A stretch of DNA of 64,000 nt from Lentimicrobiaceae bacterium (GTDB lineage Bacteria > Bacteroidota > Bacteroidia > Bacteroidales > JAGONC01), in contig JAGONC010000002.1 in the NCBI GenBank assembly GCA_017993235.1, forward strand, positions 44,683 to 108,682. Direction: 5' to 3'. Of this stretch, positions 1 through 64,000 are shown piece by piece. A program made the position numbers and the translations under genes. Under the pieces are notes generated by a model, which saw nothing but the letters and a program-made list of their open reading frames with translations, searched no databases and had not been told where the DNA came from. The stretch's first letter is position 1; every line of letters begins with the position of its first letter.

Positions 1-852
1 CTGAATATCATCATCGCGCCATTCAGCCCTCACTTTTACCGATAGTTCCAGAAAAACCTTCACACCCAGAAAAGCTTCGATCTCTTTTCTGGCTTCAATT
101 CCCAGTTTCTTCAGCGCCTGGCCCTTATTGCCGATGATGATCGCTTTCTGAGACTCACGGCCCATGAGTATGGAAGCACCGATCACGGTGATCTGGTCTT
201 TCTCCTTGAAATGATCAATGACCACTTCAGCCGAATAGGGAATTTCCTGGTGATAATTCAACAGTATCTTTTCACGAATGATCTCTGAGACAAAGAAACG
301 AACAGAACGATCGGTGAGTTCATCTTTGGGATAATAAGGAGGTGCGACCGGCAGTTTTTCCAATATCGCATCGAATACGGTATCCAGGTTAAATTTCAGC
401 AGTGCTGAAACCGGGAAGATCTCTGCCTGGGGGAAATGTCGCTTCATCTCCGTGATTTTCATCAGCACGGTCACCTGGTCCGAAAGGTCAATCTTATTGA
501 TGAGCACGATGACGGGGATGCCTGACTGATGGATTGCCTGAAAGATCTCAGGTTCATAGGTTTTCTCATCCACCTGGGTGACATAAAGGATGATATCAGC
601 GTCGATAAGGGCAGTTTCAATATACTTCATCATGGATTGATGAAGTTTGTAATGTGGTTTAATGATTCCCGGAGTATCGGAGTAAACCATTTGAAAGTTA
701 TCCCCATTAACGATACCCATGATCCGGTGACGTGTAGTTTGTGCCTTGGAGGTGATGATGGATAACTTCTCGCCCACCATCGCATTCATCAGGGTGGATT
801 TTCCTGTATTGGGATTGCCGATGATGTTTATAAAACCTGATTTATGAGCCAT
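1..852 (-). CDS. era: GTPase Era; the last ~10 codons run off the left edge
   Basis: My reverse translation from the ATG at 850-852 reads MAHKSGFINIIGNPNTGKSTLMNAMVGEKLSIITSKAQTTRHRIMG..YSDTPGI..LINKIDL. These are G1 GxxxxGKS, G2 TTR, G3 DTPG and G4 NKxD in Era order, followed by a KH-like tail (GNKGQALKKLGIEARKEIE). It is missing from the ORF track only because no stop lies in the window. Confidence 0.9.
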   Translation of the reverse strand, partial: MAHKSGFINIIGNPNTGKSTLMNAMVGEKLSIITSKAQTTRHRIMGIVNGDNFQMVYSDTPGIIKPHYKLHQSMMKYIETALIDADIILYVTQVDEKTYEPEIFQAIHQSGIPVIVLINKIDLSDQVTVLMKITEMKRHFPQAEIFPVSALLKFNLDTVFDAILEKLPVAPPYYPKDELTDRSVRFFVSEIIREKILLNYHQEIPYSAEVVIDHFKEKDQITVIGASILMGRESQKAIIIGNKGQALKKLGIEARKEIEAFLGVKVFLELSVKVRAEWRDDDIQ

Positions 853-967
853 TCTCATACATTTTTCTTCCCAGTAAATGGTCGGAGGGAATAAATCGCT
901 ATATTTGCAGACAAATTTAAGGGAATATTGGGTTAAGGCCGATAATTCCTGCGAATTAAGACAACAC

Positions 968-1040
<73 letters not shown>

Positions 1041-1046
1041 TCTTTG

Positions 1047-1076
1047 AAAGTCCTATATTATAGGACTTTTTTTATT
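1047..1076 (+). terminator. Rho-independent terminator after tRNA-Met
   Basis: The stem AAAGTCCTAT/ATAGGACTTT has a 3-nt loop and is followed by TTTTTTTATTTT. Confidence 0.75.
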
Positions 1077-1091
1077 TTAGAAAATTCTCGT

Positions 1092-1103
1092 GGAGTAAGG
1101 AAT
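1092..1103 (+). repeat. GGAGTAAGGAAT motif at the left end of the island
   Basis: The exact 12-mer recurs in the same orientation at 6906-6917, with near copies at 6863-6874 and 6875-6882. Confidence 0.7.
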
Positions 1104-1134
1104 TTTAACAATTTTATGATCATCTCACCGTAAA

Positions 1135-1335
1135 CTATTCAGGGAAAATCTTCAAACTCGCCGTCTTTTTTACAGCTTCACTTTGCGCTATATAATGTTT
1201 CTGCACCACATCATCATTGCTATGATCGCTTATGGTAGTAGTTATAGACATACCAAATGTAATCAGCAACCAACAATGTTCAGAAAATGGTAAATAAGGA
1301 TGGACAGTTTGGTCACCAATTAATCCAAAATCCAT
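1135..1335 (-). pseudogene. Possible C-terminal remnant of a tyrosine recombinase
   Basis: In the 66-aa ORF, ..VHPYLPFSEHCWLLITFGMSITTTISDHSNDDVVQKHYIA.. loosely follows the box II layout of Bacteroidota integrases (H-x-x-R...G-x-S-I....L-G-H-x-N....Q-x-Y). The catalytic Arg is not conserved. The ORF lies immediately downstream of the tRNA att site. The similarity is weak. Confidence 0.3.
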
Positions 1336-1338
1336 TTG

Positions 1339-1629
1339 ATGATAACGATACCGATAGGTGTTATAGATAATGCCGAAGATGTTGAGCGCTTTTTCATTCT
1401 GTTACATCGGGCGGGAATTCTTTTTTATCCGGACAATTCATTTTACGATTATTACGAAATGAACGAGAATGGGGAAAAAGAACCATTGTTTTGCGACTAT
1501 GAGGCCATGCGTCTTGATCGGCTAATGCATATATGTTTGTATATGCACGACGAAAAAATCATTAATTTATGGCGGATAGCAGAACAAACCCAATTAATAA
1601 TTATTGGTGATCTTAAACGCAGGAATTGA
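1339..1629 (+). CDS. Hypothetical small protein
   Basis: This 96-97 codon ORF has non-repetitive composition and no motif I recognise. It abuts the divergent ORF at 1335. Confidence 0.35.
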   Translation: MITIPIGVIDNAEDVERFFILLHRAGILFYPDNSFYDYYEMNENGEKEPLFCDYEAMRLDRLMHICLYMHDEKIINLWRIAEQTQLIIIGDLKRRN

Positions 1630-1953
1630 TTGCATAATGGATGATGAAACACAATATTCCATTTCCCGGACCATTGTAACCCTGGATCATTTGATCTCAG
1701 GTTGCATAATTCATATTTAATGAAATTCGAAAATGTTAACTTTACCCGACCCTAATACAATATCATATGAAATCCATCAAAGGTCTACATAGGCAGAGCT
1801 GATGATATTACCACTCCGAGCCGAAAAGCGTTGACCATTTTATTCCATTGATTGTATTGCTGTTAGGGGAAAAGATAGATACCGGTAAAGGATCATCAAT
1901 CTGTCCGGTATCTACAATTGGAGTATAAATTAGATTAATAAACAAATACACAT

Positions 1954-2892
1954 CTAGAATGTATCATAATCAGCTCCGCAAAAGGATATTTTTTCAAAAG
2001 ATAAGTCATTTGAAAATCTTAAAAATCCAATAGGTAATGATTCCACAGGTGTGTATTTTAACGATAAGTAACTATAAAGCCAATGGTTCTCATTCAAAGA
2101 AATGATGGTTTTTTTGCACCCTAATTGCTTTGCTATACACTCTACGGCATGGATAAAATCTTCTGTATCATTATTTTTAAAATAGGCTACATCCCCAACT
2201 ATTAGATGCGAGTCAGCCTTTATTAACATAATAAAATCCTTGTAATTAATTAGATATGTATTATACTTTTTATATTTAAAATAATTTAAATCTTTTTTCA
2301 CATGACCCCAGGATTGTGAAAGATTGAATTTGTCAACAATTTCTTCATTTGGCTCTAAGCGGTGTTTTGATAGCCTAATATCACAAAACTTTTTATAGAT
2401 AGGTTTTAAAATCCAAAATTTCGACACTAATTCACAAATCGGGAAAGCTTTATTGTTAAACTTAAAATCCTTCATTCTTCCGTAAAATTCCCAGTTGAGT
2501 TTTTTAATAAATCCCGGATATGAATTTCTGTTAGGAAAACCAAAGACAAACTGGACTTTTTTTTCTTGGATGTAGTTATAGGTTTCCTTTGCCAGCTCGA
2601 TGAATAATCCTTTACCCCTATGTGCTGGATCGGTCATGGTATCTCCGGATTGAGCAACAAGATAATCTTTATTATCAAGTGACATGATCATAGGAAAAAC
2701 TCCATAATAGGCCGCCGGTCTGTTTTTCTGATCAAATGCAAGAAAGCCGGTATCGCAAAGGCCAAATATACTTGTGTCATACTTTAAAGAAATATCATTT
2801 AGCGATTTACGAAGTTTAAAGCATCGATAGTACAACTTTTTAATATGCTCGACTGAGCTCTTATTAATTCGAATTATTCTATACTCGCTCAT
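1954..2892 (-). CDS. GNAT-fold acyltransferase (FemAB/BioF2-like architecture)
   Basis: QSGDTMTDPAHRGKGLFIELAKE matches GNAT motif A (R/Q-x-x-G-x-G/A). The 312-aa length is typical of the two-lobed FemAB-like GNATs found in exopolysaccharide loci. Confidence 0.65.
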   Translation of the reverse strand: MSEYRIIRINKSSVEHIKKLYYRCFKLRKSLNDISLKYDTSIFGLCDTGFLAFDQKNRPAAYYGVFPMIMSLDNKDYLVAQSGDTMTDPAHRGKGLFIELAKETYNYIQEKKVQFVFGFPNRNSYPGFIKKLNWEFYGRMKDFKFNNKAFPICELVSKFWILKPIYKKFCDIRLSKHRLEPNEEIVDKFNLSQSWGHVKKDLNYFKYKKYNTYLINYKDFIMLIKADSHLIVGDVAYFKNNDTEDFIHAVECIAKQLGCKKTIISLNENHWLYSYLSLKYTPVESLPIGFLRFSNDLSFEKISFCGADYDTF

Positions 2893-2904
2893 AAAATTTT
2901 AATT

Positions 2905-3915
2905 TTAATTATAACCCTTGGACCTAAAAGCTAAGTTAAGTGTTACTACATTGGACTCATAAGTTGTAGTTGAGGATATTCCATGGCGGTTAAGAATGCG
3001 AGGATCATTGTTATCCATTTTGTCAATATAATTAACTGCTAATTGCTTTGTAAACCCTATTTCCATGGCCATATCCTTTAATGGTGAATTATAACTTCCA
3101 TCTGGATAAGCCAGGCTGTCCACTTGTTTATCAATTACCTTTTCTAATAGATCCTTCGATTTCTTCATATCATTGAAGGCATCAACAGCACTTAAATTTG
3201 ATAAGTTATAATGTAGATGACCATGTGAGCCAATTTTAACAATCTTCGAATTCGATAATTCTATGATTTCATCTTTTGACAGCAAAGACCATTGTTCAGA
3301 AGGAATATCCTTGATTTTTTTTCTTAAATCAAACTCATGAACTAGATTGTTCAATATTTGATCGCGTTTTGAGGCATCCTGACTTTTCAGATAATCGACA
3401 AGGCTTAGTCCGGTCATGTCATCGACGAAATTCTGAAATCGCATGTTTTCAATTTGTATAATTGCATTTTTATTATAATATTTCAGACATGCAATGTCAT
3501 CAGCCCATAATATGGGTTCCAGATTATTTTCCAAAACGATGGTTGATATAAAAAAAGTGGCCTGTGCATCATATTTCTCTAATATTGGTAAAGCATTTAT
3601 CAGATTGTTTCTATATCCATCGTCAAATGTGATGTTTATTGATTTGCGTTTAGGCTTTATTCTGTTCCTGTAAAGATTAAAAGCCTCGTCTAAACTGATG
3701 ATATCAAACTCTTTAGTTAAATATTGCAAAATCTTCTCGAACTGATTTAATGGGATATGTCTTGGAGAAAAATTCTTAAAGTCATTTTTCACAACACCAT
3801 GGAACATTATATTAAGCACTGAATGATCTGAGAACTTCCTAAAGATTTTCTCCAAACCTGTATCAGTAATGAGGGGGAAAACCACCTTTCGTGCAAATTT
3901 CTTGTCAAACCTCAT
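2905..3915 (-). CDS. Polysaccharide deacetylase (NodB homology domain)
   Basis: The motifs NITFDDGYRNN (TFDDG metal/catalytic motif), HGHLH and LAYPDGSYN occur in NodB order. Confidence 0.85.
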   Translation of the reverse strand: MRFDKKFARKVVFPLITDTGLEKIFRKFSDHSVLNIMFHGVVKNDFKNFSPRHIPLNQFEKILQYLTKEFDIISLDEAFNLYRNRIKPKRKSINITFDDGYRNNLINALPILEKYDAQATFFISTIVLENNLEPILWADDIACLKYYNKNAIIQIENMRFQNFVDDMTGLSLVDYLKSQDASKRDQILNNLVHEFDLRKKIKDIPSEQWSLLSKDEIIELSNSKIVKIGSHGHLHYNLSNLSAVDAFNDMKKSKDLLEKVIDKQVDSLAYPDGSYNSPLKDMAMEIGFTKQLAVNYIDKMDNNDPRILNRHGISSTTTYESNVVTLNLAFRSKGYN

Positions 3916-3927
3916 TTTAAGAATGTT

Positions 3928-5562
3928 TTAATTGTCCTTGACACAACGAATGGATTTTCCAGTATACCTTTTATTATTTTGGCATCTGACATCCTGGCGG
4001 TCATAAAGTAAATTTCTCTTAATTGCACTAGTCGATGTATTTGTCGAGGATGTCCAGAATGCACTATTGGCACCAATATATTGAAAAGATCCGTCGCTAT
4101 TCATCCGCACACCTGCCGGCACTGCAGTGAATCCGCTTGAATTTGTCGCTCCAAGATTGGGCGTCAACCAGTGAACAGTACCAGTTTCTTTTAAATTTCC
4201 CCCGGCATCATACCCCCTGTAACCGTATATTTCCCAAATGGGATCCCCGACAGGATACTGGCTGTCGACCGTGCCTTCCAGAATCTTCCATTCATTATGT
4301 GAGGGGATGTGCCACCCCTGGGGACAGATGCCTTGTGCGCTTTCCGTGGTCACATACTGCATAGCTTCATCCCATTCATACAATCCGCCGTAAATAACAC
4401 AATAGGCTGTATCGTTGTTGTAACAAAACTTTTCAATGAAGCCGTTATCCGACTGTTGCGATTCCCCTGCCGTGCTCATGACCATGGTTCCGACATTCAG
4501 ATTCTCTTTCATCCAGCACTGCGTGCCGATAAGTACCGTATGGTATGTCCTGCCTTGGTACAGCAAAACAGGAATTCCTGGACAATATGTCGGTGATGGG
4601 GGTTCATCCGGAAAAATAAAATCTCCTACCGAATCGACCCATACAGATTCATTACTGATATAGGTCATAATACCTCCCCTGAAGACGGAGGTCTTGTACT
4701 TCAATTTCCCAGCACTAAAGTCAAAGGCGGTGATTTGGTTCAAGGTATCACTGCTGCCAGTTGCATCTTCGATCTTGAAGGCGGAATCTGATCTGACAAC
4801 TCCACCGACATGCAATAATGTAGATGTATCTACAGCCGAGATACCAATACCAACGGATCCGTTATTGGTCTCAACCAACGAGGTAGCGATTAATGCGTTG
4901 CCATCCCATTTGGGAAGATGATTTAGAATATTAGAACCGACTCGGGGATCTAATTCTGTAGTCAGATAGCCGGCTAAAGCATGATTGCCCCAGCTAGAGG
5001 CGTTGTTCCAGTTAATAATGTCATTAGGTACAATGCTGTAAGCAGCACTCAGTCCGAAGATGGGATCTGTTTCGGTAAACCCGGTCAGATAGCCTGCAAG
5101 AGCATGATCACCCCAGGAATATGCAGTATTCCAATGATTTAAATCAATATCACTGACTGTCGCCACTTCATTGGCATAGAATGCATATGGCACTGTTAAA
5201 AGCTGACTGGTGCCCATATGATAATAATTTGTTCCGCCAGCAGTATCCAACTCAATTTTAACGAAATGGTAAGATCCGCCCCAATCGATACTATCAAATG
5301 TCCCTGAAATTACCGTTCCAGTACCAATGGCCAGATTAACTATGCCATAGTTATTAGTTGTGGTACTATGATTTTCGCAGTAAACCACATTCCCGGTTAT
5401 ATTATCTTCGAGCAAACTAATCCGAATGTTTACGGGTTCGTTTGATAATACCGCGTCAGTATTTCCTCTGATAATAGCTTGGTAATTGATAGCTTCGGGT
5501 ACTTGAGCCAGTAGAAGCGTAACAGCGATAGAAAACACAATGAGTAATATAAATCTTTTCAT
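3928..5562 (-). CDS. Secreted FISUMP-domain protein (Fibrobacter succinogenes major paralogous domain)
   Basis: A signal peptide is present (MKRFILLIVFSIAVTLLLAQ). The C-terminal CWMKENLN..YGGLYEW..CPQGWHIPSHNEWKILE..TNSSGFTAVPAG is the FISUMP signature. The N-terminal half carries two W-x-x-A-x-SWG-(D/N)-HALAGYLT repeats. Confidence 0.85.
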   Translation of the reverse strand: MKRFILLIVFSIAVTLLLAQVPEAINYQAIIRGNTDAVLSNEPVNIRISLLEDNITGNVVYCENHSTTTNNYGIVNLAIGTGTVISGTFDSIDWGGSYHFVKIELDTAGGTNYYHMGTSQLLTVPYAFYANEVATVSDIDLNHWNTAYSWGDHALAGYLTGFTETDPIFGLSAAYSIVPNDIINWNNASSWGNHALAGYLTTELDPRVGSNILNHLPKWDGNALIATSLVETNNGSVGIGISAVDTSTLLHVGGVVRSDSAFKIEDATGSSDTLNQITAFDFSAGKLKYKTSVFRGGIMTYISNESVWVDSVGDFIFPDEPPSPTYCPGIPVLLYQGRTYHTVLIGTQCWMKENLNVGTMVMSTAGESQQSDNGFIEKFCYNNDTAYCVIYGGLYEWDEAMQYVTTESAQGICPQGWHIPSHNEWKILEGTVDSQYPVGDPIWEIYGYRGYDAGGNLKETGTVHWLTPNLGATNSSGFTAVPAGVRMNSDGSFQYIGANSAFWTSSTNTSTSAIKRNLLYDRQDVRCQNNKRYTGKSIRCVKDN

Positions 5563-5726
5563 AATCAGTGAATTAATAACTCCCCTAAATTACGAAAAAA
5601 TTATGAAATAGAAAAATAAATGATAATCAGATCATTCAAGTGAGGGACTTATTTTATAAGCGTAGTGATTTTGGGGATGAACTAATAGATACAGAATAAT
5701 AATCCATTCGTATGACACATTAGATT

Positions 5727-6297
5727 TTAATTCGAAAGATATAATCGTTCCCAATTATATTTTGCAATTCTGTGTCTTTTGGCAACAACACCATATTCGT
5801 TCATTACATTTTTATAGAGAGTTTTAATGGGTTCGTTTATATGCTCGCCAACAATTTCTGCAAATGCACGATTTAATATATCTATTTCTTCATCTGTAAC
5901 ATCGGTAAATCCTAATTCAATACTTTCTCTGACCTAGCTGACAAACATACCACTATAAAATCCGTGTAGTTTGTGCCTTTTTAACATACTCGTCAGCATG
6001 ACACCAGATATATATATTGTTCTGTTTCTTTGATAAAACTTCAGCCATTGTGTCATCCACGACGAATACAAACCATATGATCCCACTGTTTGGGTCTGGA
6101 TAAAATCTGTCATTCGCGCATAATCCGTTTCTTGTTCCGTGACCGCAACATATAATCCTTTCATACATCCCCATCAAATGGCGGAGATGTCTACGGGTAA
6201 TACCCCCATCGATAACAGATTTTTTGGGGATGTCTTTATATATATCACATAGAAATCCTGTTGTAACATCTTTTGGATGAACGATCAAAGTATTCAT
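5727..6297 (-). pseudogene. Disrupted gene of unknown function (one frameshift plus an in-frame TAG)
   Basis: ORF 5953-6297 (..IYIWCHADEYVKK..) overlaps ORF 5934-6164, which ends ..HGFYSGMFVS*. Reading past the TAG at 5934-5936 in the same frame gives 68 more sensible codons (VRESIELGFTDVTDEEIDILNRAFAEIVGEHINEPIKTLYKNVMNEYGVVAKRHRIAKYNWERLYLSN), ending at the TAA at 5727-5729. Confidence 0.5.
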
Positions 6298-6326
6298 AAA
6301 TGAGATAATAGATTATGAAATGATGT

Positions 6327-6746
6327 TTAATTCAATATCCAGCGGGGGAATAAATCCTTAAAATTCTTTCTCTTCCATTCATATATGGCGTTAACCAATT
6401 TTTTGTATGTGTTTTTTTCACCGGCGATAACTTCGCTTGTCCACCTGACAAATTCTTGATGGACAAGATCCAGCAGCTCCGTCTTATCTTGCACACCGCC
6501 AAGCTGAAGGAGGATCGTGGCGGTCTCAGGATCATAGGCGTCTTCAGATAAACCAAAATTGATGAAATGAAGAATATCGTATTTGGTAATAAAGTCCTTT
6601 AATTGTTTGAAAGGTGTTCTATATTTTCGTTTTATCGAATTAATATCCAATCCCGTTACAAGATTTTGGTTTATTCGTTCGATAATAAGTTGATAGAAGC
6701 AGAAAGATGGGATTTGGTTTTGGCGGGGCTTATTGGATTGAGACAT
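6327..6746 (-). CDS. Hypothetical protein (island cargo, adjacent to attR)
   Basis: This is a 139-aa non-repetitive ORF with no motif I recognise. Confidence 0.5.
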   Translation of the reverse strand: MSQSNKPRQNQIPSFCFYQLIIERINQNLVTGLDINSIKRKYRTPFKQLKDFITKYDILHFINFGLSEDAYDPETATILLQLGGVQDKTELLDLVHQEFVRWTSEVIAGEKNTYKKLVNAIYEWKRKNFKDLFPRWILN

Positions 6747-6862
6747 AGGAGATGTCTGGATTGAAAAAAGGGCGCTAAACTAAGCGCTTATTTTGGATTG
6801 CGCAGCATATCCGCTAAAATAAAGGAGAATTTACACCCTGGATTTTTGTGATAGAATGAAAT

Positions 6863-6917
6863 AGAGTAAGGAATGGAGTAAGAAAAAAAGGTAGATTTTG
6901 ATATTGGAGTAAGGAAT
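6863..6917 (+). repeat. Cluster of (A/G)GAGTAAGGAAT motifs at the right end of the island
   Basis: AGAGTAAGGAAT lies at 6863-6874, GGAGTAAG at 6875-6882 and GGAGTAAGGAAT at 6906-6917. All share the orientation of the copy at 1092-1103. Confidence 0.7.
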
Positions 6918-6988
6918 ATTGAAAAACTTGGTTTTGTAATTAATTGATATATAAATTAATACAAACACAATAATTCCTATACATCGGT

Positions 6989-7031
<43 letters not shown>

Positions 7032-7078
7032 AAAAAAACGATGGCCCGGAAGAGAAGTTTTCCGGGCTATTATTTTTC
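7032..7078. terminator. Bidirectional hairpin terminator
   Basis: An A7 run is followed by the stem GCCCGGAA/TTCCGGGC (7044-7051/7060-7067), then TATTATTTTT. It could serve both the displaced tRNA fragment (+) and the convergent gene ending at 7099 (-). Confidence 0.7.
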
Positions 7079-7098
7079 GTTAACTGTGCGAACGCAGG

Positions 7099-7875
7099 TC
7101 AGTCAGCGGATTTTTTATCGATTTGATCCTGTAATTCACTGTAATTCAGTTCCTTGATAATCCTGCCGTCTTCAGCCCAGAAAGTCCAGATGCCGGTTCG
7201 TTTTCCGACGATATACTCTCCTTCGTAAAATTTCTGCCCGTTTTCATGCCAGACGGTATGTTTTCCATGATTGATATCATGCTGAAAATTCCCCTCACTC
7301 CATTTTGTGCCATCCCTGTACCAGGCTTTCCATAAGCCATGCTTCTGCCGGTTTTTAACAGGTCCCTCTGTTTCCTTCAGATGATTGGGATAAAAATGGA
7401 CTTCACCCGTAATGGTACTGGCTGTATCATTTTCCATTTTTAAAAAACGGATCATCAGGGGAAAACCCACGGAATCAAATTCCATCCGGTGCTGGTCGGC
7501 CGACAGGAGATTACCGTCAAAATCCCACACCTGCCAATCTCCGCTGCGGAGGCCGTGCTGGAATCTGGCCTCGGCATTCTTTACCCCGTTTTCATACCAG
7601 ATTGTCCACATGCCCTGCATCTGGTCATTTTTCCCAACATCGCCTTCAAGTTGACTGTTTCCATTCTGATACAGGTATTCCGTACGATACCATACACTGT
7701 CCTTCCCCTCCAGGCGATAATAGCTGATCTGCCTGGGCTTGCCATCGGCAAACGTACTGACGATCCTTTTACCCTCGCCTGAGGAGCAACCCAGATAAAA
7801 CATAGCAACGCCCAGGATGGCGATCCACGATAGGATTGAAAATGTGACTGATTTTTTCGGCATAGGCTTGAGCAT
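7099..7875 (-). CDS. MORN-variant repeat lipoprotein (YwqK-like)
   Basis: A lipobox-like FYLGCSS is present. The repeats W-x-x-W-Y-x-N/D-G-x-K-x-x-E-G-x-F-x-x-G-x-x-x-G are typical MORN_2-type repeats. The start overlaps the pyrC stop (TAATG). Confidence 0.75.
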   Translation of the reverse strand: MLKPMPKKSVTFSILSWIAILGVAMFYLGCSSGEGKRIVSTFADGKPRQISYYRLEGKDSVWYRTEYLYQNGNSQLEGDVGKNDQMQGMWTIWYENGVKNAEARFQHGLRSGDWQVWDFDGNLLSADQHRMEFDSVGFPLMIRFLKMENDTASTITGEVHFYPNHLKETEGPVKNRQKHGLWKAWYRDGTKWSEGNFQHDINHGKHTVWHENGQKFYEGEYIVGKRTGIWTFWAEDGRIIKELNYSELQDQIDKKSAD

Positions 7876-9224
7876 TAGCGATTGAATACAAGACGTTTCC
7901 CGATGTGTGATCCATCAATTTTACCTGAATTATACACCAGGTGACCATTCACAAACGTATGGGTGACTCTGGAGCGAAATGTTTGTCCCTCAAAGGGTGA
8001 CCATCCGCATTTATACAGTAATCCGGATGAGCCTGTCACCGTCCATGGATCATCGGGACTGACCAGTACCACATCCGCCCAGTAACCTTCGCGGAGGAAG
8101 CCCCGGTCTTTGATCTGGAAAAGGATGGCCGGATTATGACACATTTTCCGGACAATCATTTCCAGTGAAATTTTACCCTGGTGATAGAATTCCAGCATCG
8201 CAACAAGGGAATGCTGTACCAGGGGGGCACCCGACGGGGCGTGATAGTAGCCCTTGTTTTTCTCTTCAAGGGTGTGCGGGGCATGATCCGTGGCAACCAC
8301 ATCGATTTTATCGTGCAAAAGCGCTTCGAAAAGGGTGTTGCGGTCGTTTTCGGTTTTAATCGCCGGATTCCATTTTATCTTCATGCCACAGCGGGAGTAA
8401 TCCTGCTCTGTGAACCAGAGATGGTGCAGGCACACTTCACCCGTTATGCGTTTTTTCTCCAGGGGCAGGGATCCATCCAGCAGATCCACTTCCCGTGCGG
8501 TCGAAAGGTGCAGAAGGTGCAGTTTTGTGTTAAATTCCTTAGCCAGCTGTACAGCCAGGAAAGCCGAGCGGTAACATGCCTCTTCACTTCGGATGCGGGG
8601 ATGGACTGTGACAGGCGGATCATCGCCATATCGTTGCCTGAATTCCATCGTGTTATTACGGACCGTGGATTCATCCTCGCAGTGGGCTGCAAGGATCACC
8701 GGTGATTGTGCAAAAAGTGACCGGAGCACCCTGCGATCATCCAGCAGCATATTCCCCGTTGAAGAACCCATAAAAACCTTGACTCCGCAAACCGTTGCAG
8801 GATCAGTTTTCAGGACTTCCGCCAGGTTGGTGTTCGACGCTCCCATATAGAAGGAATAATTGGCCAGGGATTTTTCGGAAGCCAGTTGGTATTTTTCCTC
8901 CAGTTGTGCCTGTGAGAGCACGGGGGGGATCGTGTTGGGCATATCCATAAAAGAGGTAATGCCGCCTGCCACAGCCGCACTGCTTTCGGTCAGGAGGTCG
9001 CCTTTGTGCGTCAGGCCTGGCTCCCTGAAATGAACGTGATCGTCAATGATCCCCGGAAGGATCCATTGATTCCCGGCATCCACAGGTATGGCTCCGGGTA
9101 CCTCCTCTGATGGTTTACCCCGATAGATCCTGTCAATCCGACCATTACGGATCATCAAACCTCCTTTGAACATTTCCTGTTCGTTGACAATCCATCCGTT
9201 AAAAATATGGTAATGATCGTTCAT
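7875..9224 (-). CDS. pyrC: Dihydroorotase (amidohydrolase superfamily)
   Basis: IIDDHVHFREPGLTHKGDLLTESSAAVAGGITSFMDMPNT is the class I dihydroorotase N-terminal signature, and ATDHAPH lies near the C-terminus. Confidence 0.85.
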   Translation of the reverse strand: MNDHYHIFNGWIVNEQEMFKGGLMIRNGRIDRIYRGKPSEEVPGAIPVDAGNQWILPGIIDDHVHFREPGLTHKGDLLTESSAAVAGGITSFMDMPNTIPPVLSQAQLEEKYQLASEKSLANYSFYMGASNTNLAEVLKTDPATVCGVKVFMGSSTGNMLLDDRRVLRSLFAQSPVILAAHCEDESTVRNNTMEFRQRYGDDPPVTVHPRIRSEEACYRSAFLAVQLAKEFNTKLHLLHLSTAREVDLLDGSLPLEKKRITGEVCLHHLWFTEQDYSRCGMKIKWNPAIKTENDRNTLFEALLHDKIDVVATDHAPHTLEEKNKGYYHAPSGAPLVQHSLVAMLEFYHQGKISLEMIVRKMCHNPAILFQIKDRGFLREGYWADVVLVSPDDPWTVTGSSGLLYKCGWSPFEGQTFRSRVTHTFVNGHLVYNSGKIDGSHIGKRLVFNR

Positions 9225-9247
9225 ATCAAGCAGCTGATGACCGCGAA

Positions 9248-9982
9248 TTACCCTTTCCGGTGGATCCTGGCAATGTTTTTGAACCGAAGGCTGATCACAC
9301 CGAGAATGGCCTCCCTGAAAATATTCTTGCTCATTTTGGATTGTCCCTGCGTGCGGTCCGTAAAAATGATGGGCACCTCAACCACGCGGAAACCCAGCTT
9401 CCAGGCCGTGTATTTCATTTCGATCTGAAAAGCATATCCGATAAAACTGATCCTGTCCAGGTTAATGGCTTCAAGTACCCGGCGTTTGTAGCACTTGAAT
9501 CCGGCAGTAGTATCCCTGACCTTCATGCGGGTGATCAGCCGCACATAGGCAGATGCGTAATATGACATCAAAACACGTCCCATTGGCCAGTTCACGACAT
9601 TGACGCCGTTGATGTAACGGGAGCCGATCGCCAGGTCGGCCCCTTCGGCAGCACAGGCGTGATAGAGCCTCAGCAGATCATCGGGATTATGGCTGAAATC
9701 CGCATCCATTTCAAATATATAATCATAACCGTTCTCCAGTGCCCATTTAAATCCATGGATATAGGCAGTTCCCAGCCCGAGTTTCCCTTTTCTCTCCTGG
9801 ATAAAGAGCTTGTTTTTAAACTGAGGTATGAGGCTTTTTACCACATCAGCCGTTCCATCCGGAGAATTATCATCAATGATCAGGATGTCGAATGGTTGTT
9901 CCAGTGAAAACACCTTACGGATGATCTGTTCGATGTTCTCGATCTCATTGTAGGTTGGAATGATTACGATGCTATCTGACAC
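9248..9982 (-). CDS. GT2 polyprenol-phosphate mannosyl/glycosyltransferase (Dpm1-like)
   Basis: The motifs IIPTYNEIENI, IIDDNSPDGT, GKLGLGTAY and EMDADFSH, together with the ~244-aa soluble GT2 architecture, fit this family. Confidence 0.85.
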   Translation of the reverse strand: MSDSIVIIPTYNEIENIEQIIRKVFSLEQPFDILIIDDNSPDGTADVVKSLIPQFKNKLFIQERKGKLGLGTAYIHGFKWALENGYDYIFEMDADFSHNPDDLLRLYHACAAEGADLAIGSRYINGVNVVNWPMGRVLMSYYASAYVRLITRMKVRDTTAGFKCYKRRVLEAINLDRISFIGYAFQIEMKYTAWKLGFRVVEVPIIFTDRTQGQSKMSKNIFREAILGVISLRFKNIARIHRKG

Positions 9983-10024
9983 GTTATCTGGTTTAAAAAT
10001 AGATTAAGGTTGTCTTGTCACTCT

Positions 10025-12247
10025 TTATGGTATGAACATCATTTTCCATGTTCTGCAGTAGCCGTCAAGGGATACGATCAATAGATAGCAGCCCTTCGGA
10101 ATGTCGGGAGAATGGAGATCCAATGTGTTGGTACCCGGCTCAAGTACTGTGTTGCCTGAATCCATGAGCTGCCCCCTGATATCTGTCAAACGATAGTTGA
10201 TCCTGACTGACCTGGTTTGATTCCATTCAAGCAGGATTCTTCCGCCCTGGGGATCAGGCCAGACTGAAAGATGAGCGAAATGATCCTCACGGTTGATTCC
10301 GGTTGTGACAGAGAACTTATGGATAGAAGTTTCCATGATATTGCCACTCAGATCTTTAATATTACTCACGGTAAGTTCATAAGATCCATTCTGCAGGTTT
10401 GTAACGTTCAGGTAAACATTGCGTTTCATATTTACCTGCTGATTGGCATCCAGGACGCTGACGCCCTTGTTGACCGCATAATTCGATTCAGATTCTGCTG
10501 ATAGCGGATCGGGTGTTTCAGAAAACATAATCCGAATGGTGGTCGCGTTGATTACCTCCACCAGATCAACTGCCGGAGGAGTGACATCCACCTGGTGCAA
10601 TACATCCCTGTCGGACCTTAATTCGATGAACCAGGAGCTTCCCGAATAACTTACCGGTCCTGTCACCGTATATTGTTCTCCTTCCAGTGGCTGATACTCA
10701 CAGATGGCTGAGTTGTAAACCTTCAGGTAACCTGTACCATCATTGACGGTCCACATCCAGTCGTTGGAGTAATAATCATCCTCCGTACATTCCGCTTTAG
10801 GAACAGTGACCACCATCCCTTCATAGGATTCACTGATGGCATTACAGGTAACCGTGACGGGTTCGGGTGTGGTCATACCCCGTTTGACGGGGTAGTGATA
10901 AATGATATCATGCAGTTCGGTGACCTCTTCTGTTTCGGTGACGGTACCAGTGATGATGATGCTGTCGCCGGGATGCTGGTAACGGCTGGGATCCAAAACA
11001 CGGATCCCCGACCAGGGTTCGGAGCCCTGCTGAAGATAATAGTATTCTCCGAATGTTCCTGTAACGACACCGGTGGTGGTCACCTGCTGGTTCACCAGGG
11101 GTGATTCGTTCTGCAGTCCCTGGATCTCAGAGATGCTGGTGATCACACCTGTGTATTTATTCCGGACCTGAATGACATAGGTCACCGAAGCCGTCTGGTA
11201 AGTGCCATCGGAAGCCTCGATACGGTAAAATATCGACGTATTGTCCATCTGCCCTGTAATTTCTCCCAGGTAATGTCCGGCTATAATTTCCATTGGAAGG
11301 GTATGGTTGAGTTCATATCGCGACAGACCCCAGCACAAGGTAGCGGTGACAGGCTGGGAGCTGCCGGAAATATCCGCGCTGATGATCACTTCCGAGTTTT
11401 CTTCCGGAATCTCCGGGAACGCCTGAATATCGCTGATCTTCAACGGGTTTGCAGTTTCTCCTCCCCAGATCCACTGTGCAAATCCGGGATGATCAATAAA
11501 TGGATTCCTGTTCTTCTGCCAGGCAAAAATGACGTTATTCCTGTTCATCTCGAATGGATCCGGAGGGTCCTGGAGGTTCCATTTCAGCAGTGTCGACAGT
11601 TTGCCATGCTCAGGAGCCGGTGAGGTATTGACCGCATCTACGGCTTCCAGGTCGATTTCCCCATCATCGCCTTCGTAACGGACGGCCATATAGAAAATGA
11701 TCCGTGCAATATCACCCTTTTCGCTGTCACGGGGCTCCCAGGTGAAGTTGGTATAATAACAACCGATTGCTTCCAGGTGAGCGGTTCCGCCTTCATCAAA
11801 ATCCTTGTTGCCCTTGTCATTATTAACCGAAGCGTCGCAGGGTTTCAGGTTGTGCACATCGCTGTACATGGGAAGGATATCGGTGAAGGAGCCATGGGAC
11901 TTGGCCCACACATGCTCGCGGTTAAGCTGATTGTTACCGGTGCCATAATCATCATTGGGATGCGATGTACCTGTATAAACCAGGAGGACGTTGTCAGGAT
12001 CAGCGGGGTCCTGATCAGCGTACTTCATCATGTCTTTGGATGAAAAATAGGAAAATGGCTGATGCTCATCTATCAGGTCATGAAGGAAGGTCTTCAGTTC
12101 CTGTCCGTCTTTCCCTTCCGTCCCATTGTAAAAGCCTGAAGGCTGTGCCAGCAGTAGTGAATGAAACAGCAATGGCAGGGATACAAGGAGAAAAAGAATG
12201 GATTTTGGTGTGGTTGGTTTATTCATCATAAAGCTGCACATTGTCAA
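10025..12247 (-). CDS. Secreted endonuclease I-family nuclease with a T9SS C-terminal domain
   Basis: NREHVWAKSHG..SDVHNLKPCDASVNNDKGNKDF is the Endonuclease_1 motif. A signal peptide, central beta-rich modules and an Ig-like module (SNYAVNKGVSV) are present. The tail LSVWPDPQGGRILLEW..LTDIRGQLM..KGCYLLIV..WKMMF has the T9SS CTD pattern. The start may instead be M8 (12226). Confidence 0.8.
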   Translation of the reverse strand: MTMCSFMMNKPTTPKSILFLLVSLPLLFHSLLLAQPSGFYNGTEGKDGQELKTFLHDLIDEHQPFSYFSSKDMMKYADQDPADPDNVLLVYTGTSHPNDDYGTGNNQLNREHVWAKSHGSFTDILPMYSDVHNLKPCDASVNNDKGNKDFDEGGTAHLEAIGCYYTNFTWEPRDSEKGDIARIIFYMAVRYEGDDGEIDLEAVDAVNTSPAPEHGKLSTLLKWNLQDPPDPFEMNRNNVIFAWQKNRNPFIDHPGFAQWIWGGETANPLKISDIQAFPEIPEENSEVIISADISGSSQPVTATLCWGLSRYELNHTLPMEIIAGHYLGEITGQMDNTSIFYRIEASDGTYQTASVTYVIQVRNKYTGVITSISEIQGLQNESPLVNQQVTTTGVVTGTFGEYYYLQQGSEPWSGIRVLDPSRYQHPGDSIIITGTVTETEEVTELHDIIYHYPVKRGMTTPEPVTVTCNAISESYEGMVVTVPKAECTEDDYYSNDWMWTVNDGTGYLKVYNSAICEYQPLEGEQYTVTGPVSYSGSSWFIELRSDRDVLHQVDVTPPAVDLVEVINATTIRIMFSETPDPLSAESESNYAVNKGVSVLDANQQVNMKRNVYLNVTNLQNGSYELTVSNIKDLSGNIMETSIHKFSVTTGINREDHFAHLSVWPDPQGGRILLEWNQTRSVRINYRLTDIRGQLMDSGNTVLEPGTNTLDLHSPDIPKGCYLLIVSLDGYCRTWKMMFIP

Positions 12248-14015
12248 TACGGTAGGAGGAGGTCAGACCTGTATTACCGTTACCGTTGTACTTAAATCCG
12301 ATATGAGCAGTGCCGGAATAGGCCGACAGGTCGACAACGCCGGAAAAGATCCAGTCATGCTCGGGATCACTCTGTCCGGCCAGTATTGGATTAAGCTCCA
12401 CCCAGGTTGCACCCACGATATTGACTCCATTGAAATCCGTTGAGATCCAGACCGACAGGCCATCGTGGGTCCAGTAAGCCTGGGCACTTTCAAAGGTGAA
12501 TTTGGGACTGGTCATCGCATCCAGGTCGATGGGTGGTGTGATCAGCCAGCACTCATTCTCCTCATTGGAGTTAAAGGATGTTGCCTGTGCATATACATTG
12601 CTGTCAAATTCCTTTGCACGCCAGAGTCTGCTCCCGATCGTGGCCTCATTCAGCCAGCCTGACAGGGAGATATCCACGTCGTTCGACTGTGACTCAAAAT
12701 CTTCATTCATAGAGGTGACACCTCCACCTGCTCCGCTGGAGTTTACTATCACGTCATCGATCCGAAAGCTGGTGGATTCCGTACTGCTTCCCCGGTACCG
12801 GAAACCAATATAGTATATACCCGTATAGGATGACAGGTCAATGTTTCCGGAGGGAATGAATTCATGGTCAGGATCATGCTGATTTGCGATGCGGGCTTCC
12901 AGTTGCGTCCAGGAAGCGGAACCTACATCGGTGCCATTGAAGTCAGAGGAGATCCATACCGTGAGTCCATCGTTTGATGAATGGGCCCAGTAAGCCTTTG
13001 CGCTCGAAAATGTCAGGAATTTTGTTCCCTGGATACGGATGGGAGGTGTGATCAGCCATGCGATCATTTCGGACAATCCGGAATTATACCCGGAAGCCTG
13101 GGCATAGGTATTTCCATCGTATTCCTTGGCCTGCCATTTCCGGTCGCCTACCTCATTAATATTCAGCCATTTCTCAAGAACTATATCCGCGTCAGGTGTC
13201 GTGCTGCTGAAAGTTTCGTTGATTTCATCGACCGGTTCCACATCTCCTCCCCCACCTCCTTCGCATCGTTCACCATCAAGTGCCACTTCGTACAGCGTAC
13301 GTATATATAACTGATAATCAGCACCATACAGACTAATGATGCCTATAATGCTTCCATTTCCCTCCGGTATTTCGGTAGTGGCGAATGTGGCGTAGTTGCT
13401 GGTCCTGACAATCAACGAGTTGCCATCACAATCCTCCAGCATTCGGTTAGCAGAAGCATCCGCATCCGAATAGGTTTTACCCAGTTCCGTTTGCATGAAC
13501 TGCACACTGTCGAGCTCCACCAGGTGCGACTCATACCCCCCGGCCTGGATCTGGCTGATGGTTACCCGTTCCGGTGTGCGGTACCGCTGGTTGGCCAGAA
13601 TGATGATATTAGAATCATTATCTACGTTATCGATCTGATGGAGGCTGTTATAGGTCGAAAGGATGCAGTTTTTAAGGTACACGCGTATGGAATCCCCCAC
13701 GCGGAGTCCGCCAGATTCCAGAAGGTGAAGGTTCATCCCCCCCGTAGCATCCTGTATGAACGCACTCCGATAAATGTTGCCCGTCGTCTCATCCATGGTG
13801 ACCACAGCGTACAATGACTGGTCATCAGTAAAAGTATACGTTCCCTCGTCCTGGTACAGCTGATACAGATCCTCGATCGTTACCTGTTCACCCACAGGGA
13901 TCTGGTTGATGGGAGGTGCATCGAACTCCTGTTTAATGCAACCGGTGTGCATAAGCATTAATCCGGTGACGAGAAAACCGAAAATAACATATAAACGACA
14001 ATTCATCCTTGTCAT
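12219..14015 (-). CDS. Surface lipoprotein with a DUF5689-like N-terminal module and two choice-of-anchor-J-like domains
   Basis: A probable lipobox is present (LMHTGC). The N-terminal ~230 aa match the pattern I recall for DUF5689. Two homologous ~165-aa domains follow (..W-x-N-x-x-x-x-G-x-R-x-W-x-A-K-E-(Y/F)-D-x-N-x-YAQA..WLITPPI..W(I/V)S(S/T)DFNG..(R/Y)RID(D/N)V). Confidence 0.65.
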   Translation of the reverse strand: MTRMNCRLYVIFGFLVTGLMLMHTGCIKQEFDAPPINQIPVGEQVTIEDLYQLYQDEGTYTFTDDQSLYAVVTMDETTGNIYRSAFIQDATGGMNLHLLESGGLRVGDSIRVYLKNCILSTYNSLHQIDNVDNDSNIIILANQRYRTPERVTISQIQAGGYESHLVELDSVQFMQTELGKTYSDADASANRMLEDCDGNSLIVRTSNYATFATTEIPEGNGSIIGIISLYGADYQLYIRTLYEVALDGERCEGGGGGDVEPVDEINETFSSTTPDADIVLEKWLNINEVGDRKWQAKEYDGNTYAQASGYNSGLSEMIAWLITPPIRIQGTKFLTFSSAKAYWAHSSNDGLTVWISSDFNGTDVGSASWTQLEARIANQHDPDHEFIPSGNIDLSSYTGIYYIGFRYRGSSTESTSFRIDDVIVNSSGAGGGVTSMNEDFESQSNDVDISLSGWLNEATIGSRLWRAKEFDSNVYAQATSFNSNEENECWLITPPIDLDAMTSPKFTFESAQAYWTHDGLSVWISTDFNGVNIVGATWVELNPILAGQSDPEHDWIFSGVVDLSAYSGTAHIGFKYNGNGNTGLTSSYRIDNVQLYDE

Positions 14016-14025
14016 AAGTCCTGTA

Positions 14026-16542
14026 TTATAATCTGAATGTCAAATTGATATAAAATGTTCTTCCAAAAAGATAAAAATATCTTGGAGGAAATTTATCGAT
14101 GTTATCCGGGTCGTACCTGAATTGCTCATAACCGCCGGTTGCCAGATCGGTTGTATTCAGAAGGTTATTGAAACTCAGGTTGAGACCTATATAATACTTT
14201 TTGATCTTCCATGATTTCCCTCCATAGAGGTCAATGGTGTAACCATTCTTAAGTTTTTCCTGGTTCAGCAGTTGATCCAGGCGAACATCACCTTCGGTCA
14301 GATTGGCTACTGCTTCCTGGGTCCGGCGGTCAGGATTGACCTCAAGATAGGTATCACCATAATAATTTACATTGCATCCCACCCACCAGTATCGTGAAGA
14401 ACTGTATTTCAATCCGCCTGAGGCAATGGTTTGCGGCATTCCTCCAATGTAATAGTTTTTAAGGTACACGGTCCGGTTCGACAGGACCTCGGAACTATTA
14501 TCCTCCGAAATGGTTGCATTCGGCCGGGATGAATAATAAAACTCACCCATCCCAAAAGCGGCGGTCAACGAAAGCGCTGTGGTCAGGTTGACCTCCGCAC
14601 CGAGTTCGAAGCCGGCATGAATCTCATCAACGTTGGTCATCTGATAGTTGACAAACGTATTGAGGTCTTCATGATAAAAACTTCTCGACCAGGTTTGATC
14701 ATTGAGGACGGTATAATAGAAGGTAAGCCTGCCTTTCGCCCTGTTGGTTCTGAGGAAGTAGCTGGCCTCTCCTGAAAAGATCTGTTCGCTTTTAAGATCC
14801 GGAACCACATGATCCCTGGTTCTTACGGAGACATAGGAATTCCAGAAATAGGGTGCCCGGGTCAGGTAGGCTGCATTGGCAACCAGATAATTTCTTCCGT
14901 TGATCTTATAGGTAAGGCCTGTTTTGATTCCGAAGTTCTCAAATTGCTGTTTTTCAGAATCCCCGTAGGAATCATCCGGAAAATGACCGTTCTGCATGTT
15001 CCCTGTGCGCCAGAAGGACGTATAGGAAGCTGTCCCGGAAATAAAGAAGTCAAATCGGGCATAGGAAAAATTACCCTGTGCAAACAGGGAGTAGGTGTTG
15101 ACATTGGCTGTATAATCATGGGAATACCGGTCGCCTTCCTTTACGATCCTGTTGGGATGGCGCAGGTCGCTCTGCGACTCATCGGTAATGATCATGGGAT
15201 CCTGATCTGCATATTTATCCACATCCAGCCAGAAATCACCGCCCAGCAGATCATTCACGGTGTTAAAGTGGAATCCCTTGTACCAGTTAAGACGGATTCC
15301 TGCATGCAATACCATATGATCGTTGATATTTTCCTGAAGCCGGGAGGTAAATCCAAACTGGCTCTTATCACTGTGACGATCCTCGACGATATATTTCGAT
15401 CGGTTCCCTGTCACCGTATTGCCTGAAATACCATCCGCGTCATTGACCGTATAAAGGAACTTGCTGTTGGCAAAATAGAATGCATCCCAGTTGATCTGCC
15501 GGTAAGCCTCGTCGTTTTCCCAGAGGGATGTAAGGATGTCAGCCTGTTCCTGGTCTCCCTCGTCCAGATAATAGCTGGGAAGGTTCCGGTAGTAATCAGG
15601 CCGTGGATCGCTTGCCTCGGTCCAGTTCAGTGCCGTATTTCCACCTCTGCCGAAAGTCCAGAATAGTGCCGAAGTAAGCCTGGTTTTCGGATTGATCGTC
15701 CAGTAATGATTCAGCAGCAGCATGGGCTGATGGTAATTGGAGACCCGGCTGTTACGTTTTTCCCCGTTCTGGAATCCCCAGTAGGGATTATAATAATTGC
15801 TGCCTGCAAGGTCATTGGCTTCCTGAACGGCCAGCCCATTCTGGCCGCGTTTTGTGGGTGCTCCGAAGCCGGCAAATCCTATACTGTGGGATGGTGAGAA
15901 TTCCTTTTCAATACTGACAAAATAAGACCAGGCATCATAGAACGTACCCTCGACGTATCCTTCCTTCGACCATCTTCGGGAGCCTGAAAGGGTAACCGCC
16001 CAGCCATTCTTCATTTTTCCCGTCGAAGCAATCACCATGATCCTATTCCGGTACGACTGATTGGTCATGGAGTAGGTAGCTTTTGCACCGCGGCTGTACT
16101 GTGATGCGCGAACATCCAGGTACGTCAGCCCGCCAATTCCCTCGAAGCTAAAATCGTTGCCTGATAATCCCAGGTAGTTTTCCTGGCTCCTGAATGCATC
16201 GTTCAAACCACCCCAGGACGACCAGAAGGCACGGCCGGTCTCCATATCATTCATCGGCACGCCATTGATCATCACCTGGGTATTCTCCGTGTCGTACCCG
16301 CGCATCCGGAACCGGGCCGAGCCAAAGGTATACCCTGCTGTAGACGCATAAATGTCCCGGGAGGATTGTAATAATCCGGATATATCCTGTCCCTGGTCAT
16401 AACCGTCGAGTTCTGACTGCGAAAGTGTGACCGTTGGCAATGTAGTAACAATTCTATCATTCACCTGGCTGGTGTCCACCTGACCATAGGTAACAGCAGA
16501 AAGTAAAATATTGATTAACAGTATAATAAACCATTTTTGCAT
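14026..16542 (-). CDS. TonB-dependent outer-membrane receptor
   Basis: A signal peptide is followed by a plug region (..FRMRGYDTENTQVMINGVPMND..). A long beta-barrel with alternating Y/G/N-rich strands ends in ..FYINLTFRL. Confidence 0.85.
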   Translation of the reverse strand: MQKWFIILLINILLSAVTYGQVDTSQVNDRIVTTLPTVTLSQSELDGYDQGQDISGLLQSSRDIYASTAGYTFGSARFRMRGYDTENTQVMINGVPMNDMETGRAFWSSWGGLNDAFRSQENYLGLSGNDFSFEGIGGLTYLDVRASQYSRGAKATYSMTNQSYRNRIMVIASTGKMKNGWAVTLSGSRRWSKEGYVEGTFYDAWSYFVSIEKEFSPSHSIGFAGFGAPTKRGQNGLAVQEANDLAGSNYYNPYWGFQNGEKRNSRVSNYHQPMLLLNHYWTINPKTRLTSALFWTFGRGGNTALNWTEASDPRPDYYRNLPSYYLDEGDQEQADILTSLWENDEAYRQINWDAFYFANSKFLYTVNDADGISGNTVTGNRSKYIVEDRHSDKSQFGFTSRLQENINDHMVLHAGIRLNWYKGFHFNTVNDLLGGDFWLDVDKYADQDPMIITDESQSDLRHPNRIVKEGDRYSHDYTANVNTYSLFAQGNFSYARFDFFISGTASYTSFWRTGNMQNGHFPDDSYGDSEKQQFENFGIKTGLTYKINGRNYLVANAAYLTRAPYFWNSYVSVRTRDHVVPDLKSEQIFSGEASYFLRTNRAKGRLTFYYTVLNDQTWSRSFYHEDLNTFVNYQMTNVDEIHAGFELGAEVNLTTALSLTAAFGMGEFYYSSRPNATISEDNSSEVLSNRTVYLKNYYIGGMPQTIASGGLKYSSSRYWWVGCNVNYYGDTYLEVNPDRRTQEAVANLTEGDVRLDQLLNQEKLKNGYTIDLYGGKSWKIKKYYIGLNLSFNNLLNTTDLATGGYEQFRYDPDNIDKFPPRYFYLFGRTFYINLTFRL

Positions 16543-16658
16543 GATATCCAGCGCCTAAAAGTAGATTTTATATTCCGTACAAAATTAAGATTATTCCTTC
16601 AGGTATTCGAGGGAGTGACCACAAAGTACTAATTTTACAACAGATTCACAAGACTATT

Positions 16659-17723
16659 ATGGAATCAGTCACTAAATCCCTGCTCAGGTTCATTATCCTC
16701 TTCCTGATTTTCATTCCCGGACTGGCCGTTGATTCGTTTTCACAGGAGGATAAGCAATACCGGTTGGGCTGTATTGCATTTTACAATCTTGAGAACCTTT
16801 TTGATACGATCAATGATCCCTCCACCAATGATGAAGAATTCCTTCCTGACGGCAGGAACGCCTGGGATGGAAAACGGTATGCTGATAAACTGAAGCAGTT
16901 ATCTTCGGTCATTGAACGTATCGGGATTGATCTGAATCCGGATGGACCTGCAGTCATCGGTGTTTCTGAGATTGAGAACCGGGCGGTGCTGGAAGACCTT
17001 GCACAGACTGAATCGTTAAAAAACAGGGATTATCAGGTTGTCCATTTTAACTCTCCCGACCGGCGTGGAGTTGATGTGGGACTGCTATACCAGCCAAAGT
17101 ATTTTCAGCTTTTGCATGCCACGAGCCACAGGCTGGTCATTCCAGACCAGCCTGATTACCGTACGCGGGACCAGCTGGTCGTTTCAGGCATCTTTGACGG
17201 TGACACCCTGTATCTGATTGTCTGTCACTGGCCATCCCGCAGCAGTGGCGAAAAAGTGACCCTGCCTTACCGGATTGCGGCAGCCGGCCTGAGCCGGACG
17301 ATCGTTGATTCCATCCTGGGATTCTCCCCTGATGCCAGGATCATCCTGATGGGGGATCTGAACGATAATCCGGTCAACAAAAGTGTCGTCAGGGTACTGG
17401 GAAGTACGCCTGACAAAGAACTGGCAGTCGGCAACTTTCTGTACAATCCGATGACCAGCCTTTACAGGAAAGGTATCGGATCCACTGCCTGGAGAGATAC
17501 CTGGAGCCTGTTTGACCAGATGATCGTATCGCCCTCACTTGTGCACGGAGATCCGAATTCTTACCGGTTCTATACCGTCCGGATCTTTAACGAACGATTT
17601 CTCACCCAATCAGAGGGTGAATATAAAGGATATCCCTACCGGACTTTCGGCAGCGGTGTTTATCTGGGGGGGTATAGTGACCATTTTCCGGTGTATCTTT
17701 TCCTGTATAAAGAAGACCGATGA
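16659..17723 (+). CDS. Exported endonuclease/exonuclease/phosphatase (EEP) family protein
   Basis: A signal peptide is present. FYNLENLFD near the N-terminus, GDLND and the C-terminal YSDHFPV are the EEP catalytic motifs. Confidence 0.8.
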   Translation: MESVTKSLLRFIILFLIFIPGLAVDSFSQEDKQYRLGCIAFYNLENLFDTINDPSTNDEEFLPDGRNAWDGKRYADKLKQLSSVIERIGIDLNPDGPAVIGVSEIENRAVLEDLAQTESLKNRDYQVVHFNSPDRRGVDVGLLYQPKYFQLLHATSHRLVIPDQPDYRTRDQLVVSGIFDGDTLYLIVCHWPSRSSGEKVTLPYRIAAAGLSRTIVDSILGFSPDARIILMGDLNDNPVNKSVVRVLGSTPDKELAVGNFLYNPMTSLYRKGIGSTAWRDTWSLFDQMIVSPSLVHGDPNSYRFYTVRIFNERFLTQSEGEYKGYPYRTFGSGVYLGGYSDHFPVYLFLYKEDR

Positions 17724-17762
17724 TATCTGATATCTGATTAACGATATCTGATATTTGATTTT
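17721..17762. repeat. Heptamer-phased tract of the TGATATC/TGATTTT family
   Basis: The tract reads TGATATC TGATATC TGATTAAC GATATC TGATATT TGATTTT. It starts on the TGA stop of the EEP gene and ends on the stop of convergent mfd. Confidence 0.85.
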
Positions 17763-20700
17763 ATTCACTAGCGATTTTACGCAGGAACTCCAGTGCTTCA
17801 AATACGGATCTGACAGGTTCGATGGTCAGGGTAAGCCGGGATTGTTTTTCTTTTAACCTGCAGGAAAGGGGATTGTTTTTGACAAAATCCAGGACGCTGG
17901 CAAACAGGTCTGATTTGTAATAATCCGATTCCTGGTTACTGACGAATTGCCCGACAAGGCAGTTGTTCTTCAGGATGATCTTCTCGAAGCCTGCTTTTCT
18001 GGCAATCCATCTCAGCCTGACCGCATGGATCAATCCATCCACCTGGGCGGGAATGGGTCCAAAGCGGTCGATCATCCGCTCCAGGTACTTCATCAGCCAT
18101 TCCTCGTTATCCACATTATCCAGTTCCTTATAAAGGATAAGCCGTTCGCTGATGTTGGATACATAATCATCCGGAATTAACAGTCCGAGATCCGTTTCAA
18201 GCTGAACCTCACGGATAAATTCTTCCGCCGCTTCTGCTTTATACAGCTCCCTGAATTCAGTTTCCCTGAGTTCCTGCAGGGCCTCATCCAGGATCTTATG
18301 ATACATTTCAAAGCCAATCTCGGTGATGAAACCGCTTTGCTCCGCACCCAGCAGGTTGCCGGCTCCCCGTATATCCAGGTCGCGAAGCGCAATATTGAAG
18401 CCGCTACCCAGTTCTGCAAATTCCTCAATGGCTTTCAGACGCTTTCGGGCTTCCGGGGTAAGCACAGACAGTGGCGGTGACAGCAGATAACAAAATGCTT
18501 TTTTGTTGGAACGGCCTACACGGCCCCTGAGCTGATGCAGGTCACTCAGCCCGTAATTCTGGGCATCATTGATGATGATGGTGTTGACATTGGGAATATC
18601 CAATCCGTTTTCAATGATCGTTGTGGAAAGCAGGATATCGTAATATCCTTCAATAAAATCCAGCATGGTGCGCTCGAGTTTGTGACCTTCCATCTGTCCG
18701 TGCCCGACGGCTATTTTCACACCAGGAACAAATTTGGAGATCATCTGGGCAACATCCTGGATATTCTGGATGCGGTTGTGCACAAAATAAACCTGACCTC
18801 CCCTGGATAGCTCGTACCGAATGGCATTCCGGATGATATCCTCTCCAAAGGGATGAATTTCAGTCTGTATGGGATACCGGTTGGGCGGAGGTGTGTTGAT
18901 CACGGAGAGGTCTCTGGCGCCCATCAGCGAAAATTGCAGGGTCCGGGGAATCGGTGTGGCCGTAAGTGTCAGTGTATCAACGTTCACTTTGAGCTGTTTG
19001 AGCCTTTCTTTTGCGGAAACACCGAATTTCTGTTCTTCGTCAACGATGAGCAGGCCAAGATCCTTAAATACGACATCCTTGCTGAGCAGGCGATGCGTTC
19101 CGATGAGGATATCCGTTTTGCCGGATTCCAGTTCCGAGAGGCTCTTTTTCAGCTCTTTCGGGCTCTTGAAACGGTTTATATAATCCACCGTGCAGGGAAA
19201 GTCCCTGAGCCGGTCAGAGAAAGTGCGGTAGTGCTGAAAAGCGAGGATCGTGGTGGGTACCAGCAATGCTACCTGTTTACTGTCGGCGACAGCTTTAAAA
19301 GCAGCGCGGATAGCAACTTCTGTCTTTCCAAAGCCGACGTCGCCGCATATCAGCCGGTCCATCGGATGAGTTGCTTCCATATCACCTTTGATATCATTGG
19401 TTGACTTTACCTGATCGGGTGTATCCTCATAAATAAAAGAAGCCTCCAGTTCGTGCTGAAGATAGGAATCAGGCGAGAACGGGTATCCATCGGCTGTTTT
19501 ACGCTCTGCATAGAGTTTGATGAGATCTTTTGCAATATCTTTTACCTTTTGCTTGGTGCGCTCCTTGATCCGGTTCCATGCATTGGAACCCAGCCGGTTA
19601 AGCTTCGGCACACTGCCTTCTTTCCCGATGTACTTGGATATGCGATGCAGGGAGTGAATGCTGACGTACAACAGATCGTCGTTGTCATAAACAATCCGGA
19701 TCGCCTCCTGGATCCTGCCATTGTTCTCGATCTTTTCAAGCCCTTCATAACGGCCTATACCATGATCAATATGGGTCACATAATCACCCGGATTCAGGTT
19801 GTACAGTTCCTTGATCGTCAGGGCTTCCCGCCCGCTGTAGAACTCCTTGAGCTCAAAACGGTGATAACGGTCGAAGATCTGATGGTCGGTGTAGATGGCT
19901 ATCTTCAGGTCATGATCAACGAATCCTCCCTGAAGACCCAGGTTCAGGGTTGTGAATACAATATGCTCGCTTTCGGGAAGATCCCGCTGTATATCTTCAA
20001 AGATGGCATATAATCGCTCAAGCTGCTTGGGGCTGTCGGTTGTGATGATGTTGTAAACCTGTTCACGGCTGTTCATCCTCAGGTTATCGAGCAGCAGGTT
20101 AAAATTCTTATTGAAAGAAGGTTGAGGTGAAAGATGGCATTCGATCCTCAGACTGTTTTCTAGCAGGGAAGAATTGCCCAGTTCAATGACCGGAAACGAT
20201 AAGGCATCCTTCAGAATTTCCTTTCCGGTTGTAAACAGGTCATTCAGTGACAGATCGGGCGTATCCGTTGATTTTAAGAATGCATCTTCCGCCTTATGAA
20301 ATTCCTGGTCAATGCGTTCAAGGGTGAACGGGATCTGGTCGAACCATAATACCGTCTCCGACTGAATGTACGCTAACAAGGATTCCCTCTGCTCTTTCTG
20401 TTTTCGATCCTGAATGTTCGGAAGCAGTGTGATGCGGTTAAGTTTCTCCAGTGAGAGCTGTGTACCCGGATCGAATGTGCGGATGGAGGCGATTTCATCA
20501 CCTGCGAATTCAAGCCGAAAGGGATTATCATTGGAAAATGAAAATACATCCACGATCCCTCCCCGGATGGAGAAGTGCCCCGGCTCCAGAACAAAATCCA
20601 CCCGTTCAAATTCATACTCGGAAAGCAGATCTCCGATAAAATCCAGGCTGAGGGCATCTCCTTTTTTTATTTTAAACAGATTTTTCCTCAGGGTGTTCCG

Positions 20701-21129
20701 GGTGATCACTTTTTCGCTCAATGCCTCAGGGTACGTTACGATCATGGACTTGCGATCTTCAGTACCCAGCCGGCTCAGGACCTCAGAACGTGAAAGAAGG
20801 TTGGTGTTGTCAGTATCTTCAATCTGATAATGCCGTTTGTAGGATGTCGGGAAGAAAAGGATCTTCTTTTTCGTATAGTTGCTGTTTCTCTCCCCGAAAA
20901 GGTTTTCCAGGTCATTATAAAAATAGGCTGCCGATTCTTTATCCGGAAGGATGAATAAATGGTTAACGTTGAGAAAGTGAAACAGGGATGACGAAAAAAA
21001 AGCACGGGATGAACCCAAAAGACCCTTTATATGTAATCGGCATCCGGGGTGGTTCTCAAGAAGGATATCCCTAACCTGTTGAACACGTGCGTCCTGAGCG
21101 TAAAGAGCCTGTATTTCCTTTAAGTCCAA
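17761..21129 (-). CDS. mfd: Transcription-repair coupling factor
   Basis: The 1122-aa protein has the Walker A GDVGFGKTEVA, the DEEQ box LLIVDEEQKFG, the helicase motif LTLTATPIPRTL and the TRCF C-terminal domain. Confidence 0.95.
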   Translation of the reverse strand: MDLKEIQALYAQDARVQQVRDILLENHPGCRLHIKGLLGSSRAFFSSSLFHFLNVNHLFILPDKESAAYFYNDLENLFGERNSNYTKKKILFFPTSYKRHYQIEDTDNTNLLSRSEVLSRLGTEDRKSMIVTYPEALSEKVITRNTLRKNLFKIKKGDALSLDFIGDLLSEYEFERVDFVLEPGHFSIRGGIVDVFSFSNDNPFRLEFAGDEIASIRTFDPGTQLSLEKLNRITLLPNIQDRKQKEQRESLLAYIQSETVLWFDQIPFTLERIDQEFHKAEDAFLKSTDTPDLSLNDLFTTGKEILKDALSFPVIELGNSSLLENSLRIECHLSPQPSFNKNFNLLLDNLRMNSREQVYNIITTDSPKQLERLYAIFEDIQRDLPESEHIVFTTLNLGLQGGFVDHDLKIAIYTDHQIFDRYHRFELKEFYSGREALTIKELYNLNPGDYVTHIDHGIGRYEGLEKIENNGRIQEAIRIVYDNDDLLYVSIHSLHRISKYIGKEGSVPKLNRLGSNAWNRIKERTKQKVKDIAKDLIKLYAERKTADGYPFSPDSYLQHELEASFIYEDTPDQVKSTNDIKGDMEATHPMDRLICGDVGFGKTEVAIRAAFKAVADSKQVALLVPTTILAFQHYRTFSDRLRDFPCTVDYINRFKSPKELKKSLSELESGKTDILIGTHRLLSKDVVFKDLGLLIVDEEQKFGVSAKERLKQLKVNVDTLTLTATPIPRTLQFSLMGARDLSVINTPPPNRYPIQTEIHPFGEDIIRNAIRYELSRGGQVYFVHNRIQNIQDVAQMISKFVPGVKIAVGHGQMEGHKLERTMLDFIEGYYDILLSTTIIENGLDIPNVNTIIINDAQNYGLSDLHQLRGRVGRSNKKAFCYLLSPPLSVLTPEARKRLKAIEEFAELGSGFNIALRDLDIRGAGNLLGAEQSGFITEIGFEMYHKILDEALQELRETEFRELYKAEAAEEFIREVQLETDLGLLIPDDYVSNISERLILYKELDNVDNEEWLMKYLERMIDRFGPIPAQVDGLIHAVRLRWIARKAGFEKIILKNNCLVGQFVSNQESDYYKSDLFASVLDFVKNNPLSCRLKEKQSRLTLTIEPVRSVFEALEFLRKIASE

Positions 21130-21159
21130 CTCTCCATGATAAATAGAACCGTCTGTTTC

Positions 21160-22407
21160 CTATTCTTCAGGAAGAACAACCGGGAAATCATACATAAAAT
21201 CCATGGTTTTTGGCCGCTCAAGAATGTTTTCCAGAAAGGCGACGTAAGCATCCGAGAACTGGAACCGGTTAACGTCGTAATATTCATCCGGCAGCGAACG
21301 GTTTCCAACCCTTCCCATATCGATCGAGCCGGTGTTGAACTCTTCCAGGTGTTCATAGGGGACGATCTCTTTCATGACCGGCATCTGGCCATAATCTTCC
21401 CTGAGGATGAGATCAACCACCTTATCGGCCAGCGTCATGGTCAGGCGGCGGTCATACTCACTGCAATTCCCTGAACGGGGATAATAGCCTGTCATGACTG
21501 CCCTGGAGTCAATATGAAGCTTGTTGTAGATCTCGCTGGCGATTATTCCGCTGATTCCTCCAAAGCGGGGATGGCCATATTCATCCACCTCAGAGCTGGC
21601 GTACACCACGTCGACCTTTTCCAGTTTATCATCATACCACCTTACGCCTTCAGAAACAGCGATGATCAGGGTTTTTTTAGGAGATTTCAGGTAGGTCTCC
21701 TTCACGGTCTCCAGGAAGAACTCTTTTCTTTCCCTGGTGATCTCAAATTCGGGAATCAGGTACAGGTCGGCACCTCCAAAAACGGCAGCTCCGGTCAGCC
21801 ATCCTGCATCTCTCCCCATCACTTCCATGACCAGGATCCGGGAATGGGATTCGGCTGTGGTCCGGATGCGTGATGTATATTCGACGACAGCTTTGGAAGC
21901 GGATGGGAATCCGGGACAGAGGACAGCTTCGATTTCCGATTCGTGATAATGGTGTATTGTCCTGGTTCTCAAATCATTATCAATGGTTTTCGGAAAACCG
22001 ATGACAGGTACGCCTTCTGTTTCATACAAACGCTTGGCTGCTCCATTGGTATCGTCACCCCCAATGGTTACCAGCACGTCGATCTTATACCGGTCGAGAT
22101 TCTCCAAAACCTGCGGGACTCGGGATTCCGGGTTCTTTTTTGATGGAAAAGGATTGGTGCGGCTTGACCGAAGCGCAGAACCTCCGTACCAGCCATTGTA
22201 AGGCTGGTGCGACAGGTCAACGACATCTCCGTCACCCAGCAGACCTTTCCAGCCATGACGGATACCGAACACACGAAAACCCAGCAATGAAGCCCGGTTA
22301 CGGATGGCTTCAATGCTGGAATTGATGGCCGGGGTATCTCCCCCTCCGGATAAGATTGCGAGGGTCTTGCCACTGAATACTTTATCTAATCGTTTCATTC
22401 GTAACAA
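21160..22407 (-). CDS. pfk: 6-phosphofructokinase family, probably PPi-dependent
   Basis: LSGGGDTPAINS, IGGDDTNGAA and PKTIDNDL are present. Asp in GGDDT (rather than GGDGS) is the residue associated with PPi-dependent enzymes. Confidence 0.85.
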   Translation of the reverse strand: MLRMKRLDKVFSGKTLAILSGGGDTPAINSSIEAIRNRASLLGFRVFGIRHGWKGLLGDGDVVDLSHQPYNGWYGGSALRSSRTNPFPSKKNPESRVPQVLENLDRYKIDVLVTIGGDDTNGAAKRLYETEGVPVIGFPKTIDNDLRTRTIHHYHESEIEAVLCPGFPSASKAVVEYTSRIRTTAESHSRILVMEVMGRDAGWLTGAAVFGGADLYLIPEFEITRERKEFFLETVKETYLKSPKKTLIIAVSEGVRWYDDKLEKVDVVYASSEVDEYGHPRFGGISGIIASEIYNKLHIDSRAVMTGYYPRSGNCSEYDRRLTMTLADKVVDLILREDYGQMPVMKEIVPYEHLEEFNTGSIDMGRVGNRSLPDEYYDVNRFQFSDAYVAFLENILERPKTMDFMYDFPVVLPEE

Positions 22408-22489
22408 TCAATATTTCGTTATCTTAATGATAATCAAGAAATTTACGAAAACAGGGCCATAAAATTCCGGTGCAAAATTAGAATTTTTT

Positions 22490-23455
22490 TTACCACCCGA
22501 ATTCATTTTTTATCTTGTCGACAATCACCTTTGCCATTTTAAGGGGCGATTCAGCCGAATACCCGGCAACGTGGGGTGAAAAGATCACATTTTCATGGCG
22601 TAAAAGCTCCATAAAAAGCTCATTATCCGTACTCTCCTTCAATGCTTCGAAAGTACTGTCTTCCCATTCCAGCACATCCAGTGCTGCCCCCAGGATCTTA
22701 CCCGAATCAAGATGCCGGATCAGATCAGCCGTATTGACAACCTGTCCGCGGGACGTATTGATCAGAAAGAAATTTTTCCTGAAAGATTCGATAAACCGTT
22801 CATCCACCAAGTGCCGTGTTTCATCGGTAAGGGGTACATGCAGGCTCACCAGATCGCAACTGACCCGAAGTTCTTCCATGTCGGCCTCTCTTACGAAGGA
22901 ATCCCCGTAATGGGTCTTGTACTTATCATAGGCCAGCACTTCCATCTGAAATCCACTCAGTCGTCTTGCGAACGCGCTTCCCATATTGCCATATCCAATG
23001 ATCCCGATGGTTTTTCCCATCAGTTCCATGCCCCGGTTCCCTTCCCTGTCCCATATTCCGTTTCTGACCTGGGCATCGGCTCTCACTATATGGTTGACCA
23101 GCGACAGGATCATGCCAACGGTATGCTCAGCCAGAGCATCCCTGTTTCCCTCCGGGGCGTTAAGGCATGCAATTCCCCGTTTCTGTGCGAATGCTGTATC
23201 AATGCCCTCCATACCTGCCCCGACCCGGGCGATAAAACGCAGGGAAGTGGCATGGGAAAGCAGTTCCCGATCCAGCCGGATCTTGTTGCGTATGATGATT
23301 CCCGAATAATCAGCGATGATGCTGATAAAGTCATGATAGGTATATTCCGGAAATTGCTCACACACATAACCCATCCCGGTCAGCTCTTCCCATAAAAAGG
23401 GATGGGCTGTGTCGATAAAGAGTACCTTCTGTCCAGCAGCAGTCATTACGGTCAT
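22490..23455 (-). CDS. D-isomer-specific 2-hydroxyacid dehydrogenase (phosphoglycerate dehydrogenase-like)
   Basis: The NAD fold GIIGYGNMGSAFARRL is present, with RGQVV, LDVLEWE and SPHVAGYS (catalytic His). Confidence 0.85.
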   Translation of the reverse strand: MTVMTAAGQKVLFIDTAHPFLWEELTGMGYVCEQFPEYTYHDFISIIADYSGIIIRNKIRLDRELLSHATSLRFIARVGAGMEGIDTAFAQKRGIACLNAPEGNRDALAEHTVGMILSLVNHIVRADAQVRNGIWDREGNRGMELMGKTIGIIGYGNMGSAFARRLSGFQMEVLAYDKYKTHYGDSFVREADMEELRVSCDLVSLHVPLTDETRHLVDERFIESFRKNFFLINTSRGQVVNTADLIRHLDSGKILGAALDVLEWEDSTFEALKESTDNELFMELLRHENVIFSPHVAGYSAESPLKMAKVIVDKIKNEFGW

Positions 23456-23506
23456 TTCTTCAAAAATAATGGATTAAATTGATATTTTTGTGAAAATTTT
23501 CACAGT

Positions 23507-24367
23507 ATGAAAGGAATCATCCTTGCAGGTGGTTCGGGTACGCGGTTATTTCCCATCACCCTGGCCATAAGCAAACAACTGATGCCCATCTACGATAAGC
23601 CGATGGTCTATTATCCGCTATCGGTGCTGATGATGGCGGGTATCCGTGAGATCCTCATCATTTCGACACCGCATGACCTGCCGCATTTCAGACGGCTGCT
23701 TGGCGACGGTCATTCCCTGGGATTATCCTTCAGCTATGCAGAGCAGGCCATTCCCAACGGAATAGCCCAGGCATTTGTCATTGGAGAGGAGTTCATCGGT
23801 AATGATAAAGTAGCTTTGATCCTGGGTGACAATATCTTCTATGGCACAGGGATGCAGCAATTGTTACAGAAAAACAACGATCCTGAAGGTGGAGTTGTTT
23901 TTGCCTATCATGTGTCTGATCCTCAACGCTATGGTGTGGTTGAATTTGACGATGAGCTGAATGCCATCTCCATCGAGGAAAAGCCTGCACAACCCAAATC
24001 CAACTATGCAGTCCCGGGACTGTATTTTTATGATAATTCTGTCATTCAGGTAGCCAGGAACATGAAGCCGAGTGCCAGGGGGGAATACGAGATCACGGAT
24101 GTGAACAGGCATTACCTGGAAAAAAAGAAGCTCAGGGTGGGCATTTTAAGCAGAGGTACGGCATGGCTTGATACAGGGACCTTTGCTTCCCTGTTGCAGG
24201 CCTCCCAGTTTGTCGAGGTGATCGAAGACCGGCAGGGGCTCAAAATTGGATGCATTGAGGAAATTGCCTACCGGATGGGATTCATTTCACGGGAACAGCT
24301 GACCGCGGTGGCTCAGCCTCTGCTTAACAGCGGGTATGGAAAATACCTTCTTGATCTGATCAGGTAA
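23507..24367 (+). CDS. rfbA: Glucose-1-phosphate thymidylyltransferase
   Basis: [48 protein letters not shown].. is the canonical RfbA/RmlA sequence. Confidence 0.95.
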
Positions 24368-24378
24368 ACTATCCGGTG

Positions 24379-25353
24379 ATGAATTCCATACAGGATTTGC
24401 AAAAAATCTTTTCCGAATCGCTCTCCAGGCAGGATCTTTCCGGATATCCGCCTGAACTGTACGGACCCATTACTTATACGTTATCCCATGGAGGGAAACG
24501 CCTTCGGCCCGTGCTTGTCCTGGCGGCATGTGATCTTTTTAACGGTAACGTTCAGAAAGCGATTTCCCCTGCCATCGGGATCGAGCTTTTCCACAACTTC
24601 ACGCTGCTGCATGACGATATTATGGACCAGGCACCGCTGAGGAGAGGTAAATCAACGGTACATGAGAAATGGAATGCAAATATTGCCATTCTTTCAGGTG
24701 ATACGCTTTTTGCACTGGCCTACCGGCATTTACTTCACTGTGATCAAGAGATTCTGCCAGCAGTCTTGGAGGTTTTTACCCGGACGGCCATTGAAGTGTG
24801 CGAAGGTCAGCAGCTGGATATGAATTTTGAGGATCAGTCCGATATCACGATCCAGGATTATCTCGGCATGATCCGGCTGAAAACTGCAGCCCTTTTTGCA
24901 GGCAGCCTGAATATCGGTTCGCTGATTGGCGGAGCAGGCCCGGAGGACGCCCGATGTTTATATGCTTGCGGATTAAACATGGGTATGGCTTTTCAGCTTC
25001 AGGATGATCTTCTGGATATTTACAACGATGAAGCCCTGTTTGGGAAAAAGACCGGTGGAGATATCGTTGCCAACAAGAAAACCTATCTTTACCTGAAAGC
25101 GCTTGAAGAGGCCGGGGAATCTGACCGTACCGATTTGCTCAACCTCTTCCGCGTCCAGATGGCCGATCCGGCTGGCAAAGTGGCCCGGATTACGGAAATA
25201 TATTCCAGGCTCAGCATCAAGGATCTAACGTTTGAGGTGATGAAGGAATATTACGCAAAGGCATTGAAAGATCTCGAAATGGTGGGGGTGAAAGATGAAA
25301 ACAAGGCCGTTCTTGAATCACTCATCCGCGGAATGATGCAACGGGAATTTTAA
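24379..25353 (+). CDS. Polyprenyl diphosphate synthase
   Basis: The FARM motif LLHDDIMD and the SARM motif QLQDDLLD are present. The ATG at 24379 is preferred over the GTG at 24376. Confidence 0.9.
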   Translation: MNSIQDLQKIFSESLSRQDLSGYPPELYGPITYTLSHGGKRLRPVLVLAACDLFNGNVQKAISPAIGIELFHNFTLLHDDIMDQAPLRRGKSTVHEKWNANIAILSGDTLFALAYRHLLHCDQEILPAVLEVFTRTAIEVCEGQQLDMNFEDQSDITIQDYLGMIRLKTAALFAGSLNIGSLIGGAGPEDARCLYACGLNMGMAFQLQDDLLDIYNDEALFGKKTGGDIVANKKTYLYLKALEEAGESDRTDLLNLFRVQMADPAGKVARITEIYSRLSIKDLTFEVMKEYYAKALKDLEMVGVKDENKAVLESLIRGMMQREF

Positions 25354-25354
25354 G

Positions 25355-27304
25355 CTATCCGTTCAGCGCTTTCCATTGCTCAAGCTCCCTGTGGAACTCA
25401 TCCCAGCGTGTGACTTCCGTATCCAGTTGTTCCTTCAGACGTGCATACCTTTCATATATGCCGGGAGCAGTCAGTTCCTGCTGGTAGGTAACCGGATCGG
25501 AAAGGTACCGGTCGATCTGGTTGATCTCCAGTTCCAGCTGATTGATTGCTGCTTCCGTCTGATGAATCCGGGTGGTCAGCCGACGAAGTTCCCTGTCGGA
25601 TTTTTTCTTTTGTTCGTATTTGAGCTTCTGATCAGAAGATGATTTCAAGGTCCGCTGGTCCGTTCCATCTGGCAACATTTCGAGATCCTTCAGGGAGGTT
25701 AGCTTACGGGTGTCAAGGTAATCATAGATATCGCCTATATATTGACGGATCCCTTTATTGCTGAACTCAAACACTTTATTTGTCAGTCCCTGGAGGAAAT
25801 CCCTGTCGTGGGATACAATGATCAGGGTCCCATCGTAGTGGATAAGTGCATTTTTGAGAATATCCTTGGAATACATATCCAGGTGGTTTGACGGCTCATC
25901 GAGAACGAGCAGATTGACAGGTCTGAGGATCAGGGAAGCAATGGCCAGGCGCGATTTCTCGCCGCCGGAAAGGACCTTTACCTTTTTATAGATCTCATCG
26001 CCACTGAAAAGGAAACTGCCGAGGATTCCACGTATCTTTGACCGTATCTCGCCTACGGCAACATCATCAATGGTTTGAAAGACCGTCTTATCCGGATCCA
26101 GCAATTCAGACTGGTTCTGGGCAAAATAGCCAATGCTCACCTGATGGCCGAAGGCAGCGGTCCCTTCATAGTCGAGATCGCCGACAATGATTCTGGATAG
26201 GGTGGTTTTACCCTCGCCATTGCGGCCGACGAATGCAATGGCATCGTTGCGCGTCACAGCAAAGTTCAGATCCCGCAGCACTTCAAGGTCACCAAAATGT
26301 TTGGACAGGTTCCTGGCCTCAAAGACTACCTTCCCGGATCTTGGCGCAGGAGGGAATGAGAAATGGATGGCTGACTGATCAATCTCCTCCACCTCTATGC
26401 GTTCCATTTTTTCCATCATTTTGATCCGCGATTGCACCTGGCGCGATTTGGTATTCTTATACCGGAACCGTTCAATGAACCGTTCGATCTGTGCAATCTG
26501 CCGCTGTTGGTTACTATAGGTCTCCATTTGCCGTTCCCTGAGCTGCTCCCTCATCACCACAAAATCCGAATACCTGGCATTGAAATCAATGATCTTTCCC
26601 AAGGAAATCTCGATGGTGCGGGAAGTCACGTTATCGAGCAGTGCCCGGTCATGTGAGACAAGGATAACAGCTCCCGGGTAGGAGATGAGAAACTCCTCCA
26701 GCCACTGAATGGACTCGATGTCGAGATGGTTCGTGGGCTCATCCAGCAACAACAGATCAGGCCGCGAGAGGAGTATCCGCGCAAGTTCCACCCGCATCTG
26801 CCAGCCACCGCTGAGCTCGGACATGGGTCTGCCGAAATCCGTGGATTTGAATCCGAGTCCCAGAAGCACCTTTTCCGTTTCAGCTTCCATGGTAAATCCA
26901 CCGATCACTTCAAATCGTTCTTTGGCTTTATTTACGTTTTCCACCAGGCGGTCATAGGTGGCTGAATGGAATTCCGTCATCTGGCTGATTGCTGTGCTGT
27001 TGCGCTCAATGCTTTCCTTCAGCTGCAACGCCTCCTCAAAGGCGCTCAGGGCCTCTTGAAAAACAGTAGCATAGCGGAAAATACTTATCTCCTGAGGAAG
27101 GTATCCGACTTTCTTATCGGCTGGGATGATCACCTGACCGGTTTCAGGTTCAAACTCCTTTTTAATGATTCGCAGCAATGTGGTTTTTCCGGCACCGTTT
27201 TTCCCGACCAGTCCGATCCGGTCCCTGGGATTGACCAGGAATGAAACATCATCAAACAGGTAATTCCCGGAAAAATGAACGGATATATTACTTACCGAAT
27301 ACAT
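25355..27304 (-). CDS. ABC-F family ATPase (two ABC domains, no transmembrane domain)
   Basis: Walker A occurs twice (GKNGAGKTT and GRNGEGKTT) and the signature occurs twice (LSGGWQMR and LSGGEKSR). A C-terminal coiled-coil tail is present. Confidence 0.9.
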   Translation of the reverse strand: MYSVSNISVHFSGNYLFDDVSFLVNPRDRIGLVGKNGAGKTTLLRIIKKEFEPETGQVIIPADKKVGYLPQEISIFRYATVFQEALSAFEEALQLKESIERNSTAISQMTEFHSATYDRLVENVNKAKERFEVIGGFTMEAETEKVLLGLGFKSTDFGRPMSELSGGWQMRVELARILLSRPDLLLLDEPTNHLDIESIQWLEEFLISYPGAVILVSHDRALLDNVTSRTIEISLGKIIDFNARYSDFVVMREQLRERQMETYSNQQRQIAQIERFIERFRYKNTKSRQVQSRIKMMEKMERIEVEEIDQSAIHFSFPPAPRSGKVVFEARNLSKHFGDLEVLRDLNFAVTRNDAIAFVGRNGEGKTTLSRIIVGDLDYEGTAAFGHQVSIGYFAQNQSELLDPDKTVFQTIDDVAVGEIRSKIRGILGSFLFSGDEIYKKVKVLSGGEKSRLAIASLILRPVNLLVLDEPSNHLDMYSKDILKNALIHYDGTLIIVSHDRDFLQGLTNKVFEFSNKGIRQYIGDIYDYLDTRKLTSLKDLEMLPDGTDQRTLKSSSDQKLKYEQKKKSDRELRRLTTRIHQTEAAINQLELEINQIDRYLSDPVTYQQELTAPGIYERYARLKEQLDTEVTRWDEFHRELEQWKALNG

Positions 27305-27309
27305 GGCTA

Positions 27310-27317
27310 CAAATATA
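27310..27317 (-). promoter_or_regulatory. Bacteroidota -7 box TATATTTG upstream of the ABC-F gene
   Basis: On the minus strand the sequence reads TATATTTG TAGCC ATG, an exact TAnnTTTG match only 5 nt from the start codon. Confidence 0.4.
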
Positions 27318-27351
27318 GTGAGGGGGCAACAATGGTTTGCCCCCTCATCAT

Positions 27352-27382
27352 AAAAAAAGAGGCCCCGATGGAGCCTCTTTTT
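27352..27382 (-). terminator. Rho-independent terminator of the giant gene (A/T runs on both sides)
   Basis: The stem AGAGGC/GCCTCT (27358-27363/27373-27378) is flanked by A7 and T5. A second hairpin, GAGGGGGCAA/TTGCCCCCTC, lies at 27320-27346. Confidence 0.7.
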
Positions 27383-27400
27383 CCGTATTCAGTGCGATGA

Positions 27401-30400
27401 TTAATGTGCAATCACCACTGATTTGGTAACCTTATCGCCATTGGTTTTGGTAAACTCAACCATATAGGTACCCGTGGCGTAGGAAGTTGTATTGAGCTGG
27501 ATCAGCTTGGAATCGACTACGTTGATGGCATCCATCACCTGACCGATATAATTTATGATCCTGATCTCTTTCACATCATTTGTGACTGTCAGGTTCACAT
27601 AATTGGTGGCCGGGTTCGGATAGATCTGAATCATACCATCGGCAATCGGGTCATCAACACCGACAATGATGGTCATCGTAATCGGTATTTCTGAGCTGAA
27701 GCAACCCAGTTCTTCTGTAATATTGATCATGGCGTTCAGCACGTCACCTGGTTCAAAGAGTCCTTCCGGAGCAATGAAGACAGGTACTTCGACGAACTGG
27801 CCTGGTCCGAGTGTACCGTTGTCGACACCCAGTGAAGCCCATGTAATCTCTGGTGTAATTGCACCAACCCATCTGAGAACACCATTACCATCATTCGATA
27901 TCGTGATGTACTCGGTGGTCACACCATATGGTGCCAGATCTACCACGATCTGACCCGGATCGGTTACAAGGATAGGCTGGTTCAGCGCGAAGTTCTTCAC
28001 CAGATCTCCGGTGATTGCCAGGTTGTAGACCACGATTGGATTGAAGCAGTTGGCACTGCAGGTAACATCGTAGGTGCCGGGTTCGACATCGACGAAGTAT
28101 TCACCTGCGGCATTCGTATAGACCGGTTCATAGGTTTCAACAGCGATCTCAGCTCCCTCGATGGGGGCACCGCCTGCCAGTTCCGTAACCGTTCCATACA
28201 GCGTGTAGGTGATGGATTCGTAAACCTTGATATTATCTACGTACCACCAGTTAATGTTATAACTATCCAGACCGTTGGCCCTGAACCGTACCTGTGTCAG
28301 TTTGCCCAGAGCGGAGGTGGAGATGTTATATTTGTAAGTAGTCCATGGAATATCCTCCGTATCGTTAAACTCGGCAACTTCAACCCATGAGGTGCCATTC
28401 CAAACTTCAATGGTCATGAAGTTTTCGTTCGCATAACCATATCCACTCAGGAAGAGGTCGAACTTCAGCGTAACGTTGGTGGTGGCTGATGTTGCATCGA
28501 TCCACGGGCTTACCAGCGCCATTGAATAGTCTTCCACTGCTGGCGACCAGGCAAAAGCGGCTGTGGGTAATGGATTACCGTCATTTTCATTGAACATCCA
28601 GTTTGCACTGATCGCAGGATCGAATGTCCAGCCCTGAGCATCGAAGGATGCCTCGTCCCATGGTTCAAAGAACGGCAGTACAGCAACGGTCAGGTCGTAC
28701 ATTCCAATGTCGAGGACCGTGGTTTCCTGATGTTTGATGACCACACCCGGGATAGTTTTGGCATTGAATCCTTCTGCAACGCATGACACGATAAACGTAC
28801 CTGCCGGTGCGTTGGCCAGGTTGTATTTACCATCATAACCTGTCACAGCAGAGAATCCACCCGGAAGACTGACCGTAGCACCGATCACCGGAGCACCCGT
28901 CTGGGCATTGAATACATAGCCCTTCAGGGTACCGCGGCCCGTTACGGTCACGGAAGCAGGACCTTCGGCCCAGGATTCACCTTCGGTATAGATTGCTGAC
29001 ACATAGTACTCATAGGTACCGGGATACAGGCCGGCATCTGTGTACGAAGTATCCGGAGTCGGGATATAGGCAACATTATTACCATTTCTCCACAGGTTGT
29101 AGCCCATCAGACCTCTGGTATCGTCATTCGGAGCGTAAGCCGGATTATCAGCTTTTACAACGGCCAAGGTGGTATTGCCCGGGCTCCTGACTTCCTGTCT
29201 TACGATAGGAACAACCGGAGCATAGTTGGCGACTTCCGTGGAGACATAGGCTTCTACGTTGAAATCACCGTCAATGCCAAAATCAGACATCAGGTTATAC
29301 CAGGCTCCCTCATAGTAGATCTTGTTACCCTTGCCATCGTAATTGGCAACATCATCCAACCCTGCGGGATATCCATCGGCAACCTGAACATACTCAACAC
29401 CGAACCAGAGTTCCTGTGTGGCATCGATCAGGTAAGGATCATCCAGGATTATGGTGTTCCAGTCATTGATAACCGGGGCCGGTACTGCCTGGCTGACAAC
29501 TTCCATTGCAGCTCCTTCACCAACCCAAACCATGACACTATAAGTAGCGATCGTGGTAGCCTCAGCCGGTACGAACCTGATCTTGGTCAGGTACATGCCG
29601 TCGTAGGGCAGAAGGTCGGCAGGTGTGAATCTTGCAGCGGCATCCCAGATTGTTGGTTCCGTAATTCCGGTCAGACCCACTCTGGCGGCATAGATACCAT
29701 CGTCCCATGCGATCCATTCGCCGGTAGGTGCACCCGGAGGACTCCAGGTCAGCAGCACGTCGTCGTTTTCCAGCAGGAAGGCCTGCAGGTTGACCGGAGG
29801 TTCGAGGTCACCACCAACATTGGCGATGAACGGAGGATCGAACGGACAGCTCTGTCCGAAGTCATATACAGCTGTGACATTGTATTCGAACAGACCACCC
29901 GGTGAGCAGTTATCAATATAAACTGTGGATGCGATGGGCACCGGTGTCAGTTTCACATTATCCTTCCATACATAGAATCCCTGCAGGATGAAGTCACCAC
30001 CTCTGCTGCCGGGTACTTCAATCTGGCCGTCGCCAAGAATGATATCACCTGCGGGCGGAGTAACTCCGGAAGGTTTCATGCTGATGACCGCTGACGGGTC
30101 GATGGTCTTGTTTGAACGCGGAACCGTAACAGGTTCAAGTACCTGCGTTCCAATGCTGATACCATACACCGTGGCACGGATCATCAGTTGATCATAGGAT
30201 AGTTCTTCCACCCATGAATCACCCGCGACTCTATTATACGATCTTCCCTGGCCGCCTGATGTTTCGTCAATACCGGTCGGCGGACAGTTCGGATAGGTTC
30301 CTATCTGCATGTGCGACAGGTAGAAATCACCGTCATTGATCGTAATTCCAAGGCTGGAAATGTCGAACACAACCCAGTTATAGTTCTCAGGAGTCACATC

Positions 30401-33400
30401 CATAGAACCGAGTTCAGTTCCCGGGAATCCACCAGGACCGTCATCGTCATAGACGATGATTCTGAACGGATTCAGGATATCTCCGGCCGGCCATGTGCCG
30501 TCCCAGATATTCATATGGAACTTGAGGAGATCACACGGATAGCCCTTGGGGGAGAACCTGACGGCAAACTCGCTGTCCACAACGTTCCATGCAACTGCAT
30601 TTTCCCCAACTCCATCGTCATACTTGATCAGGTATTCGACCGGGGTGATACCTGCCGGTAACTCCCAGTTCAGAATAACGTTCATTCCATTGACTGCGCC
30701 TGTGAAATTCACCGGTGGGGCGAAGAAGTCGCAGGTATAGTAGGTGAACGGTACTTCGAGGATGATGGATTCTCCACCGCTATAAACGGCCTGAACACCG
30801 GCTACATAGAATTGACCGAGGACCAGGTCGGTATACGTATAGGTCAGCTCCTGTGTGAAGGCAAGCTGGATGCCATTCAGGTATACATTGTATCCCTCCA
30901 GGGATCTTGCAGAACTCGGGGCACGACCTTCCGGCATAACACCGACAGAAATCTTGATTTCATCAAGGCTGATACCCATTCCTGATGTTTCCGGAGAATC
31001 ACCCGCGAACCCAATCTGGTAGGTACCGGTTGGCATGGGCAGGTTGATCTCTTCGTGACGCCAGGCAGGAATATCCTCAAAGTATCCTGTAAGGGTCTTC
31101 CATATGGCATTGGGTGCAGTCTTGTAGTAAATCTTCAATTCATCCTGGCCAGCACCCGTTGGTTGCGCGTGCCAGAAGCTCAGTTTGGGCACCATGGCAT
31201 TGGCTAGATTGATCGGAGGTGTGATCAGACGTGTGATCGCAGTACTTCCGACAAAATAGGCATTGTACTGACCTTCATGGGCTCCTTCCGGTACACCCTG
31301 TGCACCACCGGTTCTGATAACCCATGGGGTTTGCGTGTCACTGAGGTATTCCTGCGTCCATCCTGTGGGGATAACACCTCCTTCGAAGCCTTCTTCAAAA
31401 GCAGTCTGGTATTCAAGTACCGGAGGACACCAGGTGGCAACGCCGGTCATGTTGTCAACAAAGAAGCATGCTGGTGGCAGGAAGACCTCCTGCAGTTGCA
31501 CATTCAGCGTGATGTCAGCATAGATGGCAAGTCCAGACAATGAGTAAGGATTGTAATATTCCTTTGTGATATCCAGTTTATAGACACCATCCCATACAAC
31601 CTTATTGAAGAACACAACGCCGTTATCAGGAACAACAGCTGTGTAGTAGTAGTTGGGATTGCCATCTTCTCTGGCAAGGATAACCTGTGCACCGGTTGCC
31701 GGTGAACCATCGTTTGTACGGACATTAATGGTCACTGAATGTTCAAATCCATTGGGTACGAGATTGGAGAAGGAGGGTTCGGATACATTATATGAGTAGT
31801 TTGCTGTTACTGCATATCTGTACCATCCCTTTGCATACGATGTCCAGTCGGTATCCAGGTAGCTGGTTTCCGTAACTTCGGCCTTTTCAACCCATGCGGC
31901 AGGATTGGTTTCCTCACCCTGTTTTACCAGGTAAACCGAGTAGCTTTCAATGTCTCTGGAAACTTCGCCTTCTTTCACGGGTTTGAAGATGCCGTCACCA
32001 ACTGTATACGTTCCGCTGAGAGCTTTCGGTGTATTCATTGTGAGGGAATTGTCTCCCAGTTCTCCAATGTTCACGGTACGCGTATTGTCGGTGTAACCCA
32101 GGATGCTCATGCCTTTTTCTTCATCATAGACAAAGGCGCGCATCATGAAATCAGCAAGTTCGGAGACCACCCAGGGTCCATTTTCCGATACGTCGCGTGA
32201 ATAGCTTCTATAAACCATTGCATCTTCATCGATTGCGATGGGTACGCAGTTCGGGTAGTCGCCGCCCTGAACCATGGCTACATAGAAGTCACCGCTGGCT
32301 AGAGCGATTGGATTTTCTGCAAAACTGACATCCACCCAGCCATAGGCAAACGGTTCGACCATGGTACGGCCCAGTTCTGTGCCGGGCATTCCGTCAGGAC
32401 CATTATCAGCATAGACAACAACTTCAAAGGGCTGCAGGTTTACACCTGTGGGCCATGTACCGTCGTAGATGTTGATCTGGATTCCGTAGATCTCGGCCGG
32501 ATAAGCCATCGGCGTAAAGCGCAATGCGTGCATGCTGCCCGCTTTTTGCCATGCCGTTACGTTATCGGCTTCGTTATCATCATAGAAGATCGTGTAGAAA
32601 TCGCTGTATTCATACCAGTCAACCAGTACCTCCGTGTGGGCTGGATTACGCGTAGCCGTCACACCGATCACCGGATACGGGAATTCATACAGTTCAAAAT
32701 TCACTTCAAGATTCTGTTCATCTGCCAGTACCACACCTTCCAGTACCTGTGATTCGAAAGCGTCGGCTTCCACGGTCATGGTGTATGTATCTTCCGTCAC
32801 ACCTTCCAGGATATAGGCACCGTTACTACCCGTATAGGCAGTCCAGGTACCCCACGAACCCGTAGCGGTAACCAGTGCTCCTTCGATAGGTACAAACTGG
32901 CTACCGAACTTGGAGACGGTACCGTAAATGGTGCCTTCACCATTAATATACACCGTGGTGGGGCCTTCCTTCATTGACTCGCCCGGGGTTGGGTTATCAT
33001 AAACGGCTGACACTTCATAGTCATAGTAGCCAGCCAGTAAATCCTGGTCGAAATATTCCTGTGTGCCACCTGAGGTGGGAGCTACATTGGCTATATACGA
33101 TCCATTCCTGTAAATATTGAAGGAGAGCAGTTCACCATATACCGGTTCGCGCGTTCCACCGTTGTCATAGTTTGCTTTTCCCAGTTTCACTTCCCCGCTC
33201 AATGCCTGACCGTTTGGTGGATTGATGGAGGTAGATGCATTCGCGTCAAAGGATTCGGTTGACGAAGGATAGATCATGGTAGGTTCGAGAACATAGTTAC
33301 CCTCAGTGTTTCCAAACACACCCGCGCGGATCATGTACAGATCGTAACTTGGCCCCCCCCATGCTGAGCCGACGGCATGGTCAAGACCACGTCCGGTTCC

Positions 33401-36400
33401 GGATGAACTGGAGCTGATACCTGTCGGGGCACAGTTTGGATATGAACCCAGCTGCATGTGTGCAAGGTAAAAATCACCTGAGGTGATCGTAATGCCCAGA
33501 TCAGAAATATCAAAGGTCACCCAGTAGGCAGATGTCGGAGTGACATCTTTCTGTCCCAGCAATGTGCCCGGGTATCCGCCTGAACCATCGGCTGCATAAA
33601 TCCTGATGCCGAGGGGTACATAGATATTACCTGCCGGCCAGGTACCATCCCAGATGTACATCTGGAATGATGACAGTGTGCAGGGCCATGCAAGCGGTGT
33701 AAAGCGGACGGCGGTTTCTCCTTGCGGGCTGTTCCATGCCATGGCATTATCGGCATTGCCGTTGTCGTAAATGATCCAGTATGCTTCACCCTGCCCTGAG
33801 GGTAAACTCCAGGTCAGGTGTGCGGTATGTCCCACATCTTCTCCCTCAAGGTTGGATGGAGGAGGCAGAAAGGCGGAAACCCACGTATAGTTGATCCTAG
33901 GTGAATGTCCGCTGGCATAGTAGCAGCTAACACCACTCACATAAGTCTGTCCCCAGTTAACGGAATTGGGATCATACTGGAAGAATGTTTCGGTCGTGAA
34001 CCCTGAGATGAAGTCATCCAGGTATACCGTAAATCCGATGGGATTTTTCTCGCTGTAATTCCAGAGCCGCACATTATCCACTCCCCAGTAGTTGATGTTA
34101 TAGCAATCCGCTCCGTAAGCCTTGAACCGGATCTGGAGATTTTCATTGGCATAGTCTTCGACCTGATCAACGCAATGGGTCCAGGCAATGCTGCCTGAAT
34201 TGACAAAGTCGCGCAGGGTAACCCATTCTGTTCCATCATATACTTCGATGGCCAGGTGCTCCTGATTGGTTGATGCATAGTCATTCAGGTACACATCATA
34301 TTCCAGTGTAAGCTGAAAAGTATAGAACTTGCAATCATACACCTGGCTGGTCAGTGTGTGCGTGTAATTTGTCACAGAAGGTGACCAGTTGAAATATGCA
34401 CAAGGTGCAGGATTACCAAGACTTGTATAATACGCCCAGTTGGAACCGGAGGGATCCTCCGTCCACTCATCATACTGTGCCTGGTTCTGGAAAGGATAGA
34501 AGCACAATTCGGTCATTCCGCCCGGTTTTTCCCATGTGGCAAGCAACGTCAGCGGATCCACATACAGATTCTTTGGCGGGTCAGTTATTTCCTGGAGCTC
34601 GATATCCCACACCACATTTCCGTTCAGGACATAATCATTGAGTGTATAGATATCGAATCCCGGCATTATGATCGTCAGGTCGTAGGTGCCGTTCCATGCT
34701 CCCTTGAATTCAACAACACCCGTTGGGCCGGCGACGGCACTGTAGCTGTGTTCCGGCAGGCCATCCTGGTTGATGAAGGTAACATAGGCGCCTTCCGGGC
34801 TCTGGTTTGAGGAAAGTGTGATATTGATGGTAACATCGGATGTCCAGTTCTTACCCAGCAGGTTGGATAGGGTAGCAGGTGAGTTGCCGGCATCGTAGAC
34901 AGCAACCACTGCCCAGCGGTATCCGCCATTGGGAATGGAGATCCATGCATTATCGTAATATGTGGTGTTGGTTACATAGCCTGCCAGGAGGGTCCAGTTG
35001 GCTGGATTGCCTTCATCACCTTCATGGAGGCGGTAGACCATATAATGAGACAGCGCCCTGGGGGCATCGCCGCCTTCTACTGGTATGTATAAGCCTTCGC
35101 CTTCATAACCGGTTTTCATTTTGGGTGCTGACAGATAATTGCACTCTCCTCTCGGAGGCCGGGTACCCTGGTGGATCACCGACTTGTCAGCGCGGGCTCC
35201 CGCTCCGCCCGGACTGGAAACGACCGTACGGATCATGAAATCATTGAATGCAGATTCGTACCAGGGACCGGTTCCGAATTTCTGATAGCTGCGGAACACC
35301 GGATTGGACTCGTCAATGGCGATGGGCGCGCAGTCCGGATAGGAACCACCCTGCTCCATGGCAACGTAGAATTCACCACTGGTGATGACCACCGGTCTGT
35401 CGCTGATATCCCACAGGACCCAGCCTGTTTCTTCCGGTGTCACATCCACCTCGGCCAGTTTGGTTCCCGGCATGCCGTCGGCACCGTCATCGTCGAAAAT
35501 TGCGATGGTAAACTCCTGAAGAATGTCACCACCTGCAGGATATGTGCCATCACCAATATTGACAGAGCCATAGTGAATGGTGCAGGGATATCCGTCCGGA
35601 GTGAATTTCAGGGCATTGTAATTGCCCGGAGTCTGCCATGCAATCATGTTTTCAAATACGCCATCATCATAGATGATTTCGTAGTATCCTTCCGGAATGC
35701 TCCAGGTGACTTTGACCACGTTCACATCTGCCTGGACGATCTGAGCCAGGACACCACTGACAGGAACTTTCGCTTCACTAAGTTCAATATCTGCTTCGAC
35801 AGTTCCTTCCGGGGGAATGATCACTTCAACAGAACCAATGTCATACCCTGCCTTGTTGGCTTCAACCGTGGTATAGTTACCCATCGTTCCTATGGTCAAG
35901 GAATAGTCACCTGATCCATCGGAGAACGAAAAGACCTCCCCAAAAATGCTGTAGGCTCTCATCAGGGCTCCGGATATGGGAAGATCGGTCATTGCATCGG
36001 TTACCGTACCGGTAACGGTTCCTTCCGTTGGCGGGAGGAAAAATACCCTTAACCGGGGAACATAGCTGTAATAATTGCCGGTTGGAAACGGTGGGGGAAT
36101 GGGAGAATCAAAATACCTGTACACCGTTTGGTTGGTCGTACCGGTAAAACGCTCCCAGTAAACATAGCGGTTTCCGCTGTACTGCCCGTCCAAGTTACGC
36201 CAGGCGATGGCCAGATTTCCCTGCCCTGAGTACAGGAAGGGTGCACTGAGCGTAAATTCATTGACTCCGACAAACGGGAGGTAATCTCCCGCCCAGACCA
36301 ATGTCCATCCATCGGCGATCATGGCCGCGTCATTATCAGGGAAAGTGTTGGTAGTCCAGGCACTTTCGCTGATCTCCTTCATCCAGCATGTCAGATTCAG

Positions 36401-36661
36401 AATGGGATTGGACCCACCGTACTGCGTGGTGCCGAAATACCCTATCTTGGTAATGAGCTTGGGCATGTTATCACCGAAATCTGTGGCTTTATAAATACAC
36501 TTGGAATAACCATAGTTATAATAACCATAGAACGGGATATAGGACACTGTCCCTGAGTAGATCCCAACGTCAACTACCATCTGGGCACCAATCTGAAATC
36601 CGAAAAACAATGAAAACATGGTTATCATTGTTAATCTTGCAAAAAGAGTAACCTTTTTCAT
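27401..36661 (-). CDS. Giant (3086 aa) modular T9SS cargo protein of unknown function, adhesin-like
   Basis: This is a single uninterrupted ORF with a signal peptide. It contains 5 copies of a ~180-aa Cys-containing module, 3 MAM/choice-of-anchor-J-like modules, CarboxypepD_reg-like and FN3/Ig-like modules, and a T9SS CTD. I recognise no catalytic motif. Confidence 0.9.
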   Translation of the reverse strand: MKKVTLFARLTMITMFSLFFGFQIGAQMVVDVGIYSGTVSYIPFYGYYNYGYSKCIYKATDFGDNMPKLITKIGYFGTTQYGGSNPILNLTCWMKEISESAWTTNTFPDNDAAMIADGWTLVWAGDYLPFVGVNEFTLSAPFLYSGQGNLAIAWRNLDGQYSGNRYVYWERFTGTTNQTVYRYFDSPIPPPFPTGNYYSYVPRLRVFFLPPTEGTVTGTVTDAMTDLPISGALMRAYSIFGEVFSFSDGSGDYSLTIGTMGNYTTVEANKAGYDIGSVEVIIPPEGTVEADIELSEAKVPVSGVLAQIVQADVNVVKVTWSIPEGYYEIIYDDGVFENMIAWQTPGNYNALKFTPDGYPCTIHYGSVNIGDGTYPAGGDILQEFTIAIFDDDGADGMPGTKLAEVDVTPEETGWVLWDISDRPVVITSGEFYVAMEQGGSYPDCAPIAIDESNPVFRSYQKFGTGPWYESAFNDFMIRTVVSSPGGAGARADKSVIHQGTRPPRGECNYLSAPKMKTGYEGEGLYIPVEGGDAPRALSHYMVYRLHEGDEGNPANWTLLAGYVTNTTYYDNAWISIPNGGYRWAVVAVYDAGNSPATLSNLLGKNWTSDVTINITLSSNQSPEGAYVTFINQDGLPEHSYSAVAGPTGVVEFKGAWNGTYDLTIIMPGFDIYTLNDYVLNGNVVWDIELQEITDPPKNLYVDPLTLLATWEKPGGMTELCFYPFQNQAQYDEWTEDPSGSNWAYYTSLGNPAPCAYFNWSPSVTNYTHTLTSQVYDCKFYTFQLTLEYDVYLNDYASTNQEHLAIEVYDGTEWVTLRDFVNSGSIAWTHCVDQVEDYANENLQIRFKAYGADCYNINYWGVDNVRLWNYSEKNPIGFTVYLDDFISGFTTETFFQYDPNSVNWGQTYVSGVSCYYASGHSPRINYTWVSAFLPPPSNLEGEDVGHTAHLTWSLPSGQGEAYWIIYDNGNADNAMAWNSPQGETAVRFTPLAWPCTLSSFQMYIWDGTWPAGNIYVPLGIRIYAADGSGGYPGTLLGQKDVTPTSAYWVTFDISDLGITITSGDFYLAHMQLGSYPNCAPTGISSSSSGTGRGLDHAVGSAWGGPSYDLYMIRAGVFGNTEGNYVLEPTMIYPSSTESFDANASTSINPPNGQALSGEVKLGKANYDNGGTREPVYGELLSFNIYRNGSYIANVAPTSGGTQEYFDQDLLAGYYDYEVSAVYDNPTPGESMKEGPTTVYINGEGTIYGTVSKFGSQFVPIEGALVTATGSWGTWTAYTGSNGAYILEGVTEDTYTMTVEADAFESQVLEGVVLADEQNLEVNFELYEFPYPVIGVTATRNPAHTEVLVDWYEYSDFYTIFYDDNEADNVTAWQKAGSMHALRFTPMAYPAEIYGIQINIYDGTWPTGVNLQPFEVVVYADNGPDGMPGTELGRTMVEPFAYGWVDVSFAENPIALASGDFYVAMVQGGDYPNCVPIAIDEDAMVYRSYSRDVSENGPWVVSELADFMMRAFVYDEEKGMSILGYTDNTRTVNIGELGDNSLTMNTPKALSGTYTVGDGIFKPVKEGEVSRDIESYSVYLVKQGEETNPAAWVEKAEVTETSYLDTDWTSYAKGWYRYAVTANYSYNVSEPSFSNLVPNGFEHSVTINVRTNDGSPATGAQVILAREDGNPNYYYTAVVPDNGVVFFNKVVWDGVYKLDITKEYYNPYSLSGLAIYADITLNVQLQEVFLPPACFFVDNMTGVATWCPPVLEYQTAFEEGFEGGVIPTGWTQEYLSDTQTPWVIRTGGAQGVPEGAHEGQYNAYFVGSTAITRLITPPINLANAMVPKLSFWHAQPTGAGQDELKIYYKTAPNAIWKTLTGYFEDIPAWRHEEINLPMPTGTYQIGFAGDSPETSGMGISLDEIKISVGVMPEGRAPSSARSLEGYNVYLNGIQLAFTQELTYTYTDLVLGQFYVAGVQAVYSGGESIILEVPFTYYTCDFFAPPVNFTGAVNGMNVILNWELPAGITPVEYLIKYDDGVGENAVAWNVVDSEFAVRFSPKGYPCDLLKFHMNIWDGTWPAGDILNPFRIIVYDDDGPGGFPGTELGSMDVTPENYNWVVFDISSLGITINDGDFYLSHMQIGTYPNCPPTGIDETSGGQGRSYNRVAGDSWVEELSYDQLMIRATVYGISIGTQVLEPVTVPRSNKTIDPSAVISMKPSGVTPPAGDIILGDGQIEVPGSRGGDFILQGFYVWKDNVKLTPVPIASTVYIDNCSPGGLFEYNVTAVYDFGQSCPFDPPFIANVGGDLEPPVNLQAFLLENDDVLLTWSPPGAPTGEWIAWDDGIYAARVGLTGITEPTIWDAAARFTPADLLPYDGMYLTKIRFVPAEATTIATYSVMVWVGEGAAMEVVSQAVPAPVINDWNTIILDDPYLIDATQELWFGVEYVQVADGYPAGLDDVANYDGKGNKIYYEGAWYNLMSDFGIDGDFNVEAYVSTEVANYAPVVPIVRQEVRSPGNTTLAVVKADNPAYAPNDDTRGLMGYNLWRNGNNVAYIPTPDTSYTDAGLYPGTYEYYVSAIYTEGESWAEGPASVTVTGRGTLKGYVFNAQTGAPVIGATVSLPGGFSAVTGYDGKYNLANAPAGTFIVSCVAEGFNAKTIPGVVIKHQETTVLDIGMYDLTVAVLPFFEPWDEASFDAQGWTFDPAISANWMFNENDGNPLPTAAFAWSPAVEDYSMALVSPWIDATSATTNVTLKFDLFLSGYGYANENFMTIEVWNGTSWVEVAEFNDTEDIPWTTYKYNISTSALGKLTQVRFRANGLDSYNINWWYVDNIKVYESITYTLYGTVTELAGGAPIEGAEIAVETYEPVYTNAAGEYFVDVEPGTYDVTCSANCFNPIVVYNLAITGDLVKNFALNQPILVTDPGQIVVDLAPYGVTTEYITISNDGNGVLRWVGAITPEITWASLGVDNGTLGPGQFVEVPVFIAPEGLFEPGDVLNAMINITEELGCFSSEIPITMTIIVGVDDPIADGMIQIYPNPATNYVNLTVTNDVKEIRIINYIGQVMDAINVVDSKLIQLNTTSYATGTYMVEFTKTNGDKVTKSVVIAH
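27404..27640 (-). other. T9SS type A C-terminal sorting domain of the giant protein (aa 3008-3086)
   Basis: The domain reads DGMIQIYPNPATNYVNLTV..IRIINYIGQVM..LNTTSYATGTYMVEF..KVTKSVVIAH. Confidence 0.85.
29240..29803 (-). repeat. Module A copy 5 (aa 2287-2474, the most divergent copy)
   Basis: The sequence EWIAWDDG..ARFTPADL..W..ILDDPY..ELWFGVEY..GYPAG..FNVEAYV is collinear with copies 1-4 at the protein level. Confidence 0.5.
30164..30724 (-). repeat. Module A copy 4 (aa 1980-2166)
   Basis: The copy reads YLIKYDDGVGENAVAW..AVRFSPKGYPC..NIWDGTWPAG..VYDDDGPGGFPGTELG..VTP..WVVFDIS..GDFYLSHMQIGTYPNC..LMIRATV. Confidence 0.7.
32126..32674 (-). repeat. Module A copy 3 (aa 1330-1512)
   Basis: The copy reads YTIFYDDNEADNVTAW..ALRFTPMAYP..NIYDGTWPTG..VYADNGPDGMPGTELG..GDFYVAMVQGGDYPNC..FMMRAFV. 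Confidence 0.7.
33317..33859 (-). repeat. Module A copy 2 (aa 935-1115)
   Basis: The copy reads YWIIYDNGNADNAMAW..AVRFTPLAWPC..YIWDGTWPAG..IYAADGSGGYPGTLLG..VTP..WVTFDIS..GDFYLAHMQLGSYPNC..YMIRAGV. Confidence 0.7.
35216..35755 (-). repeat. Module A copy 1 (aa 303-482)
   Basis: The copy reads YEIIYDDGVFENMIAW..ALKFTPDGYPC..GDGTYPAG..IFDDDGADGMPGTKLA..VTP..WVLWDIS..GEFYVAMEQGGSYPDC..FMIRTVV. Confidence 0.7.
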
Positions 36662-36697
36662 ACGTATTAAATTTTAAGTTAATAAGACATTTTGCTG

Positions 36698-36705
36698 CAA
36701 ATATA
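36698..36705 (-). promoter_or_regulatory. Bacteroidota -7 box TATATTTG upstream of the giant gene
   Basis: This is an exact TAnnTTTG match on the minus strand, 36 nt upstream of the ATG at 36661, inside a 355-bp AT-rich intergenic region. Confidence 0.45.
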
Positions 36706-37016
36706 TAATAAATAAAATAAATTCAAAAATAAATCACTTTTTTTGTCCGGGTCATAAATGAACTCAATTTCAGGAATATCACCCCAGGTTTATTCCCAAA
36801 GCCATCTCCTTATGTAACGATTGAATTGATTATGATTCTCTCTTTTTTCCGTAATGGTAAAAGTAATACAATATTATATAAATTACATGATCTCCATGGA
36901 AATTTGTTAAAAAATCTTGCAACATTAAAACAAAACAAGATTATAAGCAAGCATTTGTATGAAATGTTTTGTAAAATTAATGAAGATTTTATTCGATGGC
37001 ATGTAAATGAATAAAA

Positions 37017-38435
37017 TTAACAATTTTTTACGAGGATACGAGGTTCCATCATTTCCCTCATGGCGTAAGGTACTCCTTCCCTTCCGCTACCCGAATCCTT
37101 AATGCCTCCATAGGGCATGTGATCAATGCGGAAGGTGGGTACATCGTTGATGATCACACCGCCCGTTTCCAGTTCCAGGAATGCCTGGTTCATTTCATCA
37201 ATGTTATTGGTAAATACGCCTGCCTGAAGGCCGAAGCGGCTGTCGTTCACTTTTGTGATGGCTTCTTCGAAGGTGGCATAGGATTCCAGGGTGACCACCG
37301 GTCCGAATATTTCCATGGAACAGACCTTCATACCGGATCCTGTATTCGTTAAAACGGTCGGCTCGATGTAAGCTCCCTGCCTCCTTCCTCCTGCCAGGAT
37401 CCTGGCCCCGGCGGAAACCGCTTCTCCTATCCATTCCTCCACGCGCCGGGCATTGGCTTCATCAATCATCACGGAGATATCGGTCTGTTTATCCATCGGA
37501 TCGCCTGCCCGGAGTGTCTTCACAGCGTCGATGAACAGGCGTGTAAAATAGTCGAACACACTCTGTTCCACATAGATACGCTGAGCATGAATACAAACCT
37601 GGCCCGAATAGGAAAAGGCGCCGCTCACGCATTTTGCCACGGCATCTTCGATCTGGCCACTCCGGGTTACAATCACCCCGGCATTGCCTCCGAGTTCCAG
37701 CAGAACCTTCTTCTTTCCGGCCTGCTGTTTCATCATCCATCCCACATCGGGAGATCCGGTAAACGACAGCAGCCGTATGCGCGGGTCAGTGACCATCAGG
37801 TTTCCGGTTTCCCGTGACATCGGCAGGATGGACACCGATCCTTTGATCAGGGTCGTATTTTCGAAGATCCTTGCCAGTTCCAGTGTGGAAAGCGGAGTCA
37901 GGGAAGAGGGTTTGAGGATGATCGGGCAACCGGCCGCGATGGCCGGTGCTATTTTGTGAACCGCAAGGTTCAGCGGGAAATTGAAAGGGGATATCCCTGC
38001 CACCAGTCCGACAGGGAAATACCTTACCAGTCCCTCTTTATGAGCGCCGGCCGGGGTCCAGTCGATGCTGATGTATTCCTTGGGAAGCCTGAGGGATTCC
38101 TCTGCGGCGATCCGAAAAGTCTGTATTGACCGCTCGATCTCCGCGGCGGCATATTTCCAGGGTTTGGCCGATTCCCTGACGAGCATCTGTGTGAACCATT
38201 GTTTCCTGACCGTGATCTCATCGGCGATCTGCAGCAGGAGGTCGTGCCGCGCATAAGCAGGCATGTCGCGGAGCTGTTTCTGTATGGCCAGCGCCTGCCG
38301 GATAGCGGTTTCCAGCTGGGATTGGTCGGCAAGGTAAGTCTGCGCGATGAGTTCCTGGTTATAGGGATTGCGAACATCAAGGGTAGCGGCAGATTTCCTG
38401 AATTCTCCTGCCAGATAAAGCGGATATATGTCCAT
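37017..38435 (-). CDS. Aldehyde dehydrogenase family protein (GapN/lactaldehyde dehydrogenase-like)
   Basis: The catalytic Glu context LLELGGNAG and the catalytic Cys context FSYSGQVCIHAQR are present, and the 472-aa length fits the ALDH fold. Confidence 0.9.
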   Translation of the reverse strand: MDIYPLYLAGEFRKSAATLDVRNPYNQELIAQTYLADQSQLETAIRQALAIQKQLRDMPAYARHDLLLQIADEITVRKQWFTQMLVRESAKPWKYAAAEIERSIQTFRIAAEESLRLPKEYISIDWTPAGAHKEGLVRYFPVGLVAGISPFNFPLNLAVHKIAPAIAAGCPIILKPSSLTPLSTLELARIFENTTLIKGSVSILPMSRETGNLMVTDPRIRLLSFTGSPDVGWMMKQQAGKKKVLLELGGNAGVIVTRSGQIEDAVAKCVSGAFSYSGQVCIHAQRIYVEQSVFDYFTRLFIDAVKTLRAGDPMDKQTDISVMIDEANARRVEEWIGEAVSAGARILAGGRRQGAYIEPTVLTNTGSGMKVCSMEIFGPVVTLESYATFEEAITKVNDSRFGLQAGVFTNNIDEMNQAFLELETGGVIINDVPTFRIDHMPYGGIKDSGSGREGVPYAMREMMEPRILVKNC

Positions 38436-38557
38436 GGAAAAGGTTTTTGTAAAATTAGAAAGAATGAAGGATGTAGAATGAAATATGAAAAATTTTTAAT
38501 TACCTGTCAGAAAAATCAAATAATAATACATTATTAATAAATGCTCGCACATTCATC

Positions 38558-38606
38558 AAGCTGCAAGCTGCAAGCTTCAAGCTATAAGCTGCAAGCTGCA
38601 ACCTGT
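38558..38606 (+). repeat. Heptamer array (AAGCTGC) x7
   Basis: The array reads AAGCTGC AAGCTGC AAGCTTC AAGCTAT AAGCTGC AAGCTGC AACCTGT and is followed by the hairpin ATCCCGC-TGTC-GCGGGAT (38608-38625). Confidence 0.9.
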
Positions 38607-38684
38607 AATCCCGCTGTCGCGGGATCTCCGCTTCGCTCCGACCTGCAACTATCACAATTGCCTAAAATAATATTATTCTCAACA

Positions 38685-38714
38685 TTTGTAGTTTCGATTT
38701 TTTTACTAATTTTG
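38685..38714 (+). promoter_or_regulatory. Putative Bacteroidota promoter of rplU-rpmA
   Basis: TTTG at 38685-38688 is separated by an 18-nt spacer from TAATTTTG at 38707-38714 (TAnnTTTG). The rplU ATG lies 38 nt downstream. Confidence 0.5.
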
Positions 38715-38752
38715 CTGCTCCGTTTTTTAAGGTAGTTCTAATTGACAGACAG

Positions 38753-39265
38753 ATGTATGCAATCGTTGATATAGCAGGGCAACAGTTCAGGGTTGAACAG
38801 GGTCAGGAAGTCTTTGTTCACCGCCTGCAGGGCGAGGAAGGTTCACAGGTCCGGTTTGAGGAAGTCTTACTGGTGGATGCCGATGGCAAAATCAGGGTGG
38901 GAACACCTGTGGTTGAAGGTGCAGTGGTCTCCGCAAAGATCCTTTCACACCTGAAGGGTGACAAAGTATTGATTTTTAAAAAGAAAAAAAGAAAAGGCTA
39001 CCAGAAACTGACCGGTCACCGCGACTACCTTACGCGTATTCTTATTGAAGATATTTCATTGACCGAAAAGAAAAGAGATAAACCGAAGGAAAAGAAAGAA
39101 CCGGTTGTGGAAGAACAGGCTGCCCCTGCTGCCGAAACGATCATCGAAAGCAGCCCTGTACCCCAGGCGGTAACGGATGAGATGGCACCGGAAGAACCCA
39201 AGGCAAAGAAGCCGCGGAAAAGGCCGGTAAAAAAAGTTGAGGAAGAGGGAACGGAGGAGAAGTAG
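38753..39265 (+). CDS. rplU: Ribosomal protein L21 with a ~65-aa K/E/P-rich C-terminal extension
   Basis: MYAIVDIAGQQFRVEQGQEVFVHRL..KVLIFKKKKRKGYQKLTGHRDYLTRILIEDI is the L21 core. The tail is EKKRDKPKEKKEPVVEEQAAPAAE..PKAKKPRKRPVKKVEEEGTEEK. Confidence 0.9.
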   Translation: MYAIVDIAGQQFRVEQGQEVFVHRLQGEEGSQVRFEEVLLVDADGKIRVGTPVVEGAVVSAKILSHLKGDKVLIFKKKKRKGYQKLTGHRDYLTRILIEDISLTEKKRDKPKEKKEPVVEEQAAPAAETIIESSPVPQAVTDEMAPEEPKAKKPRKRPVKKVEEEGTEEK

Positions 39266-39268
39266 GCG

Positions 39269-39312
39269 GTTGGCAGTTGGCAGTCAGCAGTCAACAGTCA
39301 GCAGTCAGCAGT
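39269..39312 (+). repeat. Heptamer array of the GTCAGCA/GTTGGCA family (x6)
   Basis: The array reads GTTGGCA GTTGGCA GTCAGCA GTCAACA GTCAGCA GTCAGCA GT and begins 3 nt after the rplU stop. Confidence 0.9.
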
Positions 39313-39316
39313 AAAT

Positions 39317-39334
39317 AAGCTTGCAGCTTGAAGC
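39317..39334 (-). repeat. Inverted copy of the AAGCTGC-family words
   Basis: The reverse complement of AAGCTTGCAGCTTGAAGC is GCTTCAAGCTGCAAGCTT, which contains the 14-mer CAAGCTGCAAGCTT found at 38564-38577. Confidence 0.7.
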
Positions 39335-39360
39335 CAATATATTTAGAAACATAATTAACC

Positions 39361-39630
39361 ATGGCACATAAAAAAGGAGTGGGTAGTTCACGTAATGGCC
39401 GTGAATCCCATAGCAAAAGACTGGGCGTTAAGGTGTTTGGCGGGCAATTCGCAAGGGCCGGAAACATCATTGTCAGGCAGAGGGGAACCAAACATAATCC
39501 CGGACTGAATGTCGCAATTGGCAAGGACCACACCCTGTTTGCTCTGGTGGATGGTACCGTTGAGTTCAGCAAGCATAGGGACGACAGATCGTATGTGTCG
39601 GTAATACCCGCTGAGAATCCGCAGGAATAG
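39361..39630 (+). CDS. rpmA: Ribosomal protein L27
   Basis: The sequence reads [54 protein letters not shown]. Confidence 0.95.
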
Positions 39631-39664
39631 AACCGATCATTGACCGGTCGCTCCAAAAAGAAAA

Positions 39665-39698
39665 ATCTCCTGGTTGATTATCAGGGGATTTTTTTTTA
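39665..39698 (+). terminator. Rho-independent terminator after rpmA
   Basis: The stem ATCTCCTG/CAGGGGAT (one G:T pair) has a 9-nt loop and is followed by T9. Confidence 0.75.
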
Positions 39699-39713
39699 GA
39701 AATGGTTACTTTT

Positions 39714-39730
39714 GTTGCAGGTTGCAGGTT
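39714..39730 (+). repeat. GTTGCAG heptamer repeat (x2.5)
   Basis: The repeat reads GTTGCAG GTTGCAG GTT. It is the reverse complement of the CTGCAAC words at 38596-38602 and 38643-38649. Confidence 0.7.
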
Positions 39731-39749
39731 AAGGGGTACAGATTGTCAA

Positions 39750-39799
39750 ATGACTATGAATGACTATGAATGACTACGAATGACCATAAATGACGCGAG
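39750..39799 (+). repeat. Decamer array (ATGACTATGA) x5, decaying 3'-ward
   Basis: The array reads ATGACTATGA ATGACTATGA ATGACTACGA ATGACCATAA ATGACGCGAG and merges into the cassette at 39784-39831. Confidence 0.85.
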
Positions 39800-39831
39800 G
39801 CCTTCAGGCCGAGCATATCACAACGAATAAC
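39784..39831 (+). repeat. Third copy of the 48-bp ATGACGCGAGG-hairpin-CCGAGCA cassette, in the serS 5' leader
   Basis: CCATAAATGACGCGAGGCCTTCAGGCCGAGCATATCACAACGAATAAC is collinear with 51529-51576. The flanks are conserved, while the inner stem-loop changes from GGCGC-GAA-GCGCC to GGCC-TTCA-GGCC. Confidence 0.8.
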
Positions 39832-39837
39832 AATATC

Positions 39838-41106
39838 ATGTTAGAATTAAGCTTTATCCGTGACCACAGGCAGGAAGTTATCCAGCGCCTGGGAATCAAA
39901 AACTTTAAAGCGATTCATCTGGTGGACGAGATCCAGCAGGTGGATTCCGACCGGCGGAAGATCCAGAAAACCCTCGATGATATTCTGGCAGAATCAAACC
40001 AGGCTGCCCGGGAGATCGGGATCCTGTACAAGAGTGGCCGGGTGGAGGAAGCCAGTGAACTGAAAGAAAAGACTGCCGTGTGGAAGGTACAGTCCAGGGA
40101 ACTGGGCGAAAGGCTGACTGAAACCGAAAACCGGTTGAACGACCTGCTGGTGCAATTGCCCAACCTCCCTCATGCATCCGTACCACGAGGCTATTCAGCC
40201 GAACAGAACGAGAATGTCTATCAGGAGGGTGCTTTGCCTGACCTTGGCCCGGAAGCCATGCCACACTGGGATCTGATCCGCAGATACGACATCATTGACT
40301 TTGAGCTGGGCAATAAGGTGACAGGTGCCGGTTTTCCGTTCTATAAAGGCAAAGGTGCAAAATTACAGCGGGCCCTGATCACTTTCTTCCTGGAGTCGGC
40401 TGTCAAGGCCGGATACCTTGAAATCCAGCCTCCCCTGCTGGTCAATGCAGATTCCGGATATGGCACCGGCCAGCTTCCCGATAAGGATGGCCAGATGTAC
40501 CTCGTGACGGAGGAAAATTATTACCTGATCCCGACGGCTGAAGTGCCCATTACAAACATGTACCGCAACGTTATTCTTCCTGCTGAAAGCCTGCCCGTTA
40601 AAAATGTGGCGTATTCGAACTGTTTTCGCCGCGAGGCAGGTTCGTGGGGCAAAGATGTCAGGGGATTGAACCGTTTGCATCAGTTCGACAAGGTCGAAAT
40701 CGTGCAGATCGTGCATCCGGACAAATCCTACGAAGCGCTTGAGGAGATGCGTACTCATGTTGCAGGCCTTCTCCATGCACTGCAGCTGCCCTTTCGTATC
40801 ATGAAACTCTGTGGAGGGGATTTGAGCTTTACCAGTGCCCTGACCTATGATTTCGAGGTTTATTCTGCTGCACAGGCAAGATGGCTGGAAGTCAGTTCCG
40901 TATCCAACTTTGAATCGTTCCAGTCGAACCGGATGAAATTACGCTTCAAAGACCAGGAGGGAAAAACCAGGCTGGCCCATACACTAAACGGCAGTGCCCT
41001 GGCGTTACCCAGGGTGGTGGCCGCTCTGCTGGAAAATAACCAGGGTGCGAACGGGATGACGATTCCCGAAGTATTGGTACCGTATACCGGGTTTGGAATG
41101 ATTTGA
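39838..41106 (+). CDS. serS: Seryl-tRNA synthetase
   Basis: A start at MLELSFIRDHRQEV matches the SerRS N-terminus. The class II motifs FRREAGS and GSALALPR are present. The 48-nt upstream extension in the ORF track is an artefact of the repeat cassette. Confidence 0.95.
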   Translation: MLELSFIRDHRQEVIQRLGIKNFKAIHLVDEIQQVDSDRRKIQKTLDDILAESNQAAREIGILYKSGRVEEASELKEKTAVWKVQSRELGERLTETENRLNDLLVQLPNLPHASVPRGYSAEQNENVYQEGALPDLGPEAMPHWDLIRRYDIIDFELGNKVTGAGFPFYKGKGAKLQRALITFFLESAVKAGYLEIQPPLLVNADSGYGTGQLPDKDGQMYLVTEENYYLIPTAEVPITNMYRNVILPAESLPVKNVAYSNCFRREAGSWGKDVRGLNRLHQFDKVEIVQIVHPDKSYEALEEMRTHVAGLLHALQLPFRIMKLCGGDLSFTSALTYDFEVYSAAQARWLEVSSVSNFESFQSNRMKLRFKDQEGKTRLAHTLNGSALALPRVVAALLENNQGANGMTIPEVLVPYTGFGMI

Positions 41107-41146
41107 GAGAGGAGAGAGGAGAAAGGAGAGAGGAGAAAGGAGAAAT
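41105..41146 (+). repeat. Purine heptamer array (GAGAGAG/GAGAAAG) x6
   Basis: The array reads GAGAGAG GAGAGAG GAGAAAG GAGAGAG GAGAAAG GAGAAAT and begins inside the serS TGA stop codon. Confidence 0.9.
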
Positions 41147-41157
41147 ATTATTACAGA

Positions 41158-43056
41158 ATGTTGATGTATTGGAAGATTTATAGGGAAATTGTACTATTTG
41201 TTATGGGGATGCTGTTACCGGCAATGATGATTTTTGCGCAGCAGCCGGAAACAAACCGGATCATCAGCAGAAGACCGGCATCCACCCGCCCCAGCAATGC
41301 CAGCAATGAAAGCCAGCTGGCTGCAGAATATTATTCACAACAACAATATGATAAAGCTGTTGTGCTCTATGAAAAACTCTACAATGAAAATCCAAGTTAT
41401 GTCAACTACAGCTATTATTATTTCAGCCTGATCCAGCTAGGCAGGTATAATGATGCTATAAAGCTGGTCAGGAAGCAAATCAGGGCTTATCCCGAAAAAT
41501 CACGTTATCTGGTCGACCTGGGCTATATCTACCAGATGTCGGACGAACCTGCCAGGGCTCAGAAGGAATACGAGGAAGCCCTTTCACGACTGCCTGCCGA
41601 TCGCAATGCTATCGTTGAACTTGCAGGAGCTTTTCAATCACGCCGGGAAATAGAATATGCTATCCGAACCTATAAAAGAGGCAAAGAATTACTGGGATAT
41701 TCTGAGCCCTTTTATCTGGAAATAGGCCAGATCTATGAAATGGAAGGTAAATATGAAGAAATGTTCAATGAATACCTTAATTTGATCGAGGTGGATCCTT
41801 CCAGGATCAACATCGTACAGAACCGGATCCAGAACAACCTGGCATCCGATCCGGACGGAACAAAAAGTGAATTGTTCAGGATGGTCCTTCTGAAGAGAGC
41901 ACAGGAATTCCCAGATAAGATCTATTATTCTGAAATGCTGATCTGGTATTCCATCCAGCAAAAGGATTTTAAAACGGCATTAATCCAGGCGAAGGCGCTC
42001 GACAGAAGATTCAATGAGGATGGTGCCCGGGTGTTTGAGATCGGCCAGTTATGTACATCCAATGAAGATTATGACGCTGCCGTGGATGCCTTCAGCTATA
42101 TTGTCAAAAAAGGCGAATCCTCAGGGCTGTACCTTTCAGCCCGCATTGAGCTGCTGAATGCCTCTTTTTTGAAGAGTACAAGCGTTTATCAACCCGAACA
42201 GCAGGTACTGCTGGACATGGATCAACATTTCGATCAATTGCTGAACGAGCTGGGTTACAATGGCACGACCTTATCCCTGATGCGAAACAGGGCACATTTG
42301 CAGGCTTTTTACCTGAACAGGCAACAGGATGCCATCGCATTGCTGGAAATCGCCCGACAGATAAAGACCCTGAAACCACAGCAACGCGCCGGGATAAAAA
42401 TGGAACTGGCGGACATTCTCTTATTTTCCGGTCAGCCCTGGGAAGCCACCTTATTATACTCGCAGGTGGAAAAAGAATTCAAGTACGAACCCATCGGGCA
42501 CGAGGCCAAATTCCGGAATGCCAGGCTATCCTTTTATATCAGTGAATTCCAGTGGGCAAAGGCCCAGCTCGATGTTTTAAAGGCTGCCACCTCCAAACTC
42601 ATCGCCAATGATGCCATGGAATTATCCCTGCTGATCCTCGACAATATGGATGAAGACAGCACCTACACCGTGCTGGGCAGGTATGCCAGGGCTGATTTCC
42701 TGGTTTTTCAGAACAAAGATGATCAGGCTCTCACGATACTTGACTCCCTGGAGCAGTCCTGCCCGGGTCATCCTATCGGGGATGACATTCTCTACAAAAA
42801 GGCTCAGATAAAACTCAGGGAGGGAAAATTTCACGAAGCCGACACCATTCTCCAGGAGTTGATCAGCCGTTATCCCTGGGACATCCTGGCCGATAACGCA
42901 CTGATGATGAGAGCCTCCCTGATGGAAGATCCGTTTAACGATCCGGCCAGGGCCATGGATCTCTACCAGCAGCTTATGGTGGATTATCCCGGAAGCCTTT
43001 TCGTGGTGGAAGCCCGTAAGCGGTTCAGGGAACTCAGGGGCGATGTGGTGAATTAG
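41158..43056 (+). CDS. Exported tetratricopeptide-repeat protein
   Basis: A signal peptide is followed by multiple 34-aa TPR-like units (A-x-x-x-Y-x-x-A-L-x-x-x-P pattern) throughout the protein. Confidence 0.8.
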   Translation: MLMYWKIYREIVLFVMGMLLPAMMIFAQQPETNRIISRRPASTRPSNASNESQLAAEYYSQQQYDKAVVLYEKLYNENPSYVNYSYYYFSLIQLGRYNDAIKLVRKQIRAYPEKSRYLVDLGYIYQMSDEPARAQKEYEEALSRLPADRNAIVELAGAFQSRREIEYAIRTYKRGKELLGYSEPFYLEIGQIYEMEGKYEEMFNEYLNLIEVDPSRINIVQNRIQNNLASDPDGTKSELFRMVLLKRAQEFPDKIYYSEMLIWYSIQQKDFKTALIQAKALDRRFNEDGARVFEIGQLCTSNEDYDAAVDAFSYIVKKGESSGLYLSARIELLNASFLKSTSVYQPEQQVLLDMDQHFDQLLNELGYNGTTLSLMRNRAHLQAFYLNRQQDAIALLEIARQIKTLKPQQRAGIKMELADILLFSGQPWEATLLYSQVEKEFKYEPIGHEAKFRNARLSFYISEFQWAKAQLDVLKAATSKLIANDAMELSLLILDNMDEDSTYTVLGRYARADFLVFQNKDDQALTILDSLEQSCPGHPIGDDILYKKAQIKLREGKFHEADTILQELISRYPWDILADNALMMRASLMEDPFNDPARAMDLYQQLMVDYPGSLFVVEARKRFRELRGDVVN

Positions 43057-43097
43057 TCGGCAGTTGGCAGTCAGCAGTCAGCAGTTGGCAATAGACA
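43056..43097 (+). repeat. Heptamer array of the GTCAGCA/GTTGGCA family (x6)
   Basis: The array reads GTCGGCA GTTGGCA GTCAGCA GTCAGCA GTTGGCA ATAGACA and begins on the last base of the TAG stop. ATTGACA ATTGACA follows at 43140-43153. Confidence 0.9.
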
Positions 43098-43140
43098 GGT
43101 AAGTACCAGCAGATTAAAATTTAATATCAAAAGTTGGCCA

Positions 43141-43935
43141 TTGACAATTGACAATTTCAGGGAATCGGTCAGGCCGAAGAAAAGGTGGGGTCAGCACTTT
43201 CTGGCTGATGAGAACATCGCCCGTAAGATCGTTGGCAGCCTTTCATCCCACCATCTGCAGGTGCTGGAAGTGGGACCCGGCCGGGGTGTTTTGACAAAAT
43301 ACCTCCTGCCATTGTTTCCTTCCCTGAAGGTGATCGAAATTGATCCGGAATCCGTCGGTTACCTGAACGAATTTCTCCCGGGTTTGGGTAACAGCATCAT
43401 TCAGGATGATTTTCTCAAAAAAGACCTGAAGGAGATCTTTGACGGACACTTCGCCATCGTGGGGAACTTTCCCTACAATATTTCATCCCAGATCCTGTTT
43501 CATCTCATCGCTCACCGTGACCAGGTGACCGAAGTGGTTGGCATGTTCCAGAAAGAGGTGGCGGAGAGGATCGTTTCGCCTCCCGGCAGCAAAAAGTATG
43601 GAATTCTCAGCGTTTTGACCGGGGCTTATTATGACATTGATTATCTCTTCACAGTGAGTGAAAACGTTTTTTTTCCTGCACCCAGGGTAAAATCATCCGT
43701 GATACGGCTGACCAGGAACCAGACGCATCATCTGGATTGCAATGAGGAATTTTTCTTTACCGTAGTCAAGACATCATTCAATCAACGCAGAAAAACCCTC
43801 CGGAATGCCTTGAAGATCCTATCCAAACATGCGATCCTGAGCGATCCTTTGTTTTCCCTTCGGGCAGAACAGCTTAGCATTCAGGATTTTATACGACTGA
43901 CAATCCTTTTGGAAGATTCTTTGGCCAATGGTTAA
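43141..43935 (+). CDS. rsmA: 16S rRNA (adenine1518/1519-N6)-dimethyltransferase
   Basis: KKRWGQHFL, the SAM motif VLEVGPGRGVLT and GNFPYNISSQILF are present. The start codon is uncertain: it is the TTG at 43141, and there is no nearby ATG. Confidence 0.9.
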   Translation: MTIDNFRESVRPKKRWGQHFLADENIARKIVGSLSSHHLQVLEVGPGRGVLTKYLLPLFPSLKVIEIDPESVGYLNEFLPGLGNSIIQDDFLKKDLKEIFDGHFAIVGNFPYNISSQILFHLIAHRDQVTEVVGMFQKEVAERIVSPPGSKKYGILSVLTGAYYDIDYLFTVSENVFFPAPRVKSSVIRLTRNQTHHLDCNEEFFFTVVKTSFNQRRKTLRNALKILSKHAILSDPLFSLRAEQLSIQDFIRLTILLEDSLANG

Positions 43936-44009
43936 TCGGATGGGCTATTACCTTATTCTCACCTGGGAACTTTACGGATCTTAATCGTAGCGGCTCCCGT
44001 GTATTTTAT

Positions 44010-44017
44010 TAATTTTG
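44010..44017 (+). promoter_or_regulatory. Bacteroidota -7 box TAATTTTG upstream of the ATG at 44035
   Basis: This is an exact TAnnTTTG match 17 nt before the ATG at 44035. It argues that 44035 is the ancestral start of the GT-C/TPR gene. Confidence 0.45.
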
Positions 44018-44034
44018 CCGGCAAATCAAAACCG

Positions 44035-44196
44035 ATGAAAAAATCCGGCACCAAACGTCCTCACAATCCAGATCTTAAGCCCCTTACACCCGCAAAATCC
44101 TAAAATCTCTGGATCTACGGACTGGTCATATTTCTTTTCGGTCTGGTCCTTTACGGGAACACCTATCGGAACAAATACTCCCTTGATGATCATCTG
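44035..44196 (+). pseudogene. Orphaned 5' segment of the GT-C/TPR gene, cut off by an in-frame TAA at 44101-44103
   Basis: The sequence reads ATG..MKKSGTKRPHNPDLKPLTPAKS-TAA-NLWIYGLVIFLFGLVLYGNTYRNKYSLDDHL and runs in frame into ORF 44197-46035. The segment after the stop encodes the first transmembrane helix and the D-D motif loop. Confidence 0.7.
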
Positions 44197-46035
44197 GTGA
44201 CGTACCCGAATGAACAGATCGCACAGGGATTAAAGGCAATTCCCGAAATCCTCACCTCGCGTTATGCTCAGGAAGAACAATTGACCTATGGTTATCGCCC
44301 GCTGGTCAAGATCACGTATGCGGTTGAATATGCCATCTGGGGATTCAAGCCAGGCCGTTCCCATATCTTCAATGCACTCTTCTATGCATTGACCGGACTT
44401 CTTCTTTTCCGGCTGCTGAAAAAACTGTTCAAAGATCATACGCCGGTCTTTCCCTTTCTCATCACCCTGTTATATCTTGCCCACCCCATACACACGGAGG
44501 TCGTGGCCAGCTTAAAGAACCGGGATGAACTGCTGGGCTTTCTTTTCAACATCCTGACGCTCCTCATGATCCTGCGTTTTACCGAAACAAGAAAAGTCCG
44601 TTTCATCCTGCTGAGCGTATTGATGTTCATTCTGGTACTGTTATCCAAACCCACAGCGGCGATCTTTTTCATCATCTTTCCCCTGGCCCTTTATTTCTTC
44701 ACAGACGTTAAGACAAAGCCCCTGCTTTATTCAGCTCTGTCGTTCTTGGGGCTTGTGATTCTGTTTCTTGTGTTCACCCGATTCATTCTCCCCGAAAACG
44801 TCAGACCGGTTCAGTATTACGAAAATCCGCTATTCTTTGAGAAAAACATCTGGCTAAGGATCGGGACGGGATTTTCCATTCTTCTGTTCTATCTCCGTAT
44901 GCTCCTTTTTCCGCATCCTCTGCGTTTCTACTATGGCTACGACATGATCCCCGTGGTCAATCTGGCGAATGGGTGGGTCATCCTGAGTATCGTGATCCAT
45001 CTGGCATTATTCATCTATGCATTGTATACGTTCAGGCGGAAACATATCCTCTCCTTTGCGATCCTGTATTATCTCCTGACGATGGCCATGTATTCCAATT
45101 TTATCCTGCCTTCACCCGGGATCGTCGCCGAACGGTACCTGTATGTTTCTTCCCTTGGATTCAGCATCGCATTGGTCTACCTTATTTTCAGGGTGTTTCG
45201 AAACTCTCCTGTCCCGGATGATCCTCCAAAAGCATCGCTTGCAGGGATCCTGGTTACCTGCCTGATCATCCTGATCCCCTATTCCGTTCATACCTTCAAC
45301 AGGAATAAGGACTGGAAGAATTACCTTACCCTTTATGAAAGCGATATCCCTTACCTTGAGCGGTCAGTCAAGGCTAATATGCTGTATGCCAGTTTGTTGA
45401 CAAGGGATGTCACCGAAACGATGGATATGGAGGAGCAGACGAAATGGATAGGGCTGATCAAAAAACATTATGATCAGGCATTAAAGGTCTATCCTGACAA
45501 TTTTGAAATCCTGAACAATTACGGTTCTTTTTATGCCTATACGCTGGGAGAGCCCGATAAGGCAATTCCATACCTGGTCAGGGCGGCCCGGCTTCAGCCG
45601 GAAAGACCCGAGCCGTACTTCAATCTGGGTTATACTTATAAAATGAAGGGAGATACAGTGAATGCCATTGCCAGTCTGCGGACCGCCAGCAGGCTGGAGC
45701 CAGCCAACGTAAACATCAAGTCAGAGCTGGCGAACCTTTATTTCGACGCCGATTCGCTAGCGGATGCCATAGCCTTGAATGAAGAGATCATCCGGCTGAA
45801 CCCTGCCCTATCCCTTCCGTATGTCAATCTGGGCAATTACCGGGCGAGTTTGGGCGATACGGTTCAGGCCATCCCCTACTGGGAGAAAGCGGTTTCCATC
45901 CAGCCTGAATACCGCCTGTGCATGATGATCAGCTGGTACTATCTTCACCAGCTCGACTCGGCAAGGACCTGGCAGTACTACAACATGGCACAGCGGGTAA
46001 AACCACGGATGATCAGAGAAGAAATGAAACGATAA
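44197..46035 (+). CDS. Polytopic membrane GT-C-like (PMT/ArnT/TMTC-type) domain fused to C-terminal TPR repeats
   Basis: The sequence ..YSLDDHL..YGYRPLVKITYAVEYAIWGF..SHIFNALFYAL.. follows the TMTC/PMT_2 loop pattern. About 9 further hydrophobic helices and at least 5 TPR units follow (YFNLGYTYKMKGDTVNAIASLRTASRLEPAN and others). As called, the ORF starts at a GTG and lacks TM1. Confidence 0.7.
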   Translation: MTYPNEQIAQGLKAIPEILTSRYAQEEQLTYGYRPLVKITYAVEYAIWGFKPGRSHIFNALFYALTGLLLFRLLKKLFKDHTPVFPFLITLLYLAHPIHTEVVASLKNRDELLGFLFNILTLLMILRFTETRKVRFILLSVLMFILVLLSKPTAAIFFIIFPLALYFFTDVKTKPLLYSALSFLGLVILFLVFTRFILPENVRPVQYYENPLFFEKNIWLRIGTGFSILLFYLRMLLFPHPLRFYYGYDMIPVVNLANGWVILSIVIHLALFIYALYTFRRKHILSFAILYYLLTMAMYSNFILPSPGIVAERYLYVSSLGFSIALVYLIFRVFRNSPVPDDPPKASLAGILVTCLIILIPYSVHTFNRNKDWKNYLTLYESDIPYLERSVKANMLYASLLTRDVTETMDMEEQTKWIGLIKKHYDQALKVYPDNFEILNNYGSFYAYTLGEPDKAIPYLVRAARLQPERPEPYFNLGYTYKMKGDTVNAIASLRTASRLEPANVNIKSELANLYFDADSLADAIALNEEIIRLNPALSLPYVNLGNYRASLGDTVQAIPYWEKAVSIQPEYRLCMMISWYYLHQLDSARTWQYYNMAQRVKPRMIREEMKR

Positions 46036-46044
46036 TTTGCGATC

Positions 46045-47751
46045 ATGAAAGCGGGGTATGATGACAGAAGAACGGTTCCGGACCTGTTGATCAAGGTAGT
46101 GGAGGTCTATCCGCATAAAGGGATTGGATTTGTTCAGGCAGATGGACGGATAAAATTCATGACGTATCAGGAGCTCTTATCCCGGGCTTCAGCATTATTA
46201 GGAAACCTGCAGGCCAGCGGTCTGGCCCCCGGTGATAAGGTGATGATCGTAATGATCAGGAATGTAGAAATCGTTTCTGTGCTCTGGGCTTGTTTTTTGG
46301 GTGGATTTATTCCCACGATACTTCAGCCCCCCTTGTCGTTCACGGAATTCAATCAACCTGCACAAAAAATTGACAATGTATTCCGGACTTTGCAAAATCC
46401 AAAGATAATCCTCTCGGCAGATCTGTATGGCAGTTTTCAGTCGGATGTCATCCCCGCGGCAAGCCTGATCAATGCAGAAGAATTAAAGAATCAAACGGAG
46501 GAATTTGTTTGGACCAAACCAAAGGAATCAGATATTGCTTTCATTCAGTTTTCCTCGGGAAGTACAGGGGATCCAAAAGGGATCATCCTGACGCATAAGA
46601 ACATCCTGACCAATATCGCTGCGATTGGTGCCGGCCTTGACTTCCATAATACTGATGTGTTCACCAACTGGATGCCGCTGTACCATGATATGGGGCTGTT
46701 TGGGTACCACATTTGTCCTATTTTTTCATTGAGTAATCAGTATCTCATTGATCCTGTAGATTTTGTAAAAAAACCAAGCCTATGGCTGGATGTCATGGAT
46801 GAAGTACGATGTACCATTACCGGATGCCCAAATTTCGGTCAGGCGCTGCTTTTAAGGTACTTAAAAAACAGGGAAGTCAATCCATGGGATCTTTCTTCTA
46901 TAAAAGGAATAGTAAATGGTGCAGAACCCATTTCCCCCAGAATAATGAATGGGTTCCTGGATAGTTTATCCGGGTACGGATTAAGAAAAGAATCTATGAT
47001 GCCGGCCTATGGAATGGCTGAAGCGACTCTGGCCATCACTTTCTCTGAATTATTGAAGGCACCTGTCATAACAACATTCAACCGAACCCTACTTCAGAAG
47101 GAGGGTAAAGCTGTTCTGGAAAAAGAGGATACGCATGACATGATCGAACTGGTGAGTGTCGGAAAACCGCTCAATGATATTGAGATGAGAATCGTCAGCG
47201 AAAGAGGGCATCCACTGGGAGAGGGTTTTGAAGGGCATATCCAGATACGGGGTTCGGGAATTACTTCAGGATACTATAATAATCCTGCAGAAACCAGGAA
47301 TTCGTTCAGCAATACCTTTTTAAAAACCGGAGATAAAGGTTTTATTTTCGATGATAATCTTTATATCACAGGAAGGATCAAAGATATCATTTTTGTCCGT
47401 GGGAAGAATTTATATGCCCATGATCTTGAAAATCTGGCCATTAAACATTCCGACATTCCTTATGGCAAAGTGATCATTGCAGGTTTATTTGATCCCAAAA
47501 AAGGGCAGGACCAGATCCTGCTGTTCCTGGTAGGTTCACCCAACAAGTCAACCTGCAATACATTCCTCAGTCTTCACCAGTTTTTCAGGGACACGTATGG
47601 AGTGACCATCAATATTTTTATTCCGATACGTTCCAACCAGGTGCCCAAGACCAGCAGCGGTAAAATTCAGCGTCATAAGCTGGTTGCCAGTTATCAGAAC
47701 GGGGAGTTTGACGGAGCGATCGCGGAGATGGCGAAGCTGATGAAGGGATAA
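46045..47751 (+). CDS. Fatty acyl-AMP ligase (FAAL-type adenylating enzyme)
   Basis: The motifs are FIQFSSGSTGDPKGIILTHKNILTN, WMPLYHDMGLFGY (FAAL-typical), YGMAEATLA, TGDKGF..LYITGRIKDIIFVRGKN and TSSGKIQRHKL. Confidence 0.85.
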   Translation: MKAGYDDRRTVPDLLIKVVEVYPHKGIGFVQADGRIKFMTYQELLSRASALLGNLQASGLAPGDKVMIVMIRNVEIVSVLWACFLGGFIPTILQPPLSFTEFNQPAQKIDNVFRTLQNPKIILSADLYGSFQSDVIPAASLINAEELKNQTEEFVWTKPKESDIAFIQFSSGSTGDPKGIILTHKNILTNIAAIGAGLDFHNTDVFTNWMPLYHDMGLFGYHICPIFSLSNQYLIDPVDFVKKPSLWLDVMDEVRCTITGCPNFGQALLLRYLKNREVNPWDLSSIKGIVNGAEPISPRIMNGFLDSLSGYGLRKESMMPAYGMAEATLAITFSELLKAPVITTFNRTLLQKEGKAVLEKEDTHDMIELVSVGKPLNDIEMRIVSERGHPLGEGFEGHIQIRGSGITSGYYNNPAETRNSFSNTFLKTGDKGFIFDDNLYITGRIKDIIFVRGKNLYAHDLENLAIKHSDIPYGKVIIAGLFDPKKGQDQILLFLVGSPNKSTCNTFLSLHQFFRDTYGVTINIFIPIRSNQVPKTSSGKIQRHKLVASYQNGEFDGAIAEMAKLMKG

Positions 47752-47853
47752 TACCCACCCCCTCAATCCCCCTCCCTTCGGGAAGGGAGGGGGAAGCTCA
47801 CTTTCCCCTTCTCCCCCTCCCTGCAAGCAGGGAGGGGGCCGGGGGGTGGGTAT
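47751..47853 (+). other. GC-rich nested-hairpin element (outer stem enclosing two near-identical hairpins)
   Basis: The outer stem pairs ATACCCACCCCC (47751-47762) with GGGGGTGGGTAT (47842-47853). Hairpin 1 spans 47767-47794 (12-bp stem, TCCCCCTCCCTT / AAGGGAGGGGGA). Hairpin 2 spans 47813-47838 (11-bp stem, CCCCCTCCCTG / CAGGGAGGGGG). Confidence 0.8.
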
Positions 47854-47921
47854 AAGAAACGATTCTAGCTGGGAGAAGACCGGGGAGTGGGTAAAATTTC
47901 TATTTTATTGCAAAAATATCC

Positions 47922-47929
47922 TACCTTTG
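47922..47929 (+). promoter_or_regulatory. Bacteroidota -7 box TACCTTTG upstream of the carrier-protein gene
   Basis: This is an exact TAnnTTTG match 19 nt before the ATG at 47949. Confidence 0.4.
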
Positions 47930-47948
47930 CATCCTCAAAATTACTGTT

Positions 47949-48182
47949 ATGACCATCGAGGAATTTATCGAGAAAATTGAAGTTGAATTCGAGGACCTGG
48001 AACCCGGTAAATTAAAGCCCGCCAGCAATTTCCGCGAAGTATTCGAATGGAACTCCATCAACGCCCTGATCCTGATTGCGCTGGTCAAGACAGACTACGA
48101 TGTGGTGATCAATGCGGAAGATATCGCGCGATCGAAAACCGTAAATGATCTCTATACGATCATCGAACAAAGGATTACTTAA
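47949..48182 (+). CDS. Stand-alone acyl/peptidyl carrier protein (77 aa)
   Basis: This is a four-helix-sized acidic protein. The candidate phosphopantetheine site is FEWNSINALILIALV (Ser in the D/N-S-I/L context), followed by TVNDLYTIIE. Confidence 0.8.
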   Translation: MTIEEFIEKIEVEFEDLEPGKLKPASNFREVFEWNSINALILIALVKTDYDVVINAEDIARSKTVNDLYTIIEQRIT

Positions 48183-48183
48183 T

Positions 48184-48312
48184 AAATCCAAAATTCCAAA
48201 ATCCAAATTCCAGACAAATTCCAACCATCAAATTCCAAGCCTCCTCCGAAATGAGCTTTGGGATTTGGGTATTGTAATTTATTTGGAATTTGGATCTTGG
48301 GATTTAGGATTT
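48184..48312. repeat. ~130-bp imperfect palindrome built from AATTCCA/AAATCCA words; likely bidirectional terminator
   Basis: The left arm AAATCCAAAATTCCAAAATCCAAATTCCAGACAAATTCCAACC.. (48184-48240) faces the right arm ..TTTGGAATTTGGATCTTGGGATTTAGGATTT (48256-48312). It fills the gap between two convergent genes exactly. Confidence 0.8.
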
Positions 48313-50347
48313 AATGAATGAGTTTGCTGGCTCTATCAGCCAGTTCGAGTATAGTTATTTTCTCGAAAAAAAGATACGGTGGGAAATTGATCCCGAATTG
48401 CTGTAGAAAAGCATTCTGTAGCTGAACAGCCTTCATGGAATTCAAACCGTAAACCGTAAGCGGCTTGTCTGGATCAATTTGCTCAAACGGTACTTTCAGC
48501 TGACCGTGGATCCAAGCCAGTAACCAGGACTGTATAGAAACAATTTCATCTGATGGCACAGATATTTTCCCGGTCTGTTGTGATTCATCCAGCTTCGATT
48601 CACCAACCACGTCCAGCGTATGATTGAGAAAAGCTGCCTTGCAGGCTCGGCGCTGTATCTTGCCGCTGGAGGTCTTGAGGATGCTGGCGGTGCGGAGCAA
48701 CTGAACGGCATACACCTCCTGTTCCAGTTCCTCCCCCACCTGCTGGCGGATGGCATCACAGACCTCTGCGACATCCAGATCCCGGATGGAGGTCCGCTCT
48801 ACCTCTACCACAATCACGAGTCTCTCTTCTCCGTCAAGATCAACGGAAAAAGCTGCGCTTGCGTTGGGCCGCAGCGCAGGGTGACTGTTCTCGGCAAGAT
48901 ATTCAATATCCTGCGGATAGTAATTCCTACCCCTTAAGATGATCAGATCCTTCAACCTTCCCGTAACGTACAACTCACCTTCGTAAATGAAACCTAGATC
49001 GCCTGTCCGGAGGAAAGGACCCTCACCGGTGTCGGCTGTAAAGGCATGAAAGGTTCCGGCTGTCTCTTCTGATTTATTCCAGTATCCCTGAGCGACAATG
49101 GAACCAGATACCCATATCTCACCGATCTCATCCTCCCGGCAACAATGGAGTGACTCAGGATTGACAATGAGCATCCTTGTATCGATCCATGGCTTCCCGA
49201 CAGAAACCTGACAAGCAGCCCTGACATCCTTCTCCCCCCTGATGACAACCCTGTGCTTCTCCAGAGCATCCTTGTCAACATAAAGGTAGACAGGCTTTTC
49301 GGATACTCTGCCACCAGAAAGGATCAATGTTGCTTCTGCCATTCCATAGGTGGGATGAAATTTTTCAGGGAGGAATCCGTAAGGTTTGAAACGTTCCGTA
49401 AAACATTCAAGCGTGTCTTTCCGTACTGTTTCGGCCCCATTGTACAGGGTCCTCAGCGCAATGAGATCAAGTCCCTGGCAATCCTCATCCGTCGTTTTGG
49501 TAGCACAAAGATCGTAGGCGAAATTGGGAGCGCCCCCGAGAGCTGCTCCATACCGGGAGATAGCCCATAACCATCTGACCGGCTTTTGAATGAATAAAAC
49601 CGGTGGCATTAAAATACCTGTATAACCCGCATAGATCGCTTCAATAACCCCAAAAATAAGGCCCATGTCGTGATACACTGGCAACCAGTGGACACTTCTT
49701 GTATCCGGGGTCAGTTCATAGCATTGGCGCAGAAACTCCAGGTTCCGCATCAGGTTTCGGTGACTGACCATGACACCTTTTGGGCTTGCTGTCGAACCTG
49801 AGGTATACTGCAGAAAAGCCAGATCATCCGGTCTGATTTTATAGCCGAAATCATTACCCGTAAATGATTCCCGGTCAACAGATACCCAGAGCAGTGATCG
49901 CAGTTCTTGAACATCCCTGAAGTTCTTCTCAAACGATTCACGTATCTCATTGATCGTAAGGCATAGCTGGGGATTGCAATCATTGACGATGGATATGATC
50001 CGGCTGAAGGAACGATTTTTTCGGGGAGGATAGGCAGGAACAGCGTAAATACCCGCATAAAAACAGGCGAACAGGGTCTTGACAAACTCCAGCCCCGGAG
50101 GAAAAAGCAGCAGGGCTCTTTCCCCTGATTGAATTCCAAGGCTCCTGATGACATGAGTGATCTCCCATGCCTGATCGTAAAGCTGTTTATAGGTAATCCT
50201 TTCTTCATCAGATTCACCGTCCTTTAAAAAAATAAACGCGGCTTTATCCGGTGTGTTCTCCGCTCTCAGCTTCAGAATATCACATAGGGTAAAGCCATAC
50301 GTATCCTCTTCCGTGATCGTACCCAACAAAAAATTTTTCAGTCCCAT
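48311..50347 (-). CDS. FAAL-type adenylating enzyme fused to a C-terminal carrier (PP-binding) domain
   Basis: The motifs are AFLQYTSGSTASPKGVMVSHRNLMRN, WLPVYHDMGLIFG, YGMAEATL, TGDLGF..LYVTGRLKDLIILRGRNYYPQDIE and TSSGKIQRRACK. The carrier domain reads VYGLNSMKAVQLQN. I call the start at MGLKNF (ATG at 50345-50347), not at 50500. Confidence 0.85.
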   Translation of the reverse strand: MGLKNFLLGTITEEDTYGFTLCDILKLRAENTPDKAAFIFLKDGESDEERITYKQLYDQAWEITHVIRSLGIQSGERALLLFPPGLEFVKTLFACFYAGIYAVPAYPPRKNRSFSRIISIVNDCNPQLCLTINEIRESFEKNFRDVQELRSLLWVSVDRESFTGNDFGYKIRPDDLAFLQYTSGSTASPKGVMVSHRNLMRNLEFLRQCYELTPDTRSVHWLPVYHDMGLIFGVIEAIYAGYTGILMPPVLFIQKPVRWLWAISRYGAALGGAPNFAYDLCATKTTDEDCQGLDLIALRTLYNGAETVRKDTLECFTERFKPYGFLPEKFHPTYGMAEATLILSGGRVSEKPVYLYVDKDALEKHRVVIRGEKDVRAACQVSVGKPWIDTRMLIVNPESLHCCREDEIGEIWVSGSIVAQGYWNKSEETAGTFHAFTADTGEGPFLRTGDLGFIYEGELYVTGRLKDLIILRGRNYYPQDIEYLAENSHPALRPNASAAFSVDLDGEERLVIVVEVERTSIRDLDVAEVCDAIRQQVGEELEQEVYAVQLLRTASILKTSSGKIQRRACKAAFLNHTLDVVGESKLDESQQTGKISVPSDEIVSIQSWLLAWIHGQLKVPFEQIDPDKPLTVYGLNSMKAVQLQNAFLQQFGINFPPYLFFEKITILELADRASKLIH

Positions 50348-50373
50348 GATATTGCTCCCTGATTTGACCGGTG

Positions 50374-50381
50374 CAAAATTA
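50374..50381 (-). promoter_or_regulatory. Bacteroidota -7 box TAATTTTG for the FAAL-carrier gene
   Basis: This is an exact TAnnTTTG match on the minus strand, 26 nt upstream of the ATG at 50347. Confidence 0.45.
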
Positions 50382-50412
50382 GGAAATCCTCTGCTGGGAT
50401 GGGAAAAAGGAT

Positions 50413-50420
50413 TAAATTTG
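50413..50420 (+). promoter_or_regulatory. Bacteroidota -7 box TAAATTTG for the KAS III gene
   Basis: This is an exact TAnnTTTG match only 6 nt upstream of the ATG at 50427. Confidence 0.4.
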
Positions 50421-50426
50421 CACATC

Positions 50427-51515
50427 ATGTCCCTCTTCACCATCCCCAACATCCGCATCGCTGGCATGGCAGCAGCTGTTCCGGCAAAAGAGGTTTCCAA
50501 CCTTGATTACCGTTGGATCTCCGTCAAAGAGCGAAATCAGGTCATCAGGACGATTGGAGTGGAAAAACGCCGGATCGCCGAAAAAGGTCAAACAACGGGC
50601 GATCTGTGTTTTGCGGCTGCCGACAGGCTTCTGAATGATCTGCAATGGAACCGGAACGATATCCAGGTAATCGTTTTTGTTTCCCAGTCAATGGATTATA
50701 TTATCCCTGCCACCGCCCCCATTTTGCAGGATCGCCTATCCTTACCCAAAACGTGCATGGCATTCGATATTAACCTGGGATGTTCGGGATTTGTATACGG
50801 ACTGTCGGTCATCGGCAGCCTGATGAGCCAGGCCGGTTTCCAGAAAGCACTATTGCTGGCGGGAGATCTTTCCAATGTTACTTCCTCCTACCGGGATAAA
50901 AGCACGTATCCCCTGTTCGGGGATGCCGGTACGGCCACTGCACTGGAATTTGACCGGAACGCGGTTCCCATGACGTTTAACCTCCAGACCGATGGTTCAG
51001 GCTATCAAGCTATTATGATTCAGGATGGGGGAGTGCGTAACTGGGTAAGCAAAAAATCATTCAACTACCATAAATACGGGAAAGGCATATACAGGAATAA
51101 CCTTCAGATCGCGTTGAATGGGATCGAAGTGTTCAACTTTTCCCTTAGGGAAGTAGTCCCTAATATCAAAGCCACACTCGAATACGCAGGGAAAACACTG
51201 AATGATTTTGATTACCTGGTCTTCCACCAGGCTAACCGGCTGATCAATGAGACGATACGAAAAATGCTGAAAGCAGATAAAGAGAAGGTTCCCTATTCCA
51301 TCCATAAGTATGGAAATACCAGCAGCGCATCCGTACCCCTGACCATCGTTTCCGAATTACAGGATAAGATCCGGAAAGAACATGTCCGTTTCCTGCTATC
51401 AGCATTCGGAATCGGATTATCCTGGGGCACGGTGTTGCTGGAGACGGATGGGGTGGTGTGCCCGGGGGTACTGCAAGTCAGCAGTCAGCAGTCAACAGTC
51501 AGCAGTCAACAGTAA
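50427..51515 (+). CDS. 3-oxoacyl-ACP synthase III (FabH-like thiolase fold)
   Basis: The Cys-His-Asn triad contexts are NLGCSGFVYGL, VFHQANRLINE and KYGNTSSASVPL. I call the start at MSLFTIPN. The last 13 codons (QVSSQQSTVSSQQ) are encoded by the GTCAGCA heptamer array. Confidence 0.85.
   Translation: MSLFTIPNIRIAGMAAAVPAKEVSNLDYRWISVKERNQVIRTIGVEKRRIAEKGQTTGDLCFAAADRLLNDLQWNRNDIQVIVFVSQSMDYIIPATAPILQDRLSLPKTCMAFDINLGCSGFVYGLSVIGSLMSQAGFQKALLLAGDLSNVTSSYRDKSTYPLFGDAGTATALEFDRNAVPMTFNLQTDGSGYQAIMIQDGGVRNWVSKKSFNYHKYGKGIYRNNLQIALNGIEVFNFSLREVVPNIKATLEYAGKTLNDFDYLVFHQANRLINETIRKMLKADKEKVPYSIHKYGNTSSASVPLTIVSELQDKIRKEHVRFLLSAFGIGLSWGTVLLETDGVVCPGVLQVSSQQSTVSSQQ
51477..51511 (+). repeat. Heptamer array of the GTCAGCA/GTCAACA family (x5) inside the 3' end of the KAS III ORF
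   Basis: The array reads GTCAGCA GTCAGCA GTCAACA GTCAGCA GTCAACA and is followed by GTAATGA containing the stop. Confidence 0.9.
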
Positions 51516-51528
51516 TGACAACTAATAA

Positions 51529-51624
51529 CCATGAATGACGCGAGGCGCGAAGCGCCGAGCAAATAACCACGAATCACCATGAATGACGCGAGGCGCGAAG
51601 CGCCGAGCAAATAACCACGAATTA
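51529..51624 (+). repeat. Tandem duplication of a 48-bp cassette (47/48 identical)
   Basis: CCATGAATGACGCGAGGCGCGAAGCGCCGAGCAAATAACCACGAAT(C/T)A occurs twice. Each copy holds the hairpin GCGA-GGCGC-GAA-GCGCC-GAGC (51540-51560 and 51588-51608). Confidence 0.95.
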
Positions 51625-51630
51625 CCCCAC

Positions 51631-52365
51631 ATGAACGCTTTCGACCTCACCGGAAAACGAATCCTTGTCACAGGCGCATCCTCAGGCCTTGGACGGCAAT
51701 GTGCCATCACGGCCAGCCAGTACGGGGCAACCGTCATCATTACCGGCCGTAACCAGGGAAGACTGCTGGAGACCTTTGGCCGACTTTCCGGTACAGATCA
51801 CCAGTGGTTGCTGGCAGATCTCACGAATGAAACAGAGATTGCTCAACTAACCGATCATGTTCAACCGGTCAATGGGGTTGTCTACAGCGTCGGGATATCC
51901 GATCTGTCACCCGCACGGTTCATTACCGCAGCAGATATTACTAAAACCTTCAATGTTAGTTATAATGCTTCCGTACTGCTGACCAGTAACCTTCTGAAAC
52001 AGAAAAAACTTGTGCAAAAAGCCTGTTCTCTCGTTTTTATCTCCACGATATCCACAAGATACCCCTTTGTGGGTGGTGCCATGTACATCAGCGCAAAGGC
52101 AGCATTGGAGGCCTATGCCCGCGTTCTGGCTCTTGAACTGGCAGCAAAGGGGATCAGGTCCAACAGCATCTGCCCGGCGTTTGTCAAAACACCCATGCTG
52201 GAAAGTACAGCTGAAAATTATTCCCAGGAGGCCGTAAAAAAAATTGAAGAAAGACAACCCCTGGGACTGGGCGAACCCGAAGATGTGGCCAATGCGGTGG
52301 TTTTTTTCCTCTCAGATGCTTCACGCTGGATCACAGCAACCAACCTCATCCTCGGAGGCGGATGA
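51631..52365 (+). CDS. Short-chain dehydrogenase/reductase (3-oxoacyl-ACP reductase-like)
   Basis: ILVTGASSGLGR (TGxxxGxG) and YISAKAALE (YxxxK) are present. I call the start at MNAFDLTGKRILV, because the upstream 48 nt of the track ORF lie in the repeat cassette. Confidence 0.9.
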   Translation: MNAFDLTGKRILVTGASSGLGRQCAITASQYGATVIITGRNQGRLLETFGRLSGTDHQWLLADLTNETEIAQLTDHVQPVNGVVYSVGISDLSPARFITAADITKTFNVSYNASVLLTSNLLKQKKLVQKACSLVFISTISTRYPFVGGAMYISAKAALEAYARVLALELAAKGIRSNSICPAFVKTPMLESTAENYSQEAVKKIEERQPLGLGEPEDVANAVVFFLSDASRWITATNLILGGG

Positions 52366-52389
52366 AAGATATCCGATACACGGTTAACC

Positions 52390-52448
52390 GATATTTGATT
52401 TTTGATTTATTTTTGATTTTTGGTTTTTGGTTTTTGATATTTGATATT
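52390..52448 (+). repeat. T-rich heptamer-phased tract of the GATTTTT/TTGGTTT/GATATTT family
   Basis: G residues fall at 52397, 52404, 52415, 52422, 52429, 52436 and 52443, giving spacings of 7, 11, 7, 7, 7 and 7. The tract lies between the SDR stop and the GT2 start. Confidence 0.8.
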
Positions 52449-52453
52449 AAGAA

Positions 52454-53377
52454 ATGAGTTCTCCGGATTATTCTGTGATCATACCGGTCTTTAACAGCGA
52501 AGACACCCTTCAGGAACTGTTCGACAGGTTGAAGTCCGTTTTTGATGAAAACAATGCAACTTTTGAGGTGATCTTCGTCGACGATGGTTCACCGGACAAC
52601 AGCTGGGATGTTTTAATCCGTCTGAAAAATGACCATCCTGATGTCGTCACGGCCATCCGGCTGGCCAGAAATTCAGGCCAGCACAATGCCACCTTTTGCG
52701 GGATGGTAAGGGCAAAAGGGAACTTCATGATCACCATCGACGACGACCTGCAGATCCCTCCCGAGGAAATAACAGCACTGATCCGGAAATACGCCGATGC
52801 CCCATGCGATATTGTATACGGTGTCTATCCGGATAAAAGGCACAATACCCTGCGGAATATTTCCAGTAGCTCTTTCCGCCTGTCTTCCCGAATGTTTCAT
52901 GACGGACCCGGGAAAGGCTCCTCCTTCCGCCTGCTCACACGCGAGCTGACCGACCATATCATTCATCATTACCAGAGCTTTGTTTTCCTGGACGAACTGA
53001 TCAACTGGTATACGGCCGACATAGCCTACACAGATATCCAGCACCACCAGCGAAAGAATAAAAAATCGGGTTACTCCCCGCGTAAACTTGCCCGCTTTGT
53101 TTCCAACATCATCCTTTACTATTCCAATATACCCCTGAAGATGATGGTCTATACAGGACTGGTCTTCTCCGTTTTTTCGTTTTTCATTGGCATTCTCTAT
53201 ATCATCAAGAAAATCTTTTTTAATGTATCTGTCCCGGGGTACACTTCAACCATCGTGGTCATTGCCTTCTCAACGGGTATCATCGTGTTCAGCCTGGGGA
53301 TCATCGGCGAATACCTCAGCCGCATCTATTTCTCCCAGAGCCGAAAACCTCCGTATACGATAAAAAAGATACTGTAG
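52454..53377 (+). CDS. GT2 polyprenyl-phosphate glycosyltransferase (ArnC/GtrB-like)
   Basis: YSVIIPVFNSEDTL, VIFVDDGSPDNS and ITIDDDLQ are present. Two C-terminal transmembrane helices end in GIIGEYLSRIY, the architecture of ArnC/GtrB. Confidence 0.85.
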   Translation: MSSPDYSVIIPVFNSEDTLQELFDRLKSVFDENNATFEVIFVDDGSPDNSWDVLIRLKNDHPDVVTAIRLARNSGQHNATFCGMVRAKGNFMITIDDDLQIPPEEITALIRKYADAPCDIVYGVYPDKRHNTLRNISSSSFRLSSRMFHDGPGKGSSFRLLTRELTDHIIHHYQSFVFLDELINWYTADIAYTDIQHHQRKNKKSGYSPRKLARFVSNIILYYSNIPLKMMVYTGLVFSVFSFFIGILYIIKKIFFNVSVPGYTSTIVVIAFSTGIIVFSLGIIGEYLSRIYFSQSRKPPYTIKKIL

Positions 53378-53378
53378 G

Positions 53379-54068
53379 ATGGAGCTGGTAAAATATGGTA
53401 TAAAACTCCATCGCCTCAGGCAAGAAGATATTGAACTGGTCCGCAAATGGCGAAACTCCCCGCTGATCCGGCAGTATATGGAATTCAGGGATGAGATCAC
53501 CCCCGAAATGCAAAAGACCTGGTTCCATTCCATCAACAATACCGAAAACTATTATTTCATTATTGAATATCAGCAGAAAAAAATCGGACTGATCAACTCA
53601 AGCCATGTTGACTGGACCACCCGAAGCTCGGAAGGAGGTATTTTCCTCTGGGATGTGCAGTACTACGAAACCTTCGTGCCTGTCTGGGCCTCCCTCTGCC
53701 TGCTGGAAACATCCTATCATATCCTGGGAGCCGGTAATTCTGAAGTCAGGATCCTCAGGGATAATGAGCGGGCGCAAAAACTGGTCCTTAATCTTGGTTA
53801 TGAACTCCAGCCCGGACAGGAGGATCTTTATAATCAGCATTATATCCTAACCCCCGAACGTTTTTTCCGGCACTCCCGCCGGTTGATCAAAGCAGCTTCC
53901 CTGCTCACAGGGCAAAAAGAAGCAACACATACCCTCTTCTTTGACAGGGAAGATATCCTGTCAGGACTGGCGGATTTTATTGACGATAAAATTGATAGGA
54001 AAAGGGTTGCCGCTTTCACTGAATCCGTTGATAACCGATTCTATGAATTCATGATCAGAGAGGATTGA
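53379..54068 (+). CDS. GNAT N-acetyltransferase, PseH-like (amino-sugar N-acetylation)
   Basis: The N-terminus IKLHRLRQEDIELVRKWRNSPLIRQYM..TPEMQKTWFHSI..NYYFIIEYQQKKIGLIN follows the PseH/RimL-type pattern as I recall it. Confidence 0.65.
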   Translation: MELVKYGIKLHRLRQEDIELVRKWRNSPLIRQYMEFRDEITPEMQKTWFHSINNTENYYFIIEYQQKKIGLINSSHVDWTTRSSEGGIFLWDVQYYETFVPVWASLCLLETSYHILGAGNSEVRILRDNERAQKLVLNLGYELQPGQEDLYNQHYILTPERFFRHSRRLIKAASLLTGQKEATHTLFFDREDILSGLADFIDDKIDRKRVAAFTESVDNRFYEFMIRED

Positions 54069-55128
54069 CCTTTCGTTTATTGAATTTCCAGTATATTTTC
54101 AGAAAGATCCCCAGGGATCGGTTCATGAAGTTTCGTAAAGCAAAAGGCAAATGATCTCCCAGGAGAATCAGCCTGTACATGACGGAGGCATAGATCAGTG
54201 TCGGAAGGATCCAGAGGTATAATCCGGGGGTGAAACGGGTATACTGCCTTTTATACCCTGCTTTCTCAGCAGCTTTCCCTGCTACAAGATCGGCAATCCG
54301 AATCTCACGGGGGCTCATTTCTGTCTTCCAGCGATCGATCCTTTGCGCGGAGATGGGATTGAACAGGCTCTGATGCACCTGTGCGATTTCCTCCGCATTC
54401 GAATAGGCTTTTTCAACTGCGGATTTTTTTTCGTAAAAAGACAGTACGGAAGCATCATAGGGGATCCCAAGAAACTGGCATATTTCCCTGAAATGATGCT
54501 CCGGAGCCGCTACCAGGTCCTCATATCTGATCGAAAAAATCTGGTCCGGAATGCGTTCCTTCAGTTTCCACATCCTCTTCAGGGCAAATTTCCACCGGAA
54601 AACCACCAGGGGTACGATGGGAACTTCAAAATTGACCCTGATCAGCGACAGATAATTATCCCTGTAATCCCGGGTAATGTGAATGATTTTCGCCCCGGGG
54701 AAAAGTTGATGGATCCGCTGTACATAAAGCGAATATCCGGGATTCTTATCCCCAATCCATTGGATCTCTTCCTTTTCAAAGACAGAATTGTAGGATAACC
54801 AGACCTGCATGACCATCGTCTGAAAAGTCGACTTCCCTTCCTTTTCCAAAAGCCGCTGGTAAAGATGCTCCCTGCCGGTCAGCCACTTATCAAAGTACCG
54901 TTGCCTGTAAACATCATCGCAGAATTCCCGGATTTTTGACGGATCCCACTCTGTCACGTTCCGGTATTTCCGGTAGAGATTCATAATGAACGGACTCTCA
55001 GGCGGGACCAGCACCCGGGGATGCGCTTCAAAAAGAAAACGCAGCAGAGTCGTGCCGGAACGGGGCCTGCCAATGATAAAAAAGAAGGAAGGAGATGATG
55101 CCTGATGGCATCCTACCGTTTCATCCAT
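54055..55128 (-). CDS. PAPS-dependent sulfotransferase (paralog 1)
   Basis: The 5'-PSB loop is FFFIIGRPRSGTTLL and the 3'-PB motif is ITRDYRDNYLS. A hydrophobic C-terminal segment is present (GLYLWILPTLIYASVMYRLILLG). Confidence 0.8.
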   Translation of the reverse strand: MDETVGCHQASSPSFFFIIGRPRSGTTLLRFLFEAHPRVLVPPESPFIMNLYRKYRNVTEWDPSKIREFCDDVYRQRYFDKWLTGREHLYQRLLEKEGKSTFQTMVMQVWLSYNSVFEKEEIQWIGDKNPGYSLYVQRIHQLFPGAKIIHITRDYRDNYLSLIRVNFEVPIVPLVVFRWKFALKRMWKLKERIPDQIFSIRYEDLVAAPEHHFREICQFLGIPYDASVLSFYEKKSAVEKAYSNAEEIAQVHQSLFNPISAQRIDRWKTEMSPREIRIADLVAGKAAEKAGYKRQYTRFTPGLYLWILPTLIYASVMYRLILLGDHLPFALRNFMNRSLGIFLKIYWKFNKRKVNPL

Positions 55129-56411
55129 TTTCCGAGTTCTTTCAGGAATATAAAATCACCTTTCTGAAATGCAAGGATCTTTCGAACAGGCATATGGCTA
55201 ATCCTGGAATATACAAAAATGTAAGCTATCGTTCCCAGTGTATAGCTTACGTTGGTCGCCCATACGGCTCCGAGTGCACCCTGTTCAGGTATCCACCACA
55301 GATTCAGCAGGATGTTCACAATAAGGGCAGGTAAAAACACATAAAGGGTAATGTATGGTTTCCCGATACCGGCGATCTGACTGCTTAGGATCCTGAAAAT
55401 GCTGATGAACAGAATTCCCGGTAGGATCATCTGAATGATCTGTACGCTGGGATGAAAGCTTTCTCCCCAGATCACCGGGATGAGCCAGGGTGATAGCATG
55501 GCCAGCACAACCGATACAATCAGGCCCGCTATAAAGGAGATCCTTACCAGCCGGCCGGTGGTCTGATTGATCAGGTGTTGATCCTTTGCGTTGGCCGTAC
55601 GGCTCATCAAGACAATGCCGATCGCCAGGGGAAGCTGCCAGAGCTTTTCAGCGATCGAAACACCCAGCGAATAAAATCCAACCTCCTCCCTGGTCGAAAG
55701 CTCCTGAAGCAGCAGAATATCGATCCGGTAATTTAACTGGATGACCATAAAGGAAAGGGCAAACAGAAATCCCATCGATACCAGGTCACGGATGATCACC
55801 GATTTGTACCTCAGCCGAAAACCATACTCCTTACCCAGGTTGATCCCTGCCCAGAGGGTGATCAGAAAATTGGCCACCAGCAGCGACAGCAATGCACCGG
55901 CGACCTTCCAGTCGAGGATCCACACGAATACCACTATGGCGACCAGGTGAATTAACTCGGAGAACCAGTTGATGAAGTTGGCGTGACCGATCTGCTCCTT
56001 CCCGATAAAAATCCCTCCAAAATAGGCCATGGCCAGACGGAACGGGATCGACAACATCACCAGGATAATATAGGTATGGGTAAAGGACTCATCACCCAGA
56101 AAGATGAATCCGGCTCCCGTGACCAGGATCCCAAGCAGGGAGGTAAAGACCAGGATCATCAGGATACTGCCGATGACTTCAGCCTGTTCATAATGCTTCC
56201 TGCCAAGATAATAGATGGATGAGCCCCTGATCCCGAGTTGCGTGAAACTGACAACGATCAGCGGGATCACCAGGATGGCAGAGTAAATACCAAATCCTTC
56301 AGGACCCAGTCGCCGGGAAAGGATGGCACTGGCCAGTAACCCGGCCACAATCGTAAATACATTGCTGCTCAGAACACCGGCCACATCTTTTAGGAAACTT
56401 CGCTGGGTCAT
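55113..56411 (-). CDS. Wzx-like polysaccharide/oligosaccharide flippase (MOP superfamily)
   Basis: The 432-aa protein has ~12 predicted hydrophobic helices, with the N-terminal pattern ..SNVFTIVAGLLASAILSRRLGPEGFGIYS.. typical of polysaccharide biosynthesis (Wzx) proteins. Confidence 0.75.
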   Translation of the reverse strand: MTQRSFLKDVAGVLSSNVFTIVAGLLASAILSRRLGPEGFGIYSAILVIPLIVVSFTQLGIRGSSIYYLGRKHYEQAEVIGSILMILVFTSLLGILVTGAGFIFLGDESFTHTYIILVMLSIPFRLAMAYFGGIFIGKEQIGHANFINWFSELIHLVAIVVFVWILDWKVAGALLSLLVANFLITLWAGINLGKEYGFRLRYKSVIIRDLVSMGFLFALSFMVIQLNYRIDILLLQELSTREEVGFYSLGVSIAEKLWQLPLAIGIVLMSRTANAKDQHLINQTTGRLVRISFIAGLIVSVVLAMLSPWLIPVIWGESFHPSVQIIQMILPGILFISIFRILSSQIAGIGKPYITLYVFLPALIVNILLNLWWIPEQGALGAVWATNVSYTLGTIAYIFVYSRISHMPVRKILAFQKGDFIFLKELGKWMKR

Positions 56412-56502
56412 GATGCAAAATTAAAAATTTTGGTGAAGGTCTGGCGAGAGGGCATAATTCAAAGAAAATGCGTTATTTTGCCATCACCCAAATTGATCGT
56501 GC

Positions 56503-57954
56503 ATGTTATTCAACTCGCTTGAATACCTGATCTTCCTTCCGGCAGTGGTTGTCATTTACTTCGTCCTCCCGGCCAGAAGACGCTGGATGTTACTTCTTGC
56601 TGCCAGTTATTTTTTCTATTTATCCAACAGGATCGAATATGGCATCCTGATCCTGATCACCACCCTGGTTGATTATTTTGTTGCCCTGAAAATCCATCAG
56701 ACCGCCAGCGTAAAAGGAAAGAAAGGATACCTGGCGATCAGCCTGATTGCCAACCTGGGTATGCTGGCCGGATTCAAGTACCTGGATTTTTTCTCTGAAA
56801 GCGTTAATCTTTTACTCCATTCATTCCATATTCAGGGCGGGTTGCCTGTCTTCGGGATTCTGTTGCCTGTCGGTATCTCCTTCTTTATCTTCAAATCACT
56901 GAGCTATACGATCGACGTATACCGGGGACTGAGAACTCCCGAAAAACATCTGGGATTCTATGCGTTGTACGTTTCCTTCTTCCCCCAGCTCATTTCGGGT
57001 CCTATCGACCGTTCATCCAGCCTGTTACCCCAGTTGCACCATCCCAGGGAATTCAATACCGGATGGCTGATCAGCGGATTGAAGCTGATGCTCTGGGGTT
57101 TCTTTAAAAAGGTGGTCATCGCCGACCGGCTGGGATTGTACGTTGATGAGATTTATAACAATCCCGAGGAATATACCGGATTGTCGGTCATCCTGGCCTC
57201 GGTCCTTTTTGCCTTTCAGCTTTACAGCGACTTTTCAGGATATACGGATATTGCCCGGGGTTCTGCGCGCATCATGGGTTACGACCTGATGATCAACTTC
57301 AACCGCCCCATGATCGCCAAATCACTCCGGGATTTCTGGAACCGCTGGCATATATCGCTTACGACCTGGTTCCGCGATTATGTTCTTTATTCCCTGCCCT
57401 ATATCAGGAACAAAAAGGTCAGTTTCGGCAGACTCTATTTCAACCTGATCATCACTTACCTGCTCATGGGACTCTGGCACGGTGCCGACTGGAACTTCGT
57501 CATCTTTGGATTCCTCAATGGTGTGTTCCTTGTCATAGAGACCACCACGGAAAAACTACGGGAGCGGTTCCTTGACCTGACTGGGATCAGCCGTGCAAGG
57601 TTTTTTAAAAACCTGAACGGAAACATCATTACCCTTTCTCTCATCATTTTTACACTGATCTTTTTCAGAGCCGACAGCCTGGATGAAAGCTTCCTAATTA
57701 TTTCCAATTCATTTGATTTCAGCAACTTAAGTCTATCAATACGAAAAATCCTCCATGATAATGAACTGATATTTGGCATCCTGGCGCTTGTCGTAATGCT
57801 TGTTGCAGAACATATACATGAAAAACACGACCTGGTAAGGATCATCGCATCCAGACCCATCGTGATCCGATGGTCGGTTTATATTGGATTTATCTTTTTT
57901 ATTCTCATTTTTTGGGTACAACAAAAGCAGGAATTCATCTATTTTCAATTCTGA
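56503..57954 (+). CDS. MBOAT-family membrane O-acyltransferase (AlgI/DltB/PatA-like)
   Basis: The N-terminus MLFNSLEYLIFLP, the sequence FWNRWHISLTTWFRDYV (conserved catalytic His context) and the polytopic 483-aa architecture fit MBOAT. Confidence 0.9.
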   Translation: MLFNSLEYLIFLPAVVVIYFVLPARRRWMLLLAASYFFYLSNRIEYGILILITTLVDYFVALKIHQTASVKGKKGYLAISLIANLGMLAGFKYLDFFSESVNLLLHSFHIQGGLPVFGILLPVGISFFIFKSLSYTIDVYRGLRTPEKHLGFYALYVSFFPQLISGPIDRSSSLLPQLHHPREFNTGWLISGLKLMLWGFFKKVVIADRLGLYVDEIYNNPEEYTGLSVILASVLFAFQLYSDFSGYTDIARGSARIMGYDLMINFNRPMIAKSLRDFWNRWHISLTTWFRDYVLYSLPYIRNKKVSFGRLYFNLIITYLLMGLWHGADWNFVIFGFLNGVFLVIETTTEKLRERFLDLTGISRARFFKNLNGNIITLSLIIFTLIFFRADSLDESFLIISNSFDFSNLSLSIRKILHDNELIFGILALVVMLVAEHIHEKHDLVRIIASRPIVIRWSVYIGFIFFILIFWVQQKQEFIYFQF

Positions 57955-57960
57955 CAGGCA

Positions 57961-58959
57961 ATGACCCGAAAAACGATTCACAGATTCCTCCTGTTCCTGA
58001 TCCTGATGGTCATCGTCAATTTCATGCTTGACTGGGCATTTAAGGCATTCTCCGTCCACAACATCATCAACGAGACCATGGACCGGCAATTTGCCGGTTA
58101 CCGGGGGACGATGAAGTACCTGACCATGGGGAATTCGCATAACTGCATCAACACACATATCCTGGAAAACAGCTTCAACTATGGTTCTCCCAGCGAGAAT
58201 TTCATCCAGTCTTACTACAAACTCAAGCACATCCTGGAGGAAACAGGCCAGAGACCCCAGAACCTGATCCTGCAGGCCGATGTCTCTTCATTCGGCCCCA
58301 AAATAGCAAACCGCTTCGAGTACAATTCCTATTGGGCCCACTTCATTAACTACTTTGAGCTGGCCAGGATCACGGGAAACAGGGATGTACTGAGTCAATG
58401 GCTGGAGGGCAGATTCATTTCCTACGCAGGTAACTACAAGGACATTCAGCTTTCCATCTTCTACAGGATCAAGATCAAAACGGTGGAAATTTACAATGGC
58501 TACAGGCCTCACAGGGATTACCGCAACTTTGCCAATGAACCGAACCGGCAGAGGATGGCATGGAACAAAGCAAAACTGATCCTTTCTTCGGAAACTTATC
58601 TGGATTCGTCCATTGCCGTTTATTTTGAGAAGATCCTGCAGCTTTGCCAGGAAAATCAGATCAGGGTGCTGATGGTACGCATCCCGATGTCAAAAGAATT
58701 CTATGAAGAGGAATCCCGGATCGTTCCGGTGGATACCCTGTACGAAGCCGTCGAAAACATTGCATGCCGTTATTCTGTATATGATGGTCTGCTCGACTAC
58801 CATGATCTCTTCTATGACCATCCTGAGTACTTTTTCGATCCTGACCACCTGAACATCAAAGGGGCCGATCTTTTCACAGCGCGGCTGGTAAGGGCTCTCG
58901 GTGAGGTTCCTTCAGCGGGATTTTCGGAAGATGCCGGAGAAATTCCTGGCAATCCATAG
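57961..58959 (+). CDS. Membrane-anchored SGNH-like partner of the MBOAT (DltD/AlgJ/PatB-type)
   Basis: A single N-terminal transmembrane helix is present. MGNSH (block I-like Ser) lies near the N-terminus and FFDPDHLNIKG (D-x-x-H, block V) near the C-terminus. The gene follows the MBOAT gene after 6 nt. The assignment rests on motif layout only. Confidence 0.55.
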   Translation: MTRKTIHRFLLFLILMVIVNFMLDWAFKAFSVHNIINETMDRQFAGYRGTMKYLTMGNSHNCINTHILENSFNYGSPSENFIQSYYKLKHILEETGQRPQNLILQADVSSFGPKIANRFEYNSYWAHFINYFELARITGNRDVLSQWLEGRFISYAGNYKDIQLSIFYRIKIKTVEIYNGYRPHRDYRNFANEPNRQRMAWNKAKLILSSETYLDSSIAVYFEKILQLCQENQIRVLMVRIPMSKEFYEEESRIVPVDTLYEAVENIACRYSVYDGLLDYHDLFYDHPEYFFDPDHLNIKGADLFTARLVRALGEVPSAGFSEDAGEIPGNP

Positions 58960-59958
58960 GGGACCTTTGTTTAAAAGTTTTCCCCTTAACCGGTAAGGCA
59001 ACCGGTCGACCAGATGCGTCATCAGGTAAAGCATTTTTGCATAACTTATTCCCGGCAAGGCCAGCAAGCCAACCCAGGCATGAAAACCGCTGAACTTCCT
59101 TTCATATCCGGCCATTTCCGCATATTTCCCAGCAACCAGGTCGGCTATCCTGACCTGCCGTTCACTCAGGGATCGCTTCCATCGGCCTATTCTGCTTGTA
59201 TTTACCGGATTGAATAAGCTTTGATGATGTCTGCGGAGAACGTCGTGCGGGTATCTCTGCTCAGCCTCTTCCTTTTTTTTATAGAAATCAAAAACCTCCG
59301 GAACAAAGGGTATGGAAAGAAATTCACAAAGATCCCGCAGGTGATGGTCAGGAGAGGTCACCAGGTCTTCATAACGGACGAAATAAAACGATCCCGGGTA
59401 CCTTTTACTGGCCTGAAGAGCTTTTTTATAGAAATATTTCCATTTATAGACCACAAGGGATACCACGGGGAGCTCAAAATCTACATTTCTGACCGATTCA
59501 TAGTTGTCCCGGTAATCCCTGAGGAGGTAGATAAACCGGGCATCTGGGAAGAGTTTTTTCAGGCGGTGGGTATAGAGGGTATACCCGTGGTTTTTATCCC
59601 CGATCAACCGGATGGTCTCCTTGGGATAGAATGAAATATAATTCAGGTATACCACCGTGCAGACCGCCACATAGGATGTTACTCCCTGACATTTTCTGAG
59701 GTCTGCCTTCAACCTGTCGTGATCGACATTCCATGTACTGAATTGCCATTGTTCCAGCAGATCAGCATAAAACCGGTCAAGGATTTCAGTCGTCCACATC
59801 TTGATAGAGCCATAATGTGGGTAAAGGTTCAGCATGAACTGGCATTCCCAGGGGATCTGAACATCAGGGTGAGCGTCGAACAAAGCCCTGAGGAGCGTAG
59901 TCCCTGTGCGGGGTCTGCCGATGATAAAAAAAAACGGGATCGATGACCGTTGCTCCAT
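58912..59958 (-). CDS. PAPS-dependent sulfotransferase (paralog 2)
   Basis: FFFIIGRPRTGTTLL and LLRDYRDNYES are present. The protein is collinear with paralog 1 through QSLFNP..RIGRWK..IADLVAGK. The ATG at 59956-59958 is preferred to the TTG at 59979. The 3' end overlaps the convergent SGNH gene by 48 nt. Confidence 0.8.
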   Translation of the reverse strand: MEQRSSIPFFFIIGRPRTGTTLLRALFDAHPDVQIPWECQFMLNLYPHYGSIKMWTTEILDRFYADLLEQWQFSTWNVDHDRLKADLRKCQGVTSYVAVCTVVYLNYISFYPKETIRLIGDKNHGYTLYTHRLKKLFPDARFIYLLRDYRDNYESVRNVDFELPVVSLVVYKWKYFYKKALQASKRYPGSFYFVRYEDLVTSPDHHLRDLCEFLSIPFVPEVFDFYKKKEEAEQRYPHDVLRRHHQSLFNPVNTSRIGRWKRSLSERQVRIADLVAGKYAEMAGYERKFSGFHAWVGLLALPGISYAKMLYLMTHLVDRLPYRLRGKLLNKGPLWIARNFSGIFRKSR

Positions 59959-60052
59959 CACAGTGGGAAAGAGAAGCAAATATACCCTATTTCATCGTAC
60001 AATCTTCAATTATTCTTATTTTCGCAGGGTCAACACGTTATGAAAGTGAGCC

Positions 60053-61186
60053 ATGGAAGTTCTGTTCAATAAGCCCTATTTAACTGGCAGGGAGTCGCAT
60101 CATCTGGCCCGGGTTGCCCTGTCAGGAAAGTTGTCGGGTAACGGTGAGTATACGCAGATGTGCCAGGATTTTTTCCGGCAACGGTTTGGATTCGGTAAAG
60201 TCCTGCTGACAACCTCCTGCTCCGACGCACTCGAAATGGCTGCCATCCTCTGTGACATTCACCCCGGCGATGAGGTCATCATGCCTTCCTATTCTTTCGT
60301 ATCCACAGCCAATGCATTCCTCCTCAGGGGTGCACACATCCGGTTTGCTGACACCTGCACCGATTACCCGAACATTGATCCCGTATCCATTGAAAAACTG
60401 ATCACTCCCCGCACAAGGGTGATCGTTGTGGTTCATTATGCAGGCGTTGCCTGCGACATGGAATCGGTTATGGCACTTGCCCGTCAGCATGACCTGCTCG
60501 TGGTGGAGGATGCGGCACATGCTCATGACAGCTTTTTCAAGAAGATGCCCCTGGGCAGTATCGGTCACTTCGGTACCTTTTCATTCCACGAAACGAAAAA
60601 CATCATCAGCGGCGAAGGAGGAATGCTGGTGGTGAACGATAAAAAGTTTGAAAAAAGAGCAGAGATCATCTGGGAAAAAGGAACCGACAGAGCAGCTTTC
60701 TCAAGGGGAGAGGTCAGCAAATATGGCTGGAAAGACATCGGATCCTCCTTTTTGCCTTCGGAGATCATCGCAGCAATGCTCTATGCACAGCTTGAAAAAT
60801 ACGATGAGATCCAGGCGAAAAGAAAAAATATTTGGAACGGCTATTACAAAAGGCTCAAACCGCTGGCAGAAGCCAGCCTGATCCGTTTGCCCATCCTTCC
60901 TCAATGGGCTACGGTCAACGGAAGTATGTTCTTTTTGATCACCCGGGACCCTGAGGAGCGTGACGCATTGCTATCGCACCTGAAGAGTGAAGGTGTCTAT
61001 GCTGTCTTTCACTACCTGCCGCTGCACTCCAGCGACTTTTTCCGTCCGCTCCATGATGGCCGTATCCTTCAGCATACGGACCATTTTGCCAGCTGCATCA
61101 TCCGCCTGCCGTTCTATAACGAACTGACCGATTCCGAGATCGACTTTGTAACCTCCGCAATCAAAAAATTCTATACGATTCTTTAA
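60053..61186 (+). CDS. DegT/DnrJ/EryC1-family sugar aminotransferase, WecE-like (dTDP-4-amino-4,6-dideoxyhexose)
   Basis: The N-terminus NKPYLTGRESHHLARVALSGKLSGNGEYTQMCQDFFRQRFG parallels WecE/RffA. The PLP lysine context is FSFHETKNIISGEGGMLV. Confidence 0.85.
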   Translation: MEVLFNKPYLTGRESHHLARVALSGKLSGNGEYTQMCQDFFRQRFGFGKVLLTTSCSDALEMAAILCDIHPGDEVIMPSYSFVSTANAFLLRGAHIRFADTCTDYPNIDPVSIEKLITPRTRVIVVVHYAGVACDMESVMALARQHDLLVVEDAAHAHDSFFKKMPLGSIGHFGTFSFHETKNIISGEGGMLVVNDKKFEKRAEIIWEKGTDRAAFSRGEVSKYGWKDIGSSFLPSEIIAAMLYAQLEKYDEIQAKRKNIWNGYYKRLKPLAEASLIRLPILPQWATVNGSMFFLITRDPEERDALLSHLKSEGVYAVFHYLPLHSSDFFRPLHDGRILQHTDHFASCIIRLPFYNELTDSEIDFVTSAIKKFYTIL

Positions 61187-61239
61187 CTCCTTTCTACCAA
61201 CATGTCATCCCTTCGGGATTTAGATGAATATTATATTAT

Positions 61240-61295
61240 TTCTCCTCTCTCATCTCTCATCTCTCATCTCTCATCTCTCATCTCTCCTCTCCACA
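61240..61295 (+). repeat. Pyrimidine heptamer array (CTCTCAT x5 plus degenerate flanks)
   Basis: Five perfect CTCTCAT units span 61247-61281. The array's complement resembles the purine array at 41105-41146. Confidence 0.9.
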
Positions 61296-61679
61296 CCGGC
61301 ACTCTCCCCGGTGTCCAAGGCGCCCCTGAACGTACCAGTTCATCCTCCAACGCTTTGATATCCTTTTCAGCCCCCGTTCGGATCATCTCCAGTACGGGTG
61401 GAAACTCTTCCAGCAGGATCTCATAATTGTCGATCATTGACACGGTAAAAGCCACTCTGGTCATCCGCCGCTTCAATGATGGCGTACACCACATCCGGAT
61501 TGATTGGACGGATCCATGGCCAGGCAACCGATGGCATAGGCGCCGTAATTGTCAAAAACAGGCTCGAAGGTGGTCCCATTGTTCATGGTTTTCCATATGT
61601 TCCCGCTTGCCACGGCAACGTAGTATTCGCTGTGATCCTCCGGATTTACCGCAAAATCAGCAATGCGACCCGAGGATTT
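61264..61679 (-). pseudogene. Decayed remnant of a large BNR/sortilin(VPS10)-like repeat protein
   Basis: My translation is KSSGRIADFAVNPEDHSEYYVAVASGNIWKTMNNGTTFEPVFDNYGAYAIGCLAMDPSN, then a 4-bp CAAT duplication frameshift (~61500-61507). It continues NPDVVYAIIEAADDQSGFYRVND, then another shift to ..LEDELVRSGAPWTPGRVPVW. There is no start codon, and only ~0.4 kb survives of a gene type that is normally ~3 kb. Confidence 0.6.
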
Positions 61680-61821
61680 TTAACAATCTTTTAAACATAA
61701 TGTAAGGATTTGGCAACATTTTTGTTTTTGATATCCGGTTTTTTTCTGTACAATTTACTAAGAAACAAAATCAAGGGACTTACAACCCTGAAAATTTAGA
61801 AGTCATTAAAATAGGATTCTC

Positions 61822-63054
61822 ATGAAAAAAATAATTCTACTCTCTGTCGTTTTCATATGCTGTCATTTCGTGGGATTTCCCCAGCAGCGGATCCCCGTTG
61901 AAAGCCACCAAACCAAAATGGATCAGCATTATACGGAAAAAGTGTCCTTTACGGGAAGCAGAACCGATCTGGAAGCCCGGTTCACTGCCGATGTACGCTC
62001 AGGAGTAATGCCTCTTTCCGTCCAATTTACCGATGAATCGCTGGGAAACCCTGTCTCATGGGCCTGGAATTTTGGCGACGGCAGCACAAGCACTGAACAG
62101 CATTCTTTCCACACCTATCTCACAGAAGGAAAATTCAGTGTCAGGCTGACCATTTCCGACGGAACGAATACGTACACCCTTGAAAAAGAAAATTACATCA
62201 CCGTGCTGGCAGATCAGCCCAATTGTGATACACTGGATTATCCCTTCACGGGAACATATACTTATTACTTGGTCACGGGAGACGATTCAGGATATGTTTC
62301 CGGTAACAATAGTTTTATGGATAAAGCCAAGGCGAATTATTTCAATGCAATACCTGTGAACATTGAGATCCAGGGACTTTTACTTGAATTTGCTATTGCG
62401 GTTCAGAAAGCAGGTAATATGACAGATATTACATTTGCTGTTTGGGATAATTCTGGTTCAGGTGGCACACCCGGCTCCATCAGGAAGACCGCCTCCATTC
62501 CACTGTCACAGATTATCCAGGATGTTGGCAATAATACGTTTACCTATGTACAGTTCGATGAACCTTTATGGATGAATGCTCCCTTTTACGCCGGGGTGAT
62601 CCTGCCGACAACCACAGGGGATACGGTCGCACTCTGGACAAATACGGATGGAGATGCCGCAACGGGTATCGGATGGGAGCAATGGTCGGATAATGTATGG
62701 GTACCTTATTCGGATTTCGAACTCGGCGGCTGGAAATTGAAAATCGCCAACGCCATATTCCCGGTGGTCTGTGCTTCATCGCAAGGTCTGGAAAGTCAGC
62801 TTAAACAGGAAGATATTCTTATCTATCCGAATCCCGCAACCGATAAGGTCACGGTCAGGTTCAACCAGCCGAACCTCCCTGTCGTCAAAATTCAATTATA
62901 CAACATCATGGGCAGCCTGATGAATTCATTCGTTATCAATCCATTGCAGGTGAACACCACCACAATGCCCCTCCAGGGTTATACGAAAGGTTTGTACTTT
63001 ATGATCATCGAATCGGGTAATCAAAAGATAACGAGGAAGATTCACATCCTTTAG
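61822..63054 (+). CDS. PKD-domain protein with a T9SS C-terminal sorting domain
   Basis: A signal peptide is present. The PKD motif is PLSVQFTDES..WAWNFGDGSTS..H.Y...G.F.V.LT. The tail is ILIYPNPATDKVTVRF..IQLYNIMGSLM..GLYFMIIE..KIHIL. Confidence 0.85.
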   Translation: MKKIILLSVVFICCHFVGFPQQRIPVESHQTKMDQHYTEKVSFTGSRTDLEARFTADVRSGVMPLSVQFTDESLGNPVSWAWNFGDGSTSTEQHSFHTYLTEGKFSVRLTISDGTNTYTLEKENYITVLADQPNCDTLDYPFTGTYTYYLVTGDDSGYVSGNNSFMDKAKANYFNAIPVNIEIQGLLLEFAIAVQKAGNMTDITFAVWDNSGSGGTPGSIRKTASIPLSQIIQDVGNNTFTYVQFDEPLWMNAPFYAGVILPTTTGDTVALWTNTDGDAATGIGWEQWSDNVWVPYSDFELGGWKLKIANAIFPVVCASSQGLESQLKQEDILIYPNPATDKVTVRFNQPNLPVVKIQLYNIMGSLMNSFVINPLQVNTTTMPLQGYTKGLYFMIIESGNQKITRKIHIL

Positions 63055-63055
63055 G

Positions 63056-63083
63056 GATTTTTGCTTTTTGATTTTTGATCCTA
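63056..63083 (+). repeat. T-rich heptamer tract (GATTTTT GCTTTTT GATTTTT GATCCTA)
   Basis: The tract begins 1 nt after the TAG stop of the PKD gene and belongs to the same word family as 52390-52448. Confidence 0.8.
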
Positions 63084-63107
63084 TTTGCTTTTCCCGCCCG
63101 ATTTCAC

Positions 63108-63115
63108 TATATTTG
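63108..63115 (+). promoter_or_regulatory. Bacteroidota -7 box TATATTTG upstream of the usp gene
   Basis: This is an exact TAnnTTTG match 27 nt before the ATG at 63143. Confidence 0.45.
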
Positions 63116-63142
63116 TCCTCTGCTTGTTATAACCTGATCATC

Positions 63143-63598
63143 ATGCACCGATTTTTGCAAACCATTCTTGTACCGGTCGATTTTTCGGATCTGGCTGTGG
63201 ATGTCATCCAGATGGCCTCAAACCTGGCAAAGGCATTCAACAGTACCATTCGCCTGGTTCATGTCACCTCACGTCAATATCCTTACTATGTCGGACTGGA
63301 AATGACCTCTGAAGTTTTACAGGATATCGGGACGGAAGATCTGCATAAACTGGAGAACGATCTCAAGGCGATGGAGTTATACATTAAACAAAAAGGTATT
63401 GAAGTTACCTCTGTGTTGCTGGAGGGTAAAAAGGTCAGTGCGATCCTTGAAGAGAGCAACCGGATAGAAGCCGATCTGATCGTCATCGGGTCGGAAACGC
63501 TGGGACTCTTTTCCCGCACCCTTCTGGGAAGTGTAAGTGAAGGGGTTTTACGCAAAGCCAGCTGCCCGGTGCTCATCGTGCAGGAAAGGGAGACCTAG
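63143..63598 (+). CDS. Universal stress protein (UspA family)
   Basis: MHRFLQTILVPVDFSDLA.., ..ADLIVIGS and ..GSVSEGVLRKASCPVLIV are present. The internal ATG is preferred to the alternative start at 63068 in the track. Confidence 0.85.
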   Translation: MHRFLQTILVPVDFSDLAVDVIQMASNLAKAFNSTIRLVHVTSRQYPYYVGLEMTSEVLQDIGTEDLHKLENDLKAMELYIKQKGIEVTSVLLEGKKVSAILEESNRIEADLIVIGSETLGLFSRTLLGSVSEGVLRKASCPVLIVQERET

Positions 63599-63636
63599 GG
63601 CTGAAGGTACCTGGCCGGAAAGGGATCTCCCTGTTT

Positions 63637-64000
63637 TCAATCCTTGCCGTAATCGATCATTTGTGCACGCTGAAAAGGTTTTGAGCGGTTGAAGAGATAG
63701 CGGTAGGTATGGTGTGTCTTAATTACCTTCCCCCCGATATGCTCTGCCACACGGATCATCTTCGGATTGAAATCCCCTATCCAGGTCATCTCGATTTCCT
63801 TATACTGAAAACCCTTTTGATTGGCGAGCCGGCTGAAAGCCACCACGATGGCTGATTCAACCCCTTTGCCCTGGTGTTCGGGCACCACTCCGAACAACAT
63901 TCCCAGCATCTTGTTGCAAACTTTCCTTTTCTTATAATACAGAAACCTTAGCTTGTTGATCAGGTGCAGTTCACCATGCAGATGGCGGAAGATCTGATTG
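63637..64000 (-). CDS. GNAT-like acetyltransferase, C-terminal part (the 5' end lies beyond the window)
   Basis: VVPEHQGKGVESAIVVAF matches GNAT motif A (Q-x-x-G-x-G/A). The reading frame stays open to the window edge. Confidence 0.55.
   Translation of the reverse strand, partial: NQIFRHLHGELHLINKLRFLYYKKRKVCNKMLGMLFGVVPEHQGKGVESAIVVAFSRLANQKGFQYKEIEMTWIGDFNPKMIRVAEHIGGKVIKTHHTYRYLFNRSKPFQRAQMIDYGKD

Follow-up and report, generated by a model that had tools for sequence, protein, structure and literature searches.

Three-component glycosylation systems with a flippase of the MATE/MOP family have a precedent in the literature (PMC11127046), as does protein O-glycosylation by a GT2 together with a GT-C enzyme in streptococci (PMC12041528). 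Here we describe a cluster of 14 genes (44-61 kb, ca. 17 kb) from an uncultured Bacteroidales bacterium in which genes of this type stand among others for acyl chains and sulfation. The cluster was analyzed in a window of 64,000 nucleotides, i.e., the whole stretch of DNA under study, and compared with ca. 100 related loci, with all relatives being uncultured MAGs or metagenome contigs. An earlier note had read it as an Arn/Gtr-style route without polymerisation, and the core order of aminotransferase, N-acyltransferase, GT2, flippase, and GT-C holds, but this reading ignored the acyl, sulfate, and MBOAT/SGNH genes as well as an interruption of the GT-C gene. The five genes that it listed are all present where it had placed them, though the list was incomplete: nine further co-conserved genes encode two fatty-acyl-AMP ligases, a 77-aa acyl carrier protein, a FabH-type beta-ketoacyl-ACP synthase III (KASIII), a ketoreductase, two PAPS sulfotransferases, a DltB-like MBOAT, and its SGNH-like partner.

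We consider it somewhat more probable than improbable that this is a conserved envelope-decoration cluster of Bacteroidota composed of two coupled modules, three-component periplasmic glycosylation and Dlt-like O-acylation, without polymerisation. Very probably, its products charge a lipid carrier with a 4-amino-4,6-dideoxy sugar, which is flipped and then attached on the extracytoplasmic side. An N-(3-hydroxyacyl) group on this sugar is probable, and its sulfation is possible.

Genes of the probable glycosylation route

The genes for sugar synthesis and transfer are the following:

23507..24367, plus strand: RmlA, glucose-1-phosphate thymidylyltransferase (TIGR01207 477 bits, above cutoff)
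44035..46035, plus strand: TMTC-like GT-C glycosyltransferase with C-terminal TPR domain (PMT_2 32 bits, cutoff 26; TAA at codon 23)
52454..53377, plus strand: GT2, polyprenyl-phosphate glycosyltransferase of the GtrB/ArnC clade (GtrB 5EKP 5e-41, ArnC 9HWJ 8e-40, DPMS 3e-15)
53379..54068, plus strand: PseH/FdhC-like GNAT N-acyltransferase (Acetyltransf_3 matched; PseH TIGR03585 61 bits, below the cutoff of 93)
55113..56411, minus strand: MOP/Wzx-family flippase (Polysacc_synt 76 bits; MurJ and MatE also match; ca. 11 hydrophobic segments)
60053..61186, plus strand: WecE-type dTDP-4-keto-6-deoxyhexose 4-aminotransferase (NF008687 521 bits, cutoff 375; TIGR02379 474 bits, cutoff 435)

The aminotransferase, previously described as a WecE-like DegT enzyme, exceeds both curated cutoffs and, on this equivalog-level HMM match, would form dTDP-4-amino-4,6-dideoxyhexose. 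RmlA, reported before as rfbA, is a possible precursor supplier 20 kb from the cluster and outside it, and the gene that follows encodes a polyprenyl diphosphate synthase, not rmlB. As had been pointed out, no 4,6-dehydratase (rmlB) is found anywhere in the window, which we count against the favored reading.

The GT2 displays DDD and GEYL motifs and two C-terminal hydrophobic (TM) helices, and its alignments to GtrB and ArnC are full-length including the C-terminal membrane hairpin. This agrees with its earlier description as an ArnC/GtrB-type enzyme and groups it with these proteins instead of the processive synthases, while the curated models for ArnC (NF007986, 152 bits) and PgfS (134 bits) are matched below their cutoffs. 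With the family established in this way, we predict that the enzyme would transfer the sugar to undecaprenyl phosphate. The donors of GtrB/ArnC-type enzymes are, to our knowledge, UDP- or GDP-sugars; a dTDP-sugar in this role would be unprecedented, and this speaks against our reading. The flippase, correctly recognized before as Wzx-like, would then move the lipid-linked sugar across the membrane, and the TMTC-like GT-C, with a TPR domain that homology places in the periplasm, would hand it to a protein or glycan acceptor that has been exported beforehand.

Profile matches revealed no Wzy, chain-length regulator (PCP), OPX/export component, or priming transferase in the window, and every ORF of the region has an assignment. 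Genes of these four kinds are also absent from the 7 kb downstream of the window on the parent contig. The earlier note had likewise seen none of them (Wzy, chain-length regulator, Wza/Wzc, priming phosphoglycosyltransferase) within the locus.

Acyl-chain genes and their linkage to the GT2

Five genes between the GT-C and the GT2 encode acyl-chain functions:

46045..47751, plus strand: FAAL1, stand-alone fatty-acyl-AMP ligase (AMP-binding 174 bits; best NCBIfam match FAAL subfamily PRK09192, 340 bits)
47949..48182, plus strand: ACP77, 77-aa acyl carrier protein (PP-binding 22.6 bits, gathering cutoff 20.8)
48311..50347, minus strand: FAAL2 fused to a carrier-protein domain (AMP-binding 220 bits, DIP2-like C-terminal domain, PP-binding 43 bits)
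50427..51515, plus strand: FabH-type KASIII (ACP_syn_III, ACP_syn_III_C; PRK09352 228 bits)
51583..52365, plus strand: SDR/FabG-like ketoreductase (adh_short_C2 141 bits, KR domain)

ACP77 resembles the ACPs of fatty acid synthesis, with AcpM and AcpP (weakly) as nearest solved relatives, and is present in all ten related loci that cover this part of the cluster (50-90% identity) as well as in many metagenome loci. It is a carrier distinct from the carrier domain of FAAL2, whose start was set from orthologue comparison and which scores 429 bits against PRK05850 and 395 bits against FadD32. The KASIII has an intact triad of Cys (CSGF), His (FHQAN), and Asn (GNTSS). We suggest that FAAL1 would prime a chain that KASIII and the ketoreductase build on ACP77, and that the resulting 3-hydroxyacyl group would be attached to the sugar nitrogen by the GNAT.

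The enzyme classes bear a superficial likeness to an OleABCD- or olefin-synthase-like pathway for hydrocarbons or beta-lactones, in which KASIII would correspond to OleA, the SDR to OleD, and an AMP-ligase to OleC, and a sulfotransferase (related to those of CurM and Ols) would serve decarboxylative elimination. We regard this as highly improbable, given that KASIII is FabH-like and far from OleA among its PDB matches (4EFI 4e-64, FabH ca. 1e-31 to 1e-41, OleA 2e-15), that OleB and a thioesterase are both absent, and that sugar genes show tight linkage to the acyl genes.

This linkage is extensive. The order ACP-KASIII-SDR-GT2-GNAT is kept in L001, L003, L004, L007, L009, L012, and L013 down to ca. 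45% identity, the SDR always lies between KASIII and GT2 in related loci, and L014 runs ACP-FAAL2-KASIII-SDR up to the end of the fetched locus. Among metagenome loci, acyl genes directly precede the GT2 in 24 of 80, and the GNAT directly follows it in 14 of 17 acyl-class loci. FAAL1 comes after the GT-C in L001, L007, L011, L013, L023, L028, and L049. Judged by gene order, ACP-KASIII-SDR-GT2-GNAT is a fixed block with which the TMTC-like GT-C travels. The GT-C/TPR gene adjoins the acyl genes even where the ksgA neighborhood is lost (L011 with pheS upstream, L012 with a gyrase-like gene upstream) and also in L004, where the upstream flank is outside the view. Of ten acyl-class metagenome loci whose upstream flank spans 7 kb or more, six have it upstream; its absence from this flank in the other four argues against the favored reading. 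So does its conserved position beside ksgA, since part of the linkage could therefore be inherited synteny.

A simpler model, close to the earlier one, would have an N-acetylated 4-amino-4,6-dideoxyhexose (Fuc4NAc/Qui4NAc) loaded on undecaprenyl phosphate, flipped, and transferred, with the acyl, sulfotransferase, and MBOAT genes as an unrelated neighboring pathway. Cassettes of WecE, N-acetyltransferase, and GT2 (sometimes with a GT-C) do occur without acyl genes (L045, L054, L069), and the best family match of the GNAT is PseH, an N-acetyltransferase. However, the acyl genes stand in between the glycosylation genes (GT-C, FAAL1, ACP, FAAL2, KASIII, SDR, then GT2 and GNAT), and this arrangement persists to ca. 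35-45% identity across differing genomic contexts, which makes the simpler model distinctly unlikely. For the GNAT, the gene and family given before stand, but its PseH score is below cutoff and "N-acetyltransferase" probably describes it too narrowly. Its PDB matches include PseH (4.6e-5) and the sugar N-acyltransferase FdhC (7.7e-5), the latter counting in favor of acyl chemistry. Acetyl-CoA alone could serve this enzyme, with the chain from ACP, KASIII, and SDR then going to the MBOAT, and this weighs against N-acylation as we propose it.

For more distant members of the GT2 clade in metagenomes, 13 loci extend 2 kb or more to either side, and a WecE homologue is adjacent in 9 of them, an arrangement that lends new support to the core glycosylation logic. 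An N-acetyltransferase also adjoins these relatives, as does a PMT_2 GT-C in L045.

The MBOAT/SGNH-like pair and the sulfotransferases

The remaining genes of the cluster are these:

54055..55128, minus strand: ST1, cytoplasmic PAPS sulfotransferase (Sulfotransfer_3 121 bits)
56503..57954, plus strand: MBOAT, DltB-like membrane acyltransferase (MBOAT 68 bits; TIGR04091 DltB 165 bits, below the cutoff of 375)
57961..58959, plus strand: membrane-anchored SGNH/DltD-like MBOAT partner of the LB_356/DUF1574 family (DUF1574 21.5 bits, DltD 15 bits, both below cutoffs)
58912..59979, minus strand: ST2, PAPS sulfotransferase (Sulfotransfer_3 113 bits)

The MBOAT is nearest to DltB (6e-29 in the PDB). 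Its partner, PF27429 LB_356 in precomputed annotation, combines an N-terminal TM helix as anchor with GNSH and DPDH motifs, and its gene lies 3' of the MBOAT in every related and metagenome locus with the pair. Together with FAAL2-ACP and ST2, the two proteins may form a Dlt-like relay that would pass an acyl group from the carrier protein across the membrane to the same or another extracytoplasmic acceptor. The occurrence of the MBOAT/SGNH pair without any FAAL in L046 does not fit this proposal.

In L016, the MBOAT, the SGNH-like gene, orthologues of FAAL2 and ST2, and an ACP are contiguous, with no glycosylation genes near this unit, which counts in favor of the relay. Such a self-contained set also favors an alternative in which the sugar is N-acetylated and the whole ACP-built, possibly sulfated chain goes to the MBOAT/SGNH pair, giving an acceptor with the sugar and a separate fatty or hydroxyacyl ester. 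The acyl donor of DltB is a carrier protein, and L034 has the MBOAT and SGNH-like gene directly 3' of KASIII-SDR-GT2-GNAT, both of which favor this alternative. Yet ACP77, KASIII, and SDR stay with GT2-GNAT where no MBOAT is visible (L004, L012, L047, L052), and ACP77 is not the carrier fused to FAAL2, so that we consider a sole destination at the MBOAT unlikely.

Both sulfotransferases have a PAPS loop (GRPRSGTT in ST1) and no signal peptide. They are equally close to the CurM sulfotransferase and to tyrosylprotein sulfotransferases (for ST1, 2.7e-13 and, with TPST1, 2e-13), and ST2 is 55% identical to its counterpart in L016. The CurM sulfotransferase acts on a beta-hydroxyacyl-ACP. In the two-module reading, the cytoplasmic enzyme would probably sulfate a hydroxyl of either the chain or the sugar, though it counts against this reading that, of 12 acyl-class metagenome loci extending 3 kb or more downstream, only 4 yielded sulfotransferases at the thresholds used.

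The GT-C gene and its premature stop

One further feature concerns the transfer step:

44101..44103, plus strand: nonsense codon TAA, in frame with the GT-C gene, read in the sequence

The polytopic GT-C-like protein had been placed at 44035/44197-46035, and its LDD, YRPL, and C-terminal TPRs are all found, but the gene is not uninterrupted. Many TPR models match, and DUF1736 scores 23 bits, below cutoff. The AF2 model (pLDDT 88) indicates that the membrane domain has a GT-C fold: by Foldseek, the TM domain matched STT3, PglB, AglB, Pmt4, ALG3, AftA, DPY19, and ArnT, with GT-C enzymes making up 10 of the 11 best PDB matches. The TMTC motifs DD (LDD loop), YRP, HPIHT, and ERxxY are present, M1, M2, and M7 among them. 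Conservation does not extend to M4 (metal-binding Glu) and M5 (DW), a difference that we count against the favored reading.

The TAA cuts TM1 and the catalytic DD loop off the GT-C. No ATG, GTG, or TTG follows it until the GTG at 44197, and TM1 and the LDD loop (ca. 44185-44193) thus fall outside any conventional ORF. The last step, transfer to the acceptor, is consequently probably lost or much reduced in the source genome, and we count the interruption against the favored reading as well.

A GT-C dispensable enough to bear a stop codon might suggest that the product is a free sulfated N-acyl amino-sugar glycolipid, i.e., a membrane lipid or secreted metabolite, with another role for the TMTC-like protein. 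Two FAALs, carrier proteins, a KASIII, a ketoreductase, and CurM-like sulfotransferases follow natural-product logic, no acceptor is encoded at the locus, and some acyl-class loci have no GT-C nearby. Against this, DD, YRP, and ERxxY of the GT-C are invariant catalytic residues in 37 homologues, known members of the GT2's clade glycosylate polyprenyl phosphate, and the cluster includes a MOP flippase, so that we find a free glycolipid quite unlikely.

The GT-C orthologues and a near-identical gene are intact: the TAA corresponds to Lys (AAA) in P0001, a 99.7%-identical protein of 666 aa, and to Lys in L001. The TAA itself is found in the deposited contig JAHZTK010000121.1. Within the window, TAA is the most frequent ordinary stop codon.

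Gene content of the cluster

The putative glycosylation cluster of the Lentimicrobiaceae bacterium comprises 14 genes, and every open reading frame in the 44–61 kb region of the window could be assigned.

Genes of the cluster (window coordinates, strand, product)
44035–46035, +, TMTC-like GT-C membrane transferase with C-terminal TPRs
46045–47751, +, fatty-acyl-AMP ligase FAAL1
47949–48182, +, 77-aa carrier protein ACP77 (passes the PP-binding cutoff; lies in an apparent intergenic gap)
48311–50347, −, fatty-acyl-AMP ligase FAAL2 fused to a carrier domain
50427–51515, +, KASIII
51583–52365, +, SDR
52454–53377, +, GT2 polyprenyl-phosphate glycosyltransferase
53379–54068, +, GNAT
54055–55128, −, sulfotransferase ST1
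55113–56411, −, MOP/Wzx flippase (Pfam, family level only)
56503–57954, +, MBOAT
57961–58959, +, SGNH-like protein
58912–59979, −, sulfotransferase ST2
60053–61186, +, WecE (equivalog-level match)

The earlier note had based an Arn/Gtr-style periplasmic glycosylation route on five of these genes (GT-C, GT2, GNAT, flippase, and WecE), which are real and were placed correctly, but it did not mention the nine further genes between them or the interruption of the GT-C gene described below. It was also right about the rmlA gene at 23507, which is followed by a polyprenyl diphosphate synthase gene, and about the absences: no 4,6-dehydratase and no Wzy, chain-length regulator, Wza/Wzc, or priming transferase is encoded anywhere in the window. 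None of the open reading frames at 44–61 kb encodes a Wzy, PCP, OPX, or priming PGT, and genes for polymerisation, chain-length control, export, and priming, as well as for a 4,6-dehydratase, are also absent from the 7 kb past the window end on the parent contig. A Wzy-dependent locus was rejected on the lack of Wzy, a chain-length regulator, and an initiating phosphoglycosyltransferase in the window and these 7 kb. The cluster is preceded by rplU, serS, a gene for a TPR protein, and ksgA, and its flanks consist of housekeeping or T9SS genes.

All cluster genes other than the GT-C gene align over their full length with orthologues. The frame of the GT-C gene that starts at 44035 holds an in-frame TAA at 44101–44103, after which the first ATG, GTG, or TTG is a GTG at 44197. 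With no start codon between the two, the first transmembrane helix and the conserved NKYSLDD loop fall outside any conventional open reading frame. The same TAA is present in the deposited contig JAHZTK010000121.1, while a 99.7%-identical 666-aa protein of another assembly carries a lysine at this position and the orthologues in the related loci L001 and L004 are uninterrupted. The codon is either a nonsense change specific to this strain or an error in base calling. Reassignment of TAA was ruled out because TAA is used more often than any other ordinary stop codon in the window.

Conservation of the cluster and the TMTC-like transferase

About 100 related loci (L-numbers below) were gathered by a genome scan, contig look-ups, and one metagenome scan, the last of which contributed 80 loci found with a GT2 profile. 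The cluster is widespread in Bacteroidales and Lentimicrobiaceae of anaerobic and sediment metagenomes. Its full 14-gene order is retained in L001 and L049 (GT2 81–84% identical), the order from GT2 to WecE in L002, whose contig begins at GT2, and the order up to the limits of the available sequence in L007 and L009. A block of ACP77, KASIII, SDR, GT2, and GNAT persists to ca. 40–45% identity, as in a Cytophagaceae MAG (L004) and in L012, L013, L046, L047, and L052. Of all cluster genes, ACP77 is conserved most consistently, with 50–90% identity in all related loci covering that region. Acyl genes lie directly upstream of GT2 in 24 of the 80 metagenome loci, and GNAT is found directly 3′ of GT2 in 14 of the 17 such acyl-class loci with room for it.

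The TMTC-like gene usually follows ksgA. The order of serS, the gene for the 632-aa TPR protein, ksgA, and GT-C (39790–46035 in the window) is kept in L007, L009, L013, and L014, to ca. 42% identity, and the position of the GT-C gene is therefore in part inherited synteny with housekeeping genes. Where the ksgA neighbourhood is lost (L012 and L011), the TMTC-like gene still adjoins cluster genes. L012 has a gyrase-like gene, then GT-C, KASIII, ACP, KASIII, SDR, GT2, and GNAT, followed by a radical SAM gene, two sulfotransferase genes, wzx, and a further sulfotransferase gene, and in L011 pheS precedes GT-C, FAAL1, a radical SAM gene, and ACP. In L004, whose upstream flank lies outside the sequence, GT-C is followed by KASIII, ACP, KASIII, SDR, GT2, and GNAT, with two sulfotransferase genes and a DegT gene further on. 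Among the acyl-class metagenome loci with at least 7 kb of upstream flank, a TMTC-like gene lies upstream in 6 of 10; the other 4 have no recognisable GT-C gene there, and two large proteins without Pfam match are encoded in these loci.

In L003 (1993–3240; a Lentimicrobiaceae MAG), a GT87-family GT-C that is not TMTC-like is encoded upstream of the acyl genes and may be an alternative terminal transferase. The cluster is split in L011 (1280–4069; Lentimicrobium), where GT-C, FAAL1, radical SAM, and ACP genes lie 6–9 kb from cysN/cysD/cysC-like PAPS-synthesis genes, and an SGNH-like fragment and a FAAL2-ACP gene are found ca. 250 kb off on the same contig (L015).

Structure models were built on an intact homologue of the GT-C protein. 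Foldseek with the full-length AF2 model (pLDDT 88) retrieved TPR proteins only. When residues 1–432 were modelled alone (pTM 0.84), GT-C enzymes made up 10 of the 11 best PDB matches, which bears out the fold proposed in the earlier note. They include STT3A (E 6e-5, TM 0.49), STT3 (TM 0.52), PglB (1e-3), Pmt4 (TM 0.50/0.45), AglB, ALG3, and AftA, with ALG9, DPY19, Pmt1/2, Emb, and ArnT lower in the list. Sequence and profile searches with this membrane domain gave no match among PDB sequences. PMT_2 scores above its cutoff on the protein (32 versus 26 bits).

The eukaryotic protein O-mannosyltransferases TMTC1–4 share with the cluster protein an N-terminal polytopic GT-C domain followed by C-terminal TPRs, here at residues 430–665, and full-length prokaryotic homologues of them exist that are not yet well characterised (PMC7801869). 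The GT-C family has D51-D52, an invariant acidic motif located in external loop 1, and Y87-R88-P89, HPIHTE, and E366-R367-x-x-Y370, all invariant or nearly so. These match the TMTC motifs M1 (DD), M2 (YRP), and M7 (ERxxY) as well as HPIHT of human TMTC3, while M3 (RDE) and M6 (PxP) are approximate (motifs from PMC7801869). Unlike TMTC1–4, the protein is bacterial, retains only the lysine of M4 and not the glutamate, has ENPL in place of the DW of M5, and shows a similarity to DUF1736 that is weak and below threshold (23 bits, cutoff 27). Its predicted donor also differs from dolichyl-P-mannose: gene context argues for a donor other than polyprenyl-phosphate-mannose, namely what the neighbouring GT2, WecE, and GNAT would make.

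Sugar, acyl, sulfate, and MBOAT genes

GT2 falls where the earlier note had put it, with GtrB (5e-41) and ArnC (8e-40) as best solved relatives ahead of DPMS (3e-15). The alignment with GtrB and ArnC spans residues 5–306 and takes in the whole C-terminal membrane hairpin of two transmembrane helices, whereas processive synthases match only the N-terminal core. Scores of the ArnC model (152 bits, cutoff 529) and the PgfS model (134 bits) are both well under cutoff, too low to assign a sugar specificity.

The strongest support for the central idea of the earlier note, the decoration of an exported acceptor with a 4-amino-4,6-dideoxyhexose derivative, comes from the neighbours of GT2 relatives without acyl genes (34–53% identity). 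WecE adjoins them in 22 of 56 loci and in 9 of the 13 with at least 2 kb on both sides. The three annotated examples are L045 (a TPR-less PMT_2 GT-C followed by GT2, a WecD-like GNAT, and WecE), L054 (a small EamA-type protein, WecE, GT2, a PglD-like acetyltransferase, and a 490-aa protein without Pfam match), and L069 (GT2, a hexapeptide acetyltransferase, WecE, and an LPG_synthase_TM protein). From these neighbourhoods we conclude that the GT2 clade habitually accompanies the 4-amination and N-acylation of a 6-deoxyhexose, and the present locus is an elaborated member of a wider, apparently uncharacterised set of cassettes. Compact cassettes of WecE, an N-acetyltransferase, and an ArnC-like GT2, sometimes with a small flippase and a PMT_2 GT-C, are common in metagenomes (L045, L054, L069, and ca. 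20 more) and look like an uncharacterised decoration system based on Und-P-(N-acetyl-4-amino-4,6-dideoxyhexose).

Solved relatives of the GNAT include PseH and FdhC, the latter reportedly a sugar N-acyltransferase. FdhC transfers 3-hydroxybutanoyl to a dTDP-amino sugar, and the minimal route to a 3-hydroxyacyl thioester consists of FabH, a ketoreductase, and an ACP. The KASIII of the cluster has the Cys-His-Asn triad and is FabH-like (4EFI 4e-64; FabH 1e-31 to 1e-41; OleA 2e-15), and ACP77 resembles the ACPs of fatty-acid synthesis. Given this route and the kinship of the GNAT with FdhC, we favour N-(3-hydroxyacyl)ation of the sugar, as yet unproven, as the role of the invariant KASIII-SDR-GT2-GNAT block. 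The supply of starter units differs among relatives, which have FAAL1, FAAL2-ACP, a second KASIII, or one or two B12-radical SAM genes. Such genes for B12-binding radical SAM enzymes lie within the cluster beside ACP in L003, L009, L011, L012, L013, and L016, and none is present in the window; they suggest that the acyl chain of those relatives is C-methylated or modified by some other radical reaction.

Both sulfotransferases have the PAPS loop and no export signal, and some relatives have no detected sulfotransferase. Over residues 12–277, ST1 matches the CurM sulfotransferase (2.7e-13, 53 bits), with tyrosylprotein sulfotransferases being equally similar. As in CurM and olefin synthases, this is a Sulfotransfer_3 protein, here encoded next to enzymes that would make a beta-hydroxyacyl-ACP; unlike in CurM, both sulfotransferases stand alone. 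The predicted target of sulfation is either an acyl hydroxyl or a sugar hydroxyl.

The MBOAT protein has DltB as its nearest solved relative (6e-29), and TIGR04091 scores 165 bits on it (cutoff 375). Its SGNH-like partner has an N-terminal anchoring transmembrane helix and GNSH and DPDH motifs of SGNH type. It scores below cutoff with both DltD (15 bits) and DUF1574 (21.5 bits), has no relative among PDB sequences, and belongs to a small LB_356/DUF1574 family that is almost confined to these bacteria. L016, which has no glycosylation genes, encodes MBOAT, the SGNH-like partner, an orthologue of FAAL2 (41% identity) contiguous with these two, ACP, an orthologue of ST2 (55%), and two radical SAM enzymes. 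This arrangement points to a module of the Dlt type that is supplied through a carrier protein. L046, however, has the MBOAT pair without a FAAL, so that the link between them is not obligatory, and the pair could also perform plain O-acetylation in the style of AlgI/AlgJ. Like DltABCD, the proposed Dlt-like module would bring together an adenylating enzyme and a carrier protein with an MBOAT and an SGNH-like partner anchored in the membrane. Unlike DltABCD, it has a FAAL-type instead of a D-alanine ligase, a carrier fused to the ligase, and only a weak DltD match, is accompanied by a sulfotransferase (in relatives also by radical SAM enzymes), and occurs in a Gram-negative host.

Relation to known systems and other loci of the window

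The predicted mechanism is that of a three-component extracytoplasmic glycosylation system like Gtr, Arn, Citrobacter pentofuranose modification, or streptococcal GtrB/PgtC2. The observation of the earlier note is partly confirmed and its three-component route without polymerisation partly supported; the acyl, sulfate, and MBOAT parts had been left out of it. In GtrA/GtrB/GtrC and in Citrobacter youngae, which uses a polyprenyl-phosphoribose synthase, a MATE flippase, and a GT136 GT-C (PMC11127046), a lipid-phosphate sugar synthase, a flippase, and a GT-C likewise act post-export with no polymerase, and GtrB is a full-length homologue of the cluster GT2. The cluster differs from both in having a MOP/Wzx-type flippase instead of GtrA, a TMTC-like GT-C with TPRs instead of GtrC or GT136, what is likely an amino-dideoxyhexose, with its own genes for acyl and sulfate tailoring, and an attached MBOAT module. 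It shares with Arn, which modifies lipid A with L-Ara4N, the sequence of aminotransferase, N-acylation, ArnC-type GT2 (full-length alignment), flipping, and transfer by a GT-C, but its sugar pathway is dTDP-hexose and not UDP-pentose. Streptococcal GtrB/PgtC2 and PgfS/PgfM carry out protein O-glycosylation, with GtrB/PgfS-type GT2 and GT-C enzymes that glycosylate extracytoplasmic proteins (PMC12041528); these systems are Gram-positive, use simple Glc/GalNAc, and lack TPR, acyl, sulfate, and MBOAT parts. The dTDP-Fuc4NAc branch of ECA synthesis (RmlA/RmlB, WecE, and WecD) similarly has WecE and a GNAT acting after amination. Unlike in ECA, there is no WecF, WzyE, or WzzE, the sugar goes to a lipid-phosphate GT2, and the acyl donor is probably made within the cluster.

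Membership in several other known classes was rejected. An Arn locus is contradicted by the ArnB model (198 bits on WecE, cutoff 631) and by the lack of ArnA, ArnD, ArnE/F, and ArnT equivalogs, and OleABCD by the FabH-like instead of OleA-like KASIII and the lack of OleB. A CurM/Ols olefin-forming unit was dismissed on the lack of a thioesterase and a PKS module despite the related sulfotransferase, and an aryl-polyene or flexirubin cluster on the lack of KS/CLF, dehydratase, and MMPL genes.

Distinctive features would be a bacterial TMTC homologue as terminal transferase, what is likely a dTDP-derived amino-dideoxyhexose as cargo of a GtrB/ArnC-type enzyme, and putative private acyl-chain and sulfate tailoring with an attached MBOAT relay. 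For these uncultured organisms, our account of product and acceptor, and of what the acyl, sulfate, and MBOAT genes do, is inferred from sequences and their genomic context alone. In the most far-reaching reading, the TMTC homologue would recruit proteins of the periplasm or outer membrane through its TPRs and attach to them a lipid-like amino sugar that is sulfated and N-(hydroxyacyl)ated, and a FAAL/carrier-fed MBOAT/SGNH relay would acylate the product further, a combination that we consider improbable. If true, it would represent a lipoglycan post-translational modification, or membrane anchor, not described before in Bacteroidota, and the relay would be a fatty-acyl counterpart of the Dlt system. 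We did not find the locus described in the literature on MBOAT/FAAL/sulfotransferase genes in Bacteroidetes, carrier-fed MBOATs in Gram-negatives, TPR GT-C O-glycosylation in Bacteroidota, or ACP/KASIII genes in O-antigen clusters. The three-component scheme would extend to dTDP-derived amino-dideoxyhexoses and to sugars that PAPS sulfotransferases and a private line of ACP, KASIII, and ketoreductase would tailor, and it would gain a link to an MBOAT relay fed by a fatty-acyl-AMP ligase, of which we found no description. Genomic neighbours here predict which sugar an entire subfamily of prokaryotic TMTC homologues receives from its donor, and this makes the question testable.

Elsewhere in the window, positions 1–8000 have a G+C content of 0.33–0.41 (versus ca. 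0.48 in the remainder) and may be acquired DNA; this stretch encodes the following:
1954–2892, GNAT
2905–3915, polysaccharide deacetylase
3928–5562, Fib_succ_major-domain protein

A second, short GT2 (244 aa) at 9248–9982 (−), for which C-terminal membrane helices were not noted, adjoins an amidohydrolase gene and is unrelated to the cluster. At 10025–17723, a T9SS-tailed endonuclease I, a DUF5689/DUF5017 protein, a TonB-dependent receptor, and an EEP-family nuclease are encoded together and may form a locus for extracellular nucleic-acid scavenging. The gene at 27401–36661 (−) encodes a 3086-aa T9SS cargo protein with CarboxypepD_reg repeats and a MAM domain, and L007 has a 3398-aa counterpart in the same position.
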